This document shows positions 1 to 64,000 of a stretch of DNA of 64,000 nucleotides, in pieces. The stretch is from an uncultured Caulobacteraceae bacterium (GTDB taxonomy: Bacteria; Pseudomonadota; Alphaproteobacteria; Caulobacterales; Caulobacteraceae), in NCBI GenBank assembly GCA_964235945.1, contig CAXSDV010000003.1, positions 32,601 to 96,600 on the forward strand, in the 5' to 3' direction. Below the pieces are notes generated by a model. It did not search any database, was not told where the DNA came from, and saw nothing but the letters and a program-made list of their open reading frames with translations. A program made the position numbers and the translations under genes. Each line of letters opens with the position of its first letter. Positions within the stretch are counted from its first letter, which is position 1.

Positions 1-328
1 GGCGGTAGGGCTGGTCGAGCACGGAGGCCACGCAGGCGTGCAGAAAGGAGGCGGGGGTGTCGTAGAGCGGCGTCACCACCGTGATGAGCGGGCCGTCCGC
101 CTCCAGCCGGGCGGCGCGGGCGTGGAGGTCGGCGCGCGCTTCGGCGCTCAGCACGAAGTAGGGGCGGGCGGCGTCGAAGTTCGGGCGCGTGCAGGCCAGG
201 TGCTCCTGCGCCATGCGCGCCACCGCGCGGGGGCTCCCGCCGCGCAGGAGGTGGCGCAGCGCCGCGGCCGCGAGCCCCGGCCGGCGCAGCAGAACGGGAA
301 CGGCGCGCAGCACGAGGGGGGGGCTCAC
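1..328 (-). CDS. Glycosyltransferase family 2, N-terminal fragment (gene continues past the left edge)
   Basis: Absent from the ORF track because it is open-ended. The reverse frame from GTG 328-326 (GTGA overlap with the stop of the upstream GT4 gene) reads VSPPLVLRAV...GPLITVVTPLYDTPASFLHACVASVLDQPYR. This is a typical GT-A/GT2 N-terminal strand and motif. Third positions are G/C-rich. Confidence 0.6.
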   Translation of the reverse strand, partial: MSPPLVLRAVPVLLRRPGLAAAALRHLLRGGSPRAVARMAQEHLACTRPNFDAARPYFVLSAEARADLHARAARLEADGPLITVVTPLYDTPASFLHACVASVLDQPYR

Positions 329-1578
329 GCCGCAGCCTCCCGGGCGCCGTCGGCGACGGGGCGGTATGCGGCTCCCTCCGCCCGGCGCGGGCGCGAGAGC
401 ACCCCGGTGTAGAAGCGCTCCAGCCCGTCCGCCGCGCGGTCCCAGTCGAGCCAGCGTCGGGCGAAGGCGCGCCCCGCCCGGCCGATCGCCTCCGCCCGGG
501 TCGGGTCGCGCAGCAGGCCGTCCACCGCGTCGGCGATCTCCAGGCCGTCGCCGCGCCCGAGCACCACCGCCTCCACGCCGTCCTTGAGCAGCAGGCCCAG
601 GTTGGCGCGGGGCGTCACCACCGGGCGGCCCAGCGCCAGGAACTCGGGCAGCTTGGAGGGCAGGCGGTTGAGGTTGAAGGCGTTGGGCGCGCCCGGCTGC
701 ACCAGCACGTCCGCCAGCTTCATCACCGTCAGCATCTCGCGCCGGGGCAGGCGGCCGAGCTCGCGGCTGACCACGCCGCGCAGGTGCTCGAAGGCCACGT
801 CCAGCCCCGGCCCGTAGTCTTCGCCCGTGCGGATCAGCGTCACGCCCCAGCCGCGGCGGCGCAGCACGTGGACGGCCGTGTACAGGCTGAACATCTCCCG
901 CCGGTTGGCCGCGTGCAGGTTGCCCGGGTAGACGATCACCCGGTGGCCGGCGTCCACCCCCAGCCCTTGCAGCAGGGCGGCGCGCTGGTCGGGGCGCAGG
1001 GGCGGGCCCGCCTCGTCCAGGTCCGCGCCCGGCGTCAGCACGTGGCCGGGGGCGCCCGTCGGGGCGAAGCTCAGCAAGGGCGGCACGATGGCGGTGACGC
1101 CGTCCGCCGCGTCCAGGAAGTCGCGCATGCGGCGCGGGTGGCTGAGCGAGGGAGGGATGCGCGCGTCAAGTTCGGCGGGCGGCAGGGCCAGGAGCTCGTT
1201 CCAGCCCTTGCCGGTCTGGGCGGCGGTGAGCACCGTCTCGTCGTCCTCCAGGTGGACGACGACGCGCACGGGGGCGCGGGCGCGCAGCTTCTCCACCGCC
1301 CGGCGCACGCCCTCGCGGGGCGTCCAGGCGTGGACCACCGTGTCCGCCGTCCCCGGGGCGCGCCCGTCGAAGGCCAGCGCCCGGTCGGGCTGATCGCACA
1401 GGCGCGCGCGGGGCAGGGCGGCGAAGCGCACGCTCCCGAAGGCGTCGGCCCCCGCCGGGTCGCCGTCGGCGAACACCGCCACCGCGTGGCCGCGCCGCGA
1501 CAAGCGGTCCGCGAAGCGCGCGATATGGCCGCCGCTGTTGGAGTCGAACCGCCCGTAGCTGACGAAGAGAACCTTCAC
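325..1578 (-). CDS. Glycosyltransferase family 4 (GT-B fold)
   Basis: 417-aa ORF MKVLFVSYGRFDSNSGGHIARFADRLSRRGHAV... with a GT-B C-terminal half (ADVLVQPG...NRLPSKLPEFLALGRPVV). Forms an operon with the downstream GT2 fragment. Confidence 0.85.
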   Translation of the reverse strand: MKVLFVSYGRFDSNSGGHIARFADRLSRRGHAVAVFADGDPAGADAFGSVRFAALPRARLCDQPDRALAFDGRAPGTADTVVHAWTPREGVRRAVEKLRARAPVRVVVHLEDDETVLTAAQTGKGWNELLALPPAELDARIPPSLSHPRRMRDFLDAADGVTAIVPPLLSFAPTGAPGHVLTPGADLDEAGPPLRPDQRAALLQGLGVDAGHRVIVYPGNLHAANRREMFSLYTAVHVLRRRGWGVTLIRTGEDYGPGLDVAFEHLRGVVSRELGRLPRREMLTVMKLADVLVQPGAPNAFNLNRLPSKLPEFLALGRPVVTPRANLGLLLKDGVEAVVLGRGDGLEIADAVDGLLRDPTRAEAIGRAGRAFARRWLDWDRAADGLERFYTGVLSRPRRAEGAAYRPVADGAREAAA

Positions 1579-1661
1579 CGAACCCGCCCTGATACAACCG
1601 TGGGATGTATTGAGCGGGCGGGTCGGTTAACGCCCCGTCACTGCGGACGACCGGGAACGGC

Positions 1662-2279
1662 TCAGCCCGTCTTGCCCGGCCAGCGCAGCACGTGCGGCCC
1701 GGGCTCCCCGTAGCGGGCGGCGGGATTGTAGACGGGCAGGATCACCACGGGCGGCGGAGCCGGCGGCAGGGGCCCGCGGATGCAGCAGGGCGGACGCACC
1801 GCCTGGCAGCACGGCGGCGGGGGCGGGGCGGCGCAGCAGGGCGCGGGCGCGTAGCGGACGGGCAACAAGCGGGGCGGGGCGGGCCGGCGCACCCTCGCCC
1901 GCACCCGCACGGGCGGATGCGCGCGGGGGCGCGGGGCCGGCCGGCGTCGGCGGTGGTGGGCGGGACGGCCGGTGGCGCACGCCACCCGCACCCAGCCTTC
2001 CCGCTCGGCCTGGACCTGCACCGGCGGCCCGGCGGGCTCGCTCACCAGGCACCAGACGGGGCCGGGCGCGCCCGGAGGCGGCGGCGACAAGCGCCAGCTC
2101 GACCGCGGGCCGGGCGGCGGGGCGTAGCGGGCGGCCTGGCGCACGTGGGCGTAACAGGCCCCCGGCCGCGCGTGGGCGGGCGGCGCGGCCAGCATGGCGG
2201 CGGAGGCCGGGCCGGCGAGCCCGGCGGGCGCGGCGAAGGCGAGGGCGGCCAGGACGGCGGCGACGGGGCGTGCGGGCAC
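1662..2279 (-). CDS. Secreted proline/cysteine-rich hypothetical protein
   Basis: Inside ORF 1662..2615(-). GTG at 2279 is preceded by GGAGGG (9-nt spacing). The N-terminus (M)[27 protein letters not shown] looks like a signal peptide. Third positions are strongly G/C throughout. The C-terminus carries three CC doublets ([23 protein letters not shown]). Confidence 0.5.
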
Positions 2280-2295
2280 GGGCGTGTCCCTCCGT

Positions 2296-2324
2296 GGAAC
2301 GGTCGATCCCGTTCCCGCAAACGG
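2296..2324. promoter_or_regulatory. Triple GGAACGG / CCGTTCC / AACGG motif (overlapping alternative inverted repeats) in a divergent intergenic region
   Basis: ggaacgg (2296-2302), tcgatc, ccgttcc (2309-2315), cccgca overlap, aacgg (2320-2324). There is a 7-bp perfect inverted repeat plus a competing 5-bp one. It lies between the Pro/Cys-rich gene (-) and the PCD gene (+). Confidence 0.3.
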
Positions 2325-2402
2325 CGGGCCGCGGCTTGCCGCTCTCGCCCCGCCGTGGCTCTTGGCCACGTCGAACCCCAGGAGGAGACGCAGGTGGCGG
2401 GC

Positions 2403-2699
2403 ATGGAGCGGATGGACGCGGGCGAGGCCGCGGCGGCGCTGGAGGGCTGGACGGCGTCCCCGGACGGGACGGCGCTGCACAAGCGCTACCGCTTCGCCGA
2501 CTTCAACGCGGCCTTCGGCTGGATGGCCCGGGTGGCGCTGGCGGCCGAGCGCGCCGACCACCACCCCGAATGGTCCAACGTGTACGACCGGGTGGAGGTT
2601 CGCCTGACCACCCACGACGCGGGCGGGGTGACGGCCAGGGACGTGGCCCTGGCCCGCTTCATGGACGCGGCGGTCCCCCCGGGGGCGGACGACGCCTGA
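2403..2699 (+). CDS. phhB: Pterin-4-alpha-carbinolamine dehydratase
   Basis: Last 98 codons of ORF 1692..2699, starting at ATG 2403: [17 protein letters not shown]...[49 protein letters not shown]. This carries the PCD/DCoH signature DHHPEW..Y..V...L.TH. Confidence 0.85.
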
Positions 2700-2719
2700 C
2701 GGCCGGAGGCGGTCGCGCT

Positions 2720-3118
2720 TCAGTTCACCAGGAGGGTGCCGAGCAGGAGCTTGGCCCCGGGGCGGCCCAGCACCCGGTCGGTGGCGCGCTGCAGCTCGGC
2801 CCCGACCTGCCCGGGGTCGGGCGCGCCGCCGGGCGGGATGGAGTTGGCGTACACCACCAGGAAGCGCGCGTACGCGTCGCGCAGGCGCGGCATCGACTTC
2901 TCCGCCCGGGCGCGCAGCCCCGCGTCCGGCACGTCCATGCCCGCCTCCACCTGCAGCACGCCGTGGCGGCCGGTGGAGCGCAGGATGGTGGCGGTGAGCC
3001 CCGGCAGCTGGATGTAGCTCTCGCCCCCGCCCTTCTTGTGCTCGGCGTGCTCCCCCGCGAACGCGGGCGTGGCCGCGAGCAGCAGGACGGACGGCAGGAC
3101 GCGAAGGAGGCGGCGCAT
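2720..3118 (-). CDS. Hypothetical periplasmic protein (signal peptide; weakly FliL-like C-terminal pattern)
   Basis: 132-aa ORF with MRRLLRVLPSVLLLAATPAFAGE signal peptide. The pattern YIQLPGLTATIL...LQVEAGMDV...MPRLRDAY...LLLGTLLVN resembles FliL-type proteins. There is no flagellar context. Confidence 0.55.
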   Translation of the reverse strand: MRRLLRVLPSVLLLAATPAFAGEHAEHKKGGGESYIQLPGLTATILRSTGRHGVLQVEAGMDVPDAGLRARAEKSMPRLRDAYARFLVVYANSIPPGGAPDPGQVGAELQRATDRVLGRPGAKLLLGTLLVN

Positions 3119-3181
3119 GGCGCCTTCCCTAGCCGCTCCGCGTGAACGCGCGGTTGAGGCGGGGTCGCGCAGACGGGCGCG

Positions 3182-4102
3182 TCAGGGCGCCTCGCCCGTC
3201 CATTCCCAGTGCCAGGGCTCGAACACGTAGTTGACGAAGCCGAAGCGGCGCGCGTTGGCCAGCAGCCAGCGGTAGGCGGGCCCGCGGGTCTGCGCCAGCC
3301 GGTTGACGTCCGCGGACGAGTCGACGGACAGCCCGGGCGCGTGGCCCACGTCCACGTCCATGGCCAGGCCCGTGCGGTGGGCCGAGCAGCCGGCGCGCAC
3401 CACCCCCTGGCAGTTGCCGTCCCGGGCGCAGCGCGCCGCGTCGTAGTCGGGGCTGCGGAAGCCGGAGAACAGGGCCAGCGCCTCCCGGTCGCGCCGCAGG
3501 GCGGGGATCTCGGCGCGGGCGGCCGCCGTCATGCGCCGGTAGGCCGCCAACGCCCCGGGGCGAAGCTGGATCGGCTTGCCGCCCAGGGTCTCGTCCTCGC
3601 GCGCGGCCTCCAGGCGCGAGGGGGCGGGCGGGGCGGGGCAGGGGGCGCCCGCCGCGCGCGTCGTCACGAACGGCCGGCGGCCCTGCCAGACCGCCTTGAA
3701 GCGGTCCAGCGTCTCCTGGCCGACCGCGCCCGTGGCGGAGAGCCCCTGCGCTTGTTGCCAGCGCAGCAGGTCCGCGGCGAAGCCGGGCGTCAGGTGCGGG
3801 CAGGCCGAGCCGACCTCCGCCGCCACGGCGGGGGCGTACACGGCCCAGCCCGTCTCCGGCCGGCCGAAGCCCGCCCAGGGCAGGGTGTCGAGGGTGGAAA
3901 GGTTGGCGCGGGCGGGCTCGGCGGCCCAGGCGGGCTCCGAGCAGGGCGCGGCGCGCAGCACCGGAACGGAGGCCGGGCCGTCCGCCACCGGGCGCACGGG
4001 AGGCCCGCCGACCTCGGGCCGGGGGCCGCCCGCGCAACCGGCGAGGACGAGGGCCGCGAGGGCGACCGCGCCCGGCCGCCTTCGCCGGGCGCGCGGGTTC
4101 AC
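3182..4102 (-). CDS. D-alanyl-D-alanine carboxypeptidase (VanY / peptidase M15B) lipoprotein
   Basis: C-terminal part of ORF 3182..4669. Lipobox LVLAGCAG. M15 motifs SGFRSPDYD...HRTGLAMDV...FVNYVFEPWHWEW. GTG at 4102 forms a GTGA overlap with the galE stop (4099-4101). An ATG at 4141 is an alternative start. Confidence 0.8.
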   Translation of the reverse strand: MNPRARRRRPGAVALAALVLAGCAGGPRPEVGGPPVRPVADGPASVPVLRAAPCSEPAWAAEPARANLSTLDTLPWAGFGRPETGWAVYAPAVAAEVGSACPHLTPGFAADLLRWQQAQGLSATGAVGQETLDRFKAVWQGRRPFVTTRAAGAPCPAPPAPSRLEAAREDETLGGKPIQLRPGALAAYRRMTAAARAEIPALRRDREALALFSGFRSPDYDAARCARDGNCQGVVRAGCSAHRTGLAMDVDVGHAPGLSVDSSADVNRLAQTRGPAYRWLLANARRFGFVNYVFEPWHWEWTGEAP

Positions 4103-5100
4103 GCCTTCGCGGGCGCGAGGGACTCGGGTCTCGAATGCCATGCCCAAGCGTCGCGCACGATCGTGGCGATATCGGACCGCTCGGGCGTCCAGCCCAGCAC
4201 TTCGCGCGCCCGGGCGTTGGAGGCGACCAGCACCGGCGGATCGCCCGCGCGCCGGGGCCCGACCGTGCGGTGGAGCGGCCGGCCCGCCGCGGCCTCGATG
4301 GCGTCCGCCACCTCCTTCACCGTGGTGCCCACCCCCGTGCCCAGGTTGAAGAAGCCGCCGGCGCCGCCGTTCAGCAGGTGGTCGGCGGCCAGGGCGTGCG
4401 CCGAGCCGAGGTCGGTGACGTGGACATAGTCGCGCACGCAGGTGCCGTCGCGCGTGTCGAAATCGTCGCCGAAGATGGTGAAGCGGTAGTCGGGATCGAG
4501 CACGCCGCGCATGGCGAGCGGGATCAGGTGCGTTTCGGGGTCGTGGCGCTCGCCGGTCTCGCCGTCGGCGTCGTCGCCCGCGGCGTTGAAGTAGCGTAGC
4601 GAGGCGAACCGCAGGCCGTAGGCGGCGGCGTAGTCGTGCATCATCCGCTCGACGAACAGTTTCGACCAACCATAGGGATTGATCGGCTGCTGCGGGTGCG
4701 TTTCGGGGATCGGCGTCTCCTGCGGCACGCCGTAGGTGGCGGCGGTGGAGGAGAAGATCATCCCCTTGGCCCCCGCCTCGCGCATGGCCTCCAGTATGTT
4801 CCAGGCCCCCACCGAGTTGTTCTGGTAGTAGCTGGACGGGTCCTTCACCGAGTCCCCCACGGAGGTCAGCGCGGCGAAGTGGGCCACCAGGTCGGGTTTC
4901 GCCTCCACCATGGCGCGGGTCAGCGTCCGGCGGTCCAGGATGTCGCCCTCCACCAGCGGGCCCCAGCGCACCAGGTCGCGCCAGCCGTAGGACAGGTTGT
5001 CGTAGGTCACCACGCGCCAGCCCGCCGCGGCGAAGGCCTTGCAGCAGTGGCTGCCGACATAGCCGGCCCCGCCCGTCACGAAGATGGTCTTCACCCGCAC
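4099..5100 (-). CDS. galE: UDP-glucose 4-epimerase
   Basis: 333 aa. MRVKTIFVTGGAGYVGSH..., YGWSK catalytic motif, ...LRYFNAAG...DG.CVRDYVHV; collinear with GalE/ExoB. Confidence 0.9.
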   Translation of the reverse strand: MRVKTIFVTGGAGYVGSHCCKAFAAAGWRVVTYDNLSYGWRDLVRWGPLVEGDILDRRTLTRAMVEAKPDLVAHFAALTSVGDSVKDPSSYYQNNSVGAWNILEAMREAGAKGMIFSSTAATYGVPQETPIPETHPQQPINPYGWSKLFVERMMHDYAAAYGLRFASLRYFNAAGDDADGETGERHDPETHLIPLAMRGVLDPDYRFTIFGDDFDTRDGTCVRDYVHVTDLGSAHALAADHLLNGGAGGFFNLGTGVGTTVKEVADAIEAAAGRPLHRTVGPRRAGDPPVLVASNARAREVLGWTPERSDIATIVRDAWAWHSRPESLAPAKA

Positions 5101-5189
5101 GCTCCCGAACCGTCCATGTCGCGGGGGAAGGCTCCGCGACCGGCCCCGTTCCGTTCCCCCGCCGGACGGGTTAGACGAGCGGCCTGCGA

Positions 5190-6308
5190 TTGGCCACGGT
5201 CGCCGCGCGGGATCGTGCGGCGGCCCCGGGGGAGTGCACGGTCCTGAAGGTGTTGGTCACGGGCGGGGCGGGCTTCATCGGGTCCGCCGTCTGCCGCCAG
5301 CTCGCCGCGGCGGGCGAGGAGGTCGTCAACCTCGACAAGCTCACCTACGCCGCCAGCCTCGCCTCGGTGGCGGACGCCGCCGCCACCGAGGGCTACCGCT
5401 TCGTCCAAGCGGACATCGCCGACGCGGAGGCGGTGCGCTCGGCCTTCGCCGAGCACCGGCCGGACGCGGTCATGCACCTGGCCGCCGAGAGCCACGTGGA
5501 CCGCTCCATCACCGGCCCCGGCGAGTTCGTGCGGACCAACCTGGTGGGCACCTACACCCTGCTGCAGGCGGCGCTGGAGCACCACCGAACGCTGGAGGGC
5601 GCCGCGCGCGAGCGGTTCCGCTTCCTCCACGTGTCCACGGACGAGGTGTACGGCTCGCTGGGCGCCGAGGGGCTGTTCACGGAAACGACCGCCTACGATC
5701 CGCGCTCGCCCTACTCCGCGTCCAAGGCGGGGTCCGACCACCTGGCCAGCGCCTGGTTCCACACCTTCGGCCTGCCGGTGGTCACGTCCAACTGCTCCAA
5801 CAACTACGGGCCGCACCACTTCCCCGAGAAGCTGATCCCGCTCGTCATCCTCAACGCGCTGGAGGGCCGGCCCCTGCCGGTCTACGGCGACGGCGCCAAC
5901 GTGCGCGACTGGCTGTACGTGGAGGACCACGCGCGCGCCCTGCGCCTGATCGTGGAGCGCGGCCGGCCGGGGGAGACCTACAACGTCGGCGGCAGGAACG
6001 AGCGCACCAACCTGCAGGTGGTGCAGGCCGTGTGCGACATCCTCGACCGGCTGGCGCCCGCCGAACGCCCGCGCCGCGAGCTGATCGCCTTCGTGGCCGA
6101 CCGGCCGGGCCACGACGCGCGCTACGCCATCGACGCCTCCAAGCTGGAGGGCGAGCTCGGCTGGCGCGCCCAGGAGACTTTCGAGACCGGGCTGGAGAAG
6201 ACGGTGCGCTGGTACCTCGACCGGCGCGACTGGTGGGAGCCCCTGCGCGCGCGCTACGCCGGCGAGCGGCTGGGCCTGCCCGCGGGCGGCGCGGGGGCGG
6301 CCGGGTGA
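5190..6308 (+). CDS. rfbB: dTDP-glucose 4,6-dehydratase
   Basis: [15 protein letters not shown]..., [41 protein letters not shown] are classic RmlB motifs. The start is uncertain: TTG 5190 is the longest ORF, and GTG 5250 (or CTG 5244) would give the usual short N-terminus. Confidence 0.9.
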
Positions 6309-7213
6309 GCCGGCTGCTGGTGTTCGGAAGCTCCGGCCAGCTCGCCCGCGAACTCGTGCGCCTGGGCGGCGAGGGGGGGCGCGAGGTGCGCGCCCTCGGC
6401 CGCGCCGAGCTCGACCTCGCCGATCCCGCCCTCGACCTGGACGCGGCGATGGCCGCCGTTCTCGCCGCCGAGCGGCCGGACGCGGTGGTCAACGCGTCCG
6501 GCTACACGGCGGTGGACAGGGCGGAGGGCGAGGTCGACGCCGCCCTGCGCCTCAACCAGGACGCCCCCGCCGCCATGGCGCGCGCCTGCGCGGCGGCGGG
6601 CGTCCCCTTCGTGCACGTGTCCACCGACTACGTGTTCGACGGCCGCGCCGGCCCCTACCGCGAGAACGACCCGGTCGCCCCCGCCGGGGCCTACGGCCGC
6701 TCCAAGGCGCAGGGCGAGGCGGCCGTGCGCGCGGCGGGCGGCCGCGCCGCCACCCTGCGCACGAGCTGGGTGTACGCCGCCCATGGGGCCAACTTCGTGC
6801 GCACCATGCTGCGCTTGGCGCAGACGCGCGAGGAGGTGGCGGTGGTGGCCGACCAGCGCGGCCGCCCCACCTGGGCGCGCGAACTCGCGCAGGGGTGCCT
6901 CTTGGCCGCCGACGCGCTCGGTCGCGGCGAGCTCGCGGACACGCCCGTGCTGCACGTGTCGGGCGGCGGCGAGGCGAGTTGGGCGCAGTTCGCCGGGGCG
7001 GTGTTCGAGCTGTCCGCCGCCCGGGGCGGGCCGTCCGCGCGGGTCAGGCCGATCACCACCGCCGAGTATCCCACCCCCGCGCCGCGCCCCGCCGACTCGC
7101 GCCTGGACGGGGCGCTCGCCGCCGAGCGCCTGGGCTTCCGGCCCCGGCCCTGGCGCGACAGCCTGGCGCTCTGCCTGGACGAGATGGTCCTGAACCCACC
7201 GGAGATCACCTGA
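6305..7213 (+). CDS. rfbD: dTDP-4-dehydrorhamnose reductase
   Basis: Last 302 codons of ORF 5084..7213, starting at GTG 6305 (GTGA overlap with the rfbB stop). [17 protein letters not shown]..., [22 protein letters not shown]...Y.E.D...P...YGRSK, as in RmlD. Confidence 0.9.
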
Positions 7214-8104
7214 GTGAAAGGCATCGTCATGGCCGCGGGGGACGCGGCCGCCCTGCGCCCGGCCACCCTCACCGTCGCCAAGGGCCTCCTGCCCATCTAC
7301 GACAAGCCCATGGTCTACCACCCGATCAGCACCCTGATGCTGGCGGGGGTGCGCGACATGCTGATCGTCACCACGCCCCGGGCGCGGTCCCAGTTCGAGG
7401 CGTGCCTGGGCGACGGGTCGCGCTTCGGCGTGAACTTCAGCTACGCCGAGCAGGCGGAGCCGCGGGGCCTGGCGCAGGCCTTTCTGATCGGCGAGCGCTT
7501 CCTGGACGGCGGGTGCGCCGCCATGATCCTGGGCGACAACATCTTCTTCGGCGCGGGGCTGACGGAGAACCTGCGGGACGCCGCCGCCCTCAGCTCCGGC
7601 GCGCGCGTGTTCGCCAGCCGGGTGCGCGCGCCCGAGCGCTACGCGGTGGTGGGTTTCGACGCGGAGCACCGCGCGGTGTCGCTGGAGGAGAAGCCCGTCG
7701 CCCCCGCCTCCGACTGGGCGGTGACCGGGCTCTACTTCTACGACGCGGACGTGGTGGAGATCGCCAAGGCGGTGCGCCCCTCGGTGCGGGGCCTGCTGGA
7801 GATCACGGACGTCAACCGCGCGTACCTGGCGCGAGGCACGCTGGACGTGCGGCGGCTGCGGCGCGGCGAGTCCTGGCTGGACACCCGCCGCCACGACTCC
7901 CTGTCGGAGGCGGCCGGCTTCATTCGCGCGCTCGAACACCGCCAAGGGCTCAAGATCGCCTGCCCCGAGGAGGTGGCGCTGCACAACGGCTGGCTCACCC
8001 CGGACGAGTGCGCCGCCCGCGGCCGCGCCCTGGGCAAGACCGACTACGGCCGCTACCTGATGGAGATCGCCGGCGCCCAGGGCGCGGCGGTGCGGGCGGG
8101 CTGA
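7214..8104 (+). CDS. rfbA: Glucose-1-phosphate thymidylyltransferase paralog with a degenerate N-terminal nucleotide-binding loop
   Basis: Collinear with RmlA over its full length ([45 protein letters not shown]). However, the GGSGTRL loop reads AAGDAAAL and [10 protein letters not shown] reads WLDTRRHDSL. GTG start lies directly after the rfbD stop. Confidence 0.75.
   Translation: MKGIVMAAGDAAALRPATLTVAKGLLPIYDKPMVYHPISTLMLAGVRDMLIVTTPRARSQFEACLGDGSRFGVNFSYAEQAEPRGLAQAFLIGERFLDGGCAAMILGDNIFFGAGLTENLRDAAALSSGARVFASRVRAPERYAVVGFDAEHRAVSLEEKPVAPASDWAVTGLYFYDADVVEIAKAVRPSVRGLLEITDVNRAYLARGTLDVRRLRRGESWLDTRRHDSLSEAAGFIRALEHRQGLKIACPEEVALHNGWLTPDECAARGRALGKTDYGRYLMEIAGAQGAAVRAG
7715..7783 (+). 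repeat. 69-nt tract identical to 10834-10902 (inside rfbA paralog 1)
   Basis: tgggcggtgaccgggctctacttctacgacgcggacgtggtggagatcgccaaggcggtgcgcccctcg is identical in both rfbA copies. Flanking sequence is clearly diverged. Confidence 0.9.
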
Positions 8105-8124
8105 CCGTCAAGGTCGGGTGAGTT

Positions 8125-8145
8125 CCACGCCGCCCGTCGGCGTGG
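8125..8145. terminator. GC hairpin between convergent rfbA(+) and gmhB(-)
   Basis: ccacgccg-cccgt-cggcgtgg: perfect 8-bp stem with a 5-nt loop, in the 41-nt convergent gap. There is no U-tract, so intrinsic-terminator function is only presumed. Confidence 0.4.
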
Positions 8146-8676
8146 CTAGCCCGCGTCCGCCAGCGCCTGCGCCAGCACGGCGTCCACGTCCCCGCCCGCG
8201 TCGGCGGTGGTGAAGGGCACGCCGCGCACGCCGGCGGCGGCGGCGGCGGCCATGTCGCTGTCGCGGTCGCCCAGCATGAGGCTCAGCTCGGGGTCGACGG
8301 CGTGGGCGGCGATCAGCGCCTCCAGCATGCCGGGCAGGGGCTTTCGGCAGCGGCACGCGCCGCTCAGCTCCGGGTGGTGCGGGCAGAAGCGCCAGTCGTC
8401 CACCCGCGCGCCCTCCCGCGCGAGTTCGGCCGCCATCCAGCGGTGCAGGGCGCGCACGTCCTCCTCCGAGTACAGCCCGCGCGCGATCCCCGACTGGTTG
8501 GTGACCACGAAGGCCAGCAGGCCCGCCTCGTTCACCCGGCGCACCGCCCGCGCCGCCCCCTTCACCCAGCGCACCTGGTCCGCCCGGTGGGTGAAGCCCG
8601 TGTCGAGGTTGAGCACCCCGTCGCGGTCGAAGAACACCGCGCCCCGCCGCGCCCCGCCGATCCCGTCCCGCGTCAT
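8146..8676 (-). CDS. gmhB: D-glycero-beta-D-manno-heptose 1,7-bisphosphate 7-phosphatase (HAD-IIIA)
   Basis: 176 aa. VFFDRDGVLN (HAD motif I), VVTNQSG, and the Zn-loop FCPHHPE...CRCRKPLPGM typical of GmhB. Confidence 0.85.
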   Translation of the reverse strand: MTRDGIGGARRGAVFFDRDGVLNLDTGFTHRADQVRWVKGAARAVRRVNEAGLLAFVVTNQSGIARGLYSEEDVRALHRWMAAELAREGARVDDWRFCPHHPELSGACRCRKPLPGMLEALIAAHAVDPELSLMLGDRDSDMAAAAAAGVRGVPFTTADAGGDVDAVLAQALADAG

Positions 8677-8759
8677 GGGCGGGCGCTAGCACGCGGCGGG
8701 ACGGGTCGGACAGGGGCGGGCTGGACAGGGCGGGGCGCTCCAGGCTCTAAGCCGCCCCC

Positions 8760-9314
8760 ATGCGCATCACCCCGACCGCCATCGACGGCGTGCTGATCCT
8801 CGAGCCCAAGCGGTTCGGCGACGAGCGCGGCGTGTTCACCGAGACCTTCAAGGCCGACGCCCTGGCCGAAGCCGGTTTCGCCACGCCCTTCACCCAGGAC
8901 AACTGCGCCCGGTCCGGCGCGCGGGGCGTGGTGCGCGGCCTGCACATGCAGCGCGAACCCCACGCCCAGGACAAGCTGATCCGCTGCTCGCGCGGGCGCA
9001 TCTACGACGTCGCGGTGGATTGCCGGCCGGGCTCGGCCACCTTCGGCCGCCACGTCGCCCTGGAGCTGACCGCCTCCAACTGGCTGCAGCTCCTCGTGCC
9101 CCGGGGCTTCGCCCACGGCTACGCCACCTTGGAGGAGGACTGCGAGGTGCTCTACAAGGTCACCGCCCCCTACGCCCCGGCGGAGGAGGAGGGCCTCCTC
9201 TGGAGCGACCCCGCGCTCGGGATCGACTGGCCGATCGCTCCCGCCGAGGCGACCGTGAACGCGCGCGACCAGGCGTGGCCGACGCTCGCCGCCTGGGCCG
9301 CCGACCGGGGCTGA
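8760..9314 (+). CDS. rfbC: dTDP-4-dehydrorhamnose 3,5-epimerase
   Basis: 184 aa. [21 protein letters not shown]..., [36 protein letters not shown] are RmlC cupin motifs. Confidence 0.92.
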
Positions 9315-9340
9315 GGCTCGAGGGTCGGACCTCCGCCGGC

Positions 9341-10336
9341 GTGACCGGACCGCGCGTCACGGTGGTGGTGGTCGCCTACCAGTCGGCCGGCTACCTCCAG
9401 CCCTGCGTCGACTCGCTGGCGGCCCAAAGCTTCACCGATTTCGAGGCGGTGGTGGTGGACAACGCCTCCACCGACGGCTCGGTGGACGCCCTGCGCCTGC
9501 CGGACGCGCGCTTCCGGGTGGACCGGGCGGGCGCCAACCTGGGCTTCGCCGCCGCCAACAACCGTGCGGTGCGCGCGAGCGCCGCGCCCCACGTCGCCCT
9601 CCTGAACCCGGACGCCGTGGCCGACCCCGGCTGGCTGGCGGCGCTGGTGGCGGCGGCGCAGGCCGATCCGCGCCGGGCGAGCATAGGCTCCCTGCAGATG
9701 CGGCTGGAGGACGCGGGGCGCCTCGACGGGGTGGGCGACGTTTGGCACGCGGCGGGCCTGGCCTGGCGCGCGGGGGAGGGCTGGACCGCCGACCGCGCCC
9801 CCGGCGACGGCCCCATCCTCGGCCCCTGCGGCGCCGCCGCCCTCTACGACCGCCGCGCCTTCCTGGAGGCCGGCGGCTTCGAGGAGCGCTTCTTCTGCTA
9901 TTGCGAGGACGTGGACCTGGCGCTGCGCCTGCGCCTGCTCGGCCACGCCTCCTGGCGAGCCTCGGCGGCGGTGGTGCGCCACGCGGGCTCGGCCATATCG
10001 GGGCGGGCGAGCGACTTCACCCTGTTCCACGGTCACAGGAACCGGGTGTGGACCTTCCTGCGCAACACGCCGGGAGGCTGGTTCTGGGCGCTCCTGCCCT
10101 TCCACCTCGCCTTCAACCTGCTCTACCTGGGGCTGGCGCTGCGGCGCGGGTTCCATCGGCCCGTGTGGAAGGCCTATACGGCGGCGTGGGCGGGCCGGGC
10201 CCCCATGCGGGAGGCGGCGCGCCGTCTTCCCCGGGGGAGCTTCCGGCGCCTCCTGCCCGTGGTGGTGTGGGCGCCCTGGGCGCCCTGGTCCCGGCTGCTC
10301 AAGCCCGGACCCTTGGTGGAGTCGGACGCGCGATGA
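9341..10336 (+). CDS. Glycosyltransferase family 2 (rhamnosyltransferase-like)
   Basis: Part of ORF 9020..10336, starting at GTG 9341. [62 protein letters not shown]...[13 protein letters not shown] (GT2 DxD/ED motifs), followed by a C-terminal TM segment. The stop overlaps the next ATG (ATGA). Confidence 0.8.
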
Positions 10337-11208
10337 AGGGTCTGATCCTGGCCGGCGGCTCCGGCACGCGGCTCGCGCCCGTGACGCACGCGCTCTGCAA
10401 GCAGCTCCTGCCCATCTACGACACGCCCATGATCTACCACCCCGTGTGCACGCTGATGCGCGCGGGGGTGCGCGAGATCCTGATCATCTCCACCCCGCGC
10501 GACACCCCGCTGCTGCGCGACCTCTTGGGCGACGGCTCCGCCTGGGGCGTGCGCTTCGAGTACGTGGTGCAGGACCACCCGCGAGGGCTGGCCGACGCCT
10601 TCATCCTGGGCGAGCGCTTCATCGCGGGCGGGCCCTCCGCCTTGATCCTGGGCGACAACCTGTTCCACGGGGCGGGGCTGTCCGACCTGCTGCGCCAAGC
10701 CGCCGGCCACGACGCGGGCGCGCGCGTGTTCGCCTACCAGGTGCGCGACCCCGAGCGGTACGGCGTGGTGGAGTTCGACGCGCAGGGGCGCGCCCTGTCC
10801 ATCGAGGAGAAGCCCACGCGCCCCCGCTCCGAATGGGCGGTGACCGGGCTCTACTTCTACGACGCGGACGTGGTGGAGATCGCCAAGGCGGTGCGCCCCT
10901 CGCCCCGGGGCGAGATCGAGATCACCGACATCAACCAGGCCTACCTCGACCGCGGAGACCTCCGCGTGGAGCGCCTGGGCCGCGGCTACGCCTGGCTGGA
11001 CACCGGCACCCACGACTCGCTGCTGGAGGCGGGCGACTTCATCAAGGCCATCGAGCACCGCCAGGGGCTGAAGGTCGCCTGCCCCGAGGAGATCGCCCTG
11101 CACCAGGGCTGGATCGACCCGGACGCGGTGGCCGCGCTGGGTCGCGCCATGGGCGGGGCGGACTACGGCCGCTACCTGCTGGAGGCCGCCGCCGAGGCGG
11201 GGGCTTGA
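10333..11208 (+). CDS. rfbA: Glucose-1-phosphate thymidylyltransferase (canonical copy)
   Basis: [37 protein letters not shown]..., [21 protein letters not shown]. All RmlA signature elements are intact. ATG 10333 overlaps the GT2 stop. Confidence 0.92.
10834..10902 (+). repeat. 69-nt tract identical to 7715-7783 (inside rfbA paralog 2)
   Basis: Exact identity with the copy in rfbA paralog 1, read directly from the sequence. Confidence 0.9.
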
Positions 11209-11273
11209 TCCAGCTACTTGGATGATGATGCTGGGGTGACCGGGCGTGCGGGCGCGCCCGGCGAGAGGATCGT

Positions 11274-12281
<1,008 letters not shown>

Positions 12282-12319
12282 ACCGCCCCGCCGTCCGCCC
12301 CCGGGCGCCGGGCTGAGGC

Positions 12320-13114
12320 GTGCCGGAGGGCCACACCATCCACCGCGCGGCGCGCGACCAGCGCCCGCACCTGGTGGGCCGCCGCCTGTCGGTCAGCTCG
12401 CCCCAGGGCCGCTTCGCGCTCGGGGCGGAACGGCTGGACGGGCGGACGTGCCTGTCGGTGGAGGCCTACGGCAAGCACCTGCTGTACGGCTTCGAGGGCG
12501 ACCTCGCCCTGCACCTGCACCTGGGGCTCTACGGCCGGTTCCACCTGCACGCCGGCCCCGCGCCCGAGCCCCGGGGCGCCGTGCGCGTGCGGCTGGCGAG
12601 CCTGGACTTCACCGTGGACTGCAACGGCCCGGCCGCCTGCGAGGTGCTGGACGCGCCCGAACGCGGGCGGCTGCTGGCGCGCATCGGGCCGGACGTGCTG
12701 CGCGCGGACGCCGACCCCGAGCGCGCCTGGGCCCGCATCCACACCACCCGCACGGGGATCGGCGCCCTCCTGATGGACCAGTCGGTGCTGTCGGGGATCG
12801 GCAACATCTACCGCACCGAGCTCCTGTGGCGCGCGCGCCTGCACCCGCTCCTGCGCGGCCGCGACCTGCCGCGCGCCGCCTTCGACGCCCTGTGGGCGGA
12901 TGCGCGCCGCCTGCTGGAGATCGGGGTGGAGACGAACGCCATCGTCACGGTGGAGGGCGGCGTCCGCGCCGCGCGCCGCCCCTTCCGCGACCGGGTGGAG
13001 ATCATGCGCAAGGCCGACTGCCCCCGCTGCGGCGGTTCCGTGCGCGAACTGGACATCGCGGGCCGCCGCGCCTTCGTCTGCGAGCATTGCGCGCCGCCGC
13101 CGGCCGGGGGCTAG
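12320..13114 (+). CDS. nei: Fpg/Nei family DNA glycosylase (endonuclease VIII-like)
   Basis: 264 aa, GTG start. N-terminal (M)PEGHTIH, the H2TH region LMDQSVLSGIGNIYRTELLW, and a C-terminal zinc finger CPRCGG...CEHC. Confidence 0.85.
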   Translation: MPEGHTIHRAARDQRPHLVGRRLSVSSPQGRFALGAERLDGRTCLSVEAYGKHLLYGFEGDLALHLHLGLYGRFHLHAGPAPEPRGAVRVRLASLDFTVDCNGPAACEVLDAPERGRLLARIGPDVLRADADPERAWARIHTTRTGIGALLMDQSVLSGIGNIYRTELLWRARLHPLLRGRDLPRAAFDALWADARRLLEIGVETNAIVTVEGGVRAARRPFRDRVEIMRKADCPRCGGSVRELDIAGRRAFVCEHCAPPPAGG

Positions 13115-13157
13115 CCTTGCGCGCGCCGGGGTAGCATTTACTTCACCCGCGGCGGCC

Positions 13158-14654
13158 ATGCTGCCGCACGATCTGCGGGATCATCGGGCGCTGCGCGTGG
13201 ACACCTCAATCCAGACCGGGCGGGCCGCGCCCGCCGCGGCTGGGGCCGGGCCGCCGCTGGTGGTGGACCTGGACGGCACGCTGGTGCGCTCGGACCTGCT
13301 GGTCGAGTCGTTCCTGGCGCTGGTCTCCGCCTCCCCCGGCCGCGCCCTCGCCGCCCTGTGGGCGCTGCGCCGGGGCAAAGCCGCCTTCAAGGCGGCGGTG
13401 GCCGACCACGCGGCGGTGGAGGCCGCGACCCTGCCCTACGACGAGGACGTGCTGGCGGCCGTGCGCGCCGCCCGCGCCGAAGGCCGCCCCACCGTGCTGG
13501 CCTCCGCCTCCGACGTGCGGCTGGTGCGCGCGGTCGCCGCCCACCTGGACGCCTTCGACGCGGTGCTGGGCTCCGAGCCCGGGACCAACCTCGCCGGCGA
13601 ACGCAAGGCGGACGCCCTGGCGGCGCGCTACGGCGAGGGCGGCTTCGACTATGTGGGCGACCACCCGGTCGACCGGGCCGTGTGGACTCGCGCGCGCCGG
13701 GCGCTCGTGGTGCGCCCCTCCGCCCGCTTCGCGCGCCGGCTGGAGCGCGAGGGCCTGGTCGTCGAGCCGCTGGGCGTGCGTCGGCCGGCGTTGCGGCCCC
13801 ACCTGAGGGCGCTGCGGCCGCACCAGTGGCTCAAGAACGCGCTGATCTTCGCGCCGCCCCTGGCGGGCCACGCCCCGCCGCCGGCCCTGCTGGCCTGCCT
13901 GCTCGCCTTCGTCAGCTTCAGCCTGTGCGCGTCCAGCGTGTACGTGCTCAACGACCTGCTGGACCTCGCCAGCGACCGCGACCACGCGCGCAAGCGTCGG
14001 CGGCCCTTCGCCAGCGGCGACGTGCCGCTGGCGCACGGCGCGCTCATGGCGCCGCTGCTGCTGCTGGCGGCCGTGGCGGTCGGGGCTTTCCTGCCCGGCC
14101 GGTTCCTGATGGTGCTGGCCGGCTATTTCGCCCTGACCCTGTCCTACTCGCTGGGGCTCAAGCGCTTGGTGATGATCGACGTGGTGACGCTGGCCTGCCT
14201 GTACGGCGCGCGCCTCTTGGCGGGGAGCGCGGCGTCCGACGTGCTGTTGTCCCACTGGCTGGAGGCGCTGGCGGTGTTCCTGTTCCTGAGCCTGGCGCTG
14301 GTGAAGCGCTTGGCCGAGCTCGTGGACCGCATCGCCGCCGGCAAGGGCGACCCCGCGGGCCGCGGCTACCGGCTGAGCGACCTGCCCATGGTGGAGGCCA
14401 TGGCCGCCGCCTCCGGCTTCGTGGCGGTGGTGGTGCTGGCGCTCTACCTCAACAGTCCGGACGTGGGGGTGTTGTACCGCTATCCCCACCGGCTGTGGCT
14501 GATCTGCGTGGTGGTGCTCTACTGGGTGAGCCGCATGCTCATCACCGCCCACCGGGGCGAGATGCACGACGACCCGGTGGTCTACGCCGTGCGCGACCGC
14601 GCCAGCCAGGTGTGCGGCCTGCTCTGCGCGGCGGTGGTGGCCTGCGCCCTGTGA
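13158..14654 (+). CDS. HAD phosphatase / UbiA prenyltransferase fusion (decaprenyl-phosphate phosphoribosyltransferase-like)
   Basis: Part of ORF 12900..14654, starting at ATG 13158. The N-terminal ~190 aa form a HAD domain (VVDLDGTLVRSD, VLASASD). The C-terminus is a multi-TM UbiA domain with RPHQWLKN, YVLNDLLDLASDRDHARKRRRPFASG and 7-8 hydrophobic segments. Confidence 0.8.
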   Translation: MLPHDLRDHRALRVDTSIQTGRAAPAAAGAGPPLVVDLDGTLVRSDLLVESFLALVSASPGRALAALWALRRGKAAFKAAVADHAAVEAATLPYDEDVLAAVRAARAEGRPTVLASASDVRLVRAVAAHLDAFDAVLGSEPGTNLAGERKADALAARYGEGGFDYVGDHPVDRAVWTRARRALVVRPSARFARRLEREGLVVEPLGVRRPALRPHLRALRPHQWLKNALIFAPPLAGHAPPPALLACLLAFVSFSLCASSVYVLNDLLDLASDRDHARKRRRPFASGDVPLAHGALMAPLLLLAAVAVGAFLPGRFLMVLAGYFALTLSYSLGLKRLVMIDVVTLACLYGARLLAGSAASDVLLSHWLEALAVFLFLSLALVKRLAELVDRIAAGKGDPAGRGYRLSDLPMVEAMAAASGFVAVVVLALYLNSPDVGVLYRYPHRLWLICVVVLYWVSRMLITAHRGEMHDDPVVYAVRDRASQVCGLLCAAVVACAL

Positions 14655-14676
14655 CCCGGCCCCCGAGCGTCCGCCC

Positions 14677-15198
14677 GTGATCCATCGCCTGATCCGCGGC
14701 GGCTTCGCCCTGCGTCGGCGCGCCGCCCTGATGCGGCTGACCGCCGCCTACGCCGCCTTCGCCGCCGTGACCACCTGCGTGAACCTGCTGGTCCAGTGGG
14801 CGGTGGTGCGCGTGGCGACGCCCCTGCACCTGGTCGACCCCAAGCTCCTGGTGCTGCCGGCCCTGGTCGCCGGCACCGGGGCGGGACTCGTGCTCAAGTA
14901 CGTGCTCGACAAGCGCTTCATCTTCCGCGACCGCACGGGCGGCGCCTCCCAGCACGTGCGCAAGTTCGGCCTGTACGCGGTGATGGGCCTGGCCACGACC
15001 GCCCTGTTCTGGGGGGCCGAGCTCCTGGCCCACCTGCTGAGCCCCGACCCGCGCGCCATGTACGTCGGCGGCGCCCTGGGACTGGCGGTCGGCTACGTGG
15101 TCAAGTACCGGCTGGACCGGCGCTTCGTGTTCGTCCAGGCCAGCAACGACGCGGCGGCGGAAGCGGCGGCGGCGGTTCCCGCGCCGGTTCTCCCGTGA
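14677..15198 (+). CDS. GtrA family membrane protein
   Basis: 173 aa with 4 TM segments. Contains the paired GtrA motifs KYVLDKRFIFR and KYRLDRRFVFV. Confidence 0.85.
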   Translation: MIHRLIRGGFALRRRAALMRLTAAYAAFAAVTTCVNLLVQWAVVRVATPLHLVDPKLLVLPALVAGTGAGLVLKYVLDKRFIFRDRTGGASQHVRKFGLYAVMGLATTALFWGAELLAHLLSPDPRAMYVGGALGLAVGYVVKYRLDRRFVFVQASNDAAAEAAAAVPAPVLP

Positions 15199-16523
15199 TC
15201 CTCTCCGGCTGGGGCCGCTTCCCCCGCGTCGACTGCGTGGTCCACCCGGTCCGCGACGCGGGGGACGCCCGCGCGGCGGTGGCCGGGGCGGGGCCGGGCG
15301 GCGTCATCGCGCGGGGCGCCGGCCGCGCCTACGGCGACGCGGCGCTCAACCCCCACGGCGTGCTCGCCATGGACCGCGCCGCGCGCTTCATCGACTTCGA
15401 CCCGGCCACGGGCGTCCTGACCGCCGAGGCGGGGGTGCTGCTGCGCGACCTGGTGGCCACCTTCGCGCCGCGCGGCTGGTTCGCCCCCGTCACCCCCGGC
15501 ACCCAGTTCGTGACCCTGGGCGGCATGGTCGCCTGCGACGTCCACGGCAAGAACCACCACGGCGCGGGCTCCATCTCGCGCCACCTGCTCTGGCTGGATC
15601 TGCTGCTGGCCGACGGCTCCGTGCGCCGCTGCTCGCCGGACGAGGACGCGGAGCTGTTCCACGCCACCTGCGGCGGCATGGGGCTCACCGGCGTGGTGCT
15701 GCGCCTGGCGCTCAAGCTCCTGCCCATAGAAACGGCCGTCATCCGCCAGACCACGGTGGCCGCGCCCAACCTGGACGCGGCCATGGCCGCCTTTGAGGAG
15801 AACCGCGCCGCAACCTATTCGGTGGCCTGGATCGACTGCCTGTCCCAGGGCCGCAGCCTGGGCCGCAGCCTCGTCCACCTGGGAGAGCACGCCCGCGCGG
15901 ACGAGCTTGCGCCCGAACGGCGCGGCGCCTCCAAGCCCAAGCGGCCCCGGCGCGTGCCGTTCGACTTTCCGGGCCTGGCGCTCAACCGGTTCAGCGTGGC
16001 CGCCTTCAACGCGCTCTACTACGCCCGCGGCCGCCCCGCCCCGGGGGGCGAGGTCTCGTGGGTCGACCTGCAGACCTACTTCTACCCGCTGGACGCCCTG
16101 CTCGACTGGAACCGCATCTACGGGCCGGGCGGCTTCGTGCAGCACCAGTGCGTGCTGCCGCCCGAGACCGCGCGCGCGGGGCTGACCGAACTCCTGACGC
16201 GCATCGCCGCGCGCGGGGCGGGCTCGTTCCTGGCGGTGCTCAAGCTCCTGGGCGAGGCGGGTCCGGGCCCGCTCTCCTTCCCACGCCCGGGCTACACCCT
16301 GGCGCTGGACTTCCCCGCCACCGCCGCCAACCTCAGCCTGCTCGTGGAGCTGGACGCGGTGGTCGCCGATCACGGCGGGCGCCTCTACCTCGCCAAGGAC
16401 GCGCGAACAGGGGCTTCCATGCTGCGCGGCTACCCCGACCTCCCCCGGTTCCGGGCGGTGCGCGACCGCGTCGATCCCGCCCGCCGCTTCCGCTCGCTGC
16501 AATCCGAAAGGCTCGGCCTGTGA
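15195..16523 (+). CDS. dprE1: FAD-dependent decaprenylphosphoryl-beta-D-ribose 2'-oxidase homologue
   Basis: Part of ORF 14796..16523, starting at GTG 15195 (GTGA overlap with the gtrA stop). LSGWGRFP, IARGAGRAYGD, VTLGGMVACDVHGKNHHGAGS, DAELFHATCGGMGLTGVV, YFYPLDALLDWNRIYGPGGFVQHQCVLP, GGRLYLAKD. Matches M. tuberculosis DprE1 block by block, as I recall that sequence. Confidence 0.85.
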   Translation: MILSGWGRFPRVDCVVHPVRDAGDARAAVAGAGPGGVIARGAGRAYGDAALNPHGVLAMDRAARFIDFDPATGVLTAEAGVLLRDLVATFAPRGWFAPVTPGTQFVTLGGMVACDVHGKNHHGAGSISRHLLWLDLLLADGSVRRCSPDEDAELFHATCGGMGLTGVVLRLALKLLPIETAVIRQTTVAAPNLDAAMAAFEENRAATYSVAWIDCLSQGRSLGRSLVHLGEHARADELAPERRGASKPKRPRRVPFDFPGLALNRFSVAAFNALYYARGRPAPGGEVSWVDLQTYFYPLDALLDWNRIYGPGGFVQHQCVLPPETARAGLTELLTRIAARGAGSFLAVLKLLGEAGPGPLSFPRPGYTLALDFPATAANLSLLVELDAVVADHGGRLYLAKDARTGASMLRGYPDLPRFRAVRDRVDPARRFRSLQSERLGL

Positions 16524-17263
16524 ACACCCTGCAAGGCCCCGTGCTGATCCTGGGCGCGCGCTCGGACATCGGCCGGGCGCTGGCCCGCGCCTACGCCGCC
16601 GAGGGGCTGTCGGTGATCCTGGCCGCGCGCCGGGCGGGCGAGCTGGAAGCGGACGCCGCCGACCTCGCCGTCCGCGCGAACGGGGCCGGCGCACGCACCG
16701 TTGAGCTGGACGTGCTGGACGCCGACCCCCGCGCCTTCTTCGACGCCCTTGGGGAGACGCCGCGCACGGTGGTCAGCGTGGTGGGCCTGTTGGGCGACCA
16801 GCGCCGCGCCGAGACCGACCCCGCCTACGCCCGCCAGGTGATCGACACCAACTTCACCGGCCCCGCCGCCCTCATGGCCGAGGCCGCCGAGCGCCTGCTG
16901 GCGGCGGGCGGCGGCTGCATCGTGGGGGTGAGCTCGGTGGCGGGCGAGCGCGGGCGCAAGTCCAACTACGTCTACGGCGCGGCCAAGGCGGGGCTGACCG
17001 CCTGGCTGTCGGGCCTGCGCCACCGCTTGGCGGGCTCCCCCGTGCGGGTGATCACCGTCAAGCCGGGCTTCGTCGACACGCGCATGACCGCGGGCATGAA
17101 CCTGCCCAAACCGCTGACCGCCCAGCCGGAGGAGGTGGCGCGCCTGGTGCTCGCCGCCCAGCGCCGCGGGCGCGAGGTGGTGTACGCCAAGCCCGTCTGG
17201 TGGGCGGTGATGGGGGTGGTGCGCCACCTGCCCGAGCCCGTGTTCAAGCGCATGAAAGTCTGA
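16520..17263 (+). CDS. dprE2: Short-chain dehydrogenase, decaprenylphosphoryl-2-keto-ribose reductase homologue
   Basis: Part of ORF 16058..17263, starting at GTG 16520 (GTGA overlap). VLILGARSDIGRALA, VGLLGDQ, SSVAGERGRKSNYVYGAAKAG, VITVKPGFVDTRMT, and a C-terminal VVRHLPEPVFKRMKV. Collinear with DprE2 as recalled. Confidence 0.8.
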   Translation: MNTLQGPVLILGARSDIGRALARAYAAEGLSVILAARRAGELEADAADLAVRANGAGARTVELDVLDADPRAFFDALGETPRTVVSVVGLLGDQRRAETDPAYARQVIDTNFTGPAALMAEAAERLLAAGGGCIVGVSSVAGERGRKSNYVYGAAKAGLTAWLSGLRHRLAGSPVRVITVKPGFVDTRMTAGMNLPKPLTAQPEEVARLVLAAQRRGREVVYAKPVWWAVMGVVRHLPEPVFKRMKV

Positions 17264-17274
17264 TCGGCCAAGCT

Positions 17275-17299
17275 CGAACGCCCGGCCGTGCGGCGCGTT
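17275..17299 (+). promoter_or_regulatory. EcfG-type (general stress sigma factor) promoter-like motif, one mismatch
   Basis: cGAAC-N16-CGTT (cgaac gcccggccgtgcggcg cgtt) in the 80-nt gap, 45 nt upstream of the response-regulator ATG. The consensus is GGAAC-N16/17-CGTT. Confidence 0.45.
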
Positions 17300-17343
17300 G
17301 TCGCGTGGTCCGCCGTAATAAAGGTGTTTGCGCCATGGCCTCC

Positions 17344-17700
17344 GACCGCAAGGTGGTGCTCGTCGTCGAGGACGAGCCGCTCATCATGGTGGACGCCATC
17401 CAGACCCTGGAGGCGGCCGGCTTCGAAGTGATCGACGCCTACGACGCCGAGCACGCCCTGGTGCAGCTCGACACCCGGCCGGACGTGATGGCGATTTTCA
17501 CGGACGTGAACATGCCCGGCCGCTACGACGGAGTGGCCCTGGCGCGCCTCGTCCACGAGCGGCGGCCCGACGTGCAGATCCTCGTCACCTCCGGCATGCA
17601 GGTGATCCGCGAGGACGACCTGCCCGACGGCGGCCGCTTCGTGGCCAAGCCCTACGACGGCGAGCAGGTGGCGGGGATCATCCACGACCTGATCGGCTGA
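17344..17700 (+). CDS. Single-domain response regulator (receiver only)
   Basis: Part of ORF 17200..17700, starting at ATG 17344. KVVLVVEDEPLIMVDA..., phospho-acceptor context AIFTDVNMPG, VTSG, VAKPY. No output domain. Confidence 0.85.
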   Translation, partial: DRKVVLVVEDEPLIMVDAIQTLEAAGFEVIDAYDAEHALVQLDTRPDVMAIFTDVNMPGRYDGVALARLVHERRPDVQILVTSGMQVIREDDLPDGGRFVAKPYDGEQVAGIIHDLIG

Positions 17701-17932
17701 AGCGCTCGGCCAGTTCGGGCGCGTAGAGCACCGCCAGGCAGAGTGCGACGCCCACCACCGCGCACGCCACGGCCACGACCGCCAGCACCAGTTCGGTGCG
17801 CAGCGGCAGCCACCATCCCGCGCGGGCCCAGGCGGGCAGGCGCGCCACCTCCGGCGGGACGGCGCGCCGCGCCAGGCGGAACACGCGGCCGGGCCCGCGC
17901 CGCAGGTCGATGGGCGGCTCGGGTTCGGCCAC
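17678..17932 (-). CDS. Small hypothetical membrane protein
   Basis: 84-aa ORF, 13 nt downstream of the ku stop on the same strand. One clear TM segment (LVLAVVAVACAVVGVALCLAVLY). Third positions are G/C-rich. Its 3' end overlaps the response-regulator gene by 23 nt. Confidence 0.45.
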   Translation of the reverse strand: MAEPEPPIDLRRGPGRVFRLARRAVPPEVARLPAWARAGWWLPLRTELVLAVVAVACAVVGVALCLAVLYAPELAERFSRSGRG

Positions 17933-17945
17933 GGGAGGGCTTCGG

Positions 17946-18905
17946 TCAGCCCGCGCGCTTGCGGGCCCGGGCGGGGGCGGCGACCGGCTCGGGCGCCGCG
18001 GCGCTCGCGGCCGGAGTCTTCGCGGCGCGCTTGGCGGGTGCGGGCTTGGACGGCTCCGCCTTGGTCTGGCCGGCCTTCGCCTTGGCCGCCGGCTTGGCCG
18101 CGGTCTTGGGCGCGGCGGGGGCGGGGGCGCTGCCGCGCTGCAGGCTGGCGCGCAGGGCGGCCATGAGGTCGATCACGTTGGTGTCGTCCGGCTCGGGCGC
18201 GGCCCCCACCGGCACGCGGCCGGCGGTCTTCTCCGCGATCAGCGCCTTGAGCGCCTCCTCGTAGCGGTCGACGAAGCCGCTCGGGTCGAACGGGCCCTTG
18301 CGCTGGTCGATGATGGCCTGGGCGATGCTGAGCATGGCCGGGTCGGGAGTGACGCTCTCCACCTCGGCGAAGGCTTCGCGCGCGTCCTTCACCTCCGCGG
18401 CGGAGCGCAGGCTCCACGCCATCAGGCCCTCGCCGTGGGGCTCCAGCGCCAGCAGGCGCTCGCGGGTGGACAGCACCACGCGCCCCAGGGCGATCTGGCC
18501 GGAGGCGCGCATGGCCTCGCGGATCACGGCGTAGGCCTCCTGGCCGATCTTGCCGTCCGGGGCCAGGAAGTAGGGGTGGTCCCAGTAGGTGCGGTCGATC
18601 TCCGCCTCCGGCACGAAGCGTTCGATGTCCAGCGTCTTGGTGCTCTCCAGCCGCACGGAGCGGATCTCCTCGTCGGAAAGCAGCACGTACTGGCCCTTCT
18701 CGACCTCGAAGCCCTTCACCAGGCTGCCGCGCTCCACCGGCCCCGTGTCCGGGTCGGTGGTGATCATGCGGATGCGGTTGTTGGTGGCGGGGTTGATCAG
18801 GTTGAAGTGCACGTCGCCCGCCGCCGAGGTCGCCGTGTAGAGCGCCACCGGGCAGGTCACGAGCGAGAGCTTCAGGTGGCCCCGCCAGGTCGGACGCAGC
18901 GCCAT
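17946..18905 (-). CDS. ku: Ku protein (non-homologous end joining)
   Basis: Part of ORF 17946..18962, starting at ATG 18905. MALRPTWRGHLKLSLVTCPVALYTATS..., YFLAPDG, LGRVVLSTRERL. Long Lys/Ala/Pro-rich C-terminal tail. Confidence 0.92.
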   Translation of the reverse strand: MALRPTWRGHLKLSLVTCPVALYTATSAAGDVHFNLINPATNNRIRMITTDPDTGPVERGSLVKGFEVEKGQYVLLSDEEIRSVRLESTKTLDIERFVPEAEIDRTYWDHPYFLAPDGKIGQEAYAVIREAMRASGQIALGRVVLSTRERLLALEPHGEGLMAWSLRSAAEVKDAREAFAEVESVTPDPAMLSIAQAIIDQRKGPFDPSGFVDRYEEALKALIAEKTAGRVPVGAAPEPDDTNVIDLMAALRASLQRGSAPAPAAPKTAAKPAAKAKAGQTKAEPSKPAPAKRAAKTPAASAAAPEPVAAPARARKRAG

Positions 18906-18960
18906 GTCCACACGTCTCCCGGCGGCCCGCCGGAAGGGCCGGGCCGCGAAGACTCCCACC

Positions 18961-18985
18961 AACGCCGGCGGGTGTGAATCGTTCG
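18961..18985 (-). promoter_or_regulatory. EcfG-type promoter-like motif upstream of ku, one mismatch
   Basis: The reverse strand reads cGAAC gattcacacccgccgg CGTT (N16), in the 82-nt gap upstream of the ku ATG (18905). Confidence 0.4.
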
Positions 18986-18987
18986 CT

Positions 18988-19236
18988 TCAGCCGCAGGGC
19001 CGCGCGTCGCCCTCGTCCAGGTCGACGCGGTAGCAGAGCTCGACGCCGTGCTCGTCGGCCACCAGCACCGAGACGGCGCCCGCCGCGTCCACCGGCGGGC
19101 TCCACCGCTCCACGAAGGCGACGGCCGCCTCCTCGAAGCTGCGGCCCTCCACCAGGTGGCTGCGCCGCGGGTCGTCCTGGCGCGCGTGCACGCGGTAGGC
19201 GCGGGCCTCGCCCGGGGGTGTCGCAGCGTCGGCCAC
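18988..19236 (-). CDS. Small hypothetical protein (82 aa)
   Basis: Inside ORF 18988..19344. GTG 19236 is preceded by GAGGAG at 7-nt spacing. The sequence (M)ADAATPPGEARAYRVHARQDDPRRSHLVEGRSFEEAAVAFVERW... matches no family I recognise. Confidence 0.5.
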   Translation of the reverse strand: MADAATPPGEARAYRVHARQDDPRRSHLVEGRSFEEAAVAFVERWSPPVDAAGAVSVLVADEHGVELCYRVDLDEGDARPCG

Positions 19237-19404
19237 GGCGCATCTCCTCAAGTGCGTCCGTCCGATGCGCCCGAATCGCCCCGCGCTCCAAGCGTCGCCG
19301 GCCGGTCGCGGCGGCGGCGGGCCGCCGGCGTTCCCACGGGCCATCTAATGTTAACCGCCATGGACGCACGTTGGGGACCTGCCGCGTAACCCGGAGCGTC
19401 CCCC

Positions 19405-20094
19405 ATGAAACCGATCGGCCCCGCCGTCGCCCTCTGCACCCTCCTCGCCACCGCTTCGGGCGCCCTGGCCCAGACGGGCGATGCGCCCCTGACCCACCGC
19501 TTCGCGCTCGGCGTCGGCGTCGGCACCAACGGCGGGGTGTTGGAGGGCGCATACGCCTTCAACCGCTACCTCGACGTGCGCGCCCAGGGCGCGGCCATCG
19601 GCTTCGACGCCGACTTCAAGTCGTCGGACGTCAAGTATAAGGGAAAGTTCCGCCAATTCACCGGCGGCGCCGACGTGGACCTGCACCCGTTCGGCAATCC
19701 CCTGCTGGTGGTGGGCGGCTTCGTGTCCGGCGAGCGCAAGGTGCGCGTCAAGGCCGACCCGACCGAGACGGCGACGGTGAAGATCAACGGCGTGACCTTC
19801 CCCGTCAGCCAAGTGATCTCGTTGAACGGCCAGGCCGACCTGGGCTCCACCGCCCCCTTCGCCGGGATCGGCTTCGACAACACCTTCACCCACGCGGGCC
19901 ATTGGGGCTTCCGCGCCGTGGGCGGCGTGATCTTCGGGCAGGACCCCAAGGTCCGGCTGGACGCCTCCGGCCCGTTCGCCACCAATCCGGCCGTGGTGGC
20001 GGCCGTGCAGAAGGAGGAGGCCTCGCTCCAGCACGACGTGGACGGCTACCGGTACTACCCCGTCGTCCAGGTCGGCGTGACCTACAGGTTCTGA
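19405..20094 (+). CDS. Outer-membrane beta-barrel protein (OmpW/porin-like)
   Basis: 229 aa. Signal peptide ...ATASGALAQ, alternating beta-strand pattern, C-terminal VQVGVTYRF with terminal Phe. Confidence 0.75.
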   Translation: MKPIGPAVALCTLLATASGALAQTGDAPLTHRFALGVGVGTNGGVLEGAYAFNRYLDVRAQGAAIGFDADFKSSDVKYKGKFRQFTGGADVDLHPFGNPLLVVGGFVSGERKVRVKADPTETATVKINGVTFPVSQVISLNGQADLGSTAPFAGIGFDNTFTHAGHWGFRAVGGVIFGQDPKVRLDASGPFATNPAVVAAVQKEEASLQHDVDGYRYYPVVQVGVTYRF

Positions 20095-20123
20095 GGAGGG
20101 CGCTCCCACGCCCGCGCCACCGC

Positions 20124-20142
20124 GGCCCGCTCCCGGCGGGCC
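20124..20142. terminator. GC hairpin between the OMP gene (+) and tRNA-Ala (-)
   Basis: ggcccgc-tcccg-gcgggcc: 7-bp stem with a 5-nt loop, immediately 3' of the tRNA (which ends at 20144) and 30 nt after the OMP stop. Confidence 0.35.
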
Positions 20143-20143
20143 C

Positions 20144-20219
20144 TGGTGGAGCCGAGGGGAGTCGAACCCCTGACCTCCTCATTGCGAACGAGGCGCTCTA
20201 CCAACTGAGCTACGGCCCC
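20144..20219 (-). tRNA. tRNA-Ala (anticodon CGC), CCA encoded
   Basis: The reverse complement GGGGCCGTAGCTCAGTTGGTAGAGCGCCTCGTTCGCAATGAGGAGGTCAGGGGTTCGACTCCCCTCGGCTCCACCA folds as a cloverleaf. It has the G3:U70 Ala identity pair, anticodon loop TTCGCAA and T-loop GGTTCGA. Confidence 0.93.
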
Positions 20220-20355
20220 CCGGAGGGAGGGCGGTGGATAGCTGGGGCGCTCCGGGGCTGTCAAGCGATCGGGGCCGAAGGCGCGCGTCCTTGCGGCCGA
20301 ACGGAGCGGGAGGCTAGAGAAGCGGGCGCGCCGGCTCCGGCGCCCGGGGACCCTC

Positions 20356-20661
20356 ATGGGCAGCGCGCTTCTCTTCCTGTTCGACTCGCTGATCGGCTTG
20401 GCGGAGCTGGTGATCATCGCCGGCGCCGTGCTGTCCTTGTTGATCGCCTTCGACGTGGTGAACACGCGCAACCCCAACGTCCGCCGGCTGGCGGTGATGC
20501 TGGAGCGGCTGAACGACCCCATGCTGCGGCCGATCCGCCGCCTGCTGCCCAACCTGGGCGGGATCGACATCAGCCCCATCATCCTGCTGCTGCTCCTGCA
20601 GGCGCTGCAGATCCTCGTGCACCGCACGGTCGGCCCGGCGCTGGTGGCCGCCACCGGCTGA
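20356..20661 (+). CDS. yggT: YggT family membrane protein
   Basis: 101 aa, two TM segments. N..R.L...L.RL.DP.L.PIRR.LP..GGIDISPI is typical of YggT. Confidence 0.85.
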   Translation: MGSALLFLFDSLIGLAELVIIAGAVLSLLIAFDVVNTRNPNVRRLAVMLERLNDPMLRPIRRLLPNLGGIDISPIILLLLLQALQILVHRTVGPALVAATG

Positions 20662-20745
20662 GCCGTCGTCGCCCCGACCGTCGTCGGGCGCGGGCGGGGG
20701 CGCGGACCCGCATCATCGCGCCCAGGCCCCATCAGTCCGACACGG

Positions 20746-22365
20746 TCATCGCGGCGGGTTGAGCAGGCGGGCGACGTCCGCCTCGCGCTCCACGGAGGGG
20801 CGCAGGTCCGGCGCGTGGCGCAGGTGGGAGGCCGCCTCGTAGGCCGCGCCAAGGCGCAGCAGATCGGCCTCGCGCCAGGGGCCGGCGATGAAGGACAGGC
20901 CCACGGGCAGGCCGCGCACATAGCCCATGGGCACGGTCAGGTGCGGATAGCCGGCGACGGCGGCGAGGGAGGTCGCGCCCTCGCCCTCCACATGGTCGCC
21001 GTCCACCGCGTCCGACAGCCAGGCGGGGCCGGTGGTGGGGGCGATCAGCGCGTCCAGCCGATGCTGGGCCAGGAGCTTGTCGATCCCGTCCGGCCCCGCC
21101 GCCTGCAGCGAGTCGGCGCGCGCCTGCAGGTAGGCGTGGTCGGACAGCCCCCCGGTCGCCTGGGCCGTCTCGAACTCGTCCTGGCCGAACAGGGCCAGCT
21201 CGCGCGGGTCCGCGCGGTTGAAGGCGATCAGGTCGGCCAGGGTGCGGGTGCGCACCTTCGCCGGGTCGGTGGAGGCGAGGTAGGCGTTCAGGTCCACCTT
21301 CAGCTCCGTCATCAGCACCTTGAACTCGTTGGCGGCGAGGTCGCCCGGCGGCCGGTAGTCGGCGATGTCGACCAGTTCGGCCCCCTGGGCGCGCAGGGTC
21401 GCCAGCGCCGCGGCGAACAGCGCCTTTTCGGGGGGCGACACGTCCGCGGCGTAGCGCAGCACGCCCAGCCGCTTGCCGCGCAGGGTCGCGCCCCGCAGGG
21501 CGGCGACATAGTCGACGCGGTGGGAGTCGGCGGCGGCGGTGGCCGCGTCCTCGGGGTCGGAGCCCGCCATGGCGGTGAGCAGGGCGGCGGCGTCCGCCAC
21601 CGTGCGCGCCATGGGGCCGGCGGTGTCCTGGCTGTGGCTGATGGGCGCGATGCGCGTGCGCGACACGAGCCCCACCGTGGGTTTCAGCCCCACCAGCCCG
21701 TTCACGGACGAGGGGCAGGTGATCGAGCCGTCGGTCTCCGTGCCCACGCCGGCCGCCGCCAGGTCCGCCGCCACCGCCGCTCCCGTGCCGGAGGAGGAGC
21801 CGCAGCTGTTGCGGTCGAGCGCGTAGGGGTTCCTCACCAGGCCCCCCGTCCCCGACCAGCCGGAGATGGACCGCGCCGAGCGGATGTTGGCCCATTCCGA
21901 CAGGTTGGTCTTGCCCAGGATCACCGCCCCCGCCGCCCTCAGGCGCGCCGCCACCGGCGCGTCGCGCCCCGTCACGTTCGCCGCCAGCGCCAGGGAGCCC
22001 GCGGTGGTGGCCATGCGGTCGCGCGTCTCGACATTGTCCTTGAGGAGGATCGGCACGCCGTGGAGCGGGCCGCGCACCCGCCCCGCCCGGCGCTCGGCGT
22101 CCAGGGCGCGCGCCTGGGCGAGCGCGTCCGGGTTGAGCGCGATCACGCTGTGCAGCGCGGGCCCCGCCCGGTCGATCCGGCGGATGCGGAGGAGGTAGGC
22201 GCGGGTCAGCGCCTCGGAGCTGGTGCGCCCGGCGGCCAGGTCCGCGGCGAGCTCGGCGATCGACCGCTCGGCCGCTGCGGGCGCGGGGCGGCGCGGCGGC
22301 GCGGCCCGGGCGCCGGAAGCCAGCACCAGGGCGGCGAGGAGGGCGGGCGGGAGCGCGAGTCGCAT
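20746..22365 (-). CDS. Secreted amidase (amidase-signature family)
   Basis: Part of ORF 20746..22422, starting at ATG 22365 (MRLALPPALLAALVLASGARA signal). GVPILLKDN, GGSSSGTGAAVAA, GTETDGSITCPS are amidase-signature (AS) motifs. Confidence 0.85.
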   Translation of the reverse strand: MRLALPPALLAALVLASGARAAPPRRPAPAAAERSIAELAADLAAGRTSSEALTRAYLLRIRRIDRAGPALHSVIALNPDALAQARALDAERRAGRVRGPLHGVPILLKDNVETRDRMATTAGSLALAANVTGRDAPVAARLRAAGAVILGKTNLSEWANIRSARSISGWSGTGGLVRNPYALDRNSCGSSSGTGAAVAADLAAAGVGTETDGSITCPSSVNGLVGLKPTVGLVSRTRIAPISHSQDTAGPMARTVADAAALLTAMAGSDPEDAATAAADSHRVDYVAALRGATLRGKRLGVLRYAADVSPPEKALFAAALATLRAQGAELVDIADYRPPGDLAANEFKVLMTELKVDLNAYLASTDPAKVRTRTLADLIAFNRADPRELALFGQDEFETAQATGGLSDHAYLQARADSLQAAGPDGIDKLLAQHRLDALIAPTTGPAWLSDAVDGDHVEGEGATSLAAVAGYPHLTVPMGYVRGLPVGLSFIAGPWREADLLRLGAAYEAASHLRHAPDLRPSVEREADVARLLNPPR

Positions 22366-22526
22366 GGGGTGTCCTGAACGGCCGTCCCCAGCGGAGCCGT
22401 CCGCCTTGCCGCCGTCAAGCATGCTCGGCGCGCGACGCGCAACGCGGATCGGCGGGCGGGCCCGGGCGTTGCGGCGGCGTCCGGGGCGGGCCTCCTCCTC
22501 CTCCGGCGACCAAAGGGGGATCGACC

Positions 22527-22883
22527 TTGAGAACCGTCCTGACCGCCGCCCTCGCCGCGGCCTGCGTGTGCGCCGCCGCGGCGCCCGCCTCCGCCTCGCC
22601 CTACGCGATCGACAAGCTGCACGACCGCGAGAACCGCATCCAGGACGCGGTGGACCAGCGCCGCGCGTCCACCCGGGTGGGCGACCAGCTGATCCGGGTC
22701 AAGAAGCTGGAGGAGCGGATGCGCGCGCGCCACGGGTCCAACCTGACGCGCGCCGATTTCGAGGTCCTGAACGCCAGGCTCGACGCGCTCGAAGGCGTGC
22801 GCCACCGCCACCGCCGCGGCGCCGACCACGGCCGCAGCGGGCCCCACCAGATCACGACCACCACGACCACCGTCAGGCGTTGA
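22527..22883 (+). CDS. Small secreted hypothetical protein
   Basis: 118 aa. TTG start preceded by AGGGGGA. Signal peptide MRTVLTAALAAACVCAAAAPASA, a charged helical middle, and a His/Arg- and Thr-rich tail (ITTTTTTVRR). Confidence 0.55.
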   Translation: MRTVLTAALAAACVCAAAAPASASPYAIDKLHDRENRIQDAVDQRRASTRVGDQLIRVKKLEERMRARHGSNLTRADFEVLNARLDALEGVRHRHRRGADHGRSGPHQITTTTTTVRR

Positions 22884-24621
22884 CCTCCAGGGCGGCCGCC
22901 AGCGCGCCGGCGTAGCGGGCGCGGGCGCGCAGGAGCCGCGCGTGCTCGGCCGGCCAGCCCGCGTGGGCGTCCGCCGCCATGCTCCACAGGCCGAGCTGGA
23001 AGGCGAGGTAGGCGAGCGTGTGGAAGGCGAGCCGTTCGCCGTCCACCACGAGGTCCCGCGCGAGGCGGGCGGCGGCCGCGGCGTCCAGGGCGAGTTCCAC
23101 CTGGGCGCCCGCCACGTCCCAGGCCACGTCCTGGGCGCCGATCAGGTCGTGGGCGCGGGCGTGGTCCAGCGCGTCGGTCTTGAGCAGGCCGCCGTCGGGC
23201 GGGAGCATCCACTCGTGCAGGTGCAGCCGGTTGTCGGTCCACACGCGCCGGCCGCGCGCGGCGAGGGCGGCCAGGCGCGGCTCCCACGCGTCCAGCGGTC
23301 GCGCGGCCTCTTCGCCCAACGCTTCCGCGGCGTTGGCGCGCGCCATGGCGAGGAGGGTCCGCAGGTCCGCCCCGTCGCCTTCCCCGGCGGGGAAAGCCCG
23401 CGCGCGGAAGGCGAGGTGGGCGCCCACCGCGGCGGCGGCGCGTCCGCGGTCGGCGGGCGTGTCCGCCAACGGGCGCGCGCCCTCCAGCCAAGGCTCCACC
23501 AGCCAGCCGCCGCGCAGCGCCAGCGGCTCGGGCGAGAGGCCGGCGGCGTGCAGCGCCCGGGCGCGGGCGAGCTTGGCCGCGCCCTCGCGGCCGCCCAGCC
23601 CCGCCCACTTGAGGCGGAACGCGCCGCGCGCCGTCTCCAGGCGGAACTTGAGCCGCTCGGCGCCGGCGTCCACGGCGGGCCAGTGCGCCTCCTCCGCGTA
23701 GAGGCGCGCGCGCCAGGCCCCGCCGGACAGGTCCTCCAGCGGGCCGAGGGCGGGGCCGACCACGTCCTCCAGTCGCCGCGCCAGCCCCCGAACCGCGTCG
23801 TGCGGGTCGAGCTCGGGACGGTCGCCGCCCGCGACGCGGCGGGTCGCCGCCCAGCGCGCGCGGCGCACCTCCCCCGCCTGCGGGCCGAGGTCGCCGGCGT
23901 GGCCGGGCAGGGCCACCAGCCGCGCGCGGTCCACGCCGGCCGCCTCCAGCGCGTCCAGCGCCGCGGCGAGGGAGGAGCCCGACAGGCCCGGTCCCTCGTC
24001 GGCCACCGCCCAGGTGCGCCCGGCCTCGCGCCGCCACTCGGCCAGGAGCGGCGGGGCGACGGCGAGCCGGCGGTCGAACGGGTGGCCGACCGGGCGCACG
24101 GTGACGGGAACGGGGGCGCCCACCGCCGCCGCCGCCATGGCCGCTAGCCCCGCGCCGATGGAGCGCAGGCCCAGCACCCGGCTTTGCGCGTCCAGCCCCG
24201 CGGCGCGCGCGGCCTCCGCGTGGCCCTCGGGCTGGAGCGCATAGAAGGCGTAACCCTCCGCCAGCCGCACCTCGACCTCCGGCGGGAAGGGCAGGGCGGC
24301 CAGCGCTTCGGCCGAGGCGGGCGCGCACGGCGCGTCGCCCTCGAAGCCCGCGCGCCAGGAGGCGTCCACACGCCGGGCGAGATCGGTCAGCCACGTCATC
24401 GCGGCGGCGTGCAGAGGGGTGCGCGCGTCTTCGCCGGTATCCGCGAACTCGGCGTCGACCAGGCCCTGGACGAGGGCGGCGGCGTCCACGAAGGCGTCCG
24501 TCAGCCGGGCGTGGCGCGCCGCTCCGGCGGGCGCGGCCGCCAGCCCCGCCAGTTCGGCGCGGATGCGGCGGAGTTCGGCGGCGGGGTCCAGCCGGGAGAC
24601 GGCGTCGCCGTAGACGATCAC
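22873..24621 (-). CDS. Hypothetical 582-aa two-domain protein (C-terminal half weakly kinase/APH-like); last gene of the ino1 operon
   Basis: Part of ORF 22873..24819, starting at GTG 24621 (GTGA overlap with the upstream phosphatase stop). The C-terminal half has FRLKWAG...HLHEWMLPPDGGLLKTDALDH..DLIGAQDVAWD, reminiscent of aminoglycoside/choline-kinase-type folds. The mid-region AVADEGPGLSGSS is weakly PRPP-loop-like. Function unknown. Confidence 0.6.
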   Translation of the reverse strand: MIVYGDAVSRLDPAAELRRIRAELAGLAAAPAGAARHARLTDAFVDAAALVQGLVDAEFADTGEDARTPLHAAAMTWLTDLARRVDASWRAGFEGDAPCAPASAEALAALPFPPEVEVRLAEGYAFYALQPEGHAEAARAAGLDAQSRVLGLRSIGAGLAAMAAAAVGAPVPVTVRPVGHPFDRRLAVAPPLLAEWRREAGRTWAVADEGPGLSGSSLAAALDALEAAGVDRARLVALPGHAGDLGPQAGEVRRARWAATRRVAGGDRPELDPHDAVRGLARRLEDVVGPALGPLEDLSGGAWRARLYAEEAHWPAVDAGAERLKFRLETARGAFRLKWAGLGGREGAAKLARARALHAAGLSPEPLALRGGWLVEPWLEGARPLADTPADRGRAAAAVGAHLAFRARAFPAGEGDGADLRTLLAMARANAAEALGEEAARPLDAWEPRLAALAARGRRVWTDNRLHLHEWMLPPDGGLLKTDALDHARAHDLIGAQDVAWDVAGAQVELALDAAAAARLARDLVVDGERLAFHTLAYLAFQLGLWSMAADAHAGWPAEHARLLRARARYAGALAAALEVNA

Positions 24622-25136
24622 GGGGCGGCGGCGTCCTCGCGCAGGTGGCGGTAGGCGATCGCCGCGAAGGCGTCGAAGTCCGGCGCGGCGATCCCCCGCG
24701 CCTCCAGCCACGCCGCCCAGGCCCCGTACTGGGCGGGCGAGGGTGAGACCTGCCAGCGGGCGGCCTTGGCGCGCTCCAGCGCGTCCAGGGGGGTCGCCCC
24801 CGCGTCCACCAGCGCGCACAGCGCCAGCAGGGCCGAGCGGCCCACCCCTTCGCGGCAGTGGACCACCGCGCGGCGGCCGCGCACGAACGCCACGCCCCGG
24901 TCGAGGTCGGCGCCCGTGACGGCGTGGTGGTCGGGGGTGGGCAGGTGCAGGAAGGCGATCCCCGCCGCCGCCAGCGCCCCCGGGTCGTCGCGGGCCTCCG
25001 CGCGCAGGTCCACGGCCGCGGTCACGCCCTGCGCGCCCAGGGCGGGCCAGGCCGAGGTCGGCAGCTCGCCCGCCACGGCGAGGTCCGGCGTGATCCAGTC
25101 GAGGTTCAACGCCCCGGCCGGCGCGGCCCCGGTCAC
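24618..25136 (-). CDS. Dual-specificity / PTP-like phosphatase (HCX5R)
   Basis: Part of ORF 24618..25808, starting at GTG 25136 (GTGA overlap). 172 aa with the active-site loop VVHCREGVGRSAL. Confidence 0.8.
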   Translation of the reverse strand: MTGAAPAGALNLDWITPDLAVAGELPTSAWPALGAQGVTAAVDLRAEARDDPGALAAAGIAFLHLPTPDHHAVTGADLDRGVAFVRGRRAVVHCREGVGRSALLALCALVDAGATPLDALERAKAARWQVSPSPAQYGAWAAWLEARGIAAPDFDAFAAIAYRHLREDAAAP

Positions 25137-26053
25137 GCCGGGGCGGACCGGGGCGCGGCGGCGGCGGCGGGCGCCGGGGCGTAGCGCTCCACCATCTCCG
25201 TGCAGAAGTCGGCGAAGGCGGACGGGTCGCGCGGGGCGCTGGTGTGGTGCGGCTCGATCCCCAGCTCCTCCGGGGTGAAGCAGAAGGTCGTGGTGACGTC
25301 GAAGCCGGCCAGCGCCTCCATCTGCCGGTCGAACCAGTCGAGCGCGCCCGGGCGCAGGCGGTCGGCCCAGGAGAGGCCCGTGCGCAGGTAGGTGACGCCC
25401 AGCTCCTTCATCCAGCGCACCGCGTCGTCCAGCCGGTGGTCCTCGTAGTGGAACCATTGGCACAGCCCCAGGCCGTCGGGGCCGGCGTGGGGCCGGAAGG
25501 CCTCCAGCGCCTTCTTGGGCCGGCCGGTCTCGTCCAAGAGGCCCATGGCGAAATGGCGGTAGTAGGAGGAGCCCTCCGCCTCCTTGTGGCGGGTGGTCGC
25601 CTCCCAGGCCTGGGGCAGGTCGTAGAGCGAGTACCAGTGGATGCGCGGCGCCCGGCCGACCAGAAGTTCGGCGCTGCGCGTGACGCCCCAGGCGGCCACC
25701 TCCTCCGCCCCGAAGGAGGAGACGCCCACCTCGCTGACCCACAGGGGCCGGTCGCCGATCACCGGGCGGATCTCGTCGAGCTTGCTCGGCCAGTCGTGGA
25801 TCGACCACAGGTTCCAGTCGAGCGGGAAGCCGTGCACGGCCACCACGTCGATCTCGTCCATCGCGCCGTAGCCGGTCAGTCGGTTGATGAAGGAGGGGTC
25901 GATGGGGCTCATCCCGCCCAGCACCCGGGGCAGGCGCGGGTTGGCGGCCTTGATCGCGCGGCCGCCCGCCTTCACGAGGTCGCCGAACTTGGACCAGTCC
26001 GGGTCGACGCCGGGGTCCCAGTGGCTCTTGTTGTTGGGCTCGTTCCAGATCAT
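25133..26053 (-). CDS. Clan GH-A TIM-barrel glycosidase-like protein, apparently circularly permuted
   Basis: Part of ORF 25133..26623, starting at ATG 26053. Begins MIWNEPNN (acid/base NEP motif), then VAVHGFP, LWVSEVG (nucleophile-type E) and HWYSLYD. Only after these come the segments that normally lie at the N-terminus: MKELGVTYLRTGLSWADRL...DWFDRQM...FDVTTTFCF...FADFCTEMVERY. Confidence 0.65.
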   Translation of the reverse strand: MIWNEPNNKSHWDPGVDPDWSKFGDLVKAGGRAIKAANPRLPRVLGGMSPIDPSFINRLTGYGAMDEIDVVAVHGFPLDWNLWSIHDWPSKLDEIRPVIGDRPLWVSEVGVSSFGAEEVAAWGVTRSAELLVGRAPRIHWYSLYDLPQAWEATTRHKEAEGSSYYRHFAMGLLDETGRPKKALEAFRPHAGPDGLGLCQWFHYEDHRLDDAVRWMKELGVTYLRTGLSWADRLRPGALDWFDRQMEALAGFDVTTTFCFTPEELGIEPHHTSAPRDPSAFADFCTEMVERYAPAPAAAAAPRSAPA

Positions 26054-26064
26054 CGCCGCTTCGA

Positions 26065-26679
26065 TCAAGGGCGGGGCTCCTGTGGGATGGCCGGGGCCAG
26101 GGCGTTGACGCGCAGCACCTTGGCCCCCCAGTCGCCGGTGACGACGGTGGTGACGGAGGCGGGCGAGATCTCGAGGCGGTGGTGCAGGTCCAGGCCGATT
26201 CCCAGCCACCAGCACACCAGCGCCTTGACGATGTCCGAGTGGCACACGGCCACCACCGTCCCGTCCGGGTGGGCGGCCGCCATCTCCTGCACGGCGCGGG
26301 CGGCGCGCACCTGCGCCTCGCCCAGGCTCTCGCCGTTCGGCGGGCGGTTGAGCGAGCGGCGCTCGTTCCAGGCGGTCCAGCGCGGGTCGGCTTGCAGTTC
26401 GTCGAAGGTCATCCCCGTCCAGTCGCCGAAGTCGACCTCGACCAGGCCGGGCGTCTCCACCAGCGGGGCGCCCAGCGCCTCGGCCAGGGGGGCGGCGGTC
26501 TCCCGCGCGCGCTGGAGCGGGCTCGTGTGGACGGCGTCGGCGCCCTCGGGGATCAGCGTGGCGACCCGGCGCGCCTGGGCGTGGCCCTCGTCGGACAGGC
26601 CCACCCCCTCCATGCGCCCGCACAGCACCCGGTTCAGCCGGCCGTGCGTCCCGTGGCGCACGAGGTGCAGGAGGGTCAC
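26065..26679 (-). CDS. Histidine phosphatase family protein (phosphoglycerate-mutase-like)
   Basis: Part of ORF 26065..26862, starting at GTG 26679 (GTGA overlap with the ino1 stop). [11 protein letters not shown] (RHG motif), [19 protein letters not shown]. Confidence 0.85.
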
Positions 26680-27788
26680 GCCGGCCCCGCGATGAAGGCC
26701 TCCACCTTGGCGCGCGCCTCCTCGTCGGTGAACTGCACGGCCGGGCTCTTCATGAACCAGGCGGAGGGGCCCTCCAGCGCGCCGCCCACCCCGCGGTCGA
26801 GCGCCAGCTTGGCGCAGCGCACCGCGTCGATCACCACGCCGGCGCTGTTGGGGCTGTCCCACACCTCCAGCTTGAGCTCGATGTTGAGCGGCACGTCGCC
26901 GAAGGTCGTGCCCTCCAGGCGGATGAAGGCGAACTTCCGGTCGGTCAGCCAGGGCACGAAGTCGCTGGGGCCGACGTGGACGTCGCCGGCGGGCAGGGGC
27001 GTCTCCAACTGGCTGGTGACGGCCTGGGTCTTGCTGATCTTTTTGGACTCGAGCCGCTCGCGCTCCAGCATGTTCTGGAAGTCGGCGTTGCCGCCCACGT
27101 TGAGCTGGTAGGTGCGGTCCAGCCGCACGCCGCGCTCGCGGAACAGGTTGGCCAGCACCCGGTGGACGATGGTGGCGCCCACCTGGCTCTTGATGTCGTC
27201 GCCCACGATGGGCAGGCCCGCCGCTTCGAAGCGCGCGCGCCAGGCGGGGTCCGACGCGATGAACACCGGCACGCAGTTGACGAAGCCGCAGCCCGCCGCC
27301 AGCGCCGCCTCCGCGTAGTGCTCCGTGGCCGCCTGGCTGCCCACGGGCAGGTAGGAGATCACCACGTCCGCTCCCGCCTCGCGCAGGGCGGCGGCCACGT
27401 CGCAGGGCGCTTCGGCCGCTTCGGGCACCTCGTCCTTCAGGTACTTGCCGATGCCGTCCAGCGTCGGCCCCCGCCGCACGACCACGCCGCGGGGCTCGGG
27501 CCGGGCGAACACGTGGGTGTTGTTGGGGCCGGCGAAGATCGCCTCCGACACGTCGCGCCCCACCTTGGCGGCCGACACGTCAAAGGCGGCGGCCACCTCG
27601 ATGTCCTCGATGCGGTAGCCGCCCAGGTCCGGGTGCATGAGCCCCGGGACGGGCGCGTTGGAGCGCACGCCCGAATAGTGCGCCAGCCCCTGCACGAAGG
27701 AGGAGGCGCAGTTGCCCACGCCCACGATCCCCACGCGCAGCTTGCGGCGCGACGGTTCGGTCGAGGGGGGGTGCAGCGATCCGTCCAT
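26676..27788 (-). CDS. ino1: myo-Inositol-1-phosphate synthase
   Basis: 370 aa. [112 protein letters not shown]. Near-collinear with mycobacterial/archaeal-type Ino1 as recalled. Confidence 0.93.
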
Positions 27789-27870
27789 CCGTGTCCGTAC
27801 GGTCAGCCTCGGGAAGCTTTGTAGCCTAGACGGACGGGCCCGCCCCCGCCAGCGGGTTTGTTGATCCGCC

Positions 27871-27896
27871 GGAACGGGTTATGACAAGGCCACGTT
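27871..27896 (+). promoter_or_regulatory. Consensus EcfG-type general-stress promoter (GGAAC-N17-CGTT)
   Basis: GGAAC gggttatgacaaggcca CGTT is a perfect match to the alphaproteobacterial EcfG consensus. It lies 34 nt upstream of the ATG at 27930 in the ino1-divergent intergenic region. Confidence 0.7.
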
Positions 27897-27898
27897 TC
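27873..27898 (-). promoter_or_regulatory. Reverse-strand reading of the same site: GAAAC-N17-CGTT facing ino1
   Basis: The site is a near-palindrome (GGAACG...CGTTTC). On the minus strand it reads GAAAC gtggccttgtcataacc CGTT, with one mismatch in the -35, about 85 nt upstream of the ino1 ATG (27788). Confidence 0.3.
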
Positions 27899-27929
27899 GG
27901 GCGGGCAACCGCCAAGCCCGGAGAAGCCC

Positions 27930-28199
27930 ATGTCCGCCGCCGAAACCATCATCGACCACGACCAGATCAAGAAGTGGGCCGAGTCGCGCGGCGGCCGCCC
28001 CTCCAAGGTGCAGACCAAGGACGCCCACGACGGTTCGGGCATCCTGCGGTTCGATTTCCAGGAGAAGGACGAGAACCTAGAGGAGATCTCCTGGGAGGAG
28101 TTCTTCCAGATCTTCGACGACAACAAGCTCGCCTTCCTCGAGCAGGACAAGACCGCCAGCGGCGCCACCAGCCGCTTCTTCAAGTTCGTGAAAAGGTAG
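27930..28199 (+). CDS. Small acidic conserved hypothetical protein (stress-regulon type)
   Basis: 89 aa: MSAAETIIDHDQIKKWAESRGGRPSKV...ILRFDFQEKDENLEEISWEEFFQIFDDNKLAFLEQD. I recall similar small proteins widely in Alpha/Betaproteobacteria, often mis-annotated. Visibly lower GC than the flanks. EcfG motif upstream, and SD GGAGAAG before the ATG. Confidence 0.7.
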   Translation: MSAAETIIDHDQIKKWAESRGGRPSKVQTKDAHDGSGILRFDFQEKDENLEEISWEEFFQIFDDNKLAFLEQDKTASGATSRFFKFVKR

Positions 28200-28221
28200 G
28201 CGTCAATGGAGCGACCCGCGC

Positions 28222-29331
28222 GTGGCTGAGACCGTCCTGATCACCGGCGGGGCCGGCTTCATCGGCCGTTACGTGGCCGACGAGCTTCTCGCCCGGGGCT
28301 GCCACGTGCGGGTGCTCGACTCGCTGATCGAGCAGGTCCACGGCGGCCGGGGCCGGCCGCCGGAACTGTCGAAGGAGGTAGAGCTCGTCGTGGCCGACGT
28401 GCGCGACGAAACGGAGGTGCTCAAGGCGCTCCACGGCGTGGACAGCGTGGTCCACCTCGCCGCCGAGGTGGGGGTGGGCCAGAGCATGTACGCGGTGGAC
28501 CGCTACACCTCCGTCAACGACCACGGCACCGCGGTGCTGTTCCAGCAGCTGATCGCCAAGCCCGTGCGGCGGGTGGTGACGGCCTCCTCCATGTCGATCT
28601 ACGGCGAGGGGCTGTACCGCGACGCGGACGGCGCCTTGCACGAAGAGGTGGTGCGTGGGGGCCGCAACGCCGACGGGAGCTGGGACCCGCAGGACGCCCG
28701 GGGCCGCCCGCTCACGCCGGCGCCTACGCCCGAGTGGAAGCGTCCGACGCTGGCCAGCATCTACGCCCTGGGCAAGTACGTGCAGGAGCGCATGACGCTG
28801 ACGCTCTGCCCGCCCTACGGCATGGAGTGCTCGGCCCTGCGCCTGTGGAACGCCTACGGGCCGGGCCAAGCGCTCTCCAACCCCTACACGGGCGTGCTGG
28901 CGATCTTCTCCTCGCGCCTCGCCAACGGCCAGGCCCCGCTCGTGTTCGAGGACGGGATGCAGCAGCGCGACTTCGTGCACGTGCGCGACGTGGCGCGCGC
29001 CTTCGCCGCCGCGCTCTACGAACCCCGGGCGGACGGCCAGGTGTTCAACATCGGCTCGGGCGACGTATTCACGGTCAACCAGGTGGCCGCCGCGGTGGCC
29101 AAGGCCATGGGCGTGGACGCCGAGCCGCAGGTCGCCGGCAAGGCGCGCACCGGCGACATCCGCCACTGCATCCCCGACATCTCCAAGGCGCGCGGCGAGC
29201 TGGGCTTCGCGCCGAGGGAGGACTTCATGGCGGGCCTCGCCGAGCTCGCCGAATGGGTCGGCCGCCAGGAGGCGGTGGACAACGTGGCCCACGCCGCCAA
29301 GGAGCTGGAGACGCGGGGGCTGGTCGTATGA
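28222..29331 (+). CDS. NAD-dependent epimerase/dehydratase (extended SDR) with a large internal insertion
   Basis: 369 aa, GTG start. [27 protein letters not shown] (YxxxK), and a ~40-aa insertion (DADGALHEEVVRGGRNADGSWDPQDARGRPLTPAPTP). Confidence 0.8.
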   Translation: MAETVLITGGAGFIGRYVADELLARGCHVRVLDSLIEQVHGGRGRPPELSKEVELVVADVRDETEVLKALHGVDSVVHLAAEVGVGQSMYAVDRYTSVNDHGTAVLFQQLIAKPVRRVVTASSMSIYGEGLYRDADGALHEEVVRGGRNADGSWDPQDARGRPLTPAPTPEWKRPTLASIYALGKYVQERMTLTLCPPYGMECSALRLWNAYGPGQALSNPYTGVLAIFSSRLANGQAPLVFEDGMQQRDFVHVRDVARAFAAALYEPRADGQVFNIGSGDVFTVNQVAAAVAKAMGVDAEPQVAGKARTGDIRHCIPDISKARGELGFAPREDFMAGLAELAEWVGRQEAVDNVAHAAKELETRGLVV

Positions 29332-30410
29332 GCGACGGCGAGGCCCCCGTCCTCGTCACGGGCGGGGCGGGCTTCATCGGCTGCAACATCGCCGACCGCC
29401 TGCTGCGCGACGGCCACCGGGTGCGCGTCTACGACAAGCTGGCGCGGGCGGGGGTGGAGGCCAACCTCGACTGGCTGCGCGGCCGCCACGGCGACCGGGT
29501 GGAGGCGGTGGTCGCCGACGTGCGCGACCGCGCCGCCCTGGCCGCCGCCGCCCAGGGCGTGTCCGCCGTGTTCCACATGGCCGCCCAGGTGGCGGTCACC
29601 ACCAGCCTCGTCGACCCGGTGGAGGACTTCGAGGTCAACCTGGGCGCGACCCTGGCCCTCTTGGAGGCGCTGCGCGCCCAGGGCGGGCGCATTCCGCTGG
29701 TGTTCGCCTCCACCAACAAGGTCTACGGCGACCTGGCGGACGTGGAGTTCCACCTGGAGGGCGAGCGTTACGTTCCGGCCGACGCGGCGCTCGCGGCCCA
29801 CGGGGTGGGCGAGGGCCGGCCGCTCGACTTCCACACGCCCTACGGCTGCAGCAAGGGCGCGGCCGACCAGTACGTGCTCGACTACGCCCGCAGCTACGAC
29901 CTGCCCACCTGCGTCATGCGCATGTCCTGCGTGTACGGCCCGCGCCAGATGGGCACGGAGGACCAGGGCTGGGTGGCGCACTTCCTGATCCGCGCGCTGG
30001 AGGGCGAGCCGATCACCCTCTACGGCGACGGCCGCCAGGTGCGCGACATCCTGCAGGTGGGCGACGTGGTGGAGGCCTACCTGGCCGCCTGGCGCGACAT
30101 CGAGGCGGTGCGCGGCCGCGCCTTCAACCTGGGCGGCGGGCCGGACAACGCGGTCAGCCTGCGCGAGCTCCTGGCCTACATCGGCGAGCTCACCGGCCGC
30201 CCCGTCGACGTGGCCTACGCCGACTGGCGCCGGGGCGACCAGCGCTACTTCGTCGCCGACATGCGCGCCGCGCAGTCCGCCCTGCGCCTCGCCCCCCGCA
30301 CCGACTGGCGCGACGGCGTGGCGGGCCTGGCCGACTGGCTGGCCGAGCACCGCGGCCTGCGCCGCAACGCCCCCCTTTCCGCCGCGCCCGCCCTCGCCGG
30401 CGCGGGCTGA
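29328..30410 (+). CDS. NAD-dependent sugar epimerase (CDP-paratose 2-epimerase-like extended SDR)
   Basis: Part of ORF 28734..30410, starting at ATG 29328 (ATGA overlap). [63 protein letters not shown]. Confidence 0.8.
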   Translation: MSDGEAPVLVTGGAGFIGCNIADRLLRDGHRVRVYDKLARAGVEANLDWLRGRHGDRVEAVVADVRDRAALAAAAQGVSAVFHMAAQVAVTTSLVDPVEDFEVNLGATLALLEALRAQGGRIPLVFASTNKVYGDLADVEFHLEGERYVPADAALAAHGVGEGRPLDFHTPYGCSKGAADQYVLDYARSYDLPTCVMRMSCVYGPRQMGTEDQGWVAHFLIRALEGEPITLYGDGRQVRDILQVGDVVEAYLAAWRDIEAVRGRAFNLGGGPDNAVSLRELLAYIGELTGRPVDVAYADWRRGDQRYFVADMRAAQSALRLAPRTDWRDGVAGLADWLAEHRGLRRNAPLSAAPALAGAG

Positions 30411-30468
30411 CCTTTCCCCCACGCAGCACGACGACCCGACCGCCTCACGGACGGGCGAAGGACATGCC

Positions 30469-31434
30469 TTGACCGAGACCATGCGCGCCGCCGTCGTCAC
30501 CGGGGCCGGCGTCGCCGAGACCCGCGACGCCCCACGCCCGGAGCCCGGCCCCGGCCAAGTGCGGCTGAAGCTGGAGGGGTGCGGGGTGTGCGCCTCCAAC
30601 CTCGGGCCCTGGTCCGGGCCGGAGTGGATGCAGTTCCCCACCGCCCCCGGCGACCTCGGCCACGAGGGCTGGGGCGCCGTGGACGCGGTGGGCGAGGGCG
30701 TGGAGGGGCTCGCCGTGGGCGACCGGGTGGCGGCGCTCAGCTTCAAGAGCTACGCCCAGTACGATCTGGCCGAGGCCGACGCGGTGGTGCGCCTGCCCGA
30801 GAGTCTGGCCGGCCGCGCCTTTCCGGGCGAGCCGCTGGCCTGCGCCATGAACATCTTCCGCAGGAGCCAAGTGGAGGCGGGTCAGACCGTGGCCATCGTC
30901 GGCATAGGCTTCCTGGGCGCGATCCTGACGCGGCTGTGCGTGCAGGCGGGCGCCCGGGTGATCGCGATCTCGCGCCGCGCCTACAGCCTGCAGGTGGCGC
31001 GCGACATGGGGGCCGCCGAGACCATCCCCATGGACGACCACTGGGCGATCATCGAGCAGGTGAAGCAGCTCACCGACGGCGTGTTCTGCGACCGGGTGAT
31101 CGAGGCGGTGGGCAAGCAATGGCCGCTGGACCTCGCCGCCGAGCTGACCCGCGAGGGCGGGCGGCTGATCATCGCCGGCTACCACCAGGACGGGCCGCGC
31201 CAGGTGAACATGCAGATGTGGAACTGGCGCGGCTTCGACGTGGTCAACGCCCACGAGCGCGACCCGAAGATGTACGTGCGCGGCCTGCGCGAAGCGGTGG
31301 AGGCGGTGAGCTCCGGCCGGCTCGACCCCGCGCCGCTGTTCACCCACACCTACCCGCTGGAGCGGCTGGGCGAGGCGCTGGACGCGACGCGCGACCGGCC
31401 GGACGGCTTCCTCAAGGCGCTGGTGACCCTGTGA
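30469..31434 (+). CDS. Zinc-dependent alcohol/polyol dehydrogenase (MDR family)
   Basis: 321 aa. TTG start preceded by GAAGGA; an ATG at 30481 is an alternative. GCGVCASN, GHEGWG, GDRV, and the Rossmann motif VAIVGIGFLG. Confidence 0.8.
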   Translation: MTETMRAAVVTGAGVAETRDAPRPEPGPGQVRLKLEGCGVCASNLGPWSGPEWMQFPTAPGDLGHEGWGAVDAVGEGVEGLAVGDRVAALSFKSYAQYDLAEADAVVRLPESLAGRAFPGEPLACAMNIFRRSQVEAGQTVAIVGIGFLGAILTRLCVQAGARVIAISRRAYSLQVARDMGAAETIPMDDHWAIIEQVKQLTDGVFCDRVIEAVGKQWPLDLAAELTREGGRLIIAGYHQDGPRQVNMQMWNWRGFDVVNAHERDPKMYVRGLREAVEAVSSGRLDPAPLFTHTYPLERLGEALDATRDRPDGFLKALVTL

Positions 31435-32435
31435 GCGCGCGCCCCCGAGTCGGCTTCCTGGGTGCGGGCTGGATCGGCCGCCACCGCATGGAGGCGATCC
31501 TCGCCACGGGCGCGGTGGAGGCCGTCGCCGTGGCCGAGCCGTCGGACGAGGCCGCCGCGGCCGCCCTGGCGCTGGCGCCCGGGGCCGTGCGCGCGGCCGA
31601 TCTCGACGCCCTGCTGGCCCTGGGCCTGGACGGCGTGGTGATCGCCACCCCGAGCGCGCTCCACGCCGCCCAGACGACCGCGGCGCTGGCGAAGGGCGCG
31701 GCGGTGTTCTGCCAGAAGCCGCTGGGCCGCACCGCCGCCGAGACGCGGGGCGCGGTGGAGGCGGCGCGCGCCGCCGACCGGCTGCTGGCGGTGGACCTCT
31801 CCTACCGCTTCACCGACGGCGCGCGGCGCATCCGCGACCTCGTGCGCGCGGGCGAGCTCGGGCGCGTGTCGGTGTGCGACCTCGTGTTCCACAACGCCTA
31901 CGGGCCGGACAAGCCGTGGTTCTACGACCCCGCCCAGAGCGGCGGCGGGTGCCTGCTGGACCTGGGCGTCCACCTGGTCGACCTCGCGCTGTGGGTGCTG
32001 GACTTCCCGGCGGCGGGGCGCACCACCGCCGCGCTGATGGCCGGCGGCGAGTTCCTGGCCGGGCGCACCGACGTGGTGGAGGACTTCGCCGCCGTCGCTT
32101 TCGCCACGGACGCGGGCGCGCTGGTGCGCCTCGCCTGCTCGTGGAACCTGCCGGCGGGGCGCGACGCGGTGATCGGCGCCGCCTTCTACGGCGAGGGCGG
32201 CGGCGCGGCGCTGCGCAACCTCGACGGCTCGTTCTACGACTTCACCGCCGAGCGCTTCCGCGGCCAGGCGTGCGAGACGCTCACCCTGCCGCCGGAGGGC
32301 GGGGAGCCCTGGGGCGGGCGCGCCGCCGCCGACTGGGCGCGACGCCTCGCGGCCGGCGAGCGCTTCGACCCGCAGGCCGAGCGCCTGGTGGACGTGGCGC
32401 AGGTGCTCGACCGCCTCTACGGGCGCGAGGGGTGA
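31431..32435 (+). CDS. Gfo/Idh/MocA family oxidoreductase
   Basis: Part of ORF 30579..32435, starting at GTG 31431 (GTGA overlap). RVGFLGAGWIGRHR, VVIATPSALHA, FCQKPL (EKP-type motif). Confidence 0.85.
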   Translation: MSARPRVGFLGAGWIGRHRMEAILATGAVEAVAVAEPSDEAAAAALALAPGAVRAADLDALLALGLDGVVIATPSALHAAQTTAALAKGAAVFCQKPLGRTAAETRGAVEAARAADRLLAVDLSYRFTDGARRIRDLVRAGELGRVSVCDLVFHNAYGPDKPWFYDPAQSGGGCLLDLGVHLVDLALWVLDFPAAGRTTAALMAGGEFLAGRTDVVEDFAAVAFATDAGALVRLACSWNLPAGRDAVIGAAFYGEGGGAALRNLDGSFYDFTAERFRGQACETLTLPPEGGEPWGGRAAADWARRLAAGERFDPQAERLVDVAQVLDRLYGREG

Positions 32436-32455
32436 GGGGCGGCGCGCGCCGCCCC
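32436..32455. terminator. Perfect 20-nt GC palindrome between convergent genes
   Basis: ggggcggcgc|gcgccgcccc starts immediately after the Gfo/Idh/MocA stop, 12 nt before the DJ-1 stop. Likely a bidirectional hairpin terminator, though there is no U-tract. Confidence 0.5.
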
Positions 32456-32467
32456 CCGACGGCCGCC

Positions 32468-33034
32468 TCAGGCCGCGGCGCGGTCCGATCGTGTGGTCGC
32501 GCCGAGCGCCTCGATCAGCTTGGCGCAGAAGGCGGGCAGGTCGTCCGGGTCGCGGCTGGTGATGAGGTTGCCGTCGACCACCACCTCCTCGTCGACCACC
32601 TGCGCTCCGGCGTTCTCCAGGTCGGTGCGGATGGTCTTGTAGCTGGTCAGGCGACGCCCCTTGGCCACGCCCGCGTCGATCAGGATCCAGGGCGCGTGGC
32701 AGATCACCGCCGCGGGCTTGCCGGCGTCGAAGAAGGCGCGGACGAACTGCTGCACGGCGGGCAGGGTGCGCAGGGCGTCGGGGTTGTTGGCCCCGCCGGG
32801 CAGCACCAGGGCGTCGAACTTGGCGGGGTCCGCGTCGTCCAGCGTCATGTCCACCGGGCAGGTCTTGTCGGGCTTGATGTGGTCGAAGCCCTGGATCTCT
32901 CCGGACTTCAGCGAGACCACCACCGTCTTGGCGCCCGCCTTCTCCAGTTCGGCCTTGGGGGTGAACAGTTCGGCCTCCTCGAAGCCGTCGGTGGCGAGGA
33001 TGGCGACGGTCTTGCCGGACAGGTCGGCGGGCAT
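32468..33034 (-). CDS. DJ-1/PfpI family protein (type 1 glutamine amidotransferase-like)
   Basis: 188 aa. KTVAILATDGFEE.E, LVLPGG, AAVICHAPWILIDAG (nucleophile elbow C-H), GNLITSR. Confidence 0.88.
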   Translation of the reverse strand: MPADLSGKTVAILATDGFEEAELFTPKAELEKAGAKTVVVSLKSGEIQGFDHIKPDKTCPVDMTLDDADPAKFDALVLPGGANNPDALRTLPAVQQFVRAFFDAGKPAAVICHAPWILIDAGVAKGRRLTSYKTIRTDLENAGAQVVDEEVVVDGNLITSRDPDDLPAFCAKLIEALGATTRSDRAAA

Positions 33035-33069
33035 GGGGCGCTCCTGGAGGTCGGGGATCAGGCCGGCTC

Positions 33070-33095
33070 AACCGGCGTCCGCGGCGGGACGTTCC
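33070..33095 (-). promoter_or_regulatory. EcfG-type promoter-like motif upstream of the DJ-1/PfpI gene, one mismatch
   Basis: The reverse strand reads GGAAC gtcccgccgcggacgcc GGTT (N17; -10 GGTT instead of CGTT), 36 nt upstream of the ATG at 33034. Confidence 0.4.
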
Positions 33096-33099
33096 TCCT

Positions 33100-34185
33100 G
33101 TGAAGCTCGCCATGACCGCCGACGCGGTGGGCGGCGTGTGGACCTACGCCCTGGACCTCGCCCGCGCGCTGCGCCCCCACGGCGTGGAGACGACGCTGCT
33201 GGTCGTCGGCCCCGCCCCCGCCGAGCCGCCCGGCGACTTGGAGGTGGTCGCCACCGGCCTGCCGCTAGACTGGTTGGCGCAGGGGCCCGGCGAGGTGGAG
33301 AGCGCGGGCCGCGCCCTGGCCGACCTCGCGGCGGACGCCCGCGCCGACCTCGTCCAGCTCAACAGCCCGGCCTATGCTGCGGCCGCGCGCTTCGCCGTTC
33401 CGGTGGTGGGCGTGCAGCACTCCTGCACCGCCACCTGGTGGCGCGCGGTCAGGGGCGAGGCTCCCGCGCCCGCCGACTTCGCCTGGCGGCGCGACCTGGC
33501 GCGGCGGGGCCTCCTGGCCTGCGCCCGCACCGTCGCCCCCACCCGCGCCTTTGCGGACGCGGTGGGCGCCGAGTACGCGCTGGAGCGGGCCCCCGCCGCC
33601 GTTTGGAACGGCCGCCGCGCCCTCGTCCCGGACGCGGAGGCGTCCGAGCCCGCCGAGCCCTACGTGATGACCGCCGGCCGGCTGTGGGACGAGTCCAAGG
33701 GCATGGCGGTGCTGGACGCGGCCGCCGCGCGCTTGTCGGTTCCCGTGATCGCCGCCGGCCCGCTGGCCGCGCCCGGCGGCGGGGAGGCGGCCTTCGCGCA
33801 CCTGCGGGCGACGGGGCTGCTGCCCGCGGCCGAACTGCGGGCGCGGCTGGCGGGGGCGGCGGCCTTCGTCTCGCCTTCGCTGTACGAGCCGTTCGGGCTG
33901 GCGGTGCTGGAGGCGGCGCAGCTGGCGCGACCGCTGGTGCTGTCCGACATCGCGACCCTGCGCGAGTTGTGGGACGGGGCGGCGGTGTTCACCCCTCCCG
34001 GAGACGCCCCGGCCCTGACCGCCGCCTTGGAGGCGCTGCTGGCCGACCCGTCGCGCCGCGCGGCCCTCGCCGCCGCCGCCGCCGCCCGCGCCCGCCGCTA
34101 CACGGTGGAGGCCATGGCCCGGGGCATGGCGGCGATCTACGCCCCGTTGACGGGACTCGCCCTCGGGCGGGGATCAGCTACATAG
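33100..34185 (+). CDS. Glycosyltransferase family 4
   Basis: 361 aa; GTG 33100, or ATG 33112. ADAVGGVWTYALDLA..., C-terminal EX7E region FVSPSLYEPFGLAVLEAA. Confidence 0.8.
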   Translation: MKLAMTADAVGGVWTYALDLARALRPHGVETTLLVVGPAPAEPPGDLEVVATGLPLDWLAQGPGEVESAGRALADLAADARADLVQLNSPAYAAAARFAVPVVGVQHSCTATWWRAVRGEAPAPADFAWRRDLARRGLLACARTVAPTRAFADAVGAEYALERAPAAVWNGRRALVPDAEASEPAEPYVMTAGRLWDESKGMAVLDAAAARLSVPVIAAGPLAAPGGGEAAFAHLRATGLLPAAELRARLAGAAAFVSPSLYEPFGLAVLEAAQLARPLVLSDIATLRELWDGAAVFTPPGDAPALTAALEALLADPSRRAALAAAAAARARRYTVEAMARGMAAIYAPLTGLALGRGSAT

Positions 34186-34196
34186 CTCCTCGTCCC

Positions 34197-35318
34197 ATGC
34201 GCATCGCCTACTTCACCCACTCGCTCCGCTCCTGCTGGAACCACGGCAACGCGCACTTCCTGCGCGGCGTGCTGCGCGAACTCGCCCTGCGCGGCCACGA
34301 CGTGCGCGCGTTGGAGCCCGAGACGTCCTGGAGCCTGGAGAACCTCTTGGCCGACGCGGGGGAGGCCGGGCTCGACCCCTGGCGCGCCGCTTATCCCGAG
34401 CTGTCGCCCCAGACCTACGCGCCGGAGACGGACGCGGCGGACCTGATCGACGACGCCGAGCTCGTGGTCGTGCACGAGTGGAACGACCCGGCGCTGGTGG
34501 CCGCGATCGGCCGGGCGCGGGCGCGGGGCGGGCGCTTCACCCTCTTGTTCCATGACACCCACCATCGGGCGGTGAGCGATCCCGAAGCCATCCGCGCCTT
34601 TGATCTCGGCGGCTATGACGGCGTGCTGGCCTTCGGCGAGGCGCTGTCGCAGGTCTACCGCCGTTGGGGCTGGGGCGGGCGCGTGTGGACCTGGCACGAG
34701 GCCGCCGACACCCGCCTGTTCCGTCCGCCCGCGGTCGAGGGGGAGCGCGAGGGCCTGGTCTGGATCGGCAACTGGGGCGACGGCGAGCGCACGGAGGAGC
34801 TGGAGCGGTTCCTGTTCGAGCCCGCGCGCGAGGCGGGCCTGCCGCTGGAGGTGTACGGCGTCCGCTACCCGCCCGAGGCGCTGGCCCTGTTGGAGCGCTA
34901 CGGCGCCGTCCACCGCGGCTGGACCCCCAACGCCCGCGCGCCGGAGATTTTCGCCGCGCACCTGGCCACCGTGCACGTGCCCCGGCGCTACTACACGACC
35001 TTGCTCCCCGGCATCCCGACCATCCGCGTGTTCGAGGCGCTGGCCTGCGGCATACCCCTGGTGTCGGCCCCCTGGCGCGACGACGAGGCGCTGTTCCGCC
35101 GCGGCCAGGACTTCCTGATGGTCGAGGACGGGGAGGCCATGGCCGACGCCCTGCAGGACGTGGCGGAGGACGCCGACCTGCGCGCCCACCTGGTGGAGAG
35201 CGGCCTGCACACGATCCGAACCCGCCACACCTGCGCCCACCGCGCGGACGAGCTCCTGGCGGTGGCCGCCGCCCTGGGCGCGCCCGCCCCCGCCGCCGCC
35301 GAGGTTCCCGCCCCGTGA
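34197..35318 (+). CDS. CgeB-type (DUF3880-like) glycosyltransferase family protein, paralog 1
   Basis: Part of ORF 32661..35318, starting at ATG 34197. MRIAYFTHSLRSCWNHGNAHFLRGVLREL..RGH.V, IGNWGDGER, TIRVFEALACGIPLVS. Confidence 0.7.
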   Translation: MRIAYFTHSLRSCWNHGNAHFLRGVLRELALRGHDVRALEPETSWSLENLLADAGEAGLDPWRAAYPELSPQTYAPETDAADLIDDAELVVVHEWNDPALVAAIGRARARGGRFTLLFHDTHHRAVSDPEAIRAFDLGGYDGVLAFGEALSQVYRRWGWGGRVWTWHEAADTRLFRPPAVEGEREGLVWIGNWGDGERTEELERFLFEPAREAGLPLEVYGVRYPPEALALLERYGAVHRGWTPNARAPEIFAAHLATVHVPRRYYTTLLPGIPTIRVFEALACGIPLVSAPWRDDEALFRRGQDFLMVEDGEAMADALQDVAEDADLRAHLVESGLHTIRTRHTCAHRADELLAVAAALGAPAPAAAEVPAP

Positions 35319-36427
35319 GACTCGCCTTCTACGGCTCCTCCCTCGTCTCGTCCTACTGGAACGGGGCGGCGACCTATTACCGGGGCGTGCTGTCCGAGCT
35401 GCACCGGCGCGGGTGGGAGATCACCTTCTACGAGCCGGACGCCTACGACCGGCAGAGCCACCGCGACATCGACCCGCCGCCCTACGCCCGCTCCGTGGTC
35501 TATCCCGCCACCGAAGAGGCCGCGCGCGAGGTGCTCGCGCAGGCCCGTGACGCCGACGTGGTGGTGAAGGCGAGCGGGGTGGGGGTGTTCGACGACCTCC
35601 TGCTGGAGGGCGTTCTCGACGTCGCCGCCCCCCACGCGCTCACCGTGTTGTGGGACGTGGACGCCGCCGCCACCCTGGACGAGATGCGCGCGGGCGGCCC
35701 CGACCACCCGGTGCGCCGCCTGCTGCCGCGCTACGACCGGGTGTTCACCTACGGCGGCGGCCGGCCGGTGGTGGACGCCTACACCGGCTTCGGCGCGCGC
35801 GCCTGCACGCCCGTCTACAACGCGCTGGACCCCTCGACCCACCATCCGGTCGCGCCCGAGCCGCGCTTCGACGCGGACTTGTCGTTCCTGGGCAACCGCC
35901 TGCCCGACCGCGAGGCGCGGGTGGAGGAGTTCTTCCTGGGCGCGGCGGCGGCCCTGCCCGACCGGCGCTTCTTGATCGGCGGGAGCGGCTGGGGCGACAA
36001 GGCCATGCCCGCCAACGTGCGCCACATCGGCCACGTCTACACGGCCGAGCACAACGCCTTCAACACGAGCCCGCTCGCGGTGCTGAACATCGCGCGCGAC
36101 TCCATGGCGGCCATCGGCTTCTCCCCCGCCACCCGCGTGTTCGAGGCGGCGGGGGCGGGCGGGTGCCTCATCACCGACTGGTGGGAGGGCATCCCCCTGT
36201 TCCTGGAGCCGGACGTGGAGGTGCTGGTCGCGCGCGACGGGCGGGACGTGGCCGACCACCTCGCCGCCCTCACGCCCGAGCGCGCCCGCGCGGTCGGCGA
36301 GGCCGGCCGCGCCCGCATCCTGGCCGAACACACCTACGAGAAGCGCGGGGCGCAGGTGGACCGCATCCTGCGCGCGGAGTTGGCCGCGGCGCGCGGGCGG
36401 GGCGCGGCGGCGGGCGCAAGCGCGTGA
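35315..36427 (+). CDS. CgeB-type glycosyltransferase family protein, paralog 2
   Basis: Part of ORF 34664..36427, starting at GTG 35315 (GTGA overlap). VRLAFYGSSLVSSYWNGAATYYRGVLSEL.RRG, DLSFLGNRLPDR, ATRVFEAAGAGGCLITD. Confidence 0.7.
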   Translation: MRLAFYGSSLVSSYWNGAATYYRGVLSELHRRGWEITFYEPDAYDRQSHRDIDPPPYARSVVYPATEEAAREVLAQARDADVVVKASGVGVFDDLLLEGVLDVAAPHALTVLWDVDAAATLDEMRAGGPDHPVRRLLPRYDRVFTYGGGRPVVDAYTGFGARACTPVYNALDPSTHHPVAPEPRFDADLSFLGNRLPDREARVEEFFLGAAAALPDRRFLIGGSGWGDKAMPANVRHIGHVYTAEHNAFNTSPLAVLNIARDSMAAIGFSPATRVFEAAGAGGCLITDWWEGIPLFLEPDVEVLVARDGRDVADHLAALTPERARAVGEAGRARILAEHTYEKRGAQVDRILRAELAAARGRGAAAGASA

Positions 36428-37491
36428 AGCTCGTCGTGCTCGGCCTGTCGCTGTCGTCCTCATGGGGCAACGGCCACGCCACCACCTATCGCGCGCTGTT
36501 GAAGGCGTACGCCGCGCGTGGCCACCGGGTGACCTTCCTGGAGCGCGACACGCCCTGGTACCGCGGCGCCCACCGCGACCTGCCCGACCCCGACTTCTGC
36601 GCCTTGCGTTTCTACGACGACCTCGGGGGCCTCGAAGCGCACCGGGCGGAGGTCGAGGCCGCCGACGCGGTGGTGGTCGGCTCCTACGTGCCGGACGGCG
36701 TGGAGGTCGGCCGCTGGGCGCAGGCCGCGGCGCCCGGGCGCTGCGCCTTCTACGACATCGACACCCCCGTCACCCTCGCCAAGCTGGCCCGGGGCGACTT
36801 CGAGTACCTGTCGCCCGAGCTCGTGGCCGGCTACGCCGTCTACCTGTCCTTCACCGGCGGGCCGACGCTCCGCCGGATCGAGCGCGACTACGCCAGCCCC
36901 GCCGCGCGGGCGCTGTACTGCTCGGTGGACGCCGGGCGCTACCGGCCGTTCGCCACCGCCAAGCGATGGGACCTGTCCTACCTCGGCACCTACAGCCCCG
37001 ACCGCCAGCCCGTGCTGGAGCGCCTGCTGCTGGCGCCCGCCCGCGCCCGGCCCGACCTGCGCTTCGTGGTGGCGGGCCCGCAGTACCCGGCCGATCTCGC
37101 CTGGCCTTCCAACGTGGAGCGCTTCGAACACGTGGGCCCGGCCGACCACCCGGAGTTCTACGGGGCCAGCCGCTGGACGCTGAACGTCACCCGCGCCGAC
37201 ATGGTGGCGGCGGGCTGGAGCCCCAGCGTGCGCCTGTTCGAGGCCGCCGCCTGCGCCTGCCCGGTGGTCTCCGACCGGTGGGAGGGGTTGGACGCGCTCT
37301 TCGCCCCCGGCCGCGAGATCGTGCTCGCCGACGGGGCCGAAGACGCGCTCGCCGCCCTGGCCCTGTTCGACGCGGAGCGCGACGCCCTGGCCGCGGCCGC
37401 CCGGGCGCGGGTGCTGGCCGCCCACACCGCCGCCCACCGCGCCGCCGAGCTGGAGCGCCACCTTTCCGCGGCGGTCGCGCCTCAGCCCTGA
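36424..37491 (+). CDS. CgeB-type glycosyltransferase family protein, paralog 3
   Basis: Part of ORF 35650..37491, starting at GTG 36424 (GTGA overlap). VKLVVLGLSLSSSWGNGHATTYRALLKAYAARGH, DLSYLGTYSPDR, SVRLFEAAACACPVVSD. Confidence 0.7.
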   Translation: MKLVVLGLSLSSSWGNGHATTYRALLKAYAARGHRVTFLERDTPWYRGAHRDLPDPDFCALRFYDDLGGLEAHRAEVEAADAVVVGSYVPDGVEVGRWAQAAAPGRCAFYDIDTPVTLAKLARGDFEYLSPELVAGYAVYLSFTGGPTLRRIERDYASPAARALYCSVDAGRYRPFATAKRWDLSYLGTYSPDRQPVLERLLLAPARARPDLRFVVAGPQYPADLAWPSNVERFEHVGPADHPEFYGASRWTLNVTRADMVAAGWSPSVRLFEAAACACPVVSDRWEGLDALFAPGREIVLADGAEDALAALALFDAERDALAAAARARVLAAHTAAHRAAELERHLSAAVAPQP

Positions 37492-38846
37492 TAGGCGGGC
37501 GGCGCGCCCAGCTCGCGGCCCAGCACCCGCGCGAGGCCCAGCGCCGTCTCGTCGTCCCACGCCACCGCCTGGAAGGAGAGGGGCAGGCTCTCGTCGGTCA
37601 ACCCGACCGGGAAAGCGCAGGCGGGCAGCCCCGCCAGGCTCGCCAGGCAGGTCAACTGGGAGGTGGACTCCGGCGGGTCGGCGTCCCGCGCGAAGGCGGG
37701 GCCGGGCGTGGTGGGCAGCAGCACGCCCGCGTAGGGGCTCAGCGCCTCGCGGATCGCTTCGGCCCCCGCCGCCAGGTCGCGGTAGGCGCGGGCCAGGTCG
37801 CGCGCGGGCCGCGTTCCCGCCTCCTCCAGCACCCGCCGGTAGCCGGGGGAGAAGCCCTCCGGGTCGTGCGCCAGCGCTTCCGCGTGCTCCACCGCGCTCT
37901 CGGCGGCGGCCACGAACATGGCCAAGCGCCGCAGGGCGGGCAGGTCGAGGCCGGCGGGGGCGGACACGCGCTCCACCGTCAGCCCGCGGTCCTGCGCGTC
38001 GGCCAGCAGAGCTTCGGCGGCGCGCGCGGTCTCGGGCGAGAGGTCCACGCCCGCCAGGTCCATCAGCGCGAAGGGCGACTCGGTCAGCCGGTCGAAGTCG
38101 GCGGGTTCGGCGATCTCGGCGGCGAGTTCGGCCCCGCCCTCGCACAGGCCGGCGAACAAGCGCGCGGCGTCCACGGCCGAGCGCGCCAGCACGCCCGGCT
38201 GGTCGAAGGTCCAGCTGGTCGCGACCAGGCCGTCGGCGGGGGCGAGGCCCGGCGTCGGCTTGTGGCCGAACACGCCGTTGAAGGCGGCGGGGATGCGCAC
38301 GGAGCCCAGGGTGTCGGAGGCGAGCGCCCCCGCGCACAGCCCCGCCGCCACGGCCGCCCCCGCCCCGCCGGACGAGCCGCCCGGCGTCTGGTCGAAGCTC
38401 CACGGGTTGTGGGTGCGGCCGAAGTGCGGGTTGTCGGCGGTGGGGCCGTAGCCTCCCTCCATCATGGCGGTGAGGCCCAGCAGCACCGCCCCCGCTTGGC
38501 GCAGGCGCGCCACGGCGCCCGCGTCTCCTTGCGCCAAGCGGTCGCGGTGGGCGCCGATCCCCGCGTGCCAGGGCCAGCCGTCCACCGCGATGCTGGCCTT
38601 TACCGAGACGGGGACGCCGTCCAGCCGCGAGAGCGGCGCGCCCGCACGCCACCGTTCGGCGCTGGCGGCGGCCGCGTCGCGCGCGCCGGCCGCGTCCACG
38701 TGGACGTAGGCCCCCAGCGCCCCGTCCAGCCCGGCGATGCGCGACAGGTAGGCCTCGCACGCCTCCACGGGGGTGACGGCGCGCCCGGCGTACAGGTCGT
38801 GCAGGCCGGCGACGCCGGCGGCGATGATCGGATTGGCGAAGGGCAT
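37482..38846 (-). CDS. Amidase (amidase-signature family), cytoplasmic
   Basis: 454 aa. GVPVSVKASI, GGSSGGAGAAVAAG, ASDTLGSVRIPAAFNG. The 3' end overlaps the convergent CgeB-3 gene by 10 nt. Confidence 0.85.
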   Translation of the reverse strand: MPFANPIIAAGVAGLHDLYAGRAVTPVEACEAYLSRIAGLDGALGAYVHVDAAGARDAAAASAERWRAGAPLSRLDGVPVSVKASIAVDGWPWHAGIGAHRDRLAQGDAGAVARLRQAGAVLLGLTAMMEGGYGPTADNPHFGRTHNPWSFDQTPGGSSGGAGAAVAAGLCAGALASDTLGSVRIPAAFNGVFGHKPTPGLAPADGLVATSWTFDQPGVLARSAVDAARLFAGLCEGGAELAAEIAEPADFDRLTESPFALMDLAGVDLSPETARAAEALLADAQDRGLTVERVSAPAGLDLPALRRLAMFVAAAESAVEHAEALAHDPEGFSPGYRRVLEEAGTRPARDLARAYRDLAAGAEAIREALSPYAGVLLPTTPGPAFARDADPPESTSQLTCLASLAGLPACAFPVGLTDESLPLSFQAVAWDDETALGLARVLGRELGAPPAYQG

Positions 38847-38907
38847 GACGCCTATCCTGCCTCCGACCTTGCGCGCCGTCGACGCCTTGACCTCGCGCGG
38901 ACGCGCC

Positions 38908-39378
38908 CTAGGGCGCGGTGGAGCGGACGGCGAACTTCGTGCGCACGCGGCCGGCGTGGGCGAAGTTCAGCGTCACGGGCACGGTGTCGCCGGGCTTGAG
39001 CGCGTGCCTGAGCCCCATGAGCATGAGGTGGCGCCCGCCCGGGGCCAGCCGCGCCTCGCCGCCCGCAGGCACGTCCAGGCCGGCCACGGGCGCCATGTGG
39101 GACATGGGTCCCATGGGCCCGCCCACCGTCATGCTCTCGTGCAGCTCCACCCGGGCGGCGGCCGGGCTCTGCGCGGAGATCAGCCGGTCGGGGGTGCGGC
39201 CGGTGTTGACCAGGCGCGCATAGCCCACGCCGTTGGGCAGGCCGGCGGGGACCGGCCGGCTCCAGGCCCCCTCCACCCGCACCCCCGCGGGCGCGGCGAG
39301 GGCGGGCGCGGCGACGGCCCCCGCGAGAGCGGCCCCGAGGACCATGGCGAGCGGGAGGGCGCGGCGAAGACGGGTCAT
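38908..39378 (-). CDS. Copper chaperone PCu(A)C (DUF461)
   Basis: Last 156 codons of ORF 38908..40167, starting at ATG 39378. Signal peptide, then GAWSRP...GVGYARLVNTG..DRLI, H.S...GGPMGPMSHM (Met/His Cu site), PGGRHLMLMGL. Confidence 0.85.
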   Translation of the reverse strand: MTRLRRALPLAMVLGAALAGAVAAPALAAPAGVRVEGAWSRPVPAGLPNGVGYARLVNTGRTPDRLISAQSPAAARVELHESMTVGGPMGPMSHMAPVAGLDVPAGGEARLAPGGRHLMLMGLRHALKPGDTVPVTLNFAHAGRVRTKFAVRSTAP

Positions 39379-39493
39379 GCCCGGCAGCGTTAAGGCCGCG
39401 ACCCCCGCGTGTCGATTGCGCGCGGCGCCCGCGCCCTTCCGGCGGCGGGCGGGCGCGGCTATGGCTGCGCTCGAACGGCGGGGAGTTCTGAAG

Positions 39494-40330
39494 ATGACGT
39501 GGCTGCAGGCCCTGGTGCTGGCCGTCGTGCAGGGGATCACCGAGCTCTTCCCCGTGTCCAGCCTCGGCCACGCGGTGGTGCTGCCCGCGCTCCTGGGCTG
39601 GAGGAACGTCGACCAGTCCAGCGACACCTTCCTGCCCTTCCTGGTGGTCATGCACCTGGGCACGGCGGTGGCGCTGTTCGCCTTCTTCTGGAGCGACTGG
39701 CGCGCCTTCGGCGAGGCGGTGGTGCTCAACCGCGGCCCGCGCGCGGCGGCGGAGCGGCGGCTGTTCTGGCGCATCGTGGTGGCGACGATCCCCGCGGTGA
39801 TCGTGGGCGCGGGGCTGCACAAGCTCCTGCGCGAGGCCTTCGCCAGCCCGATGATCGCCGCCGGCTTCCTGATCGTGAACGGCTTCATCCTGTTCGCGGT
39901 GGAGCGGTTGAAGAAGCCCGCCAGGAAGTCCGTCGACGCCCTGAGCTGGGCGGACGCGCTGATCGTGGGCGTGTGGCAGTGCCTGGCGCTGATCCCCGGC
40001 GTGTCGCGCTCGGGCTCCACCATCGTGGGCGGGCTGGTGCAGGGGCTGGACCACGAGGAGGCCGCGCGCTTCTCCTTCCTGATGGCGGTGCCGGTGATCC
40101 TGGGGGCCACCGTGTTCGAGGTCCCCAAGCTGCTCCACGCCCACCCGGGCGCGAACGTGCTGGCCATGGCCGCCGTGTCGGGGGTGGTCTCGGGCGTCGT
40201 CGCCTACGCCAGCCTGTGGACGCTGATGCGCTGGTTCAAGCGCCACGAGTTCAAGGCGCTGGACCCCTTCGCGATCTACTGCTGGATCGCGGGGGCGGGC
40301 GGCCTCGCCGTGCTGGCGCTGCACCGCTGA
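39494..40330 (+). CDS. uppP: Undecaprenyl-diphosphate phosphatase
   Basis: Part of ORF 39233..40330, starting at ATG 39494 (SD GGGGAG). LVLAVVQGITELFPVSSLGH, PGVSRSGSTI, FSFLMAVPVILGA are BacA/UppP motifs. Confidence 0.92.
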   Translation: MTWLQALVLAVVQGITELFPVSSLGHAVVLPALLGWRNVDQSSDTFLPFLVVMHLGTAVALFAFFWSDWRAFGEAVVLNRGPRAAAERRLFWRIVVATIPAVIVGAGLHKLLREAFASPMIAAGFLIVNGFILFAVERLKKPARKSVDALSWADALIVGVWQCLALIPGVSRSGSTIVGGLVQGLDHEEAARFSFLMAVPVILGATVFEVPKLLHAHPGANVLAMAAVSGVVSGVVAYASLWTLMRWFKRHEFKALDPFAIYCWIAGAGGLAVLALHR

Positions 40331-40341
40331 GGAGCCCCGCC

Positions 40342-40953
40342 ATGCGCCCGTCCATCCTGTCCGCCGTGGCCCTGGCCGTCGTCCCCGCCGCGGCGTGGGC
40401 GGCGACCCCGGCCGTGCAGCCGCTCGCCTTCGCCCGGCCGGAGACGGCCGCTCCCTCCACCTTGCACGTGGTCGTGCCCGAGGTCGACGCGGACGGGACG
40501 CTGCCGCTTCCCTACAGCGGCTACGGCAAGAACATCGCCCCCGCCGTGCGCTGGAGCGGCGGTCCCGCCGGCGTGCGCGCCTGGGCGCTGATGGTGGAGG
40601 ACCCGGACGGCGGCCCGCCCACCCCGGTGATCCACTGGCTCGCCTGGAACATCCCCGCCGGGCTCGACGGCCTGTCGCGGGGCACGCACAACGAGGCGGA
40701 GCCCAAGCGCACCGCCGGCTTGCGCCAGGGGATCAACAGCCACGGGGGCCTGGGCTGGACGGGGCCGCACCCGCCGGTGGGCGACCCCGCGCACCACTAC
40801 CACGTGGAGGTGTTCGCCCTGGACCGGCCGCTCGGGCTCAAGGGCGGGGCCGACCGCGAGGCGCTGATCCGCGCGCTCAAGGGGCGGGTGCTGGCGCGCG
40901 GCGAGACGGTGGCCCTCTACGCCCAGGCGCCCGACAAGGCGCGCGGCCGCTGA
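40342..40953 (+). CDS. YbhB/YbcL family Raf-kinase-inhibitor-like (PEBP) protein, secreted
   Basis: Part of ORF 39409..40953, starting at ATG 40342 (SD GGAG). Signal peptide, then MVEDPD, IHWLAWNIP, GPHPPVGD.AHHYHVEVFALD. Confidence 0.85.
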   Translation: MRPSILSAVALAVVPAAAWAATPAVQPLAFARPETAAPSTLHVVVPEVDADGTLPLPYSGYGKNIAPAVRWSGGPAGVRAWALMVEDPDGGPPTPVIHWLAWNIPAGLDGLSRGTHNEAEPKRTAGLRQGINSHGGLGWTGPHPPVGDPAHHYHVEVFALDRPLGLKGGADREALIRALKGRVLARGETVALYAQAPDKARGR

Positions 40954-40960
40954 GCGTCGT

Positions 40961-41941
40961 TCAGAGCGGGCGCAGGGTGCGGCGCAGGGTGGGCGCGTCC
41001 ACCGCCCCCCAGCCGTACTTGTAGGGCTCGCGCCCGCGAAGCCACCGCGCCTCGCCGCAGCCCTCGCGCGCCGCGCCCTCCAGCGTTTCGGCGATCAGCA
41101 GCGTGCCGGGGCCCAGGGCGACGTGGGCCGGGTCGAAGCCGGTCAGGTACATGTGGACGGCCGCCGCGTCCTGCAGCGCCAGCAGCACGGCGGCGGGCGC
41201 CCCGTCGGCCAGGCGCAGGGTGCGCAGGCGCAGGCTCCCCTCCGCCCGCCAGCCGGGGGCGGCGTCGCGCAGGAAGCCCTGCATGAGCGCATCCCCGAGC
41301 ACGCCCGGTTCGCCCTCGAGCGCCCAGCGGCGCGCGTGCAGGTCGAACAGGGCGTCCAGCGCCGCGCCCACGCCCGCCGCGTCCGCGACCTCCACCGTCC
41401 AGCCGCCCGCGCGCTCGGCCTTGCGCCGGGTGTAGTCGAGCTTCTTGCGCGGCTTGGCGAGCATGGCGCCCAGGCCGTCCGTTCCCGTCAGCGGCGAGAC
41501 GGGGCAGGTCTCGTCCTCCCCTGGCTCATCCGACCAGCCGCGCGGGGCGGGGGCGGCGAGGAGCGCGCTCACCGGGCGGAGCTGGCGCAGCTCCACCCGG
41601 TCGGCCCCGCGGCGGCGGGCCTCGGCGCACCCGGCCGCGAGGGCGAGGGCGGCGGCTTCCGGCGCGTCCGGGGCGAAGGCGCCGTCGTTGAAGTCGGTCG
41701 GGCCCGTGCCGGCGAGCAGCGCCGCCCCCTCCCAGGTGAACAGGGGCAGGAGGCCGGTGAGGCGCCCCCCCTCGCGCACGGCGGCGGCGAACACGCGGTC
41801 GGCCGCGTGGGTCCGCGCCCAGGCCAGACCGCAAGCGGGGGACTGGAAGGGCGTGGCGCGAGGGTCCGCACGGTGCAGCGCCTCCCACTCGGGCGCCAGC
41901 GCCTCCAGGCCGGCGAGATCGGGGACGACGGCGGTGTCCAC
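40961..41941 (-). CDS. GNAT acyl/acetyltransferase, CelD/BioF2-like (FemAB-type fold)
   Basis: 326 aa. APEWEALHR....TPFQSP.., KKLDYTRRKAER, LHARRW, and a C-terminal WLRGREPYKYGWGA. Confidence 0.75.
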   Translation of the reverse strand: MDTAVVPDLAGLEALAPEWEALHRADPRATPFQSPACGLAWARTHAADRVFAAAVREGGRLTGLLPLFTWEGAALLAGTGPTDFNDGAFAPDAPEAAALALAAGCAEARRRGADRVELRQLRPVSALLAAPAPRGWSDEPGEDETCPVSPLTGTDGLGAMLAKPRKKLDYTRRKAERAGGWTVEVADAAGVGAALDALFDLHARRWALEGEPGVLGDALMQGFLRDAAPGWRAEGSLRLRTLRLADGAPAAVLLALQDAAAVHMYLTGFDPAHVALGPGTLLIAETLEGAAREGCGEARWLRGREPYKYGWGAVDAPTLRRTLRPL

Positions 41942-41946
41942 GCCGG

Positions 41947-43014
41947 TCAGGCCGCGGGCCGGCGCAGGTCGGCTCCGTCCGCGGCCAAGCGGCGATACAG
42001 GTGGAGATAGCCGTCGGTCATGGCGCGCAGGGGAAAGCGGGAGCGGGCGCGGGCGCGGATCGTCGCGCGGTCGAAGCCGTCCAGGTCGGCGAGGGCCTGC
42101 GCCATGCCCGACGCGTCGTCCACCAGCCGACCGGTGACGCCCTCCTCCACCGCGTCCACCAGCGCGCCGCTGCGGAAGGCCACCACCGGCGCGCCCGCCG
42201 CCGCCGCCTCGCGCGCGACCAGGCTGGAGGTCTCGGGCGCGGTGGAGGCGATCAGCACGCCGCGGGTGGCGGCCAGCAGGCGCCGCTTGCGCGCCCCCGC
42301 CACCGGCCCGATCCAGCGCCGCCGCGCGTCCAGCCGGGGGGCGACCTCCTCCTCGAAATAGCGGCGGTGGGCGGCGTAGGGAAACACCTCGCCCGCCACC
42401 AGCAGGTCGCGGCCGGCCAGTCGGGCGGCGTCCAGCGCCAGGTGCACGCCCTTCTCCGGGCAGATGCGGCCCAGCATCAGGTGGAACCGCCGCGGCGTCA
42501 GGCGCAGTGCGAAGCCGTCCACGTCCACGCCGTTCTCGACTGGGGCGGCCAGCGCCACGCCCGCCGGCGCGCCCGCCGCCTGCCGGGCGGAGACGGGGAC
42601 CAGCGCCACCGCGCCCCGCGCCGGGCGCAGCGCGTCGGGCGCGTACCAGCCCAGCGGCAGGTGGAGGGACACGACCGCGGGCGGCACCGCCGCAGGTCCC
42701 GTCGTCGGCAGGTAGCTGTCGAAGTCGATCCCGTGGAGGTGGATCACGTCCGCCCGCGGCGCGACCTCCGCCAGGCGCGCGCGCACGGCGGCGTGGACGC
42801 GGGCGCGGGCGTCCGCGGTGATCTCCCCCGCCGCCGCGGGGACGGGCAGGAGCTCGCCCGCGGGCGTCGACCCCTCCGCCGCGATCACCAGTGAGCGTCC
42901 GCCCGCGGCGACCACCGCGCGATCGCAGGCGGAGAGCACCTGCTCGGCCCCGCCCACGGGGTCGGGCCCCACCGGCGCGAACGGATAGGCGACCTGGACG
43001 ACCACGAGGCTCAC
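41947..43014 (-). CDS. Glycosyltransferase family 4
   Basis: 355 aa, GTG start overlapping the PIG-L stop (GTGA). FPYAAHRRYFEEEV motif region, GRICPEKG, and the EX7E-type block STAPETSSLVAREAAAAGAPVV. Confidence 0.8.
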   Translation of the reverse strand: MSLVVVQVAYPFAPVGPDPVGGAEQVLSACDRAVVAAGGRSLVIAAEGSTPAGELLPVPAAAGEITADARARVHAAVRARLAEVAPRADVIHLHGIDFDSYLPTTGPAAVPPAVVSLHLPLGWYAPDALRPARGAVALVPVSARQAAGAPAGVALAAPVENGVDVDGFALRLTPRRFHLMLGRICPEKGVHLALDAARLAGRDLLVAGEVFPYAAHRRYFEEEVAPRLDARRRWIGPVAGARKRRLLAATRGVLIASTAPETSSLVAREAAAAGAPVVAFRSGALVDAVEEGVTGRLVDDASGMAQALADLDGFDRATIRARARSRFPLRAMTDGYLHLYRRLAADGADLRRPAA

Positions 43015-43847
43015 GCCGCCCGCACCCCGTCCCCCGGCGCGGCGTCGCCCAGCACCGCGTCCGCGTGGCCGCGCCAGACCGCCGAGGTCAGCGCCCAGCC
43101 GTAGCGGTCGTACAGCGCCTCGCCCGGCGGGCAGGGGGCGGACCAGTCATAGTCGGGGGCGCGGCGCAGGCGCTCGACGCGCACGGGGAAGTTGGCCAGC
43201 ACCCCCGCCTGGCTCGCGAAGGCGGCGTAGGCGGCGCGCTTGGCGGCGGCTTGAGTCCGGTTCAGGCGCACCACCGTCTCCGGCCGGTGCGGGTCGGTGT
43301 GGAAGCGGTTGGGTCGTAGCCGCCCGAGGCGCCCGTGGTAGCCCGCGAACTCCAGCCGAACGGGAGCGTCCGCGCCCAGGCGGCGGCAGGCGAGGTGGAC
43401 GGCCAGGGCGGCGGCGTCGTGGTCCGGGTGGCCCCCCTCGTAGGCGTGGACCAGCACCGCCGCCTGCCCGGCGAGGTCGGCGGCCAGCCGGTCCACCAGC
43501 TCGGGCAGGCGTGCGCTCAGCCCCTGGTCGCGCAGGCCGTAGGCGATCCGCCGCACCGGGCGCGCGCCCAGCGCTTCGAGGGCGGCGTCCAGCTCCGCCC
43601 GGCGGGCGGCGGCGTAGGCGTCGGCGGTGGCGAAGCCCGCGCGCCGGGCGTCGCCCATGTCCTCGGGCGCGCCGTCCGTCAGGTGGATCAGGGTCAGCCG
43701 GGACAGGGCGGGGAGGCGAGAGCCCGCGCCCAGGGTCTCGTCGTCCGGGTGCGCCGCCACCAGCGCCACGGGGGCGTCCACCGCCGCGCCCGTCGCCAGG
43801 GCGCGCAGCAGGGCCTCGGCGTCGGCGTCGGCGGCGGCGTCCGTCAC
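43011..43847 (-). CDS. PIG-L / LmbE family N-acetylglucosaminyl deacetylase
   Basis: 278 aa, GTG start overlapping the methyltransferase stop. VAAHPDDETLG, ...HAYEGGHPDHDA are the PIG-L zinc-site motifs. Confidence 0.85.
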   Translation of the reverse strand: MTDAAADADAEALLRALATGAAVDAPVALVAAHPDDETLGAGSRLPALSRLTLIHLTDGAPEDMGDARRAGFATADAYAAARRAELDAALEALGARPVRRIAYGLRDQGLSARLPELVDRLAADLAGQAAVLVHAYEGGHPDHDAAALAVHLACRRLGADAPVRLEFAGYHGRLGRLRPNRFHTDPHRPETVVRLNRTQAAAKRAAYAAFASQAGVLANFPVRVERLRRAPDYDWSAPCPPGEALYDRYGWALTSAVWRGHADAVLGDAAPGDGVRAA

Positions 43848-44626
43848 GGCCGACGGGCGGGGTGGACGGCGCCCACGGGGCGGGGCGGGTCCGTCACCTG
43901 GCAGACGAACACCTCGGGCTCGGGATGGGCGGTGATGCGGAAGCCCGCGCTGCGGAGCATGGCGGCGGAGGCGGCCATGTTGGGGGCGAACCAGTTGGTC
44001 CAGTCGTGGCTGTAGCTGTGCTCGATGAAGTGCAGCTTGGGCCAGCCCGGCTGGTCGAACATCGCCGTCTCGGTGATGTCGTAGTCGGGCTCGGGCGTCA
44101 TCTCCTCCTGCGAGCCGCGCTGCAGCGACTGGTAGAGCAACAGGTCGCCCGCCACGTGCTCGCGGATCAGGTCCAGCGCCAGCAGCGGGTGGCGCAGGTG
44201 GTACAGCACGCCCATGAAGATCACGAGGTCGAACCGCTCCCCCAGCGCGCCCACGTCGTAGACGTCGAGCGCCCGGAACTCGACGTCCAGCCCCAGCACC
44301 TCCGCGGCGAAGCGCGCCTGGGCGAGATAGTCCTCGTCATGGTCGGTGGCGAGCACGCGCGAAGCCCCGCGACGCTTCATCTCCAGGGCGTAGAAGCCGC
44401 CGTTGGTGCCGAGGTCGAGCACGCTCTTGCCCGTCATGTCCGCGGGCAGGGCGTGGGCGAAGCCCTGGAACTTGACGTTGGGATAGTCGCCCAGGAAGTG
44501 GTCGGGGGCGGTGCGCACGCCCGCGAGGTCCATGTTGTGGAACCAGGGACCGAGCGCCTTCACCCGCGCCTCGATCTCCTCGCGCGGAAGGGTCGTGGCC
44601 GGCAGGGGGCGGGCGTCGTCGGGCAT
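43844..44626 (-). CDS. Class I SAM-dependent methyltransferase, CmoB-like (TIGR04290-type as I recall)
   Basis: 260 aa. LGPWFHNMDL..V....HFLGDYP..KF, SVLDLGTNGGFYALEM (SAM motif I), FDLVIFMGVLYHLRHP. Confidence 0.75.
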   Translation of the reverse strand: MPDDARPLPATTLPREEIEARVKALGPWFHNMDLAGVRTAPDHFLGDYPNVKFQGFAHALPADMTGKSVLDLGTNGGFYALEMKRRGASRVLATDHDEDYLAQARFAAEVLGLDVEFRALDVYDVGALGERFDLVIFMGVLYHLRHPLLALDLIREHVAGDLLLYQSLQRGSQEEMTPEPDYDITETAMFDQPGWPKLHFIEHSYSHDWTNWFAPNMAASAAMLRSAGFRITAHPEPEVFVCQVTDPPRPVGAVHPARRP

Positions 44627-44636
44627 GCGGCGGGTC

Positions 44637-45731
44637 TCAGGTCAGGGCGGGCCGGAGGGCGGGGGCGCCCTCCAGCAGGGCGAGGAGTTCGTCGGCGCGG
44701 TGGGCGCTCGTGTGGCGCGCCAGCACCTTGGCGCGGGCGGCCTCGGCCACGGCGAGGAGCCGCTCGGGCGCAAGGTCCAGGGCGGCGGCCGCGTCGTCGG
44801 GCCCGTCGGCCAGCAGCACCTCCTCGCCGGGGGTGAAGAAGTCGCTCAGGCCGTCCCAGGCGTCCGACAGGAGCGGGGCCCCGCACAGCGCGGCCTCGAA
44901 CATGCGGCCGGACGGGCACCAGCCCATGGCCGCCATGTCCGCCCGCGTCACGTTCAGCGTCAAGCGCGACGAGGAATAGAAGGCGGCGTGCTCGGGCGGC
45001 GGCAGGTGGCGCACGAAGAAGGTGTTGCCCGTCCACGGGAAGTCGGCCGGATAGCCCGAGCCCGCCAGCACGAATTTGAGGTCGGCCCGGCGGCGGGCGG
45101 GCTCCACGAACAGCGCCTCCACCCCCGCCTGACGGTCGGCGGCGTAGGTGCCGATGTAGCTGAGGTCGCAGCGGAAGCGCGGGTCGGGCGCCGCCGGACG
45201 GTGGGCGGCGGGATCCGCGTGGCCGTAGAGCGGCGCGCACCGGCGCGCGCCCAGCCGCTCGCGCAAGGCGTCCAGCGCGCGCCCGCCCGTATAGCTCAGC
45301 ACGAGGTCGAAGCCGCCCAGCCCCTGCGCCGGCAGGTAGTCGGGCCGCGCGCCCTGCGCCAGGCGCGCCAGGGTGACGGGGGTGTCCATGTCGTAGAACA
45401 CCGCCCGCGCGGGGGAGTCGAGCAGGAGGTCGCTCGCCGCCTGGGCGTCCGGCTGGTAGCTCGTGACCAGGCCCGCGTCCGCGTCGCGCAGCTCGCGCCG
45501 GGCGCGGGGCAGGACGTCGGCCCAGTCGCGGTAGAGCACGAGTTCGGCGTCCCGGCCCAACTCGGACAGGTCGTGCAGGTCGCGGTGGTCGGCGTAGAAC
45601 GACTGGTCGCGCTCGAAGAACACCACGCGCACGCCCCGGGCGGCCAGGGCCCGCACCAGGCCGCGCCACAGGGTGGCGTGCCCGTTGCCCCAGGAGGACG
45701 ACACCGTCAGGCCGAACACGACCAGCTTCAA
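44637..45731 (-). CDS. CgeB-type glycosyltransferase family protein, paralog 4
   Basis: Part of ORF 44637..46508. TTG 45731 (or GTG 45740) gives (M)KLVVFGLTVSSSWGNGHATLWRGLVRALAARG, DLSYIGTYAADR, SGRMFEAALCGAPLLSD. Closest to paralog 3. Confidence 0.7.
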   Translation of the reverse strand: MKLVVFGLTVSSSWGNGHATLWRGLVRALAARGVRVVFFERDQSFYADHRDLHDLSELGRDAELVLYRDWADVLPRARRELRDADAGLVTSYQPDAQAASDLLLDSPARAVFYDMDTPVTLARLAQGARPDYLPAQGLGGFDLVLSYTGGRALDALRERLGARRCAPLYGHADPAAHRPAAPDPRFRCDLSYIGTYAADRQAGVEALFVEPARRRADLKFVLAGSGYPADFPWTGNTFFVRHLPPPEHAAFYSSSRLTLNVTRADMAAMGWCPSGRMFEAALCGAPLLSDAWDGLSDFFTPGEEVLLADGPDDAAAALDLAPERLLAVAEAARAKVLARHTSAHRADELLALLEGAPALRPALT

Positions 45732-45763
45732 CCCGCCCACCCCCGCTCCGGCACGTCCGTCAC

Positions 45764-45789
45764 AACGTGAGTACGTGCGTCGTTGTTCC
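45764..45789 (-). promoter_or_regulatory. Consensus EcfG-type general-stress promoter (GGAAC-N17-CGTT) upstream of the CgeB4-MT-PIG-L-GT4-GNAT operon
   Basis: The reverse strand reads GGAAC aacgacgcacgtactca CGTT, a perfect consensus, in the 83-nt gap 24-33 nt upstream of the candidate start codons. Confidence 0.65.
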
Positions 45790-45814
45790 TGCCGAGCTTG
45801 GGCGCCGCCGCGCC

Positions 45815-46840
45815 TCAGGCGGACGCGGGTTCGCGGACGGCCGCGGCGTCCTCGTCCTCGCCGCGCCGGCGGGCGTAGCGCCGCGCCAGGACGGAGCAGG
45901 CCATCAGCTGGAGCTGGTGGAACAGCATCAGCGGCACGATCAGCACGCCCACGCTCGCCGCCGGGAACAGCACGTTGGCCATGGGAACGCCGGTGGCCAG
46001 GCTTTTCTTGGAGCCGCAGAACACCAGGGTGATCTCCTCCGGCCGGCTGAAGCCCAGGGCCCGGCCCGCCAGGGTGGTCAGCGTCAGCGCGGCCGCCAGC
46101 ACGCCCGCGTCCAGCACCAGCACGGTCGCGAGGTCGCGCACGCCCAGGCGCGCCCACAGCCCTTCGACCACCGCGGCGGAGAAGGCGGCGTAGACCACCA
46201 GCAGGATCGAGCCCCGGTCCACCAGGTTCACCAGCGCCTTGCGCCGGTCGAGCCAGCGGGCGGTGAGCGGGCGCGACAGGTGGCCGATCACGAAGGGCAG
46301 GAGCAGTTGGAGCAGGATCTCCTCCACCGCGCGCGGGGACGCGCCGTGGTTCGTCCCCTTCGCGTGCATGAGCAGCCCCGCCAGCAGCGGGGTGGCGAAC
46401 ACCCCGATCAGGTTGGAGAAGGAGGCGCTGCACACGGCCGCCGGCACGTCTCCCCCCGCCACGGAGGTGAAGGCGATGGACGACTGGACCGTCGAGGGCA
46501 GCAGGCACAGGTAGAGCACCCCGGTGGTCAGCGCGGGCGGGGCCAGCCCCGCCGGCAGCAGCCGCACCAGCAGGCCCAGCACCGGGAACAGGCCGAAGGT
46601 GGAGGCGAACACCGCCAGGTGCAGCCGCCAGTTGCCCAGTCCCGCGGCGATCGCCCCCCGTGACAGCTTGGCTCCGTGCAGGAAGAACAGCAGCACGATG
46701 GCCGCGGTGACCAGCGCCTGGAACGCCCGCGCCGCCTCGTCGCGCACGGGCGCCAGCGTGGCCAGCGCCACCATGGCCAGGATGGCGAGGCCGAAGCCGT
46801 CGGGCCGGAACCGGCCGAGGAGGGAAGGGCGCGGGCTCAC
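45815..46840 (-). CDS. Bile acid:sodium symporter (BASS) family transporter, YfeH-like
   Basis: Part of ORF 45815..46954; GTG 46840 is the suggested start. About 9 TM segments. FFLHGAKLS, LPSTVQSSIAFTS and CGSKKSLATG are typical of the family. Confidence 0.8.
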   Translation of the reverse strand: MSPRPSLLGRFRPDGFGLAILAMVALATLAPVRDEAARAFQALVTAAIVLLFFLHGAKLSRGAIAAGLGNWRLHLAVFASTFGLFPVLGLLVRLLPAGLAPPALTTGVLYLCLLPSTVQSSIAFTSVAGGDVPAAVCSASFSNLIGVFATPLLAGLLMHAKGTNHGASPRAVEEILLQLLLPFVIGHLSRPLTARWLDRRKALVNLVDRGSILLVVYAAFSAAVVEGLWARLGVRDLATVLVLDAGVLAAALTLTTLAGRALGFSRPEEITLVFCGSKKSLATGVPMANVLFPAASVGVLIVPLMLFHQLQLMACSVLARRYARRRGEDEDAAAVREPASA

Positions 46841-46952
46841 CCCGGCGCGATAGCCCCCGTGGCCGGCGCGCGCCAGCGATAACCCCGGTCCACGGAGCCG
46901 CCCGGCCGCGGCGGGGGCGCTATGGCCCGGGGCGCATGGTAGCCTGGGGCGC

Positions 46953-47717
46953 ATGATCCGCCTCCACGTGTCCCACCCCTTGCACGCCGACGCGCCCGTG
47001 CCCGTCCAGGAGGCGCAGGCGCGCTACCTGTTCGGCGTCATGCGGCTGGCGGCGGGCGACGCCCTGCGCGTGTTCAACGGGACGGACGGCGAGTGGCGCG
47101 CCCAGGTGGGCGAGGTCGGCAAGCGCGGCGGCTTGCTGCGCGCGGTGGAGCGGCTCAAGCCGCAAGCCTCCCCGCCGGACCTCGAGCTGGTGGCGGCGCT
47201 GGTCAAGCGCGCCCCGCTGGAGACGATCGTGGCCAAGGCGGCCGAGCTCGGCGCGCGCCGCGTGCGCCTGGTCACGACCCGCCGCACCAACGCCGACCAC
47301 GTCCGCGTCGAGCGCCTGCGCGCCATCGCCGTGGAGGCCGCCGAGCAGACCGGTCGCCTGGACGTGCCGCAGATCGTGGAGCCCGAGCGGCTGGACCGCG
47401 TGCTGGACGCCTGGGAGCCCGGCCGGGCGCTGATGTACTGCGACGAGGCGGGGGACGACCCGGCGGCCGAGTGGGGCGGGACGCGCGGGCGCGCCGGCCC
47501 GGCGCTGGAGCGGCTGCGCGCCGCCCCGCCCGCCGCCGCCTGGGCGGTGCTGGTGGGGCCGGAGGGCGGCTTCGCGCCGGAGGAGCGCGCGCGCATCCGG
47601 GAACTCTCCTACGCCACGGCCGTAAGCCTCGGTCCGCGCATACTGAGGGCGGACACCGCGGCCGTGGCCGCCCTCACCCTCTGGCAGGCGGCGCTGGGCG
47701 ACTGGCGCGCCGATTGA
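46953..47717 (+). CDS. rsmE: 16S rRNA (uracil1498-N3)-methyltransferase
   Basis: 254 aa. Y...VMRL..GD.LRVFNG.DGEW, KR..LE.IV.KA.ELG, AVEAAEQ.GR, GPEGGF...E and LGPRILRA.TAA are RsmE motifs. Confidence 0.88.
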   Translation: MIRLHVSHPLHADAPVPVQEAQARYLFGVMRLAAGDALRVFNGTDGEWRAQVGEVGKRGGLLRAVERLKPQASPPDLELVAALVKRAPLETIVAKAAELGARRVRLVTTRRTNADHVRVERLRAIAVEAAEQTGRLDVPQIVEPERLDRVLDAWEPGRALMYCDEAGDDPAAEWGGTRGRAGPALERLRAAPPAAAWAVLVGPEGGFAPEERARIRELSYATAVSLGPRILRADTAAVAALTLWQAALGDWRAD

Positions 47718-47740
47718 CCCCGCCCTCCCGCGAGCCCGCC

Positions 47741-48415
47741 GTGCCCGATCTCGAGACCCGCGCCGAAACGCCGCCCGCCGCCGGCCAGCCGCCCCCGTCC
47801 GAGCAACTGCGCGGCAACGAGGGCCAGCCCGGCACCTCGCGGCTGGAGTCGTTCTCCGACAACGTGATCGGCGTGATCCTCACCATCATGATCTTCACCA
47901 TCCAGCCCCAGGGCGTAGACGCGCTCGACCACGGCTGGCGCACCTTCCTGAAGGGCGAGGCCCCGAAGTTCGCCAGCTTCGTGGTCAGCTTCGTCACCAT
48001 CGCCATCCTGTGGATCAACCACCACCAGGTGCTGCCCACCGCGCCCAAGTCGACGCCGCGGCTGATGTGGTGGAACATGAACCTGCTGTTCTGGATGTGC
48101 CTGATCCCCATCGGCACCTACCTCTTGGGCGAACATCCGCTGAGGCCTTTCCCCATCGCGCTCTACGCGGCCATCCAGTTCGCCGTGTCCGTCAGCTTCG
48201 CCCTGCTGCGCAACTACGTGAGCTGCCTGCGACCGGACCTGAAGACCCACCACACCCGCCTCATGCAGCGCAGCCTGGTCGGCGCGGGGCTGAACCTCGT
48301 CGCGGTGGGGCTGGCCTTCGCGGCGCCCTGGGCGGCGCTGCTGCTGCTGCTGATCCCGCCGGTGATGTTCTTCCTGCCCCACCCCCTGCCGCCCGGCGCG
48401 GTGGTGGACGGCTGA
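47741..48415 (+). CDS. TMEM175 / DUF1211 family potassium-channel-like membrane protein
   Basis: Part of ORF 47093..48415, starting at GTG 47741. SRLESFSDNVIGVILTIMI (the family RxxxFSD motif), 6 TM segments, WINHH. Confidence 0.75.
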   Translation: MPDLETRAETPPAAGQPPPSEQLRGNEGQPGTSRLESFSDNVIGVILTIMIFTIQPQGVDALDHGWRTFLKGEAPKFASFVVSFVTIAILWINHHQVLPTAPKSTPRLMWWNMNLLFWMCLIPIGTYLLGEHPLRPFPIALYAAIQFAVSVSFALLRNYVSCLRPDLKTHHTRLMQRSLVGAGLNLVAVGLAFAAPWAALLLLLIPPVMFFLPHPLPPGAVVDG

Positions 48416-48460
48416 GCCGCCGCAGCCCGCCCTCACTTGAGCGTTTCCGAAGGCTCGCCT

Positions 48461-48520
48461 ATGTGGCCGAACGCCGAATGCGGCGGAACGCGGGCGCGCC
48501 GACGGCCCCTCAGGACTTGA
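48461..48520 (+). other. Candidate 19-codon upstream ORF (leader peptide) before gshA
   Basis: ATG 48461 is preceded by GAAGG at 7-nt spacing. It encodes MWPNAECGGTRARRRPLRT and stops 7 nt before the gshA ATG, which itself has no visible SD. Purely sequence-based and unverified. Confidence 0.25.
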
Positions 48521-48527
48521 CCTCCCC

Positions 48528-49928
48528 ATGGCCGACCATTCGGGCGACCTCGTCGACTCCGCGCCTCCCGTGCTGACCCGCGAGGACCTGCTGCAGGTCT
48601 TCCGCTCCGGCGAGAAGCCCGCGGACGCCTGGCGCATGGGCTCCGAGCACGAGAAGCTCGTGTTCCGCCGGGGCGACCTGTCGCGGCCCGCCTACGCCGG
48701 CCCGGACGGGATCGAGGCGCTGCTGAGCGGGCTGCGCCGGTTCGGCTGGGCCCCGGTGGAGGAGCCGGGCGCGCACGGCCCCGTGCTGATCGGCCTGACC
48801 CGCGACGGTCCTTCGGGCCTGGAGAACGTGAGCCTGGAGCCCGGCGGCCAGTTCGAGCTCTCGGGCGCGCCCCTGGCCGACGTCCACCAGGTCGCCGCCG
48901 AAACGCGCCGCCACCTGGAGGAGGTGCGCGAGGTCGGCGACGCGCTGGACCTGGGCGTCCTGGGCCTGGGCCACGACCCGCTGCACACCCGCGCCCAGGT
49001 GCCGGTCATGCCCAAGGGCCGCTACGCCATCATGCGCGCCTACATGCCCAAGGTGGGCGCCCTGGGCCTCGACATGATGCTGCGCACCTGCACGGTGCAG
49101 ACCAACCTCGACTTCGCCGACGAGGCGGACATGGTCGCCAAGTTCCGCACCAGCCTGGCGCTGCAGCCGGTGGCCACCGCCCTGTTCGCCAACTCGCCCT
49201 TCGTGGAGGGGCGGCCCACCGGCTGGCTGTCCAGCCGCGCGCGGGTGTGGACGGACACGGACGCCGACCGCACGGGCCTCCTGGACTTCGTGTTCCAGGA
49301 GGGCTTCGGCTACGCCGCCTACGCCGACTACGCCCTGGACGTGCCCATGTATTTCGTGCGGCGCGACGGCCGCTACCTCGACTTGGCGGGCCGCTCCTTC
49401 CGCGCCTTCCAGAAGGGCGAGCTGGCCGAACTGCCCGGCGAGCGCCCGACGGCCAAGGACTGGGCCGACCACCTGACCACCGCCTTCCCCGAGGTGCGGC
49501 TCAAGGGTTATCTCGAAATGCGCGGGGCGGACGCGGGCTCCGAGCCCATGCTGAACGCCCTGTCGGCCCTGTGGGCGGGGGTGCTGTACGACGCGGACGC
49601 CCTGGCCGCGGCCTGGGAGCTGGCCCGCGGCTGGAGCCGGGCGGACCGCGAAGCGCTGCGGGTGGACGCCGCGCGCCTGGGCCTGAAGGCGCAGGTGGCG
49701 GGCCGTTCGCTCCAGGACGTGGCGCAGGACATGGTCGCCCTGGCCCGGGAAGGCCTCGCGCGCCGGGCGCGGCCGGGCGGCGGCCTCGCGGACGAAACGC
49801 CCCACCTCGCCCCGCTGGAGGAGATCGCCGCCACCGGCTTCACCCAGGCCGACCGCCTGCTCGACCTCTATCACGGCCCCTGGGAGGGCGACGTGCGCCA
49901 CGCCTACACGGAGCTGGCCTACCGCTAG
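48528..49928 (+). CDS. gshA: Glutamate--cysteine ligase (plant/alphaproteobacterial type)
   Basis: 466 aa. GSEHEKL.F, LEPGGQFELSG, MPKGRY.IMR.YMP, TCTVQTNLDF and MRGAD are collinear with GCS2-type gamma-glutamylcysteine synthetases. Confidence 0.9.
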   Translation: MADHSGDLVDSAPPVLTREDLLQVFRSGEKPADAWRMGSEHEKLVFRRGDLSRPAYAGPDGIEALLSGLRRFGWAPVEEPGAHGPVLIGLTRDGPSGLENVSLEPGGQFELSGAPLADVHQVAAETRRHLEEVREVGDALDLGVLGLGHDPLHTRAQVPVMPKGRYAIMRAYMPKVGALGLDMMLRTCTVQTNLDFADEADMVAKFRTSLALQPVATALFANSPFVEGRPTGWLSSRARVWTDTDADRTGLLDFVFQEGFGYAAYADYALDVPMYFVRRDGRYLDLAGRSFRAFQKGELAELPGERPTAKDWADHLTTAFPEVRLKGYLEMRGADAGSEPMLNALSALWAGVLYDADALAAAWELARGWSRADREALRVDAARLGLKAQVAGRSLQDVAQDMVALAREGLARRARPGGGLADETPHLAPLEEIAATGFTQADRLLDLYHGPWEGDVRHAYTELAYR

Positions 49929-50003
49929 CGGCCGCCGCCGCGCACCGTCGGAGCCCGGGGCCCGCTCGGGAGTTCCGCCCGGGCCAATGCTCGGGAGCCC
50001 TAC

Positions 50004-50603
50004 ATGGCCAAGCTTCTCGTCCTCTACTACTCCAGCTACGGGCACATCGAGACCATGGCCGGGGCCCTGGCCGCGGGCGCCCGGGAGGCGGGAGTCGAAA
50101 CGGACGTGAAGCGCGTGCCGGAGACGGCGCCGCCCGAGGTGGTGCGCGACGCCCACTTCAAGGTCGACCAGCCGGCGCCGGTCGCGTCCGTGGACGACCT
50201 GACCGGCTACGACGCCATCGTGATCGGCTGCGGCACGCGCTACGGCCGCATGGCCTCGCAGATGGCGGCCTTCTGGGACGCGACCGGTCCCTTGTGGCAG
50301 CAGGGCGCGCTGGTGGGAAAAGTGGGGTCGGCCTTCACCTCCACGGCCAGCCAGCACGGCGGCCAGGAGACGACGCTGATGGCCATGCACGTGAGCTTCC
50401 TGCACCTGGGCATGGTGGTGGCGGGCCTGCCCTACACCTTCCCCGGGATGACGGGCCTGGACGAGGTGTCGGGCGGCACGCCGTACGGCGCCTCCACCCT
50501 GGCGGGCGGCAAGGGCGAGCGCCGGCCGTCGGACAACGAGCTGGCGGGCGCCCGCTTCCAGGGCCGCACCGTGGCGGAGCTCGCCCGCAAGCTCCACGGC
50601 TAG
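50004..50603 (+). CDS. wrbA: NAD(P)H:quinone oxidoreductase, WrbA type
   Basis: 199 aa. [46 protein letters not shown]. Confidence 0.92.
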
Positions 50604-51616
50604 GGCGGCGGCGGCGGGAAGCCCCGCACCCGCAGCAGGGCGTCCAGCGCCGCCTCGTCCTCGAACCGCACGGCCACCGGCCAGGAGGCCACGCGGTCGC
50701 GCCAGGCGGGGGGCAGGCGCGCCCGGTCCTTTTCGGTGGTGAGGAGGCCCGCCCGCTCCCGCGCCGCCCGCGCCGCCAGGGCCGCGAGGTCGCGCTCGCG
50801 GTAGGGGGCGTGGTCGGGGAAGGACGCGAAGCCGACGAGGTCGCAGCCCGCCTCGCGCAGGGCGCGTTCCACCTTCCAGGGCTTGCCCACCCCCGCGAAC
50901 CCCAGTTGCGGCCCGGCGGGCGGCGGGGCGGCGGCCTCCAGTCGGGCCACCAGCACGGGCAGGGGGGCGAGGAGGGCGAGCAGCGCCGGGTCGACGGCCC
51001 CCAGCCCCGGCGGCAGCAGCACCACCGCCGCGTCCGCCCGGTGCAGGCCCGCCGCCAGCGGTTCGCGCAGGGGGCCGGCGGGGAAGACGGCGCCGTCGCC
51101 GAAGGGCCGCTCGCCCTCGCGCGTTTCGCCGTCCACCACCAGGAGGCTCAGCGCCTTGAGCACCGCGCCGTTCTGGTGGCCGTCGTCCATCACCACCGCC
51201 CGGGCGCCGGCGGCGGCGGCCGCCCGGGCGCCCGCCAGCCGGTCGCGGCTGATCCAGACGGGGCCGTCCGCCGCCAGCATCAGCGCCTCGTCGCCCACGT
51301 CGGCGGCGGTGTCGCGCGCGGGGTCGACCCGGTGGGGCCCCGCCAGCCGGCCGCCGTGCCCGCGCGACAGGCCGTGCGCCTCCACCCCCGCCGCGCGCAG
51401 CCGGTGCAGGAGGGCGCGGACCACGGGCGTCTTGCCCGTCCCGCCCATCGTCAGGTTGCCCACGCACAGCACGGGAACGCCCGCCGGCTGCGGGACGGTG
51501 CGGGCGAGGCGGCGGGCGGTGGCGGCCGCCCAGACCCGCGAGGCCGGCCGCAGCAGGATGCGGACGGCGGGGGCGTCCTCCGGCCGGTACCACCACCGCG
51601 GGGTGGAGAGCCTCAC
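50600..51616 (-). CDS. lpxK: Tetraacyldisaccharide 4'-kinase
   Basis: Part of ORF 50600..52465, starting at GTG 51616 (GTGA overlap with the waaA stop). P-loop [38 protein letters not shown]. Confidence 0.9.
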
Positions 51617-52872
51617 CTCGCCGCCGGGAGCAGGAGCAGCAGCCGCTCGACCGCCGCGTCCAGCGCTCCGTCGTCCGCCCCGGCGAGTTCGCGCCCCCGC
51701 TCCCCCCGCGCGGCCGCGGCGGCCGGGTCGTCCAGGTCCGCGCGCCAAGCGGCGGCCAGGGTGGCGGCGTCCGCGCAGGGCGCCACGGCCGCGCCCAGGC
51801 GCGCGTACACCTCCCGCCAGTTGTCGCGATGAGGGCCGGCGAGGGCGGGCGTCCCCAGGCGTGCGGGCTCCAGCGGGTTGTGGCCGCCGGGCCCGGGCAG
51901 GAGCGAGCCGGCCACCAGGGCCGTGTCCGCCAGGGCGTACCACAGGCCGAGCTCGCCCAGGGTGTCGGCCACGTGCACGGGCGCGGTCCCCAGGAGGTCG
52001 CCCGCGCTGCGCAGGCCGGCGGCGAGCCCGCGCGCGCGCGCCAATTGCGCCACCGCCCCGCCCCGAGCGGGATGGCGCGGAACCAGCACCAGCACGGCCT
52101 CCGGGTCGGCCAGGGCCGCGTAGGCGTCCAGCGCCAATTCGTCCTCGCCCGGGTGGGTGGAGGCGGCCAGCACCAACTGGCGGCCGCCCAGGCGTCCGCG
52201 TTCGGCGGTCAGGGCCGCGGCGTCCACCGGCGGGGGGGCGCCCGCGAGCTTGAGGTTGAGCCGGCCGTCGTCGCGCGCGCCCAGGCGGGCCAGCGCCCCG
52301 GCCGCCGCGTCGTCCTGGGCGAGCACCAGGTCGAAGGCGGACAGCAGCCGGCGCGCCGCGGCGGGGGCCCGCCCCCAGCCGCGCAGGCTGGCGGGCGACA
52401 AGCGCGCGGACAGCAGCGCCAGTCGCGCCCCCGCCCCCCGCGCCGCCAGGACGCGGTTGGGCCAAAGCTCGCTTTCGGCGAAGACGGCCAGGTCCGGCCG
52501 CCAGTGACGCAGGAAGCGGCGGAGCGCCCGGGGCCCGTCCACCGGGGCGTACTGGTGGAGGAAGCGGCCCTGCGTCCGCGCCGCCAGCACCGCGGCGGAG
52601 GTGGGCGTGCCCGTGGTGAGCAGGAGGCGCAGGTCCGGCCGGCGCGCGTTCAGCGCCTGCGCCAGGGGCAGGAGCGACAGGCCCTCGCCCACGCTGGCCC
52701 CGTGCAGCCAGGCGAGCGGGCCGGGCGGGCGGGGGCGGGAGGCGACGCCCAGCCGCTCGGGCAGGCGCGCGGCCTCCTCCTTGCCGGCGCGGGCGCGGCG
52801 GCGCAGCAGCAGGGGCGCCGCCGGCTCCAGCATCGCGGTGGCCGCCCGGTAGGCCAGCAGCGCGGGGGTCAT
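51613..52872 (-). CDS. waaA: 3-deoxy-D-manno-octulosonic acid transferase
   Basis: Part of ORF 51613..53436, starting at ATG 52872 (ATGA overlap). WLHGASVGE, P.D....RFL.HWRPDLAVF.ESELWPN, GGHNPLEPA. Confidence 0.9.
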   Translation of the reverse strand: MTPALLAYRAATAMLEPAAPLLLRRRARAGKEEAARLPERLGVASRPRPPGPLAWLHGASVGEGLSLLPLAQALNARRPDLRLLLTTGTPTSAAVLAARTQGRFLHQYAPVDGPRALRRFLRHWRPDLAVFAESELWPNRVLAARGAGARLALLSARLSPASLRGWGRAPAAARRLLSAFDLVLAQDDAAAGALARLGARDDGRLNLKLAGAPPPVDAAALTAERGRLGGRQLVLAASTHPGEDELALDAYAALADPEAVLVLVPRHPARGGAVAQLARARGLAAGLRSAGDLLGTAPVHVADTLGELGLWYALADTALVAGSLLPGPGGHNPLEPARLGTPALAGPHRDNWREVYARLGAAVAPCADAATLAAAWRADLDDPAAAAARGERGRELAGADDGALDAAVERLLLLLPAAR

Positions 52873-53557
52873 CCCAGCATGGCCTCCGCGCGCGCGGTGG
52901 CCGCCTCCAGCCGGGCGGCCCAGTCCAGGCGCAGGGCGTCCAGCGTCGCGGCGTCCGCGTCGGCGGGCGCGGTGAAGGGCCCGTCCCAGGCGACGGCGCC
53001 GCGGACGAAGGGCGGGGGCAGCACCGCGCGGTCCCAACTCGAGAGCCGCAGGCACGGCCGCGCGGCCAGGCCCACCAGCAGCACGGGCGCTCCCGACATC
53101 CGCGCCAGGAGGGGCGGGCCGTCCGTCATGGAGCCGGCGGGGCCGCGGGGCCCGTCCGGCGTGATGGCCACGCCGCCGCCGCCGCGGATCCAGCGCAGGA
53201 CGTCGCGGAAGGCGGCGGCCCCGCCCTTGGCCTTGGCGGGATCGCTCTTCTTGGCCGCCGAGCCGCGGATGGCGGGGAAGCCCAGCCGCTCCATGGCGGT
53301 GGCCACGAAGCCGCCGTCCGCCGAGAGGGAGATCAGCGCGCGGGGCTCCTGGGCGCGGCCCAGGGGCCAGCAGGCGGGGGACAGGCCGATGCGCCCGTGC
53401 TGGAAGCAGACGATCACCCCGCCGCCCGCGTCCCACACGCCTTCGGCCCGCTCCAGCCCCTCCTGGCGCCAGCGGATGGTGGACAGGGCGAAGCGCAGGT
53501 AGGCGGCGAACAGGCGCGCCAGCGCCCGCTGCACCCCCGGCCGGCGCAGCCAGCGCT

Positions 53558-53561
<4 letters not shown>
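52869..53561 (-). CDS. Lysophospholipid acyltransferase family protein (DUF374)
   Basis: C-terminal 230 codons of ORF 52869..56822, starting at GTG 53561 (GTGA overlap with the msbA stop). VIVCFQHGRI, ISLSADGGFVA, ITPDGPRGP. Occupies the usual position between msbA and waaA. Confidence 0.8.
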
Positions 53562-55351
<1,790 letters not shown>

Positions 55352-55496
55352 GGGCGCCGGCTTGGGTCCGGCGGGGGGGCGAAGTCAAGTCGCGCGACCG
55401 TGACCGGCGGGGCGGCCGGCATGGGATGATCCGCCGCACCGCGCGTGCTAACAAGCGCGCCGGTCGTTCGGCGGCCGACGTGCGGAGGCGACCCTC

Positions 55497-56990
55497 ATGC
55501 CGAAAACGTCCGAAGGCGGCGCCCGCCCCCGGCGCGGTCGCCGTTCGGGGTCGCCGCCCGCCGCCGGCCTGGTCCTCGCCTGCCTGCTCCACGCCCCGGC
55601 GGCGCACGCCCAGGCGGTGGACGTGGGCCTCACCACCAAGGCGGAGGCCCCCGACGGCCGCGCCCGGTTGAACGGCGGCGTGTCCCTGTCCGCGCGCCCG
55701 GCGGACGACGTGCGGACCAAGCTCGACCTGTCGGTGGGCGCGGGCGAGGCGCCGGGCGCGGTGCTGTGGCCGGGGGCCGCCCCCGCCGCGGACCGGGACT
55801 GGCGCGACCTGGGCGCGTCGCTGGAGGCCGCCTGGAGCGCCGACCCGGACGCCGTGCTGAAGGTGCAGCTCGCCGGCGGCCTGAAGAGCCAGCCCCTGGC
55901 CGTGGCCGCCGCCGGTGAGACGGGCGGGGCCTCCAACGACCGGCTGGAGCAGAGCGCGGGCGTCACCGCCGCCCTCAAGCCCGCCCGGGGCGTCGACCTG
56001 CAGTTGTCCGCCAAGGTGGACGGCGCCGACGACCAGGTCACCGTCTCCGATGCGGCCGCGCGCATGCTGGTCAAGACCCGCGCCGGCCAGGTGGAGAGCC
56101 GCCTGCGCTGGGCCGCCCGGCCGGACCTGGTGGTGGACGCGGGCGCGCGCCTGTCCTCCACCTCCGTGTTCTGGCGCGAGTCGGCCACCGCCGCGCAGGA
56201 CTACGTGGCCGTGCAGCCGGACGTGGCGGCCACCTACACCCTGCGGCCCGGCTCCACCTGGCGGGTGGACGTCACCCACGCGGTGACCCCCCTGGACGCG
56301 GCGCGCTTCGTGACGCTGGCCCGCACCGGGGGCGAGGTGGACGGCTCCACCCGGCTGGAGCCCGACCAGGAATGGCGCCTCTCGGGCGAGTGGACCCAGG
56401 CCCTGCCCGCCGACGGCCGGTTCAAGCTGGCCGTGAGCCGGGCGCGCGTGGAGAGCGCCACCGAGCTCGTGCGCCTGAGGAACGACGTGGAGGGCCCCGG
56501 CAGCGTGCCCGGCGGTCAACGCAGCCAAGTGGACCTGGCCCTCACCCTGCCGCTCAAGCCGCTGGGCCTGCGCGCCTTCGCCCTGGAGACCACGGGCTCC
56601 TGGCGCACCTCCCAGGTGCAGGACCCGCTGACGGGCGCCTATCGCCGCGCTTCGGGCGAAGCGCCCTACGAGACCCGCATCGCCCTGTCGCAGAACCTTC
56701 CCCTGCACGGGCTGAAGTGGGGGGTGGACGCCCGCGGCGTCGGCCCGCAGAGCTATTACGGCCTGTCCCAGGTCACCTCCGCCGACGCGGACCAGACGCT
56801 CGGGGCGTTCGTGGAGTACCACCCGGTCGACTTCACCCTGCGGCTGCAGCTCGACAACCTCGCCGGGGGCGAGCGCCGCTGGCAGGACGCCTATTACGCG
56901 GGCGACCGCGACCTCGGGGCCCTGTCCTCGGTGGTGCGGCGCACGGAGGGCGGCCCGAGCTTCGGCCTGTCCCTGAAGAAGCCGCTCTGA
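55497..56990 (+). CDS. Putative outer-membrane beta-barrel protein (unknown family)
   Basis: 497 aa, SD GGAGG. Signal-like LVLACLLHAPAAHAQA, a long run of alternating-polarity strands, and many Y/W-x-D turns. Ends ...FGLSLKKPL (no terminal Phe). Confidence 0.6.
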   Translation: MPKTSEGGARPRRGRRSGSPPAAGLVLACLLHAPAAHAQAVDVGLTTKAEAPDGRARLNGGVSLSARPADDVRTKLDLSVGAGEAPGAVLWPGAAPAADRDWRDLGASLEAAWSADPDAVLKVQLAGGLKSQPLAVAAAGETGGASNDRLEQSAGVTAALKPARGVDLQLSAKVDGADDQVTVSDAAARMLVKTRAGQVESRLRWAARPDLVVDAGARLSSTSVFWRESATAAQDYVAVQPDVAATYTLRPGSTWRVDVTHAVTPLDAARFVTLARTGGEVDGSTRLEPDQEWRLSGEWTQALPADGRFKLAVSRARVESATELVRLRNDVEGPGSVPGGQRSQVDLALTLPLKPLGLRAFALETTGSWRTSQVQDPLTGAYRRASGEAPYETRIALSQNLPLHGLKWGVDARGVGPQSYYGLSQVTSADADQTLGAFVEYHPVDFTLRLQLDNLAGGERRWQDAYYAGDRDLGALSSVVRRTEGGPSFGLSLKKPL

Positions 56991-57040
56991 CCGCCCTGCC
57001 CGCGCCCTCGAAGTTCGACCTGTCGACGCCCGCGGGGCGC

Positions 57041-57676
57041 GTGCGCGCTTACGCCGACTTTCTGTGGCGCGACCACGCCTACCTGCGGCTGGGCTTCCAG
57101 AACGCCCACTGGATCAGCCCGGACCTGGTGCGGATCAACCAGCCCTGGCCGTTCCAACTGCGCTGGTGGCGCGACAACGGGATCCGCACGGTGATCAACC
57201 TGCGCGGCGGCGGCTTCCAGACGAGCTTCTACGTGCTGGAGCGCGCGGCCTGCGCCAAGCTCGGGCTCAAGCTGGTGGATTTCCCCGTCTCCTCGCGCGA
57301 GGCCCCCAGCCGCGCCCAGGTGGCGGCGGCGCGCGACCTGTTCGACCGGGTGGCCTATCCGGCGGTGATGCACTGCAAGTCCGGCGCGGACCGGGCGGGG
57401 GTGATGAGCGTGCTCTACGCCCACCTCAAGCTCGGCCTGCCCCTGCGCGAGGCGTTGGCGCGCGAGCTGTCGCTGCGCACGCTGCACGTGCGCCAGGGCA
57501 AGACGGGAGTGATCGACTACGCCTTCGAGCGCTATTTCGAGGAAGGCGAGCCCAAGGGGCTGACCTTCGCCCAGTGGACGGAGACCGACGCCTACGACCC
57601 CAAGCGCATCAAGGCCGACTTCCAGGCCTCCATGTGGGGCGCGGTGCTGACCGAGCGGCTGCTCCGGCGCGAATAG
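57041..57676 (+). CDS. Protein tyrosine / dual-specificity phosphatase family protein (HCX5R)
   Basis: Part of ORF 56372..57676. INLRGGG, active site VMHCKSGADRAGV. The start is uncertain: GTG 57041, or CTG 56987 which overlaps the OMP stop (CTGA). Confidence 0.75.
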   Translation: MRAYADFLWRDHAYLRLGFQNAHWISPDLVRINQPWPFQLRWWRDNGIRTVINLRGGGFQTSFYVLERAACAKLGLKLVDFPVSSREAPSRAQVAAARDLFDRVAYPAVMHCKSGADRAGVMSVLYAHLKLGLPLREALARELSLRTLHVRQGKTGVIDYAFERYFEEGEPKGLTFAQWTETDAYDPKRIKADFQASMWGAVLTERLLRRE

Positions 57677-57680
57677 GCCC

Positions 57681-57920
57681 TCACGCCCCGGGCGCGGACG
57701 GGTCCAGCAGCCGGTGCGCGTGGACGATGACGTAGCGCATGTGGGCGTTGTCCACCGTCGCCTGGGCGCGCGACTTCCAGGCGGCGTGGGCGCTGGCGTA
57801 GTCGGGATAGGCGCCCACGAAGTCGATGCGCGACAGGTCGCGGAACTCGGTCCCGCCCACCGTCTTCAGCTCGCCGCCGAACACGAGGTGCAGGAGCTGG
57901 TGGGGGTTGGCGGCGTCCAT
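57681..57920 (-). CDS. DUF4170 domain-containing protein
   Basis: 79 aa. LHLVFGGELK...EF.DL..IDFVGAYPDYASAHAAWKSRAQATVDNAHMRYVIVHAHRLLDP is characteristic of this small alphaproteobacterial family, as recalled. Confidence 0.8.
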   Translation of the reverse strand: MDAANPHQLLHLVFGGELKTVGGTEFRDLSRIDFVGAYPDYASAHAAWKSRAQATVDNAHMRYVIVHAHRLLDPSAPGA

Positions 57921-57930
57921 GGGGGAGGGC

Positions 57931-58713
57931 TCAGGCGCGTCGGGCGGGGGATGGAGCCTCCCTAGCCGCCGTGCGCTCCAGGATCAACGGCAGGAGGGCG
58001 GGAGCGCAGGCCACCAGCCCCGGGCACAGGGCGTCCGGCGTGTTGAACCGCAGGGGCCGCCCCCCCGCGTCCGTGACCGCCGCCCCCGCCTCCGCCGCGA
58101 TCAGGGCCCCGGCCGCCAGGTCCCACTCGCGCTTGGGCGAGGCGGAGACGGCCGCGTCGAACCGGCCGTCGGCCACCAGGCAAAGGCGGTAGGCCAGGGC
58201 GTTGCGGCGCGCGACGGCCATGGCGGGCCAGGCGGGGGCGGGGAACTGGGCGGGGTCGCCCACCATGGCGCAGCCGGCGAGGGCCTCCGCGCCGTTCGCC
58301 CGCACCTGCACGCCGTTGCGGGTCGCGCCGGCGCCGGCGGCCGCGGCGTGGAGCTCGTCCAGCTCGGGCGCGAACACCACCCCCGCCACGGGCCGCCCGT
58401 GCTCCACCACCGCCAGGGACACGGCGAACCAGGGCTTGCCGCGGATGAAGGCGGTGGTGCCGTCGATGGGGTCGACCACGAAGGTGCGCGGGCGCGAGAG
58501 GCGCGCCGGATGGTCCACGCTCTCCTCCGACAGCCAGCCGTAGTCGGGTCGGGCGCCGCCCAGCCGCTCGCGCAGGAGGGCGTCCACCGCCAGGTCCGCG
58601 TCCGTGACGGGGGAGCCGTCGGCCTTGCGGCGCACGCGCACCCCCGCCCGGCGCTCCAGCATCAGGCGGCCCGCCGCGCGCGCGGCCTCCTCCAGGAGGG
58701 AAAGGTCGCTCAC
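57931..58713 (-). CDS. Inositol monophosphatase family protein (SuhB/CysQ-like)
   Basis: C-terminal 260 codons of ORF 57931..60678, starting at GTG 58713 (GTGA overlap with the pmbA stop). WLSEES, FVVDPIDGTTAF, WDLAAGALIA. Confidence 0.85.
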   Translation of the reverse strand: MSDLSLLEEAARAAGRLMLERRAGVRVRRKADGSPVTDADLAVDALLRERLGGARPDYGWLSEESVDHPARLSRPRTFVVDPIDGTTAFIRGKPWFAVSLAVVEHGRPVAGVVFAPELDELHAAAAGAGATRNGVQVRANGAEALAGCAMVGDPAQFPAPAWPAMAVARRNALAYRLCLVADGRFDAAVSASPKREWDLAAGALIAAEAGAAVTDAGGRPLRFNTPDALCPGLVACAPALLPLILERTAAREAPSPARRA

Positions 58714-60044
58714 CGCCCCGCTATGGCCAGGGCGTCGACGAGCACGGACGGGGCGTTGGTGGCGCCTCGCAGCTCCAGGTCCGAGGCGGGGACGAGGCGG
58801 GCGTAGATGTCCATCAGGTTCCCGGCCACCGTGATCTCCGTCACCGGATAGGCGGGGGCGCCCCCCTCCCACCACACGCCGGACACGCCCGCGGACCAGT
58901 CGCCCGTGTTGGGGTTGAGCGAGGGGCCGAACATGGAGGTGACCACCAGCCCCTCGCCGCCCACGTCCGCCATCAGCGCTTCGGGCGAACGGTCTCCGGC
59001 GCGCAGGGTCAGGTTGTGCGGGGCCACGCCCGGCGCCCCGGCGCCGCCGCGGCTGGCGTGGCCGGTGGTCTCCAGGCCCAGCTGGCGCGCGCTGGCGGCG
59101 TTGAGCAGCCAGGTGGTCAGCACGCCGGAGGCGATCAGGTCGCGCGGGGCGGTCTCCACCCCCTCGTCGTCGAAGGGGGCCGAGCCCAGGCCGCGCACGC
59201 GCCAGGGCTCCTCGGCGATCGTCACGCCCGGCGCGAACACCCGCTCGCCCAGCCTGTTCTTGAGGAAGGACACGCCCCGCGCCACGGACGGGCCGGCGAT
59301 CGCGCCCACCAGGGGCGAGAGCAGGGCGGTGGAGGAGCGGTTGTCGAACAGCACGGGAGCCGTGCGGCTCGTGATCTTGCGCGCGCCGAGCCGGGCGGTC
59401 GCGCGGCGTCCGGCCTCCGCGCCCAGGAGCTCGGGGGCGGGAAGGTCCGCCCGGTGGCGGGTGGAGCGGCCCTCGCCGCCGCGCTCCATGGCCGACCCCT
59501 CGCCGGCGATGGCGGAGGCCGAAGCGGAGAAGCTGGACGCCGCGTGGGCGCCCGAGAAGCCGTCGCTGGTCACCAGGCGCCAGTCGCCCGCCGACCAGGA
59601 GGCCGAGCCGCCGTCCGTGTTGGTCACGCCCGGCGCGGCCCAGGCGGCGGCGTCCGCGGCGGCGGCCAGTTCCTCCAGCGCCTGCGCGTCGGGCTCGGCG
59701 GGATCGTACAGGTCCAGGTCGCGGAACGGCCCGCGCGCCAGGCGGTCGGCGGGGGCGAAGCCGGCGTAGGGGTCCTCGGGCGCGAGCCGCGCCATGGCCA
59801 CCGCGCGCTCGACCAGCTTGGCGCGGGCGGCGGCCGACAGGTCCGTGCCCGACACCACCGCCTGGCGGCGGCCCACGAACACGCGCAGGGACAGGTCCGT
59901 CGACTCCTCGCGCTCCACCTCCTCCAGCTCGCCCTTGCGCGAGGCGACCGACAGGGAGCGGCGTCCGGCCCCCACCGCCTCCGCCGCGTCGGCTCCCGCC
60001 CGGCGGGCGGCGGAGACGACGTCGTGCAGCAGGCTCTCGTCCAT
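58710..60044 (-). CDS. pmbA: TldD/PmbA family metalloprotease
   Basis: Part of ORF 58710..60194, starting at ATG 60044. Collinear with PmbA: ...FDDEGV.T....LI..GVL...L, GHA.RG....P.V...NL....G, G.L.VT...G...N..TGD.S. Confidence 0.88.
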   Translation of the reverse strand: MDESLLHDVVSAARRAGADAAEAVGAGRRSLSVASRKGELEEVEREESTDLSLRVFVGRRQAVVSGTDLSAAARAKLVERAVAMARLAPEDPYAGFAPADRLARGPFRDLDLYDPAEPDAQALEELAAAADAAAWAAPGVTNTDGGSASWSAGDWRLVTSDGFSGAHAASSFSASASAIAGEGSAMERGGEGRSTRHRADLPAPELLGAEAGRRATARLGARKITSRTAPVLFDNRSSTALLSPLVGAIAGPSVARGVSFLKNRLGERVFAPGVTIAEEPWRVRGLGSAPFDDEGVETAPRDLIASGVLTTWLLNAASARQLGLETTGHASRGGAGAPGVAPHNLTLRAGDRSPEALMADVGGEGLVVTSMFGPSLNPNTGDWSAGVSGVWWEGGAPAYPVTEITVAGNLMDIYARLVPASDLELRGATNAPSVLVDALAIAGR

Positions 60045-60156
60045 GGAGGCGGTCCGTCCGGATTCTGGGAAGTGAAGGCGAAGCGCGGATATGGCGCGGG
60101 CGCCGCAGTGCGGCAAGGCGTTGCCGCCTCCCGTCCACGGCCGCAAGAACGCCTCC

Positions 60157-61002
60157 ATGACCGCGCGCGATCCCTTGCTCGTCCTGGGCGCCACCAGCCT
60201 GATCGGCCGCTTCCTGCCCGGCCGCGCCCAGGGCCGCCCGCTCCTGGGCGTCAGCCGCGCGGTGCGCGAGGAGCCCGGCTACGCCTGGACGCGGGCGGAC
60301 CTGGCCGACCCGGCCGCCGTCCTGCCTCGGGCGGAGGCGGCGCTCAGCCTGTCGCCGATCTGGCTCCTGCCCGCGGCCCTGCCGGCGCTGGAGCGGGCGG
60401 GGGTGCGGCGGGTGGTGGCGGTCTCCTCCACCAGCCGCTGGACCAAGGCGGCCTCCCCCCACGCCGCCGAGCGCGACACGGCGCGGCGGTTGGCGGAAGG
60501 GGAGGCGGCGCTGCAGGCGTGGGCGCAGGCGCGGGGGATCGGCTGGACGGTGCTGCGCCCGACGCTGATCTACGCCGAAGGACAGGACGGCAACGTCTCG
60601 CGGCTGGCGGCGCTGGCGCGGCGCTGGGGCGTGCTGCCGCTCTCGGGCGCGGGGGCGGGGCTGCGTCAGCCGGTCCACGCCGAGGACCTCGCGGCCGGCG
60701 TGCTGGCGGCGCTGGACGCGCCCGCCGCGGCCGGCCGCGCCTACGACCTGCCCGGGGGCGAGACGCTGAGCTACCGCGCCATGTGCGGGCGCGTGTTCGA
60801 GGGGCTGGGCCGACGCCCGCGGCTCCTCACGATTCCGCCCGCCCTCTGGCGGCTGGGGCTGTGGGCGGCCTCGCCCGTCCTGCCGGGGGCCACGGCGGCC
60901 ATGGGCGGGCGCATGTCGCAGGACCTCGTGTTCGACGCCGGACCCGCGGCGCGCGATTTCGGCTGGGCGCCGCGGGGGTTCCGGCCGCGGTTCGAGCCGT
61001 GA
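60157..61002 (+). CDS. NAD(P)-binding epimerase/dehydratase-like (atypical SDR) protein
   Basis: Part of ORF 60091..61002. ATG 60157 puts the LVLGATSLIG Rossmann motif at the N-terminus. VAVSSTS, ...TVLRPTLIY. Confidence 0.7.
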   Translation: MTARDPLLVLGATSLIGRFLPGRAQGRPLLGVSRAVREEPGYAWTRADLADPAAVLPRAEAALSLSPIWLLPAALPALERAGVRRVVAVSSTSRWTKAASPHAAERDTARRLAEGEAALQAWAQARGIGWTVLRPTLIYAEGQDGNVSRLAALARRWGVLPLSGAGAGLRQPVHAEDLAAGVLAALDAPAAAGRAYDLPGGETLSYRAMCGRVFEGLGRRPRLLTIPPALWRLGLWAASPVLPGATAAMGGRMSQDLVFDAGPAARDFGWAPRGFRPRFEP

Positions 61003-61050
61003 GGACGGGCGGCGGTGACTGGACGGTGGACGCGGAGCCCCACCGCGCCG

Positions 61051-61704
61051 TCACTCCAGCGCCCACACCCCCGTGCGCTTGACCTCGGCGTCCTCCAGCT
61101 CGCGCGTGGTGGCCACCCGGTACTCGGCCAGCGGCTCCAGGCCCTCCGTCGAGAAGTAGGTCCGCCCCGGATCGCCCACCAGCACGCGCGCGCCGCCCGC
61201 CCGGGCGCGGGCGAGCCAGGCGCGCACCCGCCCGGCCAGGGGCTGCTCGTAGGCGATGTCGCCGGCGGTGATCAGGTCGACCTCCGGCGGGTCGGCGTCC
61301 AGCAGGTCCGCATCGGTGAAGCGCAGCGCCACGCCGTTGGCGGCGGCGTTGAGCGCGCCCGCCGCCGCGCAGAACGGGTCCACGTCCGCGCACAGCACGT
61401 CGGCGGCGCCCGCGCGGGCGGCGGCGATCCCCACCAGGCCCGAGCCCGAGGCGAAGTCGAGCACGCGCCGGCCCCGCACCTCCTCCGGGTGGTCCAGCAG
61501 CCAGCGCGCCAGCGCCTGGCCGCCCGCCCAGGCGAAGGCCCAGAACGGCGGCGGCAGGCCGAACTCGCCCAGCGCCTCCTCCGTCATGCGCCAGATGGGC
61601 GTGACCTCGTCCGCCAGGTGGAGCGTGAGTTCCGGCGCGTGCGGCGGGGGCTGGAGCCGGGTGTGGGCGAGGATGAACGCGGCGCGCGCCTCCGGCCTGA
61701 TCAC
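61051..61704 (-). CDS. Class I SAM-dependent methyltransferase (PrmA/Nnt1-like)
   Basis: C-terminal 217 codons of ORF 61051..62694, starting at GTG 61704 (GTGA overlap with the ubiA stop). FWAFAWAGGQALA, RVLDFASGSGLVGIAAA, ITAGDIAY. Confidence 0.75.
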   Translation of the reverse strand: MIRPEARAAFILAHTRLQPPPHAPELTLHLADEVTPIWRMTEEALGEFGLPPPFWAFAWAGGQALARWLLDHPEEVRGRRVLDFASGSGLVGIAAARAGAADVLCADVDPFCAAAGALNAAANGVALRFTDADLLDADPPEVDLITAGDIAYEQPLAGRVRAWLARARAGGARVLVGDPGRTYFSTEGLEPLAEYRVATTRELEDAEVKRTGVWALE

Positions 61705-62651
61705 GCGGCGGCCAGGAGGCAGGCGGCGAGCAGGATCAGCCCCGCCTCCCGGTTGGAGCGGAACACCCGCAGGGCGCCCGCCGGGTCGTCCAGCCGCACC
61801 CGCGACGCCTGGCGCGCCAGGTGGCCGGCGAACAGCAGCCAGGCGAACCAGGCCGGGGCGCGGGCGTGCGCCGCCGCCAGCGCGGCCGCGGCCAGCAGCG
61901 CGGCGACGGCGTAGAACAGCGCCACCCCCCTCGGGGCCGCCCTTCCCAGCCGGCGCGCGCTGGACTTCACCCCGGCCAGGGCGTCGTCCTCCAGGTCCTG
62001 CAGGGCGTAGACGGTGTCGTAGCCCAGCGTCCACGCCACCCCCGCGGCGTAGAGCAGGAGCGCGGGCGCCTCCACCCGGCCGGTGGCGGCGGCCCAGCCC
62101 ACCAGCGCGCCCCAGTTGAAGGTCAGGCCCAGCCAGGCCTGGGGCCACCAGGTGATGCGCTTCATGAACGGGTAGGCCGCCACCAGCGCCACCGACCCCA
62201 CCCCCAGCGCGATCGCCGCCGGGCGGAGCTGCAGCAGCACGAGCAGGCCCAGCAGGCTCAGCGCCACCGCGTAGGCCAGGGCCGCCTTGCGCGACACGGC
62301 GCCGGAGGCGACGGGCCGACCGGCGGTGCGCGCCACCCGCCGGTCGATGTCGCGGTCGGCCACGTCGTTGAAGGCGCAGCCCGCCGCGCGCATCACCACC
62401 GCCCCCGCCGCGAACAGGGCGAACAAGCGCAGCAGCGCCCCCCAGCCCAGGTGCGCCTCCTCCCGCGCCAGCGCCGCCGACCACCAGCACGGCAGCAGCA
62501 GCAGCCAGGTCCCCGCCGGCCGGTCGAAGCGGCCGAGCTTGAGCCAGGGGCGCAGGGCGGCGGGGGCGCGCGCGTCCACCCAGTTGCGGGCCCCCGCGTC
62601 CGGCAGGGGGGTGTGGTCGGCGGGGGCGTCGCGGGGAGGGGCCATCGCCAC
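61701..62651 (-). CDS. ubiA: 4-hydroxybenzoate polyprenyltransferase
   Basis: 316 aa. LGRFDRPAGTWLLL.P, AFNDVADRDIDRRVARTAGRP.ASG, GYDT.YALQD.EDD are UbiA motifs. Confidence 0.9.
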   Translation of the reverse strand: MAMAPPRDAPADHTPLPDAGARNWVDARAPAALRPWLKLGRFDRPAGTWLLLLPCWWSAALAREEAHLGWGALLRLFALFAAGAVVMRAAGCAFNDVADRDIDRRVARTAGRPVASGAVSRKAALAYAVALSLLGLLVLLQLRPAAIALGVGSVALVAAYPFMKRITWWPQAWLGLTFNWGALVGWAAATGRVEAPALLLYAAGVAWTLGYDTVYALQDLEDDALAGVKSSARRLGRAAPRGVALFYAVAALLAAAALAAAHARAPAWFAWLLFAGHLARQASRVRLDDPAGALRVFRSNREAGLILLAACLLAAA

Positions 62652-62692
62652 GCCTTCTAGCCCCGGCGGGGGCGGCGGCCCATCTCCCCGCC

Positions 62693-63619
62693 ATGCCGCC
62701 CGCGTCGCCGCTTCCGATCGTCCACCACCCGCACTACCGCGCCGACATGCCGGACGGGCATCGCTTCCCCATGGACAAGTTCTCGCGCCTGGCGGCCGTG
62801 CTGGTGGAGGAGGGGATCGTGGCCCCCGGCGGCTTCCACCAACCCGAACCGGCGGACTTCGACCTGCTCTGCGGCGCCCACGACGGCGAGTACGTGCGCG
62901 CGGTGCTCGCCGCGGACGTCACCCGCGAGCAGGAGCGGCGCATCGGCCTGCCCATCACCGCGTCCGTGGCCCGGCGCGCCTGCGCGGCCACCGGGGGCAC
63001 GCTGTTGGCCGCGCGGCTGGCGCTCGCGGGGGGCCTCGCCTGCAACACGGCGGGGGGGAGCCACCACGCGGCGCGCGCCTACGGCTCGGGCTTCTGCGTG
63101 TTCAACGACGTGGCGGTGGCCGCCCGCGCGCTGCTGGACGAGGGCGCCGTGTCGCGCGTGCTGGTGGTGGACCTGGACGTGCACCAGGGCGACGGCACCG
63201 CCTTCATCTTCGAGGACGAGCCGCGGGTGACCACCTTCTCCATGCACGGGGCCAAGAACTTCCCGGTGCGCCGCGCCCGCAGCACGTTGGACGTGGACCT
63301 GCCGGACGCCACGGGGGACGGCCCCTACCTCCACGCCCTGGCCGAGCGCCTGCCGGGATTGGTGGAGAGCACGCGGCCGGACCTCGTGTTCTACAACGCC
63401 GGGGTCGACCCCCACGCGGACGACCGGCTGGGGCGGCTGGCGCTCACCGACGCGGGGCTGGCCGCGCGCGACGGCTACGTGCTGGAAGCCTGCCTCGGCC
63501 GCGGGGCCCCCGTGTGCGGGGTGATCGGCGGCGGCTACGGCGCGGACATGGACGCCCTGGCGCGCCGCCACGCCACCCTGCACCGCGCCGCCGCGGCCGC
63601 CTGGGCGCGCCACGGCTGA
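62693..63619 (+). CDS. Histone deacetylase family protein (HDAC11/AcuC-like)
   Basis: 308 aa. GGSHHA....G.GFCVFND, VVDLDVHQGDGT, FYNAGVD.H..D.LG.L. Confidence 0.88.
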   Translation: MPPASPLPIVHHPHYRADMPDGHRFPMDKFSRLAAVLVEEGIVAPGGFHQPEPADFDLLCGAHDGEYVRAVLAADVTREQERRIGLPITASVARRACAATGGTLLAARLALAGGLACNTAGGSHHAARAYGSGFCVFNDVAVAARALLDEGAVSRVLVVDLDVHQGDGTAFIFEDEPRVTTFSMHGAKNFPVRRARSTLDVDLPDATGDGPYLHALAERLPGLVESTRPDLVFYNAGVDPHADDRLGRLALTDAGLAARDGYVLEACLGRGAPVCGVIGGGYGADMDALARRHATLHRAAAAAWARHG

Positions 63620-63631
63620 GCCGCGCGGGTT

Positions 63632-63748
63632 TTACTTCGACTTGCCGGGCGGGGTGGTGAAGTCGCGGCCGACCTGCACCGCGGGCTTGGGCTTCTCCGC
63701 CTTGGGCTTGCGCACTTCCTTGTTGGACTTCTTCTGACCCTTGGCCAT
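63632..63748 (-). CDS. Small lysine-rich basic protein (38 aa), absent from the ORF track
   Basis: The reverse strand has ATG 63748 preceded by GGGAG (6-nt spacing). It encodes MAKGQKKSNKEVRKPKAEKPKPAVQVGRDFTTPPGKSK and ends in TAA. Third positions are G/C. It resembles small basic proteins common in Alphaproteobacteria. Confidence 0.5.
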   Translation of the reverse strand: MAKGQKKSNKEVRKPKAEKPKPAVQVGRDFTTPPGKSK

Positions 63749-63955
63749 GAGGCGCTCCCGTGCGGCGGCGGAACGCAATCCGTCCCGTGTGCGCCCCTGG
63801 GCGTCGAGCATGTCACGGAGGCGGGCGCGGGCCTAGCGGCGGCGTCGCTCCCGCGGGGCGCCGCGGCTGTGGACGGCCGCGCCCTCGCCCTCGACTCGCC
63901 GTCCCGCACGTGATGTTCTCCCATTGTTCAGGGTGGGTGGAGGGAGGCGCCGGGC

Positions 63956-64000
63956 ATGGCGGGCGAGTTCGACTGGGCGGGGGTGGCGTTCCGGCCGCTG
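63956..64000 (+). CDS. Possible 5' end of a CDS running off the right edge
   Basis: ATG 63956 is preceded by GGAGGGAGG (8-nt spacing). The open frame reads MAGEFDWAGVAFRPL to the window end. Too short to identify. Confidence 0.3.
   Translation, partial: MAGEFDWAGVAFRPL

Follow-up and report, generated by a model that had tools for sequence, protein, structure and literature searches.

Prediction of a donor operon for lipid-linked D-arabinofuranose in an uncultured Caulobacteraceae bacterium

D-Arabinofuranose (D-Araf) is chiefly known as a sugar of the mycobacterial cell wall. The DPA pathway of Mycobacterium tuberculosis comprises Rv3806c, Rv3807c, Rv3789, DprE1 (Rv3790) and DprE2 (Rv3791), and the 5'-dephosphorylation step is assigned to Rv3807c. 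Glycosylation of pilin is known from Pseudomonas aeruginosa as well, where it protects against pilus-specific phages. D-Araf glycosylation has been reconstituted in E. coli from the genes PsPA7_6246-6249, TfpW, TfpX and the pilin PilA; TfpW, a GT-C glycosyltransferase, is encoded apart from the sugar genes (bioRxiv 10.1101/2020.04.19.049825). An operon of Rhizobium sp. IRBG74 is genetically linked to the D-arabinosylation of Nod factors (PMC5080398). Such pentofuranose systems were already generalised by Kelly et al. 2024 (PNAS; PMC11127046), who demonstrated biochemically that a HAD-UbiA fusion makes polyprenyl-P-ribofuranose from PRPP and that the HAD aspartate is needed for dephosphorylation. 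In the same work variants with SMR/GtrA-type transporters were noted, DprE1/E2 homologues were stated to accompany Araf-containing glycan systems, and candidates in Rhizobium, Burkholderia and Xanthomonas were presented (supplementary Fig. S12).

The locus described here is located in a 64-kb stretch of DNA from an uncultured Caulobacteraceae bacterium, referred to as the window. Four genes on the plus strand span positions 13158-17263:

13158..14654, plus strand: gene 1, HAD-phosphatase/UbiA fusion, 498 aa (ATG 13158, TGA 14652-14654)
13254..13772, plus strand: HAD phosphatase domain of gene 1, about residues 33-205; DxDGT (D37, D39, G40, T41), K150, G167/D172
13791..14651, plus strand: UbiA-type PPPRS domain of gene 1, about residues 212-498; N265-D266-x2-D269-x3-D273-R274, K383-R384-x2-E387
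14655-14676: gap of 22 nt between genes 1 and 2
14677..15198, plus strand: gene 2, GtrA family, 173 aa (GTG start 14677)
15195..16523, plus strand: gene 3, DprE1 homologue, 442 aa (GTG 15195 within the GTGA overlap with gene 2)
16520..17263, plus strand: gene 4, DprE2 homologue, 247 aa (GTG 16520 within a second GTGA overlap)
61701-62645: second, stand-alone UbiA gene

The coordinates, the 22-nt gap, the two GTGA overlaps and the common strand had been read correctly in an earlier note on this DNA. The four genes most likely form one co-transcribed operon for the synthesis of a lipid-linked D-Araf donor for a surface glycan, and their order (UbiA-GtrA-E1-E2) is kept in near and distant relatives.

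By published gene order, the locus agrees with PsPA7_6245-6249 of P. aeruginosa PA7/Pa5196 in the succession of DPPR synthase, GtrA-like protein, DprE1 and DprE2. DprE1 is cytoplasmic in P. aeruginosa, as it is here, and just as TfpW is unlinked from the sugar genes, the GT-C appears to be unlinked in the Caulobacteraceae bacterium. However, the phosphatase of P. aeruginosa is an Rv3807c-like protein encoded on its own (6245) and not a fused HAD domain, and the acceptor is type IV pilin. The noe operon (noeC, H, O, P, N) of Rhizobium sp. IRBG74 and Azorhizobium caulinodans has the UbiA-GtrA-FAD oxidase-SDR order in common with the window, and the respective proteins of the window and IRBG74 share 51, 46, 51 (NoeC-type oxidase) and 50% identity. 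In contrast to gene 1, the IRBG74 UbiA protein has no HAD domain; the acceptor is a lipo-chitooligosaccharide and the SDR gene is followed by a gene for the 401-aa polytopic NoeP, the presumed transferase, of which the window contains no homologue. With M. tuberculosis, the chemistry, the enzyme families and the GtrA-DprE1-DprE2 order are shared, whereas the phosphatase is a PAP2 enzyme there and a fused HAD domain here, the UbiA gene is distant there and adjoins the other module genes here, the benzothiazinone-target Cys387 of DprE1 is replaced by Ala, and Emb/Aft transferases are not found nearby. The Citrobacter youngae O1/O2 systems (ORF12-15) have an N-terminal HAD phosphoribose-phosphatase-PPPRS fusion and a small-membrane-protein transporter in common with the locus, but they use a MATE transporter, an adjacent GT-C (GT136) and at most one epimerase (none in O1, an SDR in O2), whereas a GtrA-type transporter and a DprE1/E2 pair are encoded here. 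Of the components of a three-component pentofuranose system, the fused donor synthase, the GtrA-type candidate transporter and the DprE1/E2 epimerase are thus present, and a co-encoded GT-C is absent from the window and the 7 kb upstream.

Gene 1 had been described in the earlier note as a UbiA-family phosphoribosyltransferase-like protein, which holds for its C-terminal part (Pfam UbiA, residues 237-462, E 3.7e-20); the HAD phosphatase domain at the N terminus (Pfam HAD, residues 35-174, E 4e-11), whose catalytic motifs are intact, had been missed. The NCBIfam model NF006088/PRK08238 matches over the full length with 612 bits (cut-off 351), and the equivalog model for mycobacterial DPPRS reaches 160 bits, below its cut-off of 207. 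In an alignment of 24 sequences, the residues of the HAD motifs and of the PPPRS motifs NDxxDxxxD and KRxxE are invariant. For the UbiA domain, DPPRS of M. tuberculosis (8j8j) is the best match among solved structures both by sequence (E 6e-25, 35% identity over 201 positions) and by fold (TM 0.81, rmsd 3.2 Å, E 8.5e-10 versus 7.5e-5 for the next UbiA homologue). The AlphaFold model used for the fold search (pLDDT 88.5, pTM 0.83) places the HAD domain close to HAD-IB/SerB-type phosphatases, e.g., 3fvv and 5is2. Because residues 1-28 lack conservation and are disordered in the model (pLDDT below 50), translation may start slightly downstream of the ATG at 13158. From these similarities, gene 1 most likely encodes a HAD-family phosphoribose 5-phosphatase and a UbiA-type polyprenyl-phosphate 5-phosphoribosyltransferase in one protein (PRP-PPPRS).

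The HAD domain also bears on the completeness of the pathway. No PAP2 (Rv3807c-type) 5-phosphatase was detected by Pfam in the module or in the window, and the fused HAD domain with its intact DxDGT motif is found instead. The designation of the module as a "complete" DPA donor module is therefore tenable, but only thanks to this overlooked domain. The similarity of the HAD domain to SerB-type folds, and the JGI naming of homologues as [quoted passage not shown], would also fit a fusion of an ordinary aromatic prenyltransferase with a phosphatase of the phosphoserine type, in a cluster that is not a sugar-donor pathway. We regard this as extremely improbable: gene 1 reaches no more than 27.6 bits with the 4-hydroxybenzoate prenyltransferase model, compared with 160 for DPPRS and 612 for PRK08238, the fold matches M. 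tuberculosis DPPRS far better than other UbiA proteins, gene 1 is coupled to DprE1/E2 homologues and a separate UbiA gene is present at 61701-62645. A ubiquinone-type UbiA function of gene 1 was rejected from the NCBIfam scores and the fold comparison.

Gene 2 encodes a small membrane protein of the GtrA family (Pfam GtrA_DPMS_TM, E 3.6e-11; NCBIfam gtrA_1, 147 bits, cut-off 50), for which no relative of solved structure was found by sequence. In 33 of 60 related loci a GtrA-type ORF lies beside the fusion gene, nearly always between fusion and E1. Judged by similarity and position, gene 2 appears to be the counterpart of Rv3789, PsPA7_6247 and NoeN of IRBG74, and its product may serve the lipid-linked pentose as a flippase or as an organising hub. 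A flippase role of GtrA proteins is unproven even in the model systems.

Gene 3 belongs to the Pfam family FAD_binding_4 and is by far best matched in NCBIfam by the DprE1 model (428 bits, under the equivalog cut-off of 500). The closest protein in the PDB is DprE1 of M. tuberculosis (E 1e-85, 41.5% identity over 434 positions). The DprE1 motifs GRAYGD, GGMVACDVHGKNHH and WNRIYGPGGF, to which attention had been drawn before, are all present. H132, K134, Q334, Q336, K367 and K418 are kept in gene 3 and in 64 of 64 homologues (K418 in 63, with one gap). No signal peptide was predicted. The protein is accordingly annotated as a putative FAD-dependent polyprenyl-phospho-ribose 2'-oxidase. Gene 4 is an SDR with 313 bits to NCBIfam PRK07102 (cut-off 267) and 187.5 bits to the DprE2 model, below the equivalog cut-off of 250. 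DprE2 of M. tuberculosis (21gq chain C) is the best PDB match (E 1.8e-36, 35% identity), 16 orders of magnitude ahead of the next SDR (5e-20), and the Ser and YxxxK motifs of both proteins align. A C-terminal RHxPxxxFxK motif claimed previously holds only if K and R are interchanged (RHLPEPVFKR here, RHIPRSIFRK in M. tuberculosis). Gene 4 is predicted to be the 2'-keto reductase which finishes the ribo-to-arabino epimerisation.

The functional core proposed in the earlier note, a set of D-Araf donor enzymes, is thereby borne out, as among solved structures DPPRS, DprE1 and DprE2 of M. tuberculosis clearly lead over other family members, and the catalytic residues have been retained.

The equivalog cut-offs for the mycobacterial enzymes, which the homologues of DPPRS, DprE1 and DprE2 all miss (160 vs 207, 428 vs 500 and 187 vs 250), count against this assignment, and the latter two may also be read as a sign that the lipid-linked pentofuranose is not D-Araf but ribofuranose or another epimer, formed by E1/E2 enzymes of different regio- or stereochemistry. 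In line with this, ribofuranose and xylofuranose systems exist (PMC11127046), the fusion occurs without E1/E2 in 20 of 80 related loci, and neighbours of the DprE1 active site differ from M. tuberculosis in gene 3 (W384Y, N385T, C387A, Y314F). Nevertheless, a sugar other than D-Araf seems improbable to us. The xylofuranose systems rely on one SDR epimerase of another kind (ORF13 type), while Araf glycans pair with DprE1/E2 homologues (PMC11127046); the DprE1 catalytic residues are all invariant, and genetic evidence connects both the IRBG74 operon, with 46-51% identity, and the P. aeruginosa genes with D-Araf.

We consider it likely, from comparison with these enzymes, that the module makes a polyprenyl-phosphate-linked D-Araf donor on the cytoplasmic side of the inner membrane for a GT-C encoded elsewhere. 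Homology, conserved catalytic residues, gene order and coupling suggest the following course, in which substrates, product, lipid carrier and acceptor are predicted. The UbiA-type domain of gene 1 would join PRPP and polyprenyl phosphate, probably undecaprenyl phosphate, to polyprenyl-P-ribose-5-P, and the fused HAD domain would remove the 5-phosphate to give polyprenyl-P-ribose. The DprE1 homologue would then oxidise C2' with FAD, and the resulting 2'-keto intermediate would be reduced by the DprE2 homologue to the arabino configuration, yielding polyprenyl-P-D-arabinofuranose. The GtrA-family protein may help in export to the periplasm or organise the complex, and an unlinked GT-C glycosyltransferase encoded elsewhere in the genome would move D-Araf onto an envelope glycan. 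Decaprenyl phosphate is unlikely to be the carrier, which is probably of the undecaprenyl type (C55, not C50), because undecaprenyl phosphate is expected in Gram-negatives (PMC11127046) and uppP is encoded in the window. If the prediction is true, an uncultured alphaproteobacterium bears D-Araf on a surface glycan, which may change its antigenicity.

The module is surrounded by the rhamnose, xylose and heptose genes mentioned in the earlier note, namely rmlB/D/A/C, a second rmlA, a UXS-like and a gmhB-like gene, and the presence of lpxK, waaA and msbA in the window confirms an LPS-producing Gram-negative. Since rhamnose, xylose and glycosyltransferase genes flank the module, the foremost candidate acceptor is a surface polysaccharide or LPS that contains rhamnose, and LPS is a plausible target of arabinosylation. 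In a relative with 78% identity, rml, UXS-like and GT2/GT1 genes likewise flank the module, and wzm/wzt and a large multidomain glycosyltransferase follow about 5 kb downstream, an arrangement which we take to be typical of ABC-transporter O-antigen loci. A D-Araf donor for another acceptor, be it a protein such as pilin, a capsule, an exopolysaccharide or a secreted lipo-oligosaccharide, is a possibility of lower but appreciable probability. Pilin in P. aeruginosa and Nod factors in rhizobia are the known uses, the module of Tardiphaga lies inside a Wzx/Wza/Wzz-type polysaccharide locus, and the window has no wzm/wzt, ligase or GT-C which would link the module to O-antigen. Besides the flanking genes in the window and in the 78% relative, the lack of pilin or nod genes in the window speaks for LPS.

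The earlier statement that no GT-C is visible in the window is supported by Pfam, which assigned none of the 67 called genes to a GT-C family. With a hydropathy screen, too, no GT-C or GT-C-like polytopic protein was detected in the window, in which polytopic membrane proteins are limited to the two UbiA proteins (the fusion and the stand-alone one), UppP/BacA, TMEM175, MsbA and an SBF-like transporter; apart from housekeeping genes, the 7 kb upstream, available from a near-identical 163-kb contig, encode just a polyprenyl synthase and a GT2-GT2 protein. The absence of a GT-C from these regions counts against the proposed pathway, in which the use of the donor is a prediction. Among related loci, about half encode a polytopic membrane protein within 500 nt of the module, and three of those tested belong to Pfam GT87, presumably a GT-C family; 13 of 45 have no GT-C within about 8 kb. 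The frequent separation of donor operon and transferase has to be considered when such loci are annotated. Orphan operons with a transferase-free vicinity (about 30% of the proteobacterial loci, including this lineage) might feed a conserved, unrecognised acceptor system, although we think this unlikely. The form suggested for it is an unclassified GT-C family which adds D-Araf to the LPS core, to lipid A or to some component of the outer membrane, not to a strain-specific O-antigen side chain. If so, D-Araf would be common but overlooked in alphaproteobacterial envelopes.

Related genes had been attributed in the earlier note to a few proteobacteria, which is a large understatement. The fusion protein occurs in at least 584 GTDB species representatives, and its homologues in databases number more than 7,800; DprE1/DprE2 homologues usually accompany it, and NCBI maintains models dedicated to proteins of the system (PRK08238, PRK07102). 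The operon type has been described before and is present in hundreds of proteobacterial species, and the locus is one more example. As the pathway logic, the occurrence in Gram-negatives and the bioinformatic signature are published, no new question is opened; the locus adds another proteobacterial version of the pathway, HAD-fused and without Cys387, and its practical value is modest.

The closest named homologues of gene 1 are from MAGs labelled Caulobacteraceae (69-78% identity), and a search of phage genomes yielded one weak partial match, which was discarded. A consensus scan for promoters and terminators gave nothing above shuffled expectation, and is uninformative at 75% G+C. The four genes have a G+C content of 0.74-0.77 and a GC3-rich codon usage, the same as in the remaining window. 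A recent horizontal acquisition from Actinobacteria was rejected, as the genes do not differ in composition from the remaining window and have their closest homologues in proteobacteria. Across independent assemblies the operon is intact and near-identical.

The four plus-strand genes of the module lie exactly at the coordinates of the earlier note according to the gene calls in the window, and the same four reading frames were chosen by a position-specific GC model:

13158-14654, plus strand: gene 1, ATG start to TGA stop, 498 amino acids, HAD-UbiA fusion
14677-15198, plus strand: gene 2, GTG start after a gap of 22 nt, 173 amino acids, GtrA-family protein (Pfam, NCBIfam)
15195-16523, plus strand: gene 3, GTG start within a GTGA overlap, 442 amino acids, DprE1 homologue
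16520-17263, plus strand: gene 4, GTG start within a second GTGA overlap, 247 amino acids, DprE2 homologue

The G+C content of the module matches that of the remaining window (75%). An independent Logan assembly contig carries an identical block of the four genes, and near-identical copies (gene 1 99% identical) are present on ENA metagenome contigs, so the operon is not an assembly artefact.

The earlier note had described gene 1 as a UbiA-type protein. The UbiA domain is present (Pfam, residues 237-462), but the fused HAD hydrolase domain (residues 35-174), which is evident from Pfam, PRK08238 and fold matches, had been overlooked. Over its full length gene 1 scored 612 bits against the NCBIfam equivalog PRK08238 (cut-off 351), and 160 bits, under the cut-off of 207, against the equivalog for mycobacterial DPPRS. 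In an alignment of 24 sequences the HAD motif D37-x-D39-G-T with K150 and G167/D172 is invariant, as are the phosphoribosyltransferase motifs N265-D266-x2-D269-x3-D273-R274 and K383-R384-x2-E387. The AlphaFold model (pLDDT 88.5, pTM 0.83) is disordered in residues 1-28; its N-terminal domain matches the fold of HAD-IB/SerB-type phosphatases and the top fold match of the C-terminal domain is DPPRS of Mycobacterium tuberculosis (8j8j; TM 0.81, rmsd 3.2 Å, E 8.5e-10), which beats other UbiA folds by five orders of magnitude. By sequence, 8j8j is likewise the only PDB family match (E 6e-25, 35% identity). The first 28 residues (13158-13241) are not conserved and matches to homologues start at about residues 26-34; to judge from sequence and model, the true start codon may lie downstream, e.g., at GTG 13197.

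The closest solved relative of gene 3, at E 1e-85 and with 41.5% identity across 434 aligned positions, is DprE1 of M. tuberculosis, whose residues H132, K134, Q334, Q336, K367 and K418 it retains. These catalytic residues are invariant across 64 homologues, with K418 present in 63 and a gap in the remaining one. For gene 4 it is DprE2 of the M. tuberculosis DprE1-DprE2 complex (E 1.8e-36, 35% identity), the next-best SDR following at E 5e-20. Scores against the corresponding NCBIfam equivalogs are under the cut-offs (428 bits versus 500 for DprE1, 187 versus 250 for DprE2); the proteobacterial versions have NCBI models of their own (PRK08238, PRK07102).

With M. tuberculosis DPPRS, DprE1 and DprE2 as closest solved relatives and the catalytic residues kept, the earlier reading as a D-arabinofuranose (D-Araf) donor module is essentially right. 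The operon very probably makes polyprenyl-phospho-D-arabinofuranose, and the predicted route would lead from PRPP via P-ribose-5-P, P-ribose and the 2'-keto form to the arabino product. Since the DprE1 homologue has no signal peptide, all steps would take place at the cytoplasmic face, after which the GtrA protein would help to export the donor for use by an unlinked transferase of the GT-C class. The term "decaprenyl" of the earlier note is probably a mislabel, as the presence of uppP in the window and the C55 carrier expected in Gram-negatives (PMC11127046) favor undecaprenyl phosphate.

The window operon is one more case of a known and widespread type of system. For ORF15 of C. youngae, a HAD-UbiA fusion, formation of polyprenyl-P-ribofuranose from PRPP was shown biochemically, and 5'-dephosphorylation requires the HAD aspartate (Kelly et al., 2024; PMC11127046). 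The same authors proposed a general scheme of three components, namely a donor synthase, a transporter (MATE or SMR/GtrA-type) and a GT-C, in which systems for Araf-containing glycans come with DprE1/E2 homologues; their candidate list includes Rhizobium, Burkholderia and Xanthomonas (PMC11127046). The gene order of the window also occurs in P. aeruginosa PA7/Pa5196, as PsPA7_6246 (DPPR synthase), 6247 (GtrA-like), 6248 (DprE1) and 6249 (DprE2). D-Araf glycosylation of the pilin PilA was reconstituted in E. coli from these four genes plus TfpW, TfpX and PilA itself; the P. aeruginosa DprE1 is cytoplasmic and the GT-C is unlinked from the sugar genes (bioRxiv 10.1101/2020.04.19.049825).

The Nod-factor arabinosylation operon on the symbiosis plasmid of Rhizobium sp. 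IRBG74 (NC_022536, our locus L089) comprises five genes, encoding a UbiA protein, a GtrA protein, an FAD oxidase, an SDR and a polytopic protein of 401 amino acids. The window proteins share 51, 46, 51, and 50% identity with the first four, whereas the IRBG74 UbiA protein lacks the HAD domain fused in gene 1 and the polytopic protein has no homolog within the window. Deletion of noeP abolished arabinosylation and deletion of noeN reduced it; noeN was assigned as a phosphatase in the published proposal (PMC5080398). Once the genes published as noeO, noeC, noeH and noeP are accounted for, the GtrA-family gene (L089, 6582-7004) must by elimination be noeN. The partial noeN phenotype resembles that of GtrA mutants of P. 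aeruginosa and M. smegmatis.

The distribution in "a few proteobacteria" assumed earlier was an understatement. At least 7,840 homologues of gene 1 were found by protein search (E ≤ 1e-20) and at least 584 GTDB species carry a relative in a scan of one genome per species. The species listed include Alpha-, Beta- and Gammaproteobacteria, with carriers in Rhizobium, Agrobacterium, Azospirillum, Rhodobacterales, Paraburkholderia, Burkholderia, Ralstonia, Xanthomonas, Stenotrophomonas, and Methylophilaceae. DprE1- and DprE2-like genes adjoin the fusion in 60 of the 80 best loci, and 33 of these 60 also contain a GtrA gene, almost always between the fusion and the DprE1 gene. This arrangement, shared by the window, is mostly alphaproteobacterial, whereas loci of the Beta/Gamma type have no GtrA gene at that position. 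The other 20 loci (L010, L014, L016, L030, L035, L036, L041, L045, L063, L065, L066, L075 and others) carry the fusion without DprE1/E2; in some (Celeribacter) a GtrA gene is the sole companion, and in many a polytopic protein is adjacent. Such loci probably encode systems for ribofuranose or another pentofuranose.

All 67 called genes of the window are covered by Pfam or contig annotation, and no GT-C family was found among them, in agreement with the earlier note; a hydropathy screen of the window likewise revealed no unassigned polytopic protein. We surveyed 45 DprE1/E2 loci, each flanked on both sides by 5 kb or more, for proteins of at least 330 amino acids with at least seven hydrophobic segments. 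Such candidates lie no more than 500 nt from the module in 22 loci and within 3 kb in 28, while 13 have none within about 8 kb, so donor operons unlinked to a transferase, including that of the window, form a common minority. The candidates are extremely diverse and mostly BLAST singletons. Out of 19 module-adjacent polytopic proteins compared with Pfam, three matched GT87, which we take to be a GT-C family, one matched DUF6311 and the others remained unmatched. Kelly et al. likewise describe the GT-C genes of such loci as mostly annotated as hypothetical proteins (PMC11127046).

The module is preceded upstream by galE, rmlB, rmlD, rmlA and rmlC, a gmhB-like HAD phosphatase gene, a GT2 gene, a second rmlA, a UXS-like SDR gene and fpg/nei; galE and both rmlA copies exceed the NCBIfam cut-offs. 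The two rmlA (glucose-1-phosphate thymidylyltransferase) paralogues of this one locus (7214-8104 and 10333-11208) are both above the TIGR01207 cut-off, and the second is coupled to the GT2 gene (9341-10336). Farther upstream a GT1-like gene is found and, past the window start, a gene for a double-GT2 protein of 604 amino acids followed by housekeeping genes. Downstream are a single-domain response regulator gene, Ku and unrelated genes. The presence of lpxK, waaA and msbA at 50.6-55.4 kb identifies the host as an LPS-producing diderm.

In the relative with a 78% identical gene 1 (L002/L003) the entire block from rml to the module is syntenic with the window. Some 5 kb further downstream, the relative carries the ABC-transporter genes wzm/wzt and a gene for a large multidomain glycosyltransferase, a combination that we read as typical of ABC-transporter-dependent O-antigen loci. 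Synteny stops just past the response regulator gene (17335-18911 versus L002/L003 14188-21473); beyond it the relative has genes for an RTX-like protease, a GT1, wzm/wzt and the large glycosyltransferase, whereas the window has Ku, DUF5961 and an outer-membrane-like protein. The break is a rearrangement point which parts the module from O-antigen export genes. The leading candidate acceptor is a rhamnose-containing LPS or surface polysaccharide, in view of the rhamnose, xylose and glycosyltransferase genes that flank the module and of the export genes next to it in the relative.

Residue 370 of gene 3 (16302-16304), which aligns with Cys387 of M. tuberculosis DprE1, the benzothiazinone-target cysteine, is Ala. 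Of the 64 proteobacterial homologues, 63 likewise have Ala at position 387, and all have Thr or Ser in place of N385. Judged by sequence, intrinsic insensitivity to covalent DprE1 inhibitors is expected of the proteobacterial DprE1-type enzymes.

The window contains a second large glycan-type cluster (24618-45740):

26065-26679: histidine phosphatase
26676-27788: myo-inositol-1-phosphate synthase
28222-30410: two SDR epimerase/dehydratases
30469-32435: Zn-ADH and GFO/IDH/MocA oxidoreductase
33100-34185: GT4/GT1
34197-37491 and 44637-45740: four CgeB-like "Glyco_trans_1_2" paralogues
40961-41941: FemAB-type acetyltransferase
41947-43014: GT1
43011-43847: PIG-L deacetylase
43844-44626: DUF1698 methyltransferase

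The combination of inositol-phosphate synthase, GT4 and PIG-L deacetylase is reminiscent of how mycothiol or inositol-glycoside synthesis begins. A gene for a protein of 582 amino acids without Pfam match overlaps a dual-specificity-phosphatase-like gene (24618-25136) by 4 nt, the pair spanning 22873-25136, and a further gene of this phosphatase type is located at 57041-57676.

Follow-up and report, generated by a model that had tools for sequence, protein, structure and literature searches.

The window analysed here is the whole 64-kb stretch of DNA, which has a GC content of ∼75%. Genes were identified by GC3 gene calling together with Pfam and NCBIfam profile searches, and all proteins listed in the first-pass annotation were recovered. 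That annotation had described three tightly packed blocks (a, b and c). Their gene content was correct, but five unrelated genes that had not been reported (DJ-1/PfpI, amidase, PCuAC, UppP and PEBP) lie within the 22.8-45.8 kb span and the blocks are therefore not contiguous. A DprE1/DprE2-like arabinose cluster is located 6 kb upstream. Block a extends from the 582-aa protein to ino1 on the minus strand, block b from SDR1 to Cge3 on the plus strand and block c from the GNAT to Cge4 on the minus strand. The features are:

22873-24621, minus strand: 582-aa two-domain protein (C-terminal ∼280 aa of predicted kinase fold, N-terminal ∼290 aa alpha/beta)
24618-25109, minus: dual-specificity (HCX5R) phosphatase (DSP; PF22785/PF22784/DSPc, motif HCREGVGRS)
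25133-26068, minus: 311-aa protein, putative permuted GH-A barrel (PslG alignment and AF2 model)
26065-26679, minus: histidine phosphatase (HisP, branch 1; PF00300, His_Phos_1, 1e-49; RHG motif at residue 8), translationally coupled to ino1
26676-27788, minus: ino1, bacterial-type myo-inositol-1-phosphate (inositol-3-phosphate) synthase (PF01658, 5e-36)
27871-27896, plus: putative EcfG-type promoter of block b, GGAAC-N17-CGTT, upstream of the 89-aa ORF
27898-27873, minus: GAAAC-N17-CGTT facing ino1, overlapping the plus-strand EcfG motif
27930-28199, plus: 89-aa acidic protein, first gene after the EcfG promoter
28222-29331, plus: SDR1, extended, GalE/4-epimerase-like, with a ∼45-aa insertion (GxxGxxG and YxxxK motifs)
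29328-30410, plus: SDR2, extended, CDP-tyvelose 2-epimerase-like (nucleotide-sugar C2 epimerase type; PDB matches)
30469-31434, plus: Zn-ADH family oxidoreductase (ZnADH; Pfam/NCBIfam)
31431-32435, plus: Gfo/Idh/MocA oxidoreductase (GFO; start corrected, GTG overlapping the ZnADH stop codon)
32468-33034, minus: DJ-1/PfpI stress protein, antisense, inserted in the middle of block b
33100-34185, plus: GT4a glycosyltransferase (EX7E motif)
34197-35318, plus: Cge1, CgeB-type (PF13524) soluble GT-B, coupled to Cge2
35315-36427, plus: Cge2, same type (PF13524), translationally coupled
36424-37491, plus: Cge3, same type (PF13524), translationally coupled
37482-38846, minus: amidase, unrelated, between blocks b and c
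38908-39420, minus: PCuAC, likewise
39494-40330, plus: UppP/BacA, likewise
40342-40953, plus: PEBP, likewise
40961-41941, minus: GNAT, PF13480 (Acetyltransf_6, CelD/BioF2-type) acyltransferase
41947-43014, minus: GT4b glycosyltransferase (GT4 family match)
43011-43847, minus: PIG-L/LmbE-family de-N-acetylase (intact AHPDDE and HPDH motifs)
43844-44626, minus: SAM methyltransferase, TIGR04290 family, CmoB-like fold (363.7 bits, cut-off 300)
44637-45740, minus: Cge4, fourth CgeB-type GT-B (PF13524), first gene of block c
45764-45789, minus: putative EcfG-type promoter of block c, GGAAC-N17-CGTT, 24 nt upstream of the Cge4 start codon

The gene set couples ∼6 soluble sugar-adding enzymes to inositol-phosphate synthesis. 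The catalytic motifs of PIG-L, HisP, both GT4s, both SDRs, the DSP phosphatase, the GH-A barrel and the kinase were intact, and no membrane segments were predicted among the core proteins.

Three of the four gene junctions in block a are 4-nt overlaps and the remaining one is a 23-nt gap. Ino1 scored 527 bits against TIGR03450, which is under the equivalog cut-off of 638. The histidine phosphatase gene immediately followed ino1 in most examined ino1-bearing loci, and its product is a candidate inositol-phosphate or glycosyl-inositol-phosphate phosphatase. The 311-aa protein had no Pfam match. Its residues 3-167 aligned with PslG 132-303 and residues 187-297 with PslG 8-129, and the AF2 model showed eight beta/alpha units. 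The NEP motif lies on strand 1 and E113 on strand 4; N9, E10, P11 and E113 were invariant among homologues. The alignment and the model point to a circularly permuted clan GH-A (PslG/GH39-like) TIM-barrel glycosidase or transglycosylase. At least 8000 homologues were found, the best 120 of which were all ≥70% identical. Across nearly all syntenic loci (numbered with the prefix L) identity was 66-92%, with L020 (34%) as the single outlier. No other protein of the system is as well conserved as the barrel. It was present on 97 plasmids of Sinorhizobium, Roseomonas, Azospirillum, Rhizobium, Paracoccus and Bradyrhizobium. Among the loci compared, the DSP phosphatase was confined to those of Caulobacteraceae (L002-L004); it is a lineage-specific accessory gene.

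The 582-aa protein had no Pfam, NCBIfam or PDB sequence match. Its AF2 model (pLDDT 91.6) retrieved the choline kinase LicA in Foldseek (E 4e-7), along with NahK, homoserine kinase II and APH(4), and K325, D463, D483 and D502 were invariant across 50 homologues. The C-terminal part is thus predicted to be a small-molecule kinase of choline-kinase/APH/NahK fold. The N-terminal domain carries an invariant VxDEGPGLSGSS motif and could not be assigned to a family. In Roseomonas, Azospirillum, Sinorhizobium (SMb20248) and L018/L032 the gene is likewise part of the cluster.

In block b, the 89-aa protein matched no Pfam or NCBIfam family, and homologues with 49-59% identity were found within the cluster of L004, L012, L017 and L033. 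SDR2 matched 1orr and 9rl0 over its full length (264-271 bits, E 1e-77 to 1e-79). The weak best matches of ZnADH included the scyllo-inosose 3-dehydrogenase IolM (82 bits) and the best NCBIfam match of GFO was IolG (79 bits), both far under cut-off; ZnADH was always accompanied by GFO in the syntenic loci examined. The DJ-1/PfpI gene has its own EcfG-like motif (GGAAC-N18-GTT, 33095-33070, minus strand), and in L004 a perfect EcfG motif precedes it. It is absent from L002 and L003, where GFO abuts GT4a, and it stands outside the pathway. The nearest solved relatives of GT4a, all weak, were PimA, GlgM and MshA. The four Cge paralogues are mutually 26-49% identical, while Cge1-3 are each 55-84% identical to their own orthologue in other families. 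Old paralogues that are each kept as their own orthologue argue for four distinct transfer steps.

The nearest solved relatives of GT4b in block c were 7fg9/8x3q and UDP-Glc:tetrahydrobiopterin glucosyltransferase (70-83 bits; MshA 31 bits), and these glycosylate small soluble acceptors. The PF13480 acyltransferase had no sequence relative in the PDB. It is conserved as the final gene of a Cge4...PIG-L-GT4-GNAT operon in L028-L030. The PIG-L/GT4/GNAT trio forms a separate conserved operon, headed by a CgeB-type gene, likewise behind EcfG motifs. This operon adjoins the ino1 core in just two lineages. In the closest relative (L004) this position lacks the trio, and so do the clusters of Roseomonas, Azospirillum, Microvirga and Sinorhizobium. 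Wherever present, the trio comes after a Cge4-type gene, frequently accompanied by an NTP-transferase and the TIGR04290 methyltransferase. The Cge4/NTP-transferase/methyltransferase group is a bridge, as some genomes have it within the ino1 operon and others at the head of the PIG-L operon: the Cge4 orthologue follows ino1-HisP in L012, L017, L026 and L033 and is the first gene of the PIG-L operon in L028-L030, and the methyltransferase gene is in the ino1 operon of Roseomonas, Azospirillum, Microvirga, Alsobacter and L032. The trio is therefore indirectly linked to the ino1 system.

The GGAAC-N17-CGTT motif occurred exactly twice in the window, compared with a mean of 0.25 in shuffled windows, of which 1 of 100 reached two; the N16 spacing variant did not occur in the window. 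The motifs had been placed in front of blocks b and c. Their presence was confirmed, but the first lies 34 nt upstream of the 89-aa ORF, which precedes SDR1. Perfect EcfG motifs were found in cluster promoter regions of L004, L012, L013, L017, L026, L028 and L029, among them 57-62 nt upstream of the 89-aa homologue (sm89) in L004, L012 and L017; in L028 and L029 they precede the Cge4-led operons by 53 and 61 nt. The Roseomonas intergenic regions yielded no EcfG motif, and neither did the region ahead of GT4a in the window. The promoter at 27871 is unlikely to serve GT4a and Cge1-3 as well, since DJ-1 lies antisense in between and the GFO stop codon is followed by a GC hairpin.

The orthologous cluster of S. 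meliloti 1021 is SMb20239-SMb20251. Upon rpoE2 overexpression SMb20239, 20241-43, 20245-47 and 20249-51 were up 2.2-5.8 log2 (Schlueter 2013; PMC3616915, Tables S18/S19), and SMb20245 and SMb20249 have mapped transcription starts behind RpoE2 motifs (Schlueter 2013; PMC3616915). The RpoE2 motifs that we found in the cluster DNA are the same sites. Together with the motifs in relatives, this bears out the proposed stress control: the general stress sigma factor (EcfG/RpoE2) turns the gene set on.

Genes for ino1, the histidine phosphatase, a GT4, three to four CgeB-type GT-B enzymes, two SDRs, ZnADH/GFO, the TIGR04290 methyltransferase and the 311-aa and 582-aa proteins were clustered, in reshuffled order, in Caulobacteraceae MAGs, Roseomonas, Azospirillum (A. 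brasilense), Microvirga, Alsobacter, Sphingomonadaceae, Sinorhizobium (S. meliloti pSymB) and a Xanthomonadales MAG. As the same families cluster in seven or more alphaproteobacterial lineages and in a single gammaproteobacterial MAG, chance adjacency does not account for the locus, and the synteny supports a functional unit. It is a real gene set, conserved in many soil and plant-associated Proteobacteria. As far as the literature was searched, no functional description of the cluster was found, and in this sense it is undescribed as claimed, with two qualifications: two components are already in NCBIfam as 'hypothetical equivalog' families (TIGR04290 and TIGR04295), and RpoE2 regulon tables carry the S. 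meliloti genes under the label of conserved hypothetical proteins.

The locus had been likened to mycothiol or GPI synthesis. Inositol-phosphate synthesis and the PIG-L trio are indeed encoded here, but the trio is missing from most clusters, no MshC-like ligase was found, and the two GT4s scored 28 and 33 bits against the MshA equivalog (NCBIfam cut-off 462). The acyltransferase of mycothiol synthesis is MshD, whereas the GNAT here is PF13480 and not MshD-like. The analogy is only partly supported. The locus can also be read as a conventional exopolysaccharide locus with export genes located elsewhere, as a PslG-like hydrolase, several GTs and sugar epimerases are typical of such loci too, and so is the polysaccharide pyruvyl transferase gene next to the S. 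meliloti cluster; UppP within the span and the arabinose cluster upstream also count against the inositol-glycoside reading proposed below. Against an exopolysaccharide locus stand the lack of membrane segments in the core proteins and the absence of exporter, polymerase and priming transferase from all syntenic loci examined; within 22.8-45.8 kb no protein matched the Wzx, Wzy, Wza, Wzc, ABC-2 or priming-transferase Pfam families. As the first-pass annotation had held, the locus does not resemble those for capsule or O-antigen synthesis.

Enzyme specificities cannot be read from sequence and the roles of the cluster enzymes are putative. From gene content, conserved linkage, catalytic and promoter motifs and the RpoE2 dependence of orthologues, we infer substrates, step order, what the product is and where it resides, as follows. 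Ino1 would convert glucose-6-phosphate to inositol-3-phosphate, and the coupled histidine phosphatase would remove the phosphate before or, more likely, after GT4 glycosylation of inositol phosphate, as in the synthase/phosphatase pairs MshA/MshA2, GpgS/GpgP and OtsA/OtsB. The 4-epimerase-like and CDP-tyvelose-2-epimerase-like SDRs and the ZnADH/GFO pair may tailor nucleotide-sugar donors or the cyclitol. GT4a and three or four anciently diverged CgeB-type enzymes would add one sugar each, the TIGR04290 methyltransferase would O-methylate the product, the permuted GH-A barrel may trim or transglycosylate it, and the APH-fold kinase may phosphorylate a sugar or cyclitol intermediate. In an accessory branch here, co-transcribed from the second EcfG promoter, GT4b would add GlcNAc, PIG-L would deacetylate it and the PF13480 enzyme would re-acylate the free amine. 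The most likely product is an oligosaccharide or glycoside that contains inositol, is decorated and cytoplasmic, and is made under stress; it would accumulate intracellularly or stay cell-associated in desiccation, osmotic or stationary-phase stress. We give about even chances that the locus belongs to a widespread, conserved, EcfG/RpoE2-controlled system of soluble enzymes making such a decorated inositol-containing compound under stress.

The G+C content of the window is about 75%, so lists of open reading frames were full of false frames; genes were called from third-position GC and start-site likelihood. Every product encoded between 20.7 and 49.9 kb was scanned against Pfam, and the cluster proteins were scanned against NCBIfam. 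All fifteen-plus proteins named in the first-pass annotation were present, and the catalytic motifs were intact throughout the cluster enzymes. The genes are listed below by window position; block a runs from the 582-aa gene to ino1, block b from SDR1 to Cge3, and block c from GNAT to Cge4.

Genes of the cluster and of the span that it occupies
22873-24621, minus strand, 582-aa protein, zero Pfam matches
24618-25109, minus strand, HCX5R dual-specificity phosphatase
25133-26068, minus strand, 311-aa protein, zero Pfam matches
26065-26679, minus strand, branch-1 histidine phosphatase (HisP)
26676-27788, minus strand, ino1 (Pfam/NCBIfam)
27930-28199, plus strand, 89-aa open reading frame
28222-29331, plus strand, extended SDR (SDR1)
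29328-30410, plus strand, extended SDR (SDR2)
30469-31434, plus strand, Zn-ADH
from 31431 (corrected start), plus strand, Gfo/Idh/MocA oxidoreductase (GFO)
32468-33034, minus strand, DJ-1/PfpI, antisense between GFO and GT4a
33100-34185, plus strand, GT4a
34197-37491, plus strand, three PF13524 CgeB-type proteins (Cge1-3)
37482-40953, between blocks b and c, amidase, PCuAC copper chaperone, UppP/BacA and PEBP-family protein
40961-41941, minus strand, PF13480 acyltransferase (GNAT)
41947-43014, minus strand, second GT4 (GT4b)
43011-43847, minus strand, PIG-L deacetylase
43844-44626, minus strand, methyltransferase (MT)
44637-45740, minus strand, fourth PF13524 protein (Cge4)

In block a, adjacent genes overlapped by 4 nt at three junctions. 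The corrected GFO start overlaps the ADH stop codon and restores the Rossmann motif. A GC-rich hairpin was present 3' of the GFO stop codon, and the start codons of DJ-1 and GT4a were just 65 bp apart. The first-pass annotation had described tightly packed neighbouring operon blocks, and the gene content agreed with this description. However, five unrelated genes that it had not mentioned (DJ-1/PfpI, amidase, PCuAC, UppP/BacA and PEBP) interrupt the span, so neither are the blocks contiguous nor is block b a single operon.

Several further genes of the window were recorded. Two amidase-family paralogues were found, one flanking the cluster (20746-22365, minus strand) and one interrupting it (37482-38846, minus strand); a homologue of the second also adjoins Cge3 in L003, a syntenic Caulobacteraceae locus. 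Two Pfam-less proteins with a strong coding signal are encoded at 55617-56990 (457 aa, plus strand) and 19405-20094 (229 aa, plus strand). A second phosphatase of the DSP type (57041-57676) and a gene of the inositol-monophosphatase family (57931-58713) lie about 12 kb from the cluster; the latter could provide a HisP-independent source of free inositol. At 13260-17263 (plus strand) a HAD-UbiA fusion, GtrA, a FAD_binding_4 protein and a short-chain dehydrogenase follow each other in a row and resemble the pathway from decaprenyl-phospho-ribose to arabinose (DprE1/DprE2-type).

The conservation of the cluster was investigated by scanning a genome collection with GT4a, which resulted in 25 loci, and all window proteins were mapped onto these by tblastn. 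The closest loci were from uncultured Caulobacteraceae MAGs and had protein identities of 70-92%. Reshuffled clusters were present in Caulobacteraceae MAGs, Roseomonas, Alsobacter, Sphingomonadaceae, Lichenihabitans and an unclassified alphaproteobacterial MAG, and homologues of the 311-aa and 582-aa proteins revealed further clusters in Microvirga, Azospirillum brasilense, another alphaproteobacterial genome and a Xanthomonadales MAG. The families that stayed together, in varying order, were ino1, HisP, the 311-aa and 582-aa proteins, SDR1, SDR2, GT4a, Cge1-3, MT and ZnADH/GFO; the Roseomonas order was kinase-Cge3-Cge2-HisP-ino1, divergent from SDR1-SDR2-GT4a-Cge1-MT-GH-ZnADH-GFO. A tblastn search of plasmids placed the 311-aa protein on 97 plasmid replicons (66 of them Sinorhizobium), and pSymB of S. 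meliloti 2011 holds the full core of Cge3/2/1, GT4a, SDR2, SDR1, ZnADH, GFO, kinase, ino1, HisP and GH. As the linkage survives gene-order shuffling across such phylogenetic depth, there is strong evidence that the cluster is one functional unit.

The four CgeB-type paralogues shared just 26-49% identity with each other and each was kept as its own orthologue. The 89-aa acidic protein, for which no family could be assigned, is the first gene behind an EcfG promoter, and homologues with 49-59% identity lay within the cluster in four loci (L004 from Caulobacteraceae, L012, L017 and L033, the Xanthomonadales MAG). In Azospirillum and Lichenihabitans, SDR2 is replaced or joined by a gene for a B12-binding radical SAM protein of family TIGR04295 that the window lacks; it lies between the SDR and GT4a genes (706 bits in the A. 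brasilense locus L031; also in L016). Locus L011, which has a gap of matching size between SDR2 and GT4a, probably contains it as well.

The promoter motif of the general stress sigma factor EcfG/RpoE2 was looked for in the window; it agrees with the consensus reported for Sphingomonas and Sphingopyxis (PMC7083833, PMC6599016). The motif GGAAC-N17-CGTT occurred exactly twice in the 64 kb, at 27871-27896 (plus strand) and 45764-45789 (minus strand), against an average of 0.25 expected from dinucleotide-preserving shuffles, and the N16 version did not occur in the window. Both sites are intergenic and correctly oriented, 34 and 24 nt 5' of start codons, as is expected for members of the EcfG regulon. 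Perfect motifs ahead of blocks b and c had been reported in the first-pass annotation; both are there, but the first precedes the 89-aa open reading frame and not SDR1. The ends of this first motif are nearly self-complementary (27871-27898, GGAACG...CGTTTC), and since the opposite strand reads GAAAC-N17-CGTT towards ino1, the site may be a bidirectional promoter. A third site, GGAAC-N18-GTT, was located ahead of DJ-1 (33070-33095, minus strand). Among the other genomes, the cluster promoter regions of L004, L012, L013, L017 and the Microvirga locus L026 had perfect motifs, those of L002 and L003 (both Caulobacteraceae) and L018 had relaxed ones, and none was found in the Roseomonas cluster.

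Expression of the orthologous S. meliloti 1021 genes has been reported by Schlueter et al. (2013) as signal log ratios of rpoE2 overexpression versus control (PMC3616915, Additional file 5). The set SMb20239-20251 was induced by 2.2-5.8 log2 units.

Signal log ratios of S. meliloti 1021 orthologues on rpoE2 overexpression (PMC3616915)
SMb20239, third SDR orthologue, 2.47
SMb20241, Cge2 orthologue, 3.24
SMb20242, Cge1 orthologue, 3.89
SMb20243, GT4a orthologue, 3.85
SMb20245, SDR1 orthologue, 2.23
SMb20246, ZnADH orthologue, 5.82
SMb20247, GFO orthologue, 2.61
SMb20249, ino1 orthologue, 3.18
SMb20250, HisP orthologue, 3.32
SMb20251, permuted GH orthologue, 4.36

Transcription starts mapped for SMb20245 and SMb20249 were assigned to the RpoE2 promoters GGAACAC-N13-AGGTTT and GGAACCA-N13-GGGTTT, respectively (PMC3616915, Table S19), and the same two sites were located independently from the DNA. 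Stress control of the blocks, as proposed at first pass, is supported by the joint response of the S. meliloti orthologues to RpoE2 and by a promoter type that several of the loci have in common.

Other stress-related genes were seen in the window and beside the cluster elsewhere. A single-domain response regulator (17335-17700) adjoins a Ku gene (17946-18911, minus strand). In Sphingomonas melonis EcfG targets Ku directly (PMC7083833), but the region upstream of the window gene showed no perfect EcfG motif. In the Microvirga locus the immediate neighbour of the cluster is a prkA-yeaH(DUF444)-spoVR stress/starvation operon (L026, 14176-18997), after which come a further Zn-ADH and a 585-aa protein, probably the kinase homologue. 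On S. meliloti pSymB (L035) the nearby SMb20253-20255 are likewise RpoE2-induced (PMC3616915).

Two of the core proteins had unusual architectures. Residues 3-167 of the 311-aa protein aligned to PslG 132-303 and residues 187-297 to PslG 8-129 (phmmer), and its AF2 model (pLDDT 82) showed eight beta/alpha units with an invariant NEP (N9-E10-P11) on the first strand and an invariant E113 on the fourth, three strands apart as in a clan GH-A active site. In clan GH-A the acid/base is on beta4 and the nucleophile on beta7. As the strands with NEP and E113 correspond to these, the protein is a circular permutant, in which beta4-beta8 is followed by beta1-beta3 instead of the canonical beta1-to-beta8 order; the evidence for this is the phmmer alignment together with the AF2 topology and the places of the motifs. 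Foldseek, which aligns sequentially, returned just weak generic TIM-barrel matches for the permuted barrel. This 'beta-xylosidase' family protein was the most conserved member of the system, with at least 8000 homologues, the best 120 of which were all at least 70% identical, and the family is a candidate for a new GH family or subfamily. The AF2 model of the 582-aa protein (pLDDT 91.6) had a C-terminal half similar to the choline kinase LicA (Foldseek E 4e-7, probability 1.0), N-acetylhexosamine 1-kinase and APH enzymes, and showed the bilobal fold and the invariant K325, D463 and D483 of the APH/choline-kinase (ELK) group. PDB sequence searches gave nothing for the whole protein or for an N-terminal domain profile, so that a PRPP-binding or PRTase-like role of its N-terminal 'VVDEGPGLSGSS' motif stays a guess.

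Among the remaining enzymes, SDR2 matched CDP-tyvelose 2-epimerase over its full length (264-271 bits), SDR1 was GalE-like with an insertion, and MT belonged to TIGR04290 (363.7 bits, trusted cut-off 300). The ino1 product was clearly a bacterial MIPS and scored 527 bits against the Ino1 equivalog TIGR03450, which has a cut-off of 638.

The trio of PIG-L, GT4b and GNAT had a distribution of its own. In L004, the closest relative with sequence in this region, PEBP directly abuts MT-Cge4 and the trio is missing; in Roseomonas, Azospirillum, Microvirga and Sinorhizobium it was not found within 10 kb of the core. PIG-L had zero tblastn matches among the PLSDB plasmids, and plasmid-borne clusters therefore lack the PIG-L branch on the same replicon. 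The trio instead has its own conserved operon, consisting of a Cge4-type gene, an optional NTP-transferase and MT, and then PIG-L, GT4 and PF13480. This order was kept in three genomes (PIG-L identity 57-67%), with ino1 nearby in none. Two stand-alone operons (L028 and L029) had perfect EcfG motifs 53 and 61 nt 5' of Cge4, like the window. Lichenihabitans again has the trio near the core, about 4 kb away from Cge3, and a single JGI contig appears to hold the two modules at separate places. Since the ino1 operon of Alsobacter, Microvirga and the Xanthomonadales MAG also contains Cge4, the NTP-transferase and MT, these genes bridge the two modules, and we read the trio as an optional, co-regulated branch. 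The catalytic motifs of PIG-L were intact and its best NCBIfam matches were weak ones to BshB2/BshB1; the nearest solved relatives of GT4b act on small soluble acceptors. PDB sequence searches with GNAT and PIG-L gave nothing.

To place the cluster among known systems, it was compared with the S. meliloti locus, family models and described pathways. SMb20239-SMb20251 encode orthologues of the same core genes with 42-71% identity, and their GGAAC...GTT promoters with mapped starts and RpoE2-dependent induction (PMC3616915) match the motif type of the window. Unlike the window, this locus lacks the TIGR04290 methyltransferase, Cge4 and the trio, and it has instead a third SDR and, by the permuted GH, a neighbouring F420-dehydrogenase-beta-like protein and a polysaccharide pyruvyl transferase (L035, 15876-18351). 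The genes are listed as RpoE2 regulon members and annotated as conserved hypothetical proteins (PMC3616915), and no published function was found for them. TIGR04290 (meth_Rta_06860), for which the window MT scored above the cut-off, and TIGR04295 (B12_rSAM_oligo), lacking in the window, are NCBIfam/TIGRFAMs hypothetical-equivalog families, that is, family models rather than a described pathway. In TIGRFAMs the two are counted among the parts of a conserved, roughly twelve-gene 'rhizo-twelve' cassette. No paper on the function of the cluster was found in full-text literature searches. Within the reach of these searches, the earlier label 'undescribed' holds for function but not for the genes themselves, and because RpoE2 regulon tables and two NCBIfam models already show the cluster, it is a known unknown and not an unseen object.

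The 311-aa protein is like PslG/GH39-type members of clan GH-A in its NEP acid/base and SE(V)G nucleophile motifs and its predicted eight-stranded barrel; in contrast to PslG, its family is permuted, just ~305 aa long and without a signal peptide or a Pfam match. The mycobacterial MMP (ManT, MeT1, MeT3, MmpH) and MGLP (GpgS/GpgP, Rv3030-3032) pathways make polymethylated polysaccharides in the cytoplasm with soluble GT-B enzymes, a SAM methyltransferase and a dedicated glycoside hydrolase, and are not known to involve an exporter. MGLP synthesis begins with a synthase and a phosphatase of the histidine-phosphatase family. The cluster would resemble these pathways in outline; here the primer would be inositol phosphate, not glycerate or mannose, and the host and the EcfG regulation differ. 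The window brings together an inositol-phosphate synthase, retaining GT4s, a phosphatase, a PIG-L deacetylase and an N-acyltransferase, which recalls mycothiol synthesis (Ino1, MshA, MshA2, MshB, MshC, MshD) and the related GT4 + PIG-L pairs BshA/BshB, PIG-A/PIG-L and aminoglycoside BtrM/BtrD. Compared with mycothiol synthesis, the window has no cysteine ligase, its GT4s and deacetylase are not equivalogs, its acyltransferase is of a different family, and its deacetylase branch is optional across genomes; a methyltransferase, a glycosidase, a kinase and four further GT-B enzymes are found in addition.

On the reading with the best support, the cluster encodes a cytoplasmic general-stress pathway that would start from inositol phosphate and use tailored nucleotide sugars in five or six sequential glycosyl transfers. 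Its product would be decorated by methylation; in the window genome GlcNAc would be deacetylated and then re-acylated, and the Sinorhizobium product would perhaps be pyruvylated. A dedicated glycosidase or transglycosylase and a kinase would also be part of the system. A more specific proposal, which we regard as tentative and rather doubtful, is that general stress induces soluble inositol-anchored glycosides in Proteobacteria, in which a mycothiol-like, GT4-made glycosyl-inositol phosphate is dephosphorylated, carries deacetylated and re-acylated glucosamine in some lineages, and receives four CgeB-type extensions and methylation. The main rival, possible though not probable, is a stress-induced surface or secreted polysaccharide (EPS, or a decoration of LPS or capsule) with priming, flipping and export encoded elsewhere and inositol as a minor substituent or in a separate role. 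A pyruvyl transferase adjoins the S. meliloti cluster, of which the neighbour SMb20253 is RpoE2-induced (PMC3616915), and five to six glycosyltransferases, two nucleotide-sugar epimerases and a PslG-like glycosidase would suit a polysaccharide. So would UppP within the span, the polyprenyl-phospho-arabinose-type cluster upstream and the PF13524 proteins, which are LOS outer-core glycosyltransferases in Acinetobacter; UppP, however, is kept with the cluster only in the closest relative. Neither the 22.8-45.8 kb span, in agreement with the first-pass annotation, nor the examined loci of eight lineages had a carrier-lipid gene, a priming transferase, Wzx/Wzy, ABC-2, Wza/Wzc or another export gene, or a synthase-type membrane GT, and the gene content does not look like that of a Wzx/Wzy-, ABC- or synthase-dependent surface polysaccharide locus. 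No membrane segment was predicted in any core protein, all of which are predicted to be soluble, and the GH has no signal peptide. The most constant neighbours are ino1 and HisP, a pair that to our knowledge no known EPS pathway needs.

It is unlikely that the genes belong to two or more independent stress pathways which share only their regulation and their location, for example an inositol, methyl-inositol or scyllo-inositol compatible solute (Ino1, HisP, MT, ZnADH/GFO) and an unrelated glycan or protein glycosylation (SDRs, GT4a, Cge1-4, GH). The transcription units are separate and reshuffled between genomes, ZnADH/GFO and MT could act on free inositol, and general-stress regulons group many unrelated protective functions, DJ-1/PfpI and Ku being in the window too. 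However, MT and the permuted GH are in the ino1 operon of some genomes and in the GT operon of others, and the ino1 operon of Alsobacter, Microvirga and the Xanthomonadales MAG includes Cge4; genes intermixed in this way in distant lineages would be hard to explain unless the pathway is shared. The enzyme logic of mycothiol or GPI, which the first-pass annotation had seen in the locus, was supported weakly at most. Ino1, GT4, PIG-L and an acyltransferase do occur in one 23-kb span, and PIG-L has intact motifs and the weak Bsh-type matches. Yet there is no MshC/BshC-type cysteine ligase, nor any tRNA-synthetase-like one, in the span, no protein matched an MshB or MshD model, and GNAT is a PF13480 protein without an NCBIfam match and not of the MshD type. 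The MshA equivalog (TIGR03449) scored GT4a at 28 and GT4b at 33 bits against a cut-off of 462.5, and the PDB MshA matches of both reached only 25-31 bits. The span has no phosphatidylinositol synthase or CDP-alcohol phosphatidyltransferase, and the window also encodes a glutathione-pathway GCS2 ligase. With the ligase missing, the GT4s and deacetylase not equivalogs, the enzymes predicted to be soluble and the trio missing from most clusters, a mycothiol- or bacillithiol-like thiol or a GPI-like glycolipid anchor is very improbable. That the blocks are unrelated operons which became neighbours by chance is already contradicted by the synteny data, even though five unrelated genes break up the span: eight lineages keep these families linked, a common promoter type recurs, and the orthologues co-respond to RpoE2 (PMC3616915).

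Three other routes were considered and rejected. A hopanoid cyclitol-ether pathway (HpnI/HpnK/HpnJ), prompted by the PIG-L and radical SAM genes, has no hopanoid genes nearby, gave HpnJ and HpnR scores of just 27-58 bits and leaves the ino1 link unexplained. Di-myo-inositol-phosphate synthesis was ruled out as there is no CDP-alcohol transferase, and rhizopine or aminocyclitol synthesis as there is no aminotransferase.

As far as we can tell, it is new to connect the ino1 cluster with its accessory PIG-L branch and with the regulon data in a single pathway that can be tested. The general stress response underlies the desiccation, osmotic and stationary-phase survival of Alphaproteobacteria, among them rhizobial inoculants, phyllosphere bacteria and opportunists such as Roseomonas, and most genes of its regulon still bear a hypothetical annotation. 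With 12-18 genes, the very widely distributed cluster is among the largest coherent biosynthetic units in this regulon, it is present in the genetically tractable models S. meliloti (pSymB) and Azospirillum brasilense, and two of its proteins are unusual, one being a circularly permuted GH-A barrel and the other a two-domain kinase with an APH fold. Through the tie to the RpoE2 regulon, what was an anonymous list of 'conserved hypothetical' genes becomes a pathway hypothesis that can be tested. Should the cluster make inositol-anchored glycosides, they would add a new class to the bacterial stress protectants, and one of the largest uncharacterised RpoE2/EcfG biosynthetic units would have a product.

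Follow-up and report, generated by a model that had tools for sequence, protein, structure and literature searches.

Which pathway is served by the myo-inositol-phosphate synthase gene that heads a compact five-gene operon in an uncultured Caulobacteraceae bacterium? The operon runs on the minus strand from 27788 to 22873 of the window, the 64-kb stretch of DNA analysed here, in the order ino1, HisP, GHcp, DSP and p582. GC3 lies between 0.95 and 0.98 in every gene and the frame with the highest GC3 changes precisely at the proposed junctions, so these frames are genuinely coding and do not reflect random ORFs in DNA with 75% GC. The five ORFs of the initial annotation were borne out, and its domain calls (PF01658, PF00300, weak GH39/GH53 and DSP-type PTP families) were recovered. 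Three junctions are GTGA overlaps (26676-26679, 25133-25136 and 24618-24621), as previously noted, and the fourth had been described as an 11-nt gap, which depends on a GHcp start at ATG 26053. GHcp homologues share an additional, conserved N-terminal M-IEAA peptide, which in related loci starts at a GTG or ATG overlapping the upstream stop codon, and the Azospirillum homologue carries a Lys in place of the inner Met. These features point to TTG 26068 as the most likely start, in which case the HisP/GHcp junction is most likely a fourth 4-nt overlap (TTGA) and all four junctions overlap by 4 nt. On one side of the operon lies a divergent gene that starts at 27930, on the other a convergent gene with its end at 22883. 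Simple scans of 22600-28300 found no sigma-70-like promoter and only two terminator-like matches (1.1 expected), one upstream of the operon (28143-28127, minus strand) and one opposite to its transcription (26012-26028, plus strand). One operon-like unit whose junctions are coupled is supported; the overlaps make translational coupling of the five proteins plausible, not proven, and to call their production stoichiometric was an over-statement.

The first gene, ino1 (26676..27788, minus strand; 370 aa; GC3 0.97), encodes a myo-inositol-3-phosphate synthase (PF01658, 5e-36) that aligns over its full length to Mycobacterium tuberculosis Ino1 (1gr0, 481 bits) and scores 527 bits against TIGR03450, under the cut-off of 638. 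HisP (26065..26679, minus strand; 204 aa; PF00300, 7e-49) is a histidine phosphatase with the RHG motif at residue 8 and CHSD at residue 146; its top NCBIfam model is TIGR03848 (152 bits, under cut-off) and its relatives in the PDB include phosphoserine phosphatase, CobC and glucosyl-3-phosphoglycerate phosphatase. HisP thereby belongs to branch 1 (dPGM/CobC/GpgP-like), unlike the branch-2 acid-phosphatase/phytase group, which does not support the inositol-phosphate chemistry first proposed.

GHcp (25133..26068, minus strand; 311 aa from TTG 26068, 306 aa from ATG 26053) matches GH39/GH53 in Pfam only weakly and is a circularly permuted PslG/GH39-like (beta/alpha)8 barrel. Its residues 2-180 pair with PslG 136-319 and residues 182-292 with PslG 8-129. 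In native order only positions 3-186 of the GHcp profile align (to PslG 132-321), and the re-permuted profile gives a colinear alignment to PslG 25-320 (E 2e-8). The AF2 model contains eight beta/alpha units (pLDDT 80). GHcp shares the barrel type of PslG but differs in its permutation, and it starts directly with the catalytic NEP strand; both catalytic glutamates, that of NEP (residue 10 in the 311-aa numbering) and that of SEVG (residue 113), are kept and are invariant among homologues (mean column identity 79%).

Relatives of GHcp were found 587 times in species-representative genomes; 80 of these loci were taken for comparison, and gene-presence counts refer to the 52 loci with 10-kb flanks. 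The window itself carries the full cluster set of about 19 genes in three units, one of which is the ino1 operon. The divergent unit starts with small89 (27930..28199, plus strand; 89 aa; GC3 0.94), which matches no Pfam or NCBIfam family and has homologues adjoining the cluster in eight of the related loci. It is followed on the same strand by two NAD-dependent NDP-sugar epimerases/dehydratases of the SDR type (PF01370, PF16363), epi1 (28222-29331; 38/52 loci) and epi2 (29328-30410; 36/52), whose NCBIfam matches to GalE and dTDP-glucose 4,6-dehydratase are weak and under cut-off. A Zn-dependent alcohol dehydrogenase (30469-31434; PF00107/PF08240; 19/52) and a GFO/IDH/MocA oxidoreductase (31431-32435; PF01408/PF22725; 22/52) form an optional module that possibly oxidises or epimerises inositol or a sugar: the inositol 2-dehydrogenase IolG is the top NCBIfam match of the latter (93 bits, under cut-off), and the scyllo-inosose 3-dehydrogenase IolM is the third-best match of the former (82 bits, all matches under cut-off). 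Further downstream lie a GT4 glycosyltransferase (33100-34185; PF13439/PF00534; 43/52) and three PF13524 glycosyltransferases, GT12a (34197-35318; 43/52), GT12b (35315-36427; 41/52) and GT12c (36424-37491; 27/52, a count limited by flank length). The third unit (40961..45740, minus strand) comprises GT12op (45740-44637), a TIGR04290 methyltransferase (44626-43844; 364 bits, over the cut-off of 300), a PIG-L/LmbE-family deacetylase (43847-43011), a GT1-type glycosyltransferase (43014-41947) and an Acetyltransf_6 GNAT-like protein (41941-40961). A CDP-alcohol transferase is absent from the five-gene operon, nor do the ~19 cluster proteins have such a Pfam match, and the cluster is therefore not one for PI or DIP synthesis, in agreement with the initial annotation.

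Across the 80 loci, ino1, HisP and GHcp are core genes, and their neighbours are two NDP-sugar epimerases/dehydratases, GT4 and three or four PF13524 glycosyltransferases. The TIGR04290 methyltransferase is a usual neighbour (47 of 52 loci, as for ino1 and for HisP) and optional modules occur in some genomes. The cluster is distributed over many Alphaproteobacteria, and the same gene set recurs in independent contexts in Microvirga, Sphingomonas, Azospirillum, Inquilinus and Roseomonas. In other genomes GT12op and the methyltransferase have homologues within the ino1 operon. A radical-SAM partner that occurs in other genomes scores over the TIGR04295 cut-off, and the genes following GHcp in related loci include PIG-L (13), the GT1-type glycosyltransferase (11) and the GNAT-like protein (11), all three together in 10. 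HisP adjoins ino1 in 53 of the 58 loci having both genes, and we propose that it acts on inositol-3-P or a glycosyl-inositol-P; the Ino1 product could in principle serve other inositol needs. The five-gene order is conserved beyond this genome, being shared by four further species-level genomes and, apart from an inserted methyltransferase, by another two. Its last two genes are rare, DSP being present in 4/52 and p582 in 5/52 loci. Both are lineage-specific accessory genes and not core. No published description of the cluster was found, consistent with the initial annotation, which did not recognise a described bacterial pathway.

DSP (24618..25136, minus strand; 172 aa; PF22785, PF22784, PF22741 and PF00782) is a small dual-specificity/PTP-fold phosphatase with 1077 family matches and relatives in the PDB that include a DSP (25xa), DUSP23 and, weakly, PTPMT1. 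The names of PF22785, PF22784 and PF22741 refer to polymorphic-toxin, 'Swiss Army Knife' and NAD-kinase-fused contexts. DSP occurs in 11 of the 80 loci overall, nine of which also carry p582; in the other two the contig stops shortly past DSP. The product of p582 (22873..24621, minus strand; 582 aa) has no Pfam, NCBIfam or PDB sequence match, and its family, annotated only as hypothetical, comprises 2846 clusters at 50% identity and aligns end to end in nearly all of the best 150. The gene adjoins the cluster at four different positions across genomes. The AF2 model (pLDDT 91.6, pTM 0.91) consists of two halves. The N-terminal half combines a helical region with an alpha/beta domain in which the RSIG and DEGPGLSGSS loops are invariant; it resembles a phosphoribosyltransferase, a likeness that is not proven (hhalign probability 3%, below significance). 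The C-terminal half (about 290-582) has a choline-kinase/APH-like fold in the predicted structure, which bears out the kinase-like character assigned at the outset. The additional N-terminal domain, the permutation of the GHcp barrel and the stress promoter motifs were absent from the initial annotation.

DSP and p582 might form a protein kinase/phosphatase pair, or a pseudokinase scaffold with a phosphatase, that switches the pathway enzymes post-translationally. The active site of DSP is complete and of the protein-phosphatase type, with HCREGVGR at 93-100 (HCX5R) and the Asp loop PTPD at 66-69, and the two genes, like many regulators, are optional additions. In p582 the catalytic loop departs from the canonical HxDxxxxN and reads D-N-R-L-H-x-x-E at the equivalent positions from the invariant D483, so p582 may perhaps be no conventional kinase. 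Nevertheless, we consider such a switch unlikely: the nearest folds found by Foldseek with the p582 model are those of small-molecule kinases (LicA 4r77, E 8e-8; choline kinases, homoserine kinase, NahK and APH), the top Pfam models of DSP are bacterial DSP-PTPase families and not classical signalling phosphatases, and several DSP-fold enzymes, such as PTPMT1, laforin and SEX4, use non-protein substrates.

The operon alone had suggested a route for inositol-phosphate interconversion or tailoring, in which p582 would phosphorylate inositol or its phosphates, to be trimmed to particular isomers by the two phosphatases. One coupled operon indeed unites a MIPS and a kinase-fold protein with two phosphatase folds, kinases of the APH/ChoK fold are known to phosphorylate cyclitol-containing aminoglycosides, and Methylobacterium sp. 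ID0610 carries p582 alone beside a His_Phos_1 gene. However, the latter shares only 26% identity with HisP, in an alignment that covers part of its length, HisP falls outside the phytase branch, and p582 and DSP are optional whereas ino1 and HisP are core. Moreover, the partners that stay constant comprise a glycosidase-fold protein and a methyltransferase besides glycosyltransferases and NDP-sugar enzymes, and we know of no established inositol-polyphosphate kinase with a ChoK/APH fold, all of which makes soluble interconversion improbable. Alternatively, the whole cluster might make an exopolysaccharide, secreted or capsular, in which inositol is a minor substituent or primer and which GHcp trims as a PslG/BcsZ-type endoglycanase. 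This would suit the several glycosyltransferases, the NDP-sugar SDRs and the PslG-like barrel, glycosidases such as PslG and BcsZ being a known theme of EPS operons, but has little probability given that no Wzx/Wzy, ABC exporter, synthase, polyprenyl-phosphate transferase or outer-membrane export gene was found in the cluster of the window or among the related loci for which called genes were tabulated, that none of the 19 cluster proteins has a clear transmembrane segment or evident signal-like N-terminus (a borderline hydropathy peak of 2.07 in the alcohol dehydrogenase is the sole one) and that GHcp starts at its NEP strand.

The constant glycosyltransferases, NDP-sugar SDRs and methyltransferase, joined in some loci by PIG-L, argue instead that a glycoside or oligosaccharide is built on inositol or together with it. 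Its likely regulation is indicated by promoter motifs of the sigma-EcfG type, searched as exact GGAAC-N16-17-CGTT. The window contains two exact matches (0.37 expected), both preceding cluster units: GGAAC-N17-CGTT at 27871-27896 (plus strand), 34 nt upstream of small89, and at 45764..45789 (minus strand), about 24 nt upstream of the third-unit start at 45740 (33 nt by the tblastn alignment start). A one-mismatch motif, GAAAC-N17-CGTT (27898-27873, minus strand), lies 84 nt upstream of the ino1 ATG, and the divergent motifs overlap at 27871..27898 between ino1 and small89. Related loci contain 66 exact motifs versus 16.9 in shuffles, and 45 versus 1.17 within 300 nt upstream of cluster genes, including 23 upstream of ino1; epi1 is preceded by the exact motif in 14 loci. 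The cluster would thus be under general-stress-response control, as judged from these predicted promoters.

With enzyme roles assigned by homology, Ino1 cyclises glucose-6-P to inositol-3-P, which may be dephosphorylated by HisP directly or first be glycosylated by a GT4-type enzyme and then dephosphorylated by HisP. In its 'synthase then phosphatase' logic the second route would resemble the synthesis of mycothiol, glucosylglycerate, sucrose and trehalose; the likeness to mycothiol is an analogy only, because GT4, with 28 bits where the MshA cut-off is 462, is no orthologue of MshA and the PIG-L protein falls far under the MshB and BshB cut-offs. The SDR pair would provide a modified NDP-sugar and GT4 and the PF13524 paralogues would lengthen the chain, which the methyltransferase and, in this genome, the PIG-L deacetylase and GNAT-like transferase may tailor; four to six glycosyltransferases could also yield a polymer instead of a small glycoside. 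GHcp might trim, release or transglycosylate it in the cytoplasm. More speculatively, DSP and p582 would be an add-on of particular lineages, most likely adding and removing a phosphate or phosphoribosyl-type group on an intermediate, at a hydroxyl of its sugar or cyclitol. Taken together, we favour, with a probability of roughly 0.55, a conserved cytoplasmic system of about 19 genes with stress promoter motifs that makes an often methylated inositol glycoside or short oligosaccharide, which would serve these Alphaproteobacteria as a protectant against stress or desiccation.

The ino1 operon (27788-22873, minus strand) most likely forms, judging from sequence, the part of a conserved, EcfG-motif-bearing and apparently cytoplasmic glycoside or oligosaccharide pathway that handles inositol supply and processing. 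Its five genes encode the synthase Ino1, a histidine phosphatase (HisP), a glycoside hydrolase-like barrel protein (GHcp), an HCX5R phosphatase (DSP) and a 582-aa protein (p582). The initial annotation had read them as a self-contained route for inositol-phosphate tailoring, which we abandon because the operon is one unit of a conserved cluster of glycosyltransferases (GTs), SDRs and a methyltransferase. A MIPS, a branch-1 phosphatase, a GH-A glutamate pair, a DSP active site, a kinase fold, GTs, SDRs, a methyltransferase and a PIG-L protein are recognized in this cluster by homology.

As the G+C content of the window is ~75% and long ORFs are consequently frequent by chance, codon-position GC was chosen as the coding test. 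The five minus-strand genes exhibit GC3 values of 0.95-0.98 and GC2 values of 0.48-0.60, and the high-GC3 frame shifts exactly at the proposed junctions. The three GTGA overlaps initially described are present in the sequence (26679-26676, 25136-25133 and 24621-24618). The 11-nt gap proposed between HisP and GHcp depends on a GHcp start at ATG 26053 and is replaced here by a start at TTG 26068 within a TTGA overlap, which is most likely because the M-IEAA peptide ahead of that ATG is kept in 40 homologues and opens in related loci at a GTG or ATG that overlaps the upstream stop, and because the inner Met is replaced by Lys in Azospirillum. All four junctions of the operon would therefore be 4-nt overlaps. 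The operon is flanked by a convergent plus-strand gene ending at 22883 and a divergent plus-strand gene starting at 27930. The convergent ORF (22527-22883, plus strand) encodes 118 aa with a signal-like N-terminus and a His/Arg-rich C-terminal tail with a Thr-run; its 3' end overlaps that of the p582 gene by 11 nt, and a homologue occupies the same place in one related locus (L006). A simple scan of 22600-28300 identified no sigma-70-like promoter and two terminator-like hits (1.1 expected), neither within the operon on the operon strand. Furthermore, no Rfam match was found in 22000-46500, and no defence-system model matched.

Ino1 matches PF01658 (5e-36), and its residues 9-368 align with Ino1 of M. 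tuberculosis (1gr0) over the full length with 481 bits. The best-scoring NCBIfam model is the actinobacterial 'mycothiol_INO1', yet its cut-off is not reached (TIGR03450, 527 bits versus an equivalog cut-off of 638). A five-membered-cyclitol-phosphate synthase (6k96) is related more remotely (200 bits) than the MIPS enzymes, so MIPS activity is likely, and Ino1 is thus likely to form inositol-3-phosphate from glucose-6-phosphate rather than another cyclitol phosphate. HisP covers 192 of the 194 positions of the PF00300 profile (7e-49), contains the active-site motifs RHG (residue 8) and CHSD (residue 146) and is by homology a branch-1 member of the histidine phosphatase superfamily. The suggested connection to histidine acid phytases did not hold up, as neither the Pfam nor the NCBIfam output contains a branch-2 family (PF00328). 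Similarly, no branch-2 acid phosphatase or phytase structure occurs among the PDB relatives listed, and the solved relatives retrieved are phosphoserine phosphatase, CobC, fructose-2,6-bisphosphatase and glucosyl-3-phosphoglycerate phosphatase. Membership in TIGR03848 (MSMEG_4193 family phosphatase/phosphomutase), the best NCBIfam model, was ruled out since the score of 152 bits lies below the curated cut-off of 203.85. In a study of the mycobacterial histidine phosphatase Rv2135c, no inositol substrates were among those tested (PMC3866925). A 509-aa HisP-GHcp ORF (P0373) from the GHcp 90% cluster, found on one metagenome contig, was rejected as a Rosetta-stone fusion; its Arg-rich linker looks out-of-frame, and an indel or assembly artefact is therefore probable.

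GHcp (25133-26068, minus strand) resembles the barrels of PslG and GH39 enzymes, and sequence and model together indicate a circularly permuted barrel of clan GH-A/GH39-like type with a putative catalytic glutamate pair. No Pfam GH model scores above its cut-off (PF01229, 14.5 bits versus 26; PF07745, 13 bits versus 24). Residues 2-180 correspond to PslG 136-319 and residues 182-292 to PslG 8-129. A profile of eight family members that had been split ahead of their C-terminal segment and reassembled in the canonical order gave a single colinear alignment to PslG 25-320 (E 2e-8), whereas only the N-terminal 186 positions of the native-order profile align. The AlphaFold model (pLDDT 80) contains eight beta/alpha units, with canonical strands beta4-beta8 first and beta1-beta3 at the C-terminus, which makes the first strand the site of the acid/base Glu (IWNEPN) and the fourth that of the nucleophile (VSEVG). 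Both glutamates are invariant in 40 sequences with a mean column identity of 79%. Foldseek searches with this model retrieved only generic TIM barrels, an expected failure of an order-dependent aligner confronted with a permuted barrel. PslG, which is encoded in the psl exopolysaccharide operon of Pseudomonas, is the best relative of solved structure. Like PslG, GHcp keeps the NEP acid/base and nucleophile glutamates and is a glycosidase(-like) protein encoded inside a biosynthetic cluster, but it is permuted, ~100 residues shorter and has neither a membrane anchor nor a signal peptide. The family has >8000 database matches, mostly annotated as 'beta-xylosidase', and those listed are 71-91% identical.

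DSP contains the HCX5R P-loop HCREGVGR (93-100) and a general-acid Asp loop with PTPD (66-69), and scores above the 27-bit cut-offs of both PF22785 (36 bits) and PF22784 (32 bits). Motifs and profiles thus predict a complete small DSP-type Cys-based phosphatase, whose nearest PDB relatives are generic small DSPs, PTPMT1 and DUSP23. The proposed relationship to PTP-like phytases and inositol pyrophosphatases found no counterpart, since neither PhyA nor Siw14 occurs among the PDB or Pfam matches.

The fifth protein, p582, has no Pfam, NCBIfam or PDB match by sequence (PDB searched with the single sequence and with a 41-sequence profile), and none of the 41 family members has a Pfam hit even at E <=1, including PF01633 and PF01636. 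However, the predicted model (pLDDT 91.6, pTM 0.91) aligns in Foldseek over residues ~290-582 with LicA (4r77; E 8e-8, probability 1.0, target TM 0.61) and with numerous entries for choline kinase, homoserine kinase, NahK and APH; searches with the whole model returned kinase-domain matches only. The description of p582 as kinase-like is accordingly retained with respect to its predicted bilobal choline-kinase/APH fold, but the Brenner motif HxDxxxxN is not recognizable. Conserved features include a DFG-like Asp (D483) and, after it, an HDL...DIAWD segment; by spacing to D483 the catalytic-loop positions read D-N-R-L-H-x-x-E in our reading of the alignment, and the catalytic region was not aligned by hhalign with APH(3')-II. 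The modelled C-terminal half thus appears to share its fold with the ChoK/APH superfamily (LicA, homoserine kinase II, NahK and APH), from which p582 differs by ~290 extra N-terminal residues with invariant loops of their own. These loops, RSIG and DEGPGLSGSS, follow predicted strands and are reminiscent of the PPi loop and the PRPP-binding loop found in type I phosphoribosyltransferases. They fall in register with those of E. coli APRT in a non-significant hhalign alignment (probability 3.4%, E 0.013), and no Pfam PRT family was hit in the p582 family. At 50% identity this family amounts to 2846 clusters; among the best 150, nearly all match the profile from end to end.

Beyond the ino1 operon, the cluster contains two further units. 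The plus-strand unit 2 encodes an 89-aa protein, two NDP-sugar SDRs (epi1 and epi2), a Zn-ADH, a GFO/IDH/MocA protein (GFO), a GT4 and three PF13524 GTs (GT12a, GT12b and GT12c). It is interrupted between GFO and GT4 by a DJ-1/PfpI gene (32468-33034, minus strand), for which no homologue was found in related loci. Unit 3 (40961-45789, minus strand) lies about 7 kb past the end of unit 2, has 4-nt overlaps at 43844-43847 and 43011-43014, and encodes a fourth PF13524 GT (GT12op), a methyltransferase, a PIG-L deacetylase, a GT1-type transferase (GT1x) and a GNAT-like Acetyltransf_6 protein. Its counterparts in other genomes are located inside the ino1 operon or directly after it. The methyltransferase scores 364 bits against TIGR04290 (cut-off 300), and a radical-SAM gene encoded in other genomes scores 706 bits against TIGR04295 (cut-off 400). 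No PDB relatives were identified by sequence for the PF13524 GT or the PIG-L protein, and GHcp, p582, the PF13524 paralogues and the 89-aa protein are not represented by any NCBIfam model. Clear transmembrane segments and evident signal-like N-termini are lacking in all 19 cluster proteins of the window, the Zn-ADH showing one borderline hydropathy peak, and no exporter genes are encoded in the cluster of the window. The cluster is accompanied by two amidase genes (PF01425), of which the first lies downstream of the ino1 operon (20746-22326, minus strand) and the second directly after GT12c (37482-38846, minus strand). In addition, a BacA/UppP undecaprenyl-diphosphatase gene and a PEBP-family gene are located between units 2 and 3 (39461-40953, plus strand). 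For Rv2135c, a shared operon with the UppP-like Rv2136c has been predicted (PMC3866925), and the similarity of this pairing to the presence of UppP near HisP is possibly a coincidence.

Relatives were sought with GHcp as the query in one genome per species, which confirmed 587 relatives and returned 80 loci; related loci were searched by tblastn with the window proteins, and genes were counted in the 52 loci with full flanks. Most of these loci contain ino1, HisP and the methyltransferase (47 loci each), GT4 and GT12a (43 each) and epi1 (38). Optional components are GT12op with a sugar-1-phosphate nucleotidyltransferase (24 loci), GFO (22), Zn-ADH (19) and the TIGR04295 radical-SAM protein (11). 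Following GHcp, PIG-L is present in 13 related loci, GT1x and the GNAT-like protein in 11 each, and all three in 10. The optional p582 and DSP are restricted to 5/52 and 4/52 loci, respectively. Conservation of the five-gene order extends to further genomes in its exact form (L007, L011, L012 and L015) or interrupted by the methyltransferase (L019 and L027); all six are uncultured 'Caulobacteraceae' MAGs, the closest relatives with GHcp identities of up to 87%. In Azospirillum, Inquilinus and Roseomonas, p582 adjoins the cluster at other positions. Methylobacterium sp. ID0610 encodes a p582 homologue and a short His_Phos_1 protein, distantly related to HisP (26% identity), as a two-gene pair (L005:10001-12303) with no ino1 cluster nearby. 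The cluster is also found in Gammaproteobacteria, namely Lysobacterales MAGs, Rudaea and Steroidobacter agaridevorans (L029, L032, L066 and L074), and the 64-73% identity of their Ino1 and GHcp suggests horizontal spread.

Motifs matching GGAAC-N16-17-CGTT, the sigma-EcfG general-stress promoter consensus of Alphaproteobacteria in the literature on this response, precede two of the three cluster units at the right distance and in the right orientation, suggesting EcfG-type promoters. The exact motif occurs twice in the 64-kb window (0.37 expected), 34 nt before the gene for the 89-aa protein and about 24-33 nt before GT12op in unit 3. Ino1 is preceded only by a one-mismatch copy (GAAAC-N17-CGTT), located 84 nt before its ATG on the opposite strand of the first exact site. 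The divergent units 1 (the ino1 operon) and 2 therefore share face-to-face motifs, which overlap almost fully at 27871-27898 with the -35 element of one lying over the -10 element of the other. In 85 loci plus the window, 66 exact motifs were identified, compared with 16.9 in local shuffles. Of these, 45 are followed within 300 nt by a cluster gene on the same strand, where 1.17 would be expected; that gene is ino1 in 23 cases and epi1 in 14. A literature search for EcfG/PhyR-dependent transcription yielded nothing relevant.

The nearest described logic is that of the early mycothiol pathway (Ino1, the GT4 MshA, the phosphatase MshA2, the PIG-L protein MshB and the GNAT MshD), in which a phosphorylated acceptor is glycosylated and subsequently dephosphorylated. 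The cluster likewise encodes Ino1, a GT4, a phosphatase, a PIG-L-family deacetylase and a GNAT-like transferase. However, neither its GT4 nor its PIG-L protein comes near the cut-off for MshA or MshB, respectively, and neither is an orthologue of these enzymes; no MshC-type ligase was seen. Furthermore, it adds three to four PF13524 GTs, two SDRs, a methyltransferase, a glycosidase-fold protein and p582 with DSP, and differs in its proteobacterial host, in its putative control by EcfG motifs and in having no sign of thiol chemistry. To our knowledge, the enzyme of the MshA2 step is still unidentified.

A precedent for a branch-1 histidine phosphatase in a glycoside pathway, as proposed for HisP, is provided by GpgS and GpgP (Rv2419c) of mycobacterial methylglucose lipopolysaccharide synthesis. 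The PDB search with HisP retrieved GpgP structures; HisP is not a GpgP orthologue (E about 1e-7), and the acceptor would presumably be an inositol phosphate instead of 3-phosphoglycerate. MGLP and MMP also exemplify cytoplasmic methylated glycans built by methyltransferases and several GTs. With DIP, a stress solute, and PI synthesis, the cluster has the first step by MIPS in common. In agreement with the initial annotation, no CDP-alcohol phosphatidyltransferase is present among the Pfam hits of the ~19 cluster proteins or in the gene lists of seven loci, and no IPCT-type cytidylyltransferase was found in the window; the PF00483 nucleotidyltransferase of other loci matches sugar-1-phosphate nucleotidyltransferase models, all below their cut-offs. 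TIGR04290 (Rta_06860-type methyltransferase) and TIGR04295 (B12-binding radical SAM, B12_rSAM_oligo) are 'hypothetical equivalog' families in NCBIfam, and the cluster methyltransferase and radical-SAM protein, being members, have therefore already been modelled by curators as conserved families. The earlier view that this is not a described bacterial pathway is borne out insofar as no account of the cluster emerged from full-text literature searches. Its nearest known kind is an inositol-glycoside biosynthetic cluster, several components of which are uncharacterized.

In the proposed pathway, HisP would dephosphorylate inositol-3-phosphate or a glycosyl-inositol phosphate, by analogy with the routes to mycothiol, glucosylglycerate, sucrose and trehalose, in which a synthase is followed by a phosphatase. 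The GTs could lengthen the chain, the methyltransferase and the deacetylase/acyltransferase pair may tailor the product, and GHcp might trim or transglycosylate it. For p582 and DSP, the leading idea, albeit speculative, is that they add and remove a phosphate or phosphoribosyl-type group on an intermediate; the main alternative is that the two form a regulatory pair acting at the protein level. In the most far-reaching reading, many Alphaproteobacteria and some Gammaproteobacteria would produce a hitherto undescribed, stress-induced inositol glycoconjugate, with a mycothiol- or GPI-like GlcN-inositol core where the PIG-L/GNAT-like module is present. This synthesis would involve three new enzyme types: HisP as a glycosyl-inositol-phosphate phosphatase, GHcp as a cytoplasmic permuted transglycosylase or trimming enzyme, and p582, as a fusion of PRTase-like and atypical kinase-fold parts, acting with DSP to add and remove phosphate or phosphoribosyl on a cyclitol or sugar. 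We consider this reading in its entirety tentative, with a probability of roughly one in five.

The general stress response governs survival of drying, salt and starvation in Alphaproteobacteria, among them rhizobia, Methylobacterium, Sphingomonas, Azospirillum and bacteria of lichens and soil, and most of its effector genes are still without known function. Judged by the >8000 matches of GHcp and its 587 relatives among species-representative genomes, the cluster, which also bears a textbook EcfG motif, ranks with the best-conserved effector candidates encountered in this analysis. For the phosphatase step that is missing in inositol-glycoside pathways, HisP provides a candidate enzyme class, and GHcp would extend the GH-A glycosidases by a naturally occurring circular permutation. 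Identification of the product would give functions to families labelled 'hypothetical' or mislabelled 'beta-xylosidase' and could reveal a new inositol-based bacterial protectant.
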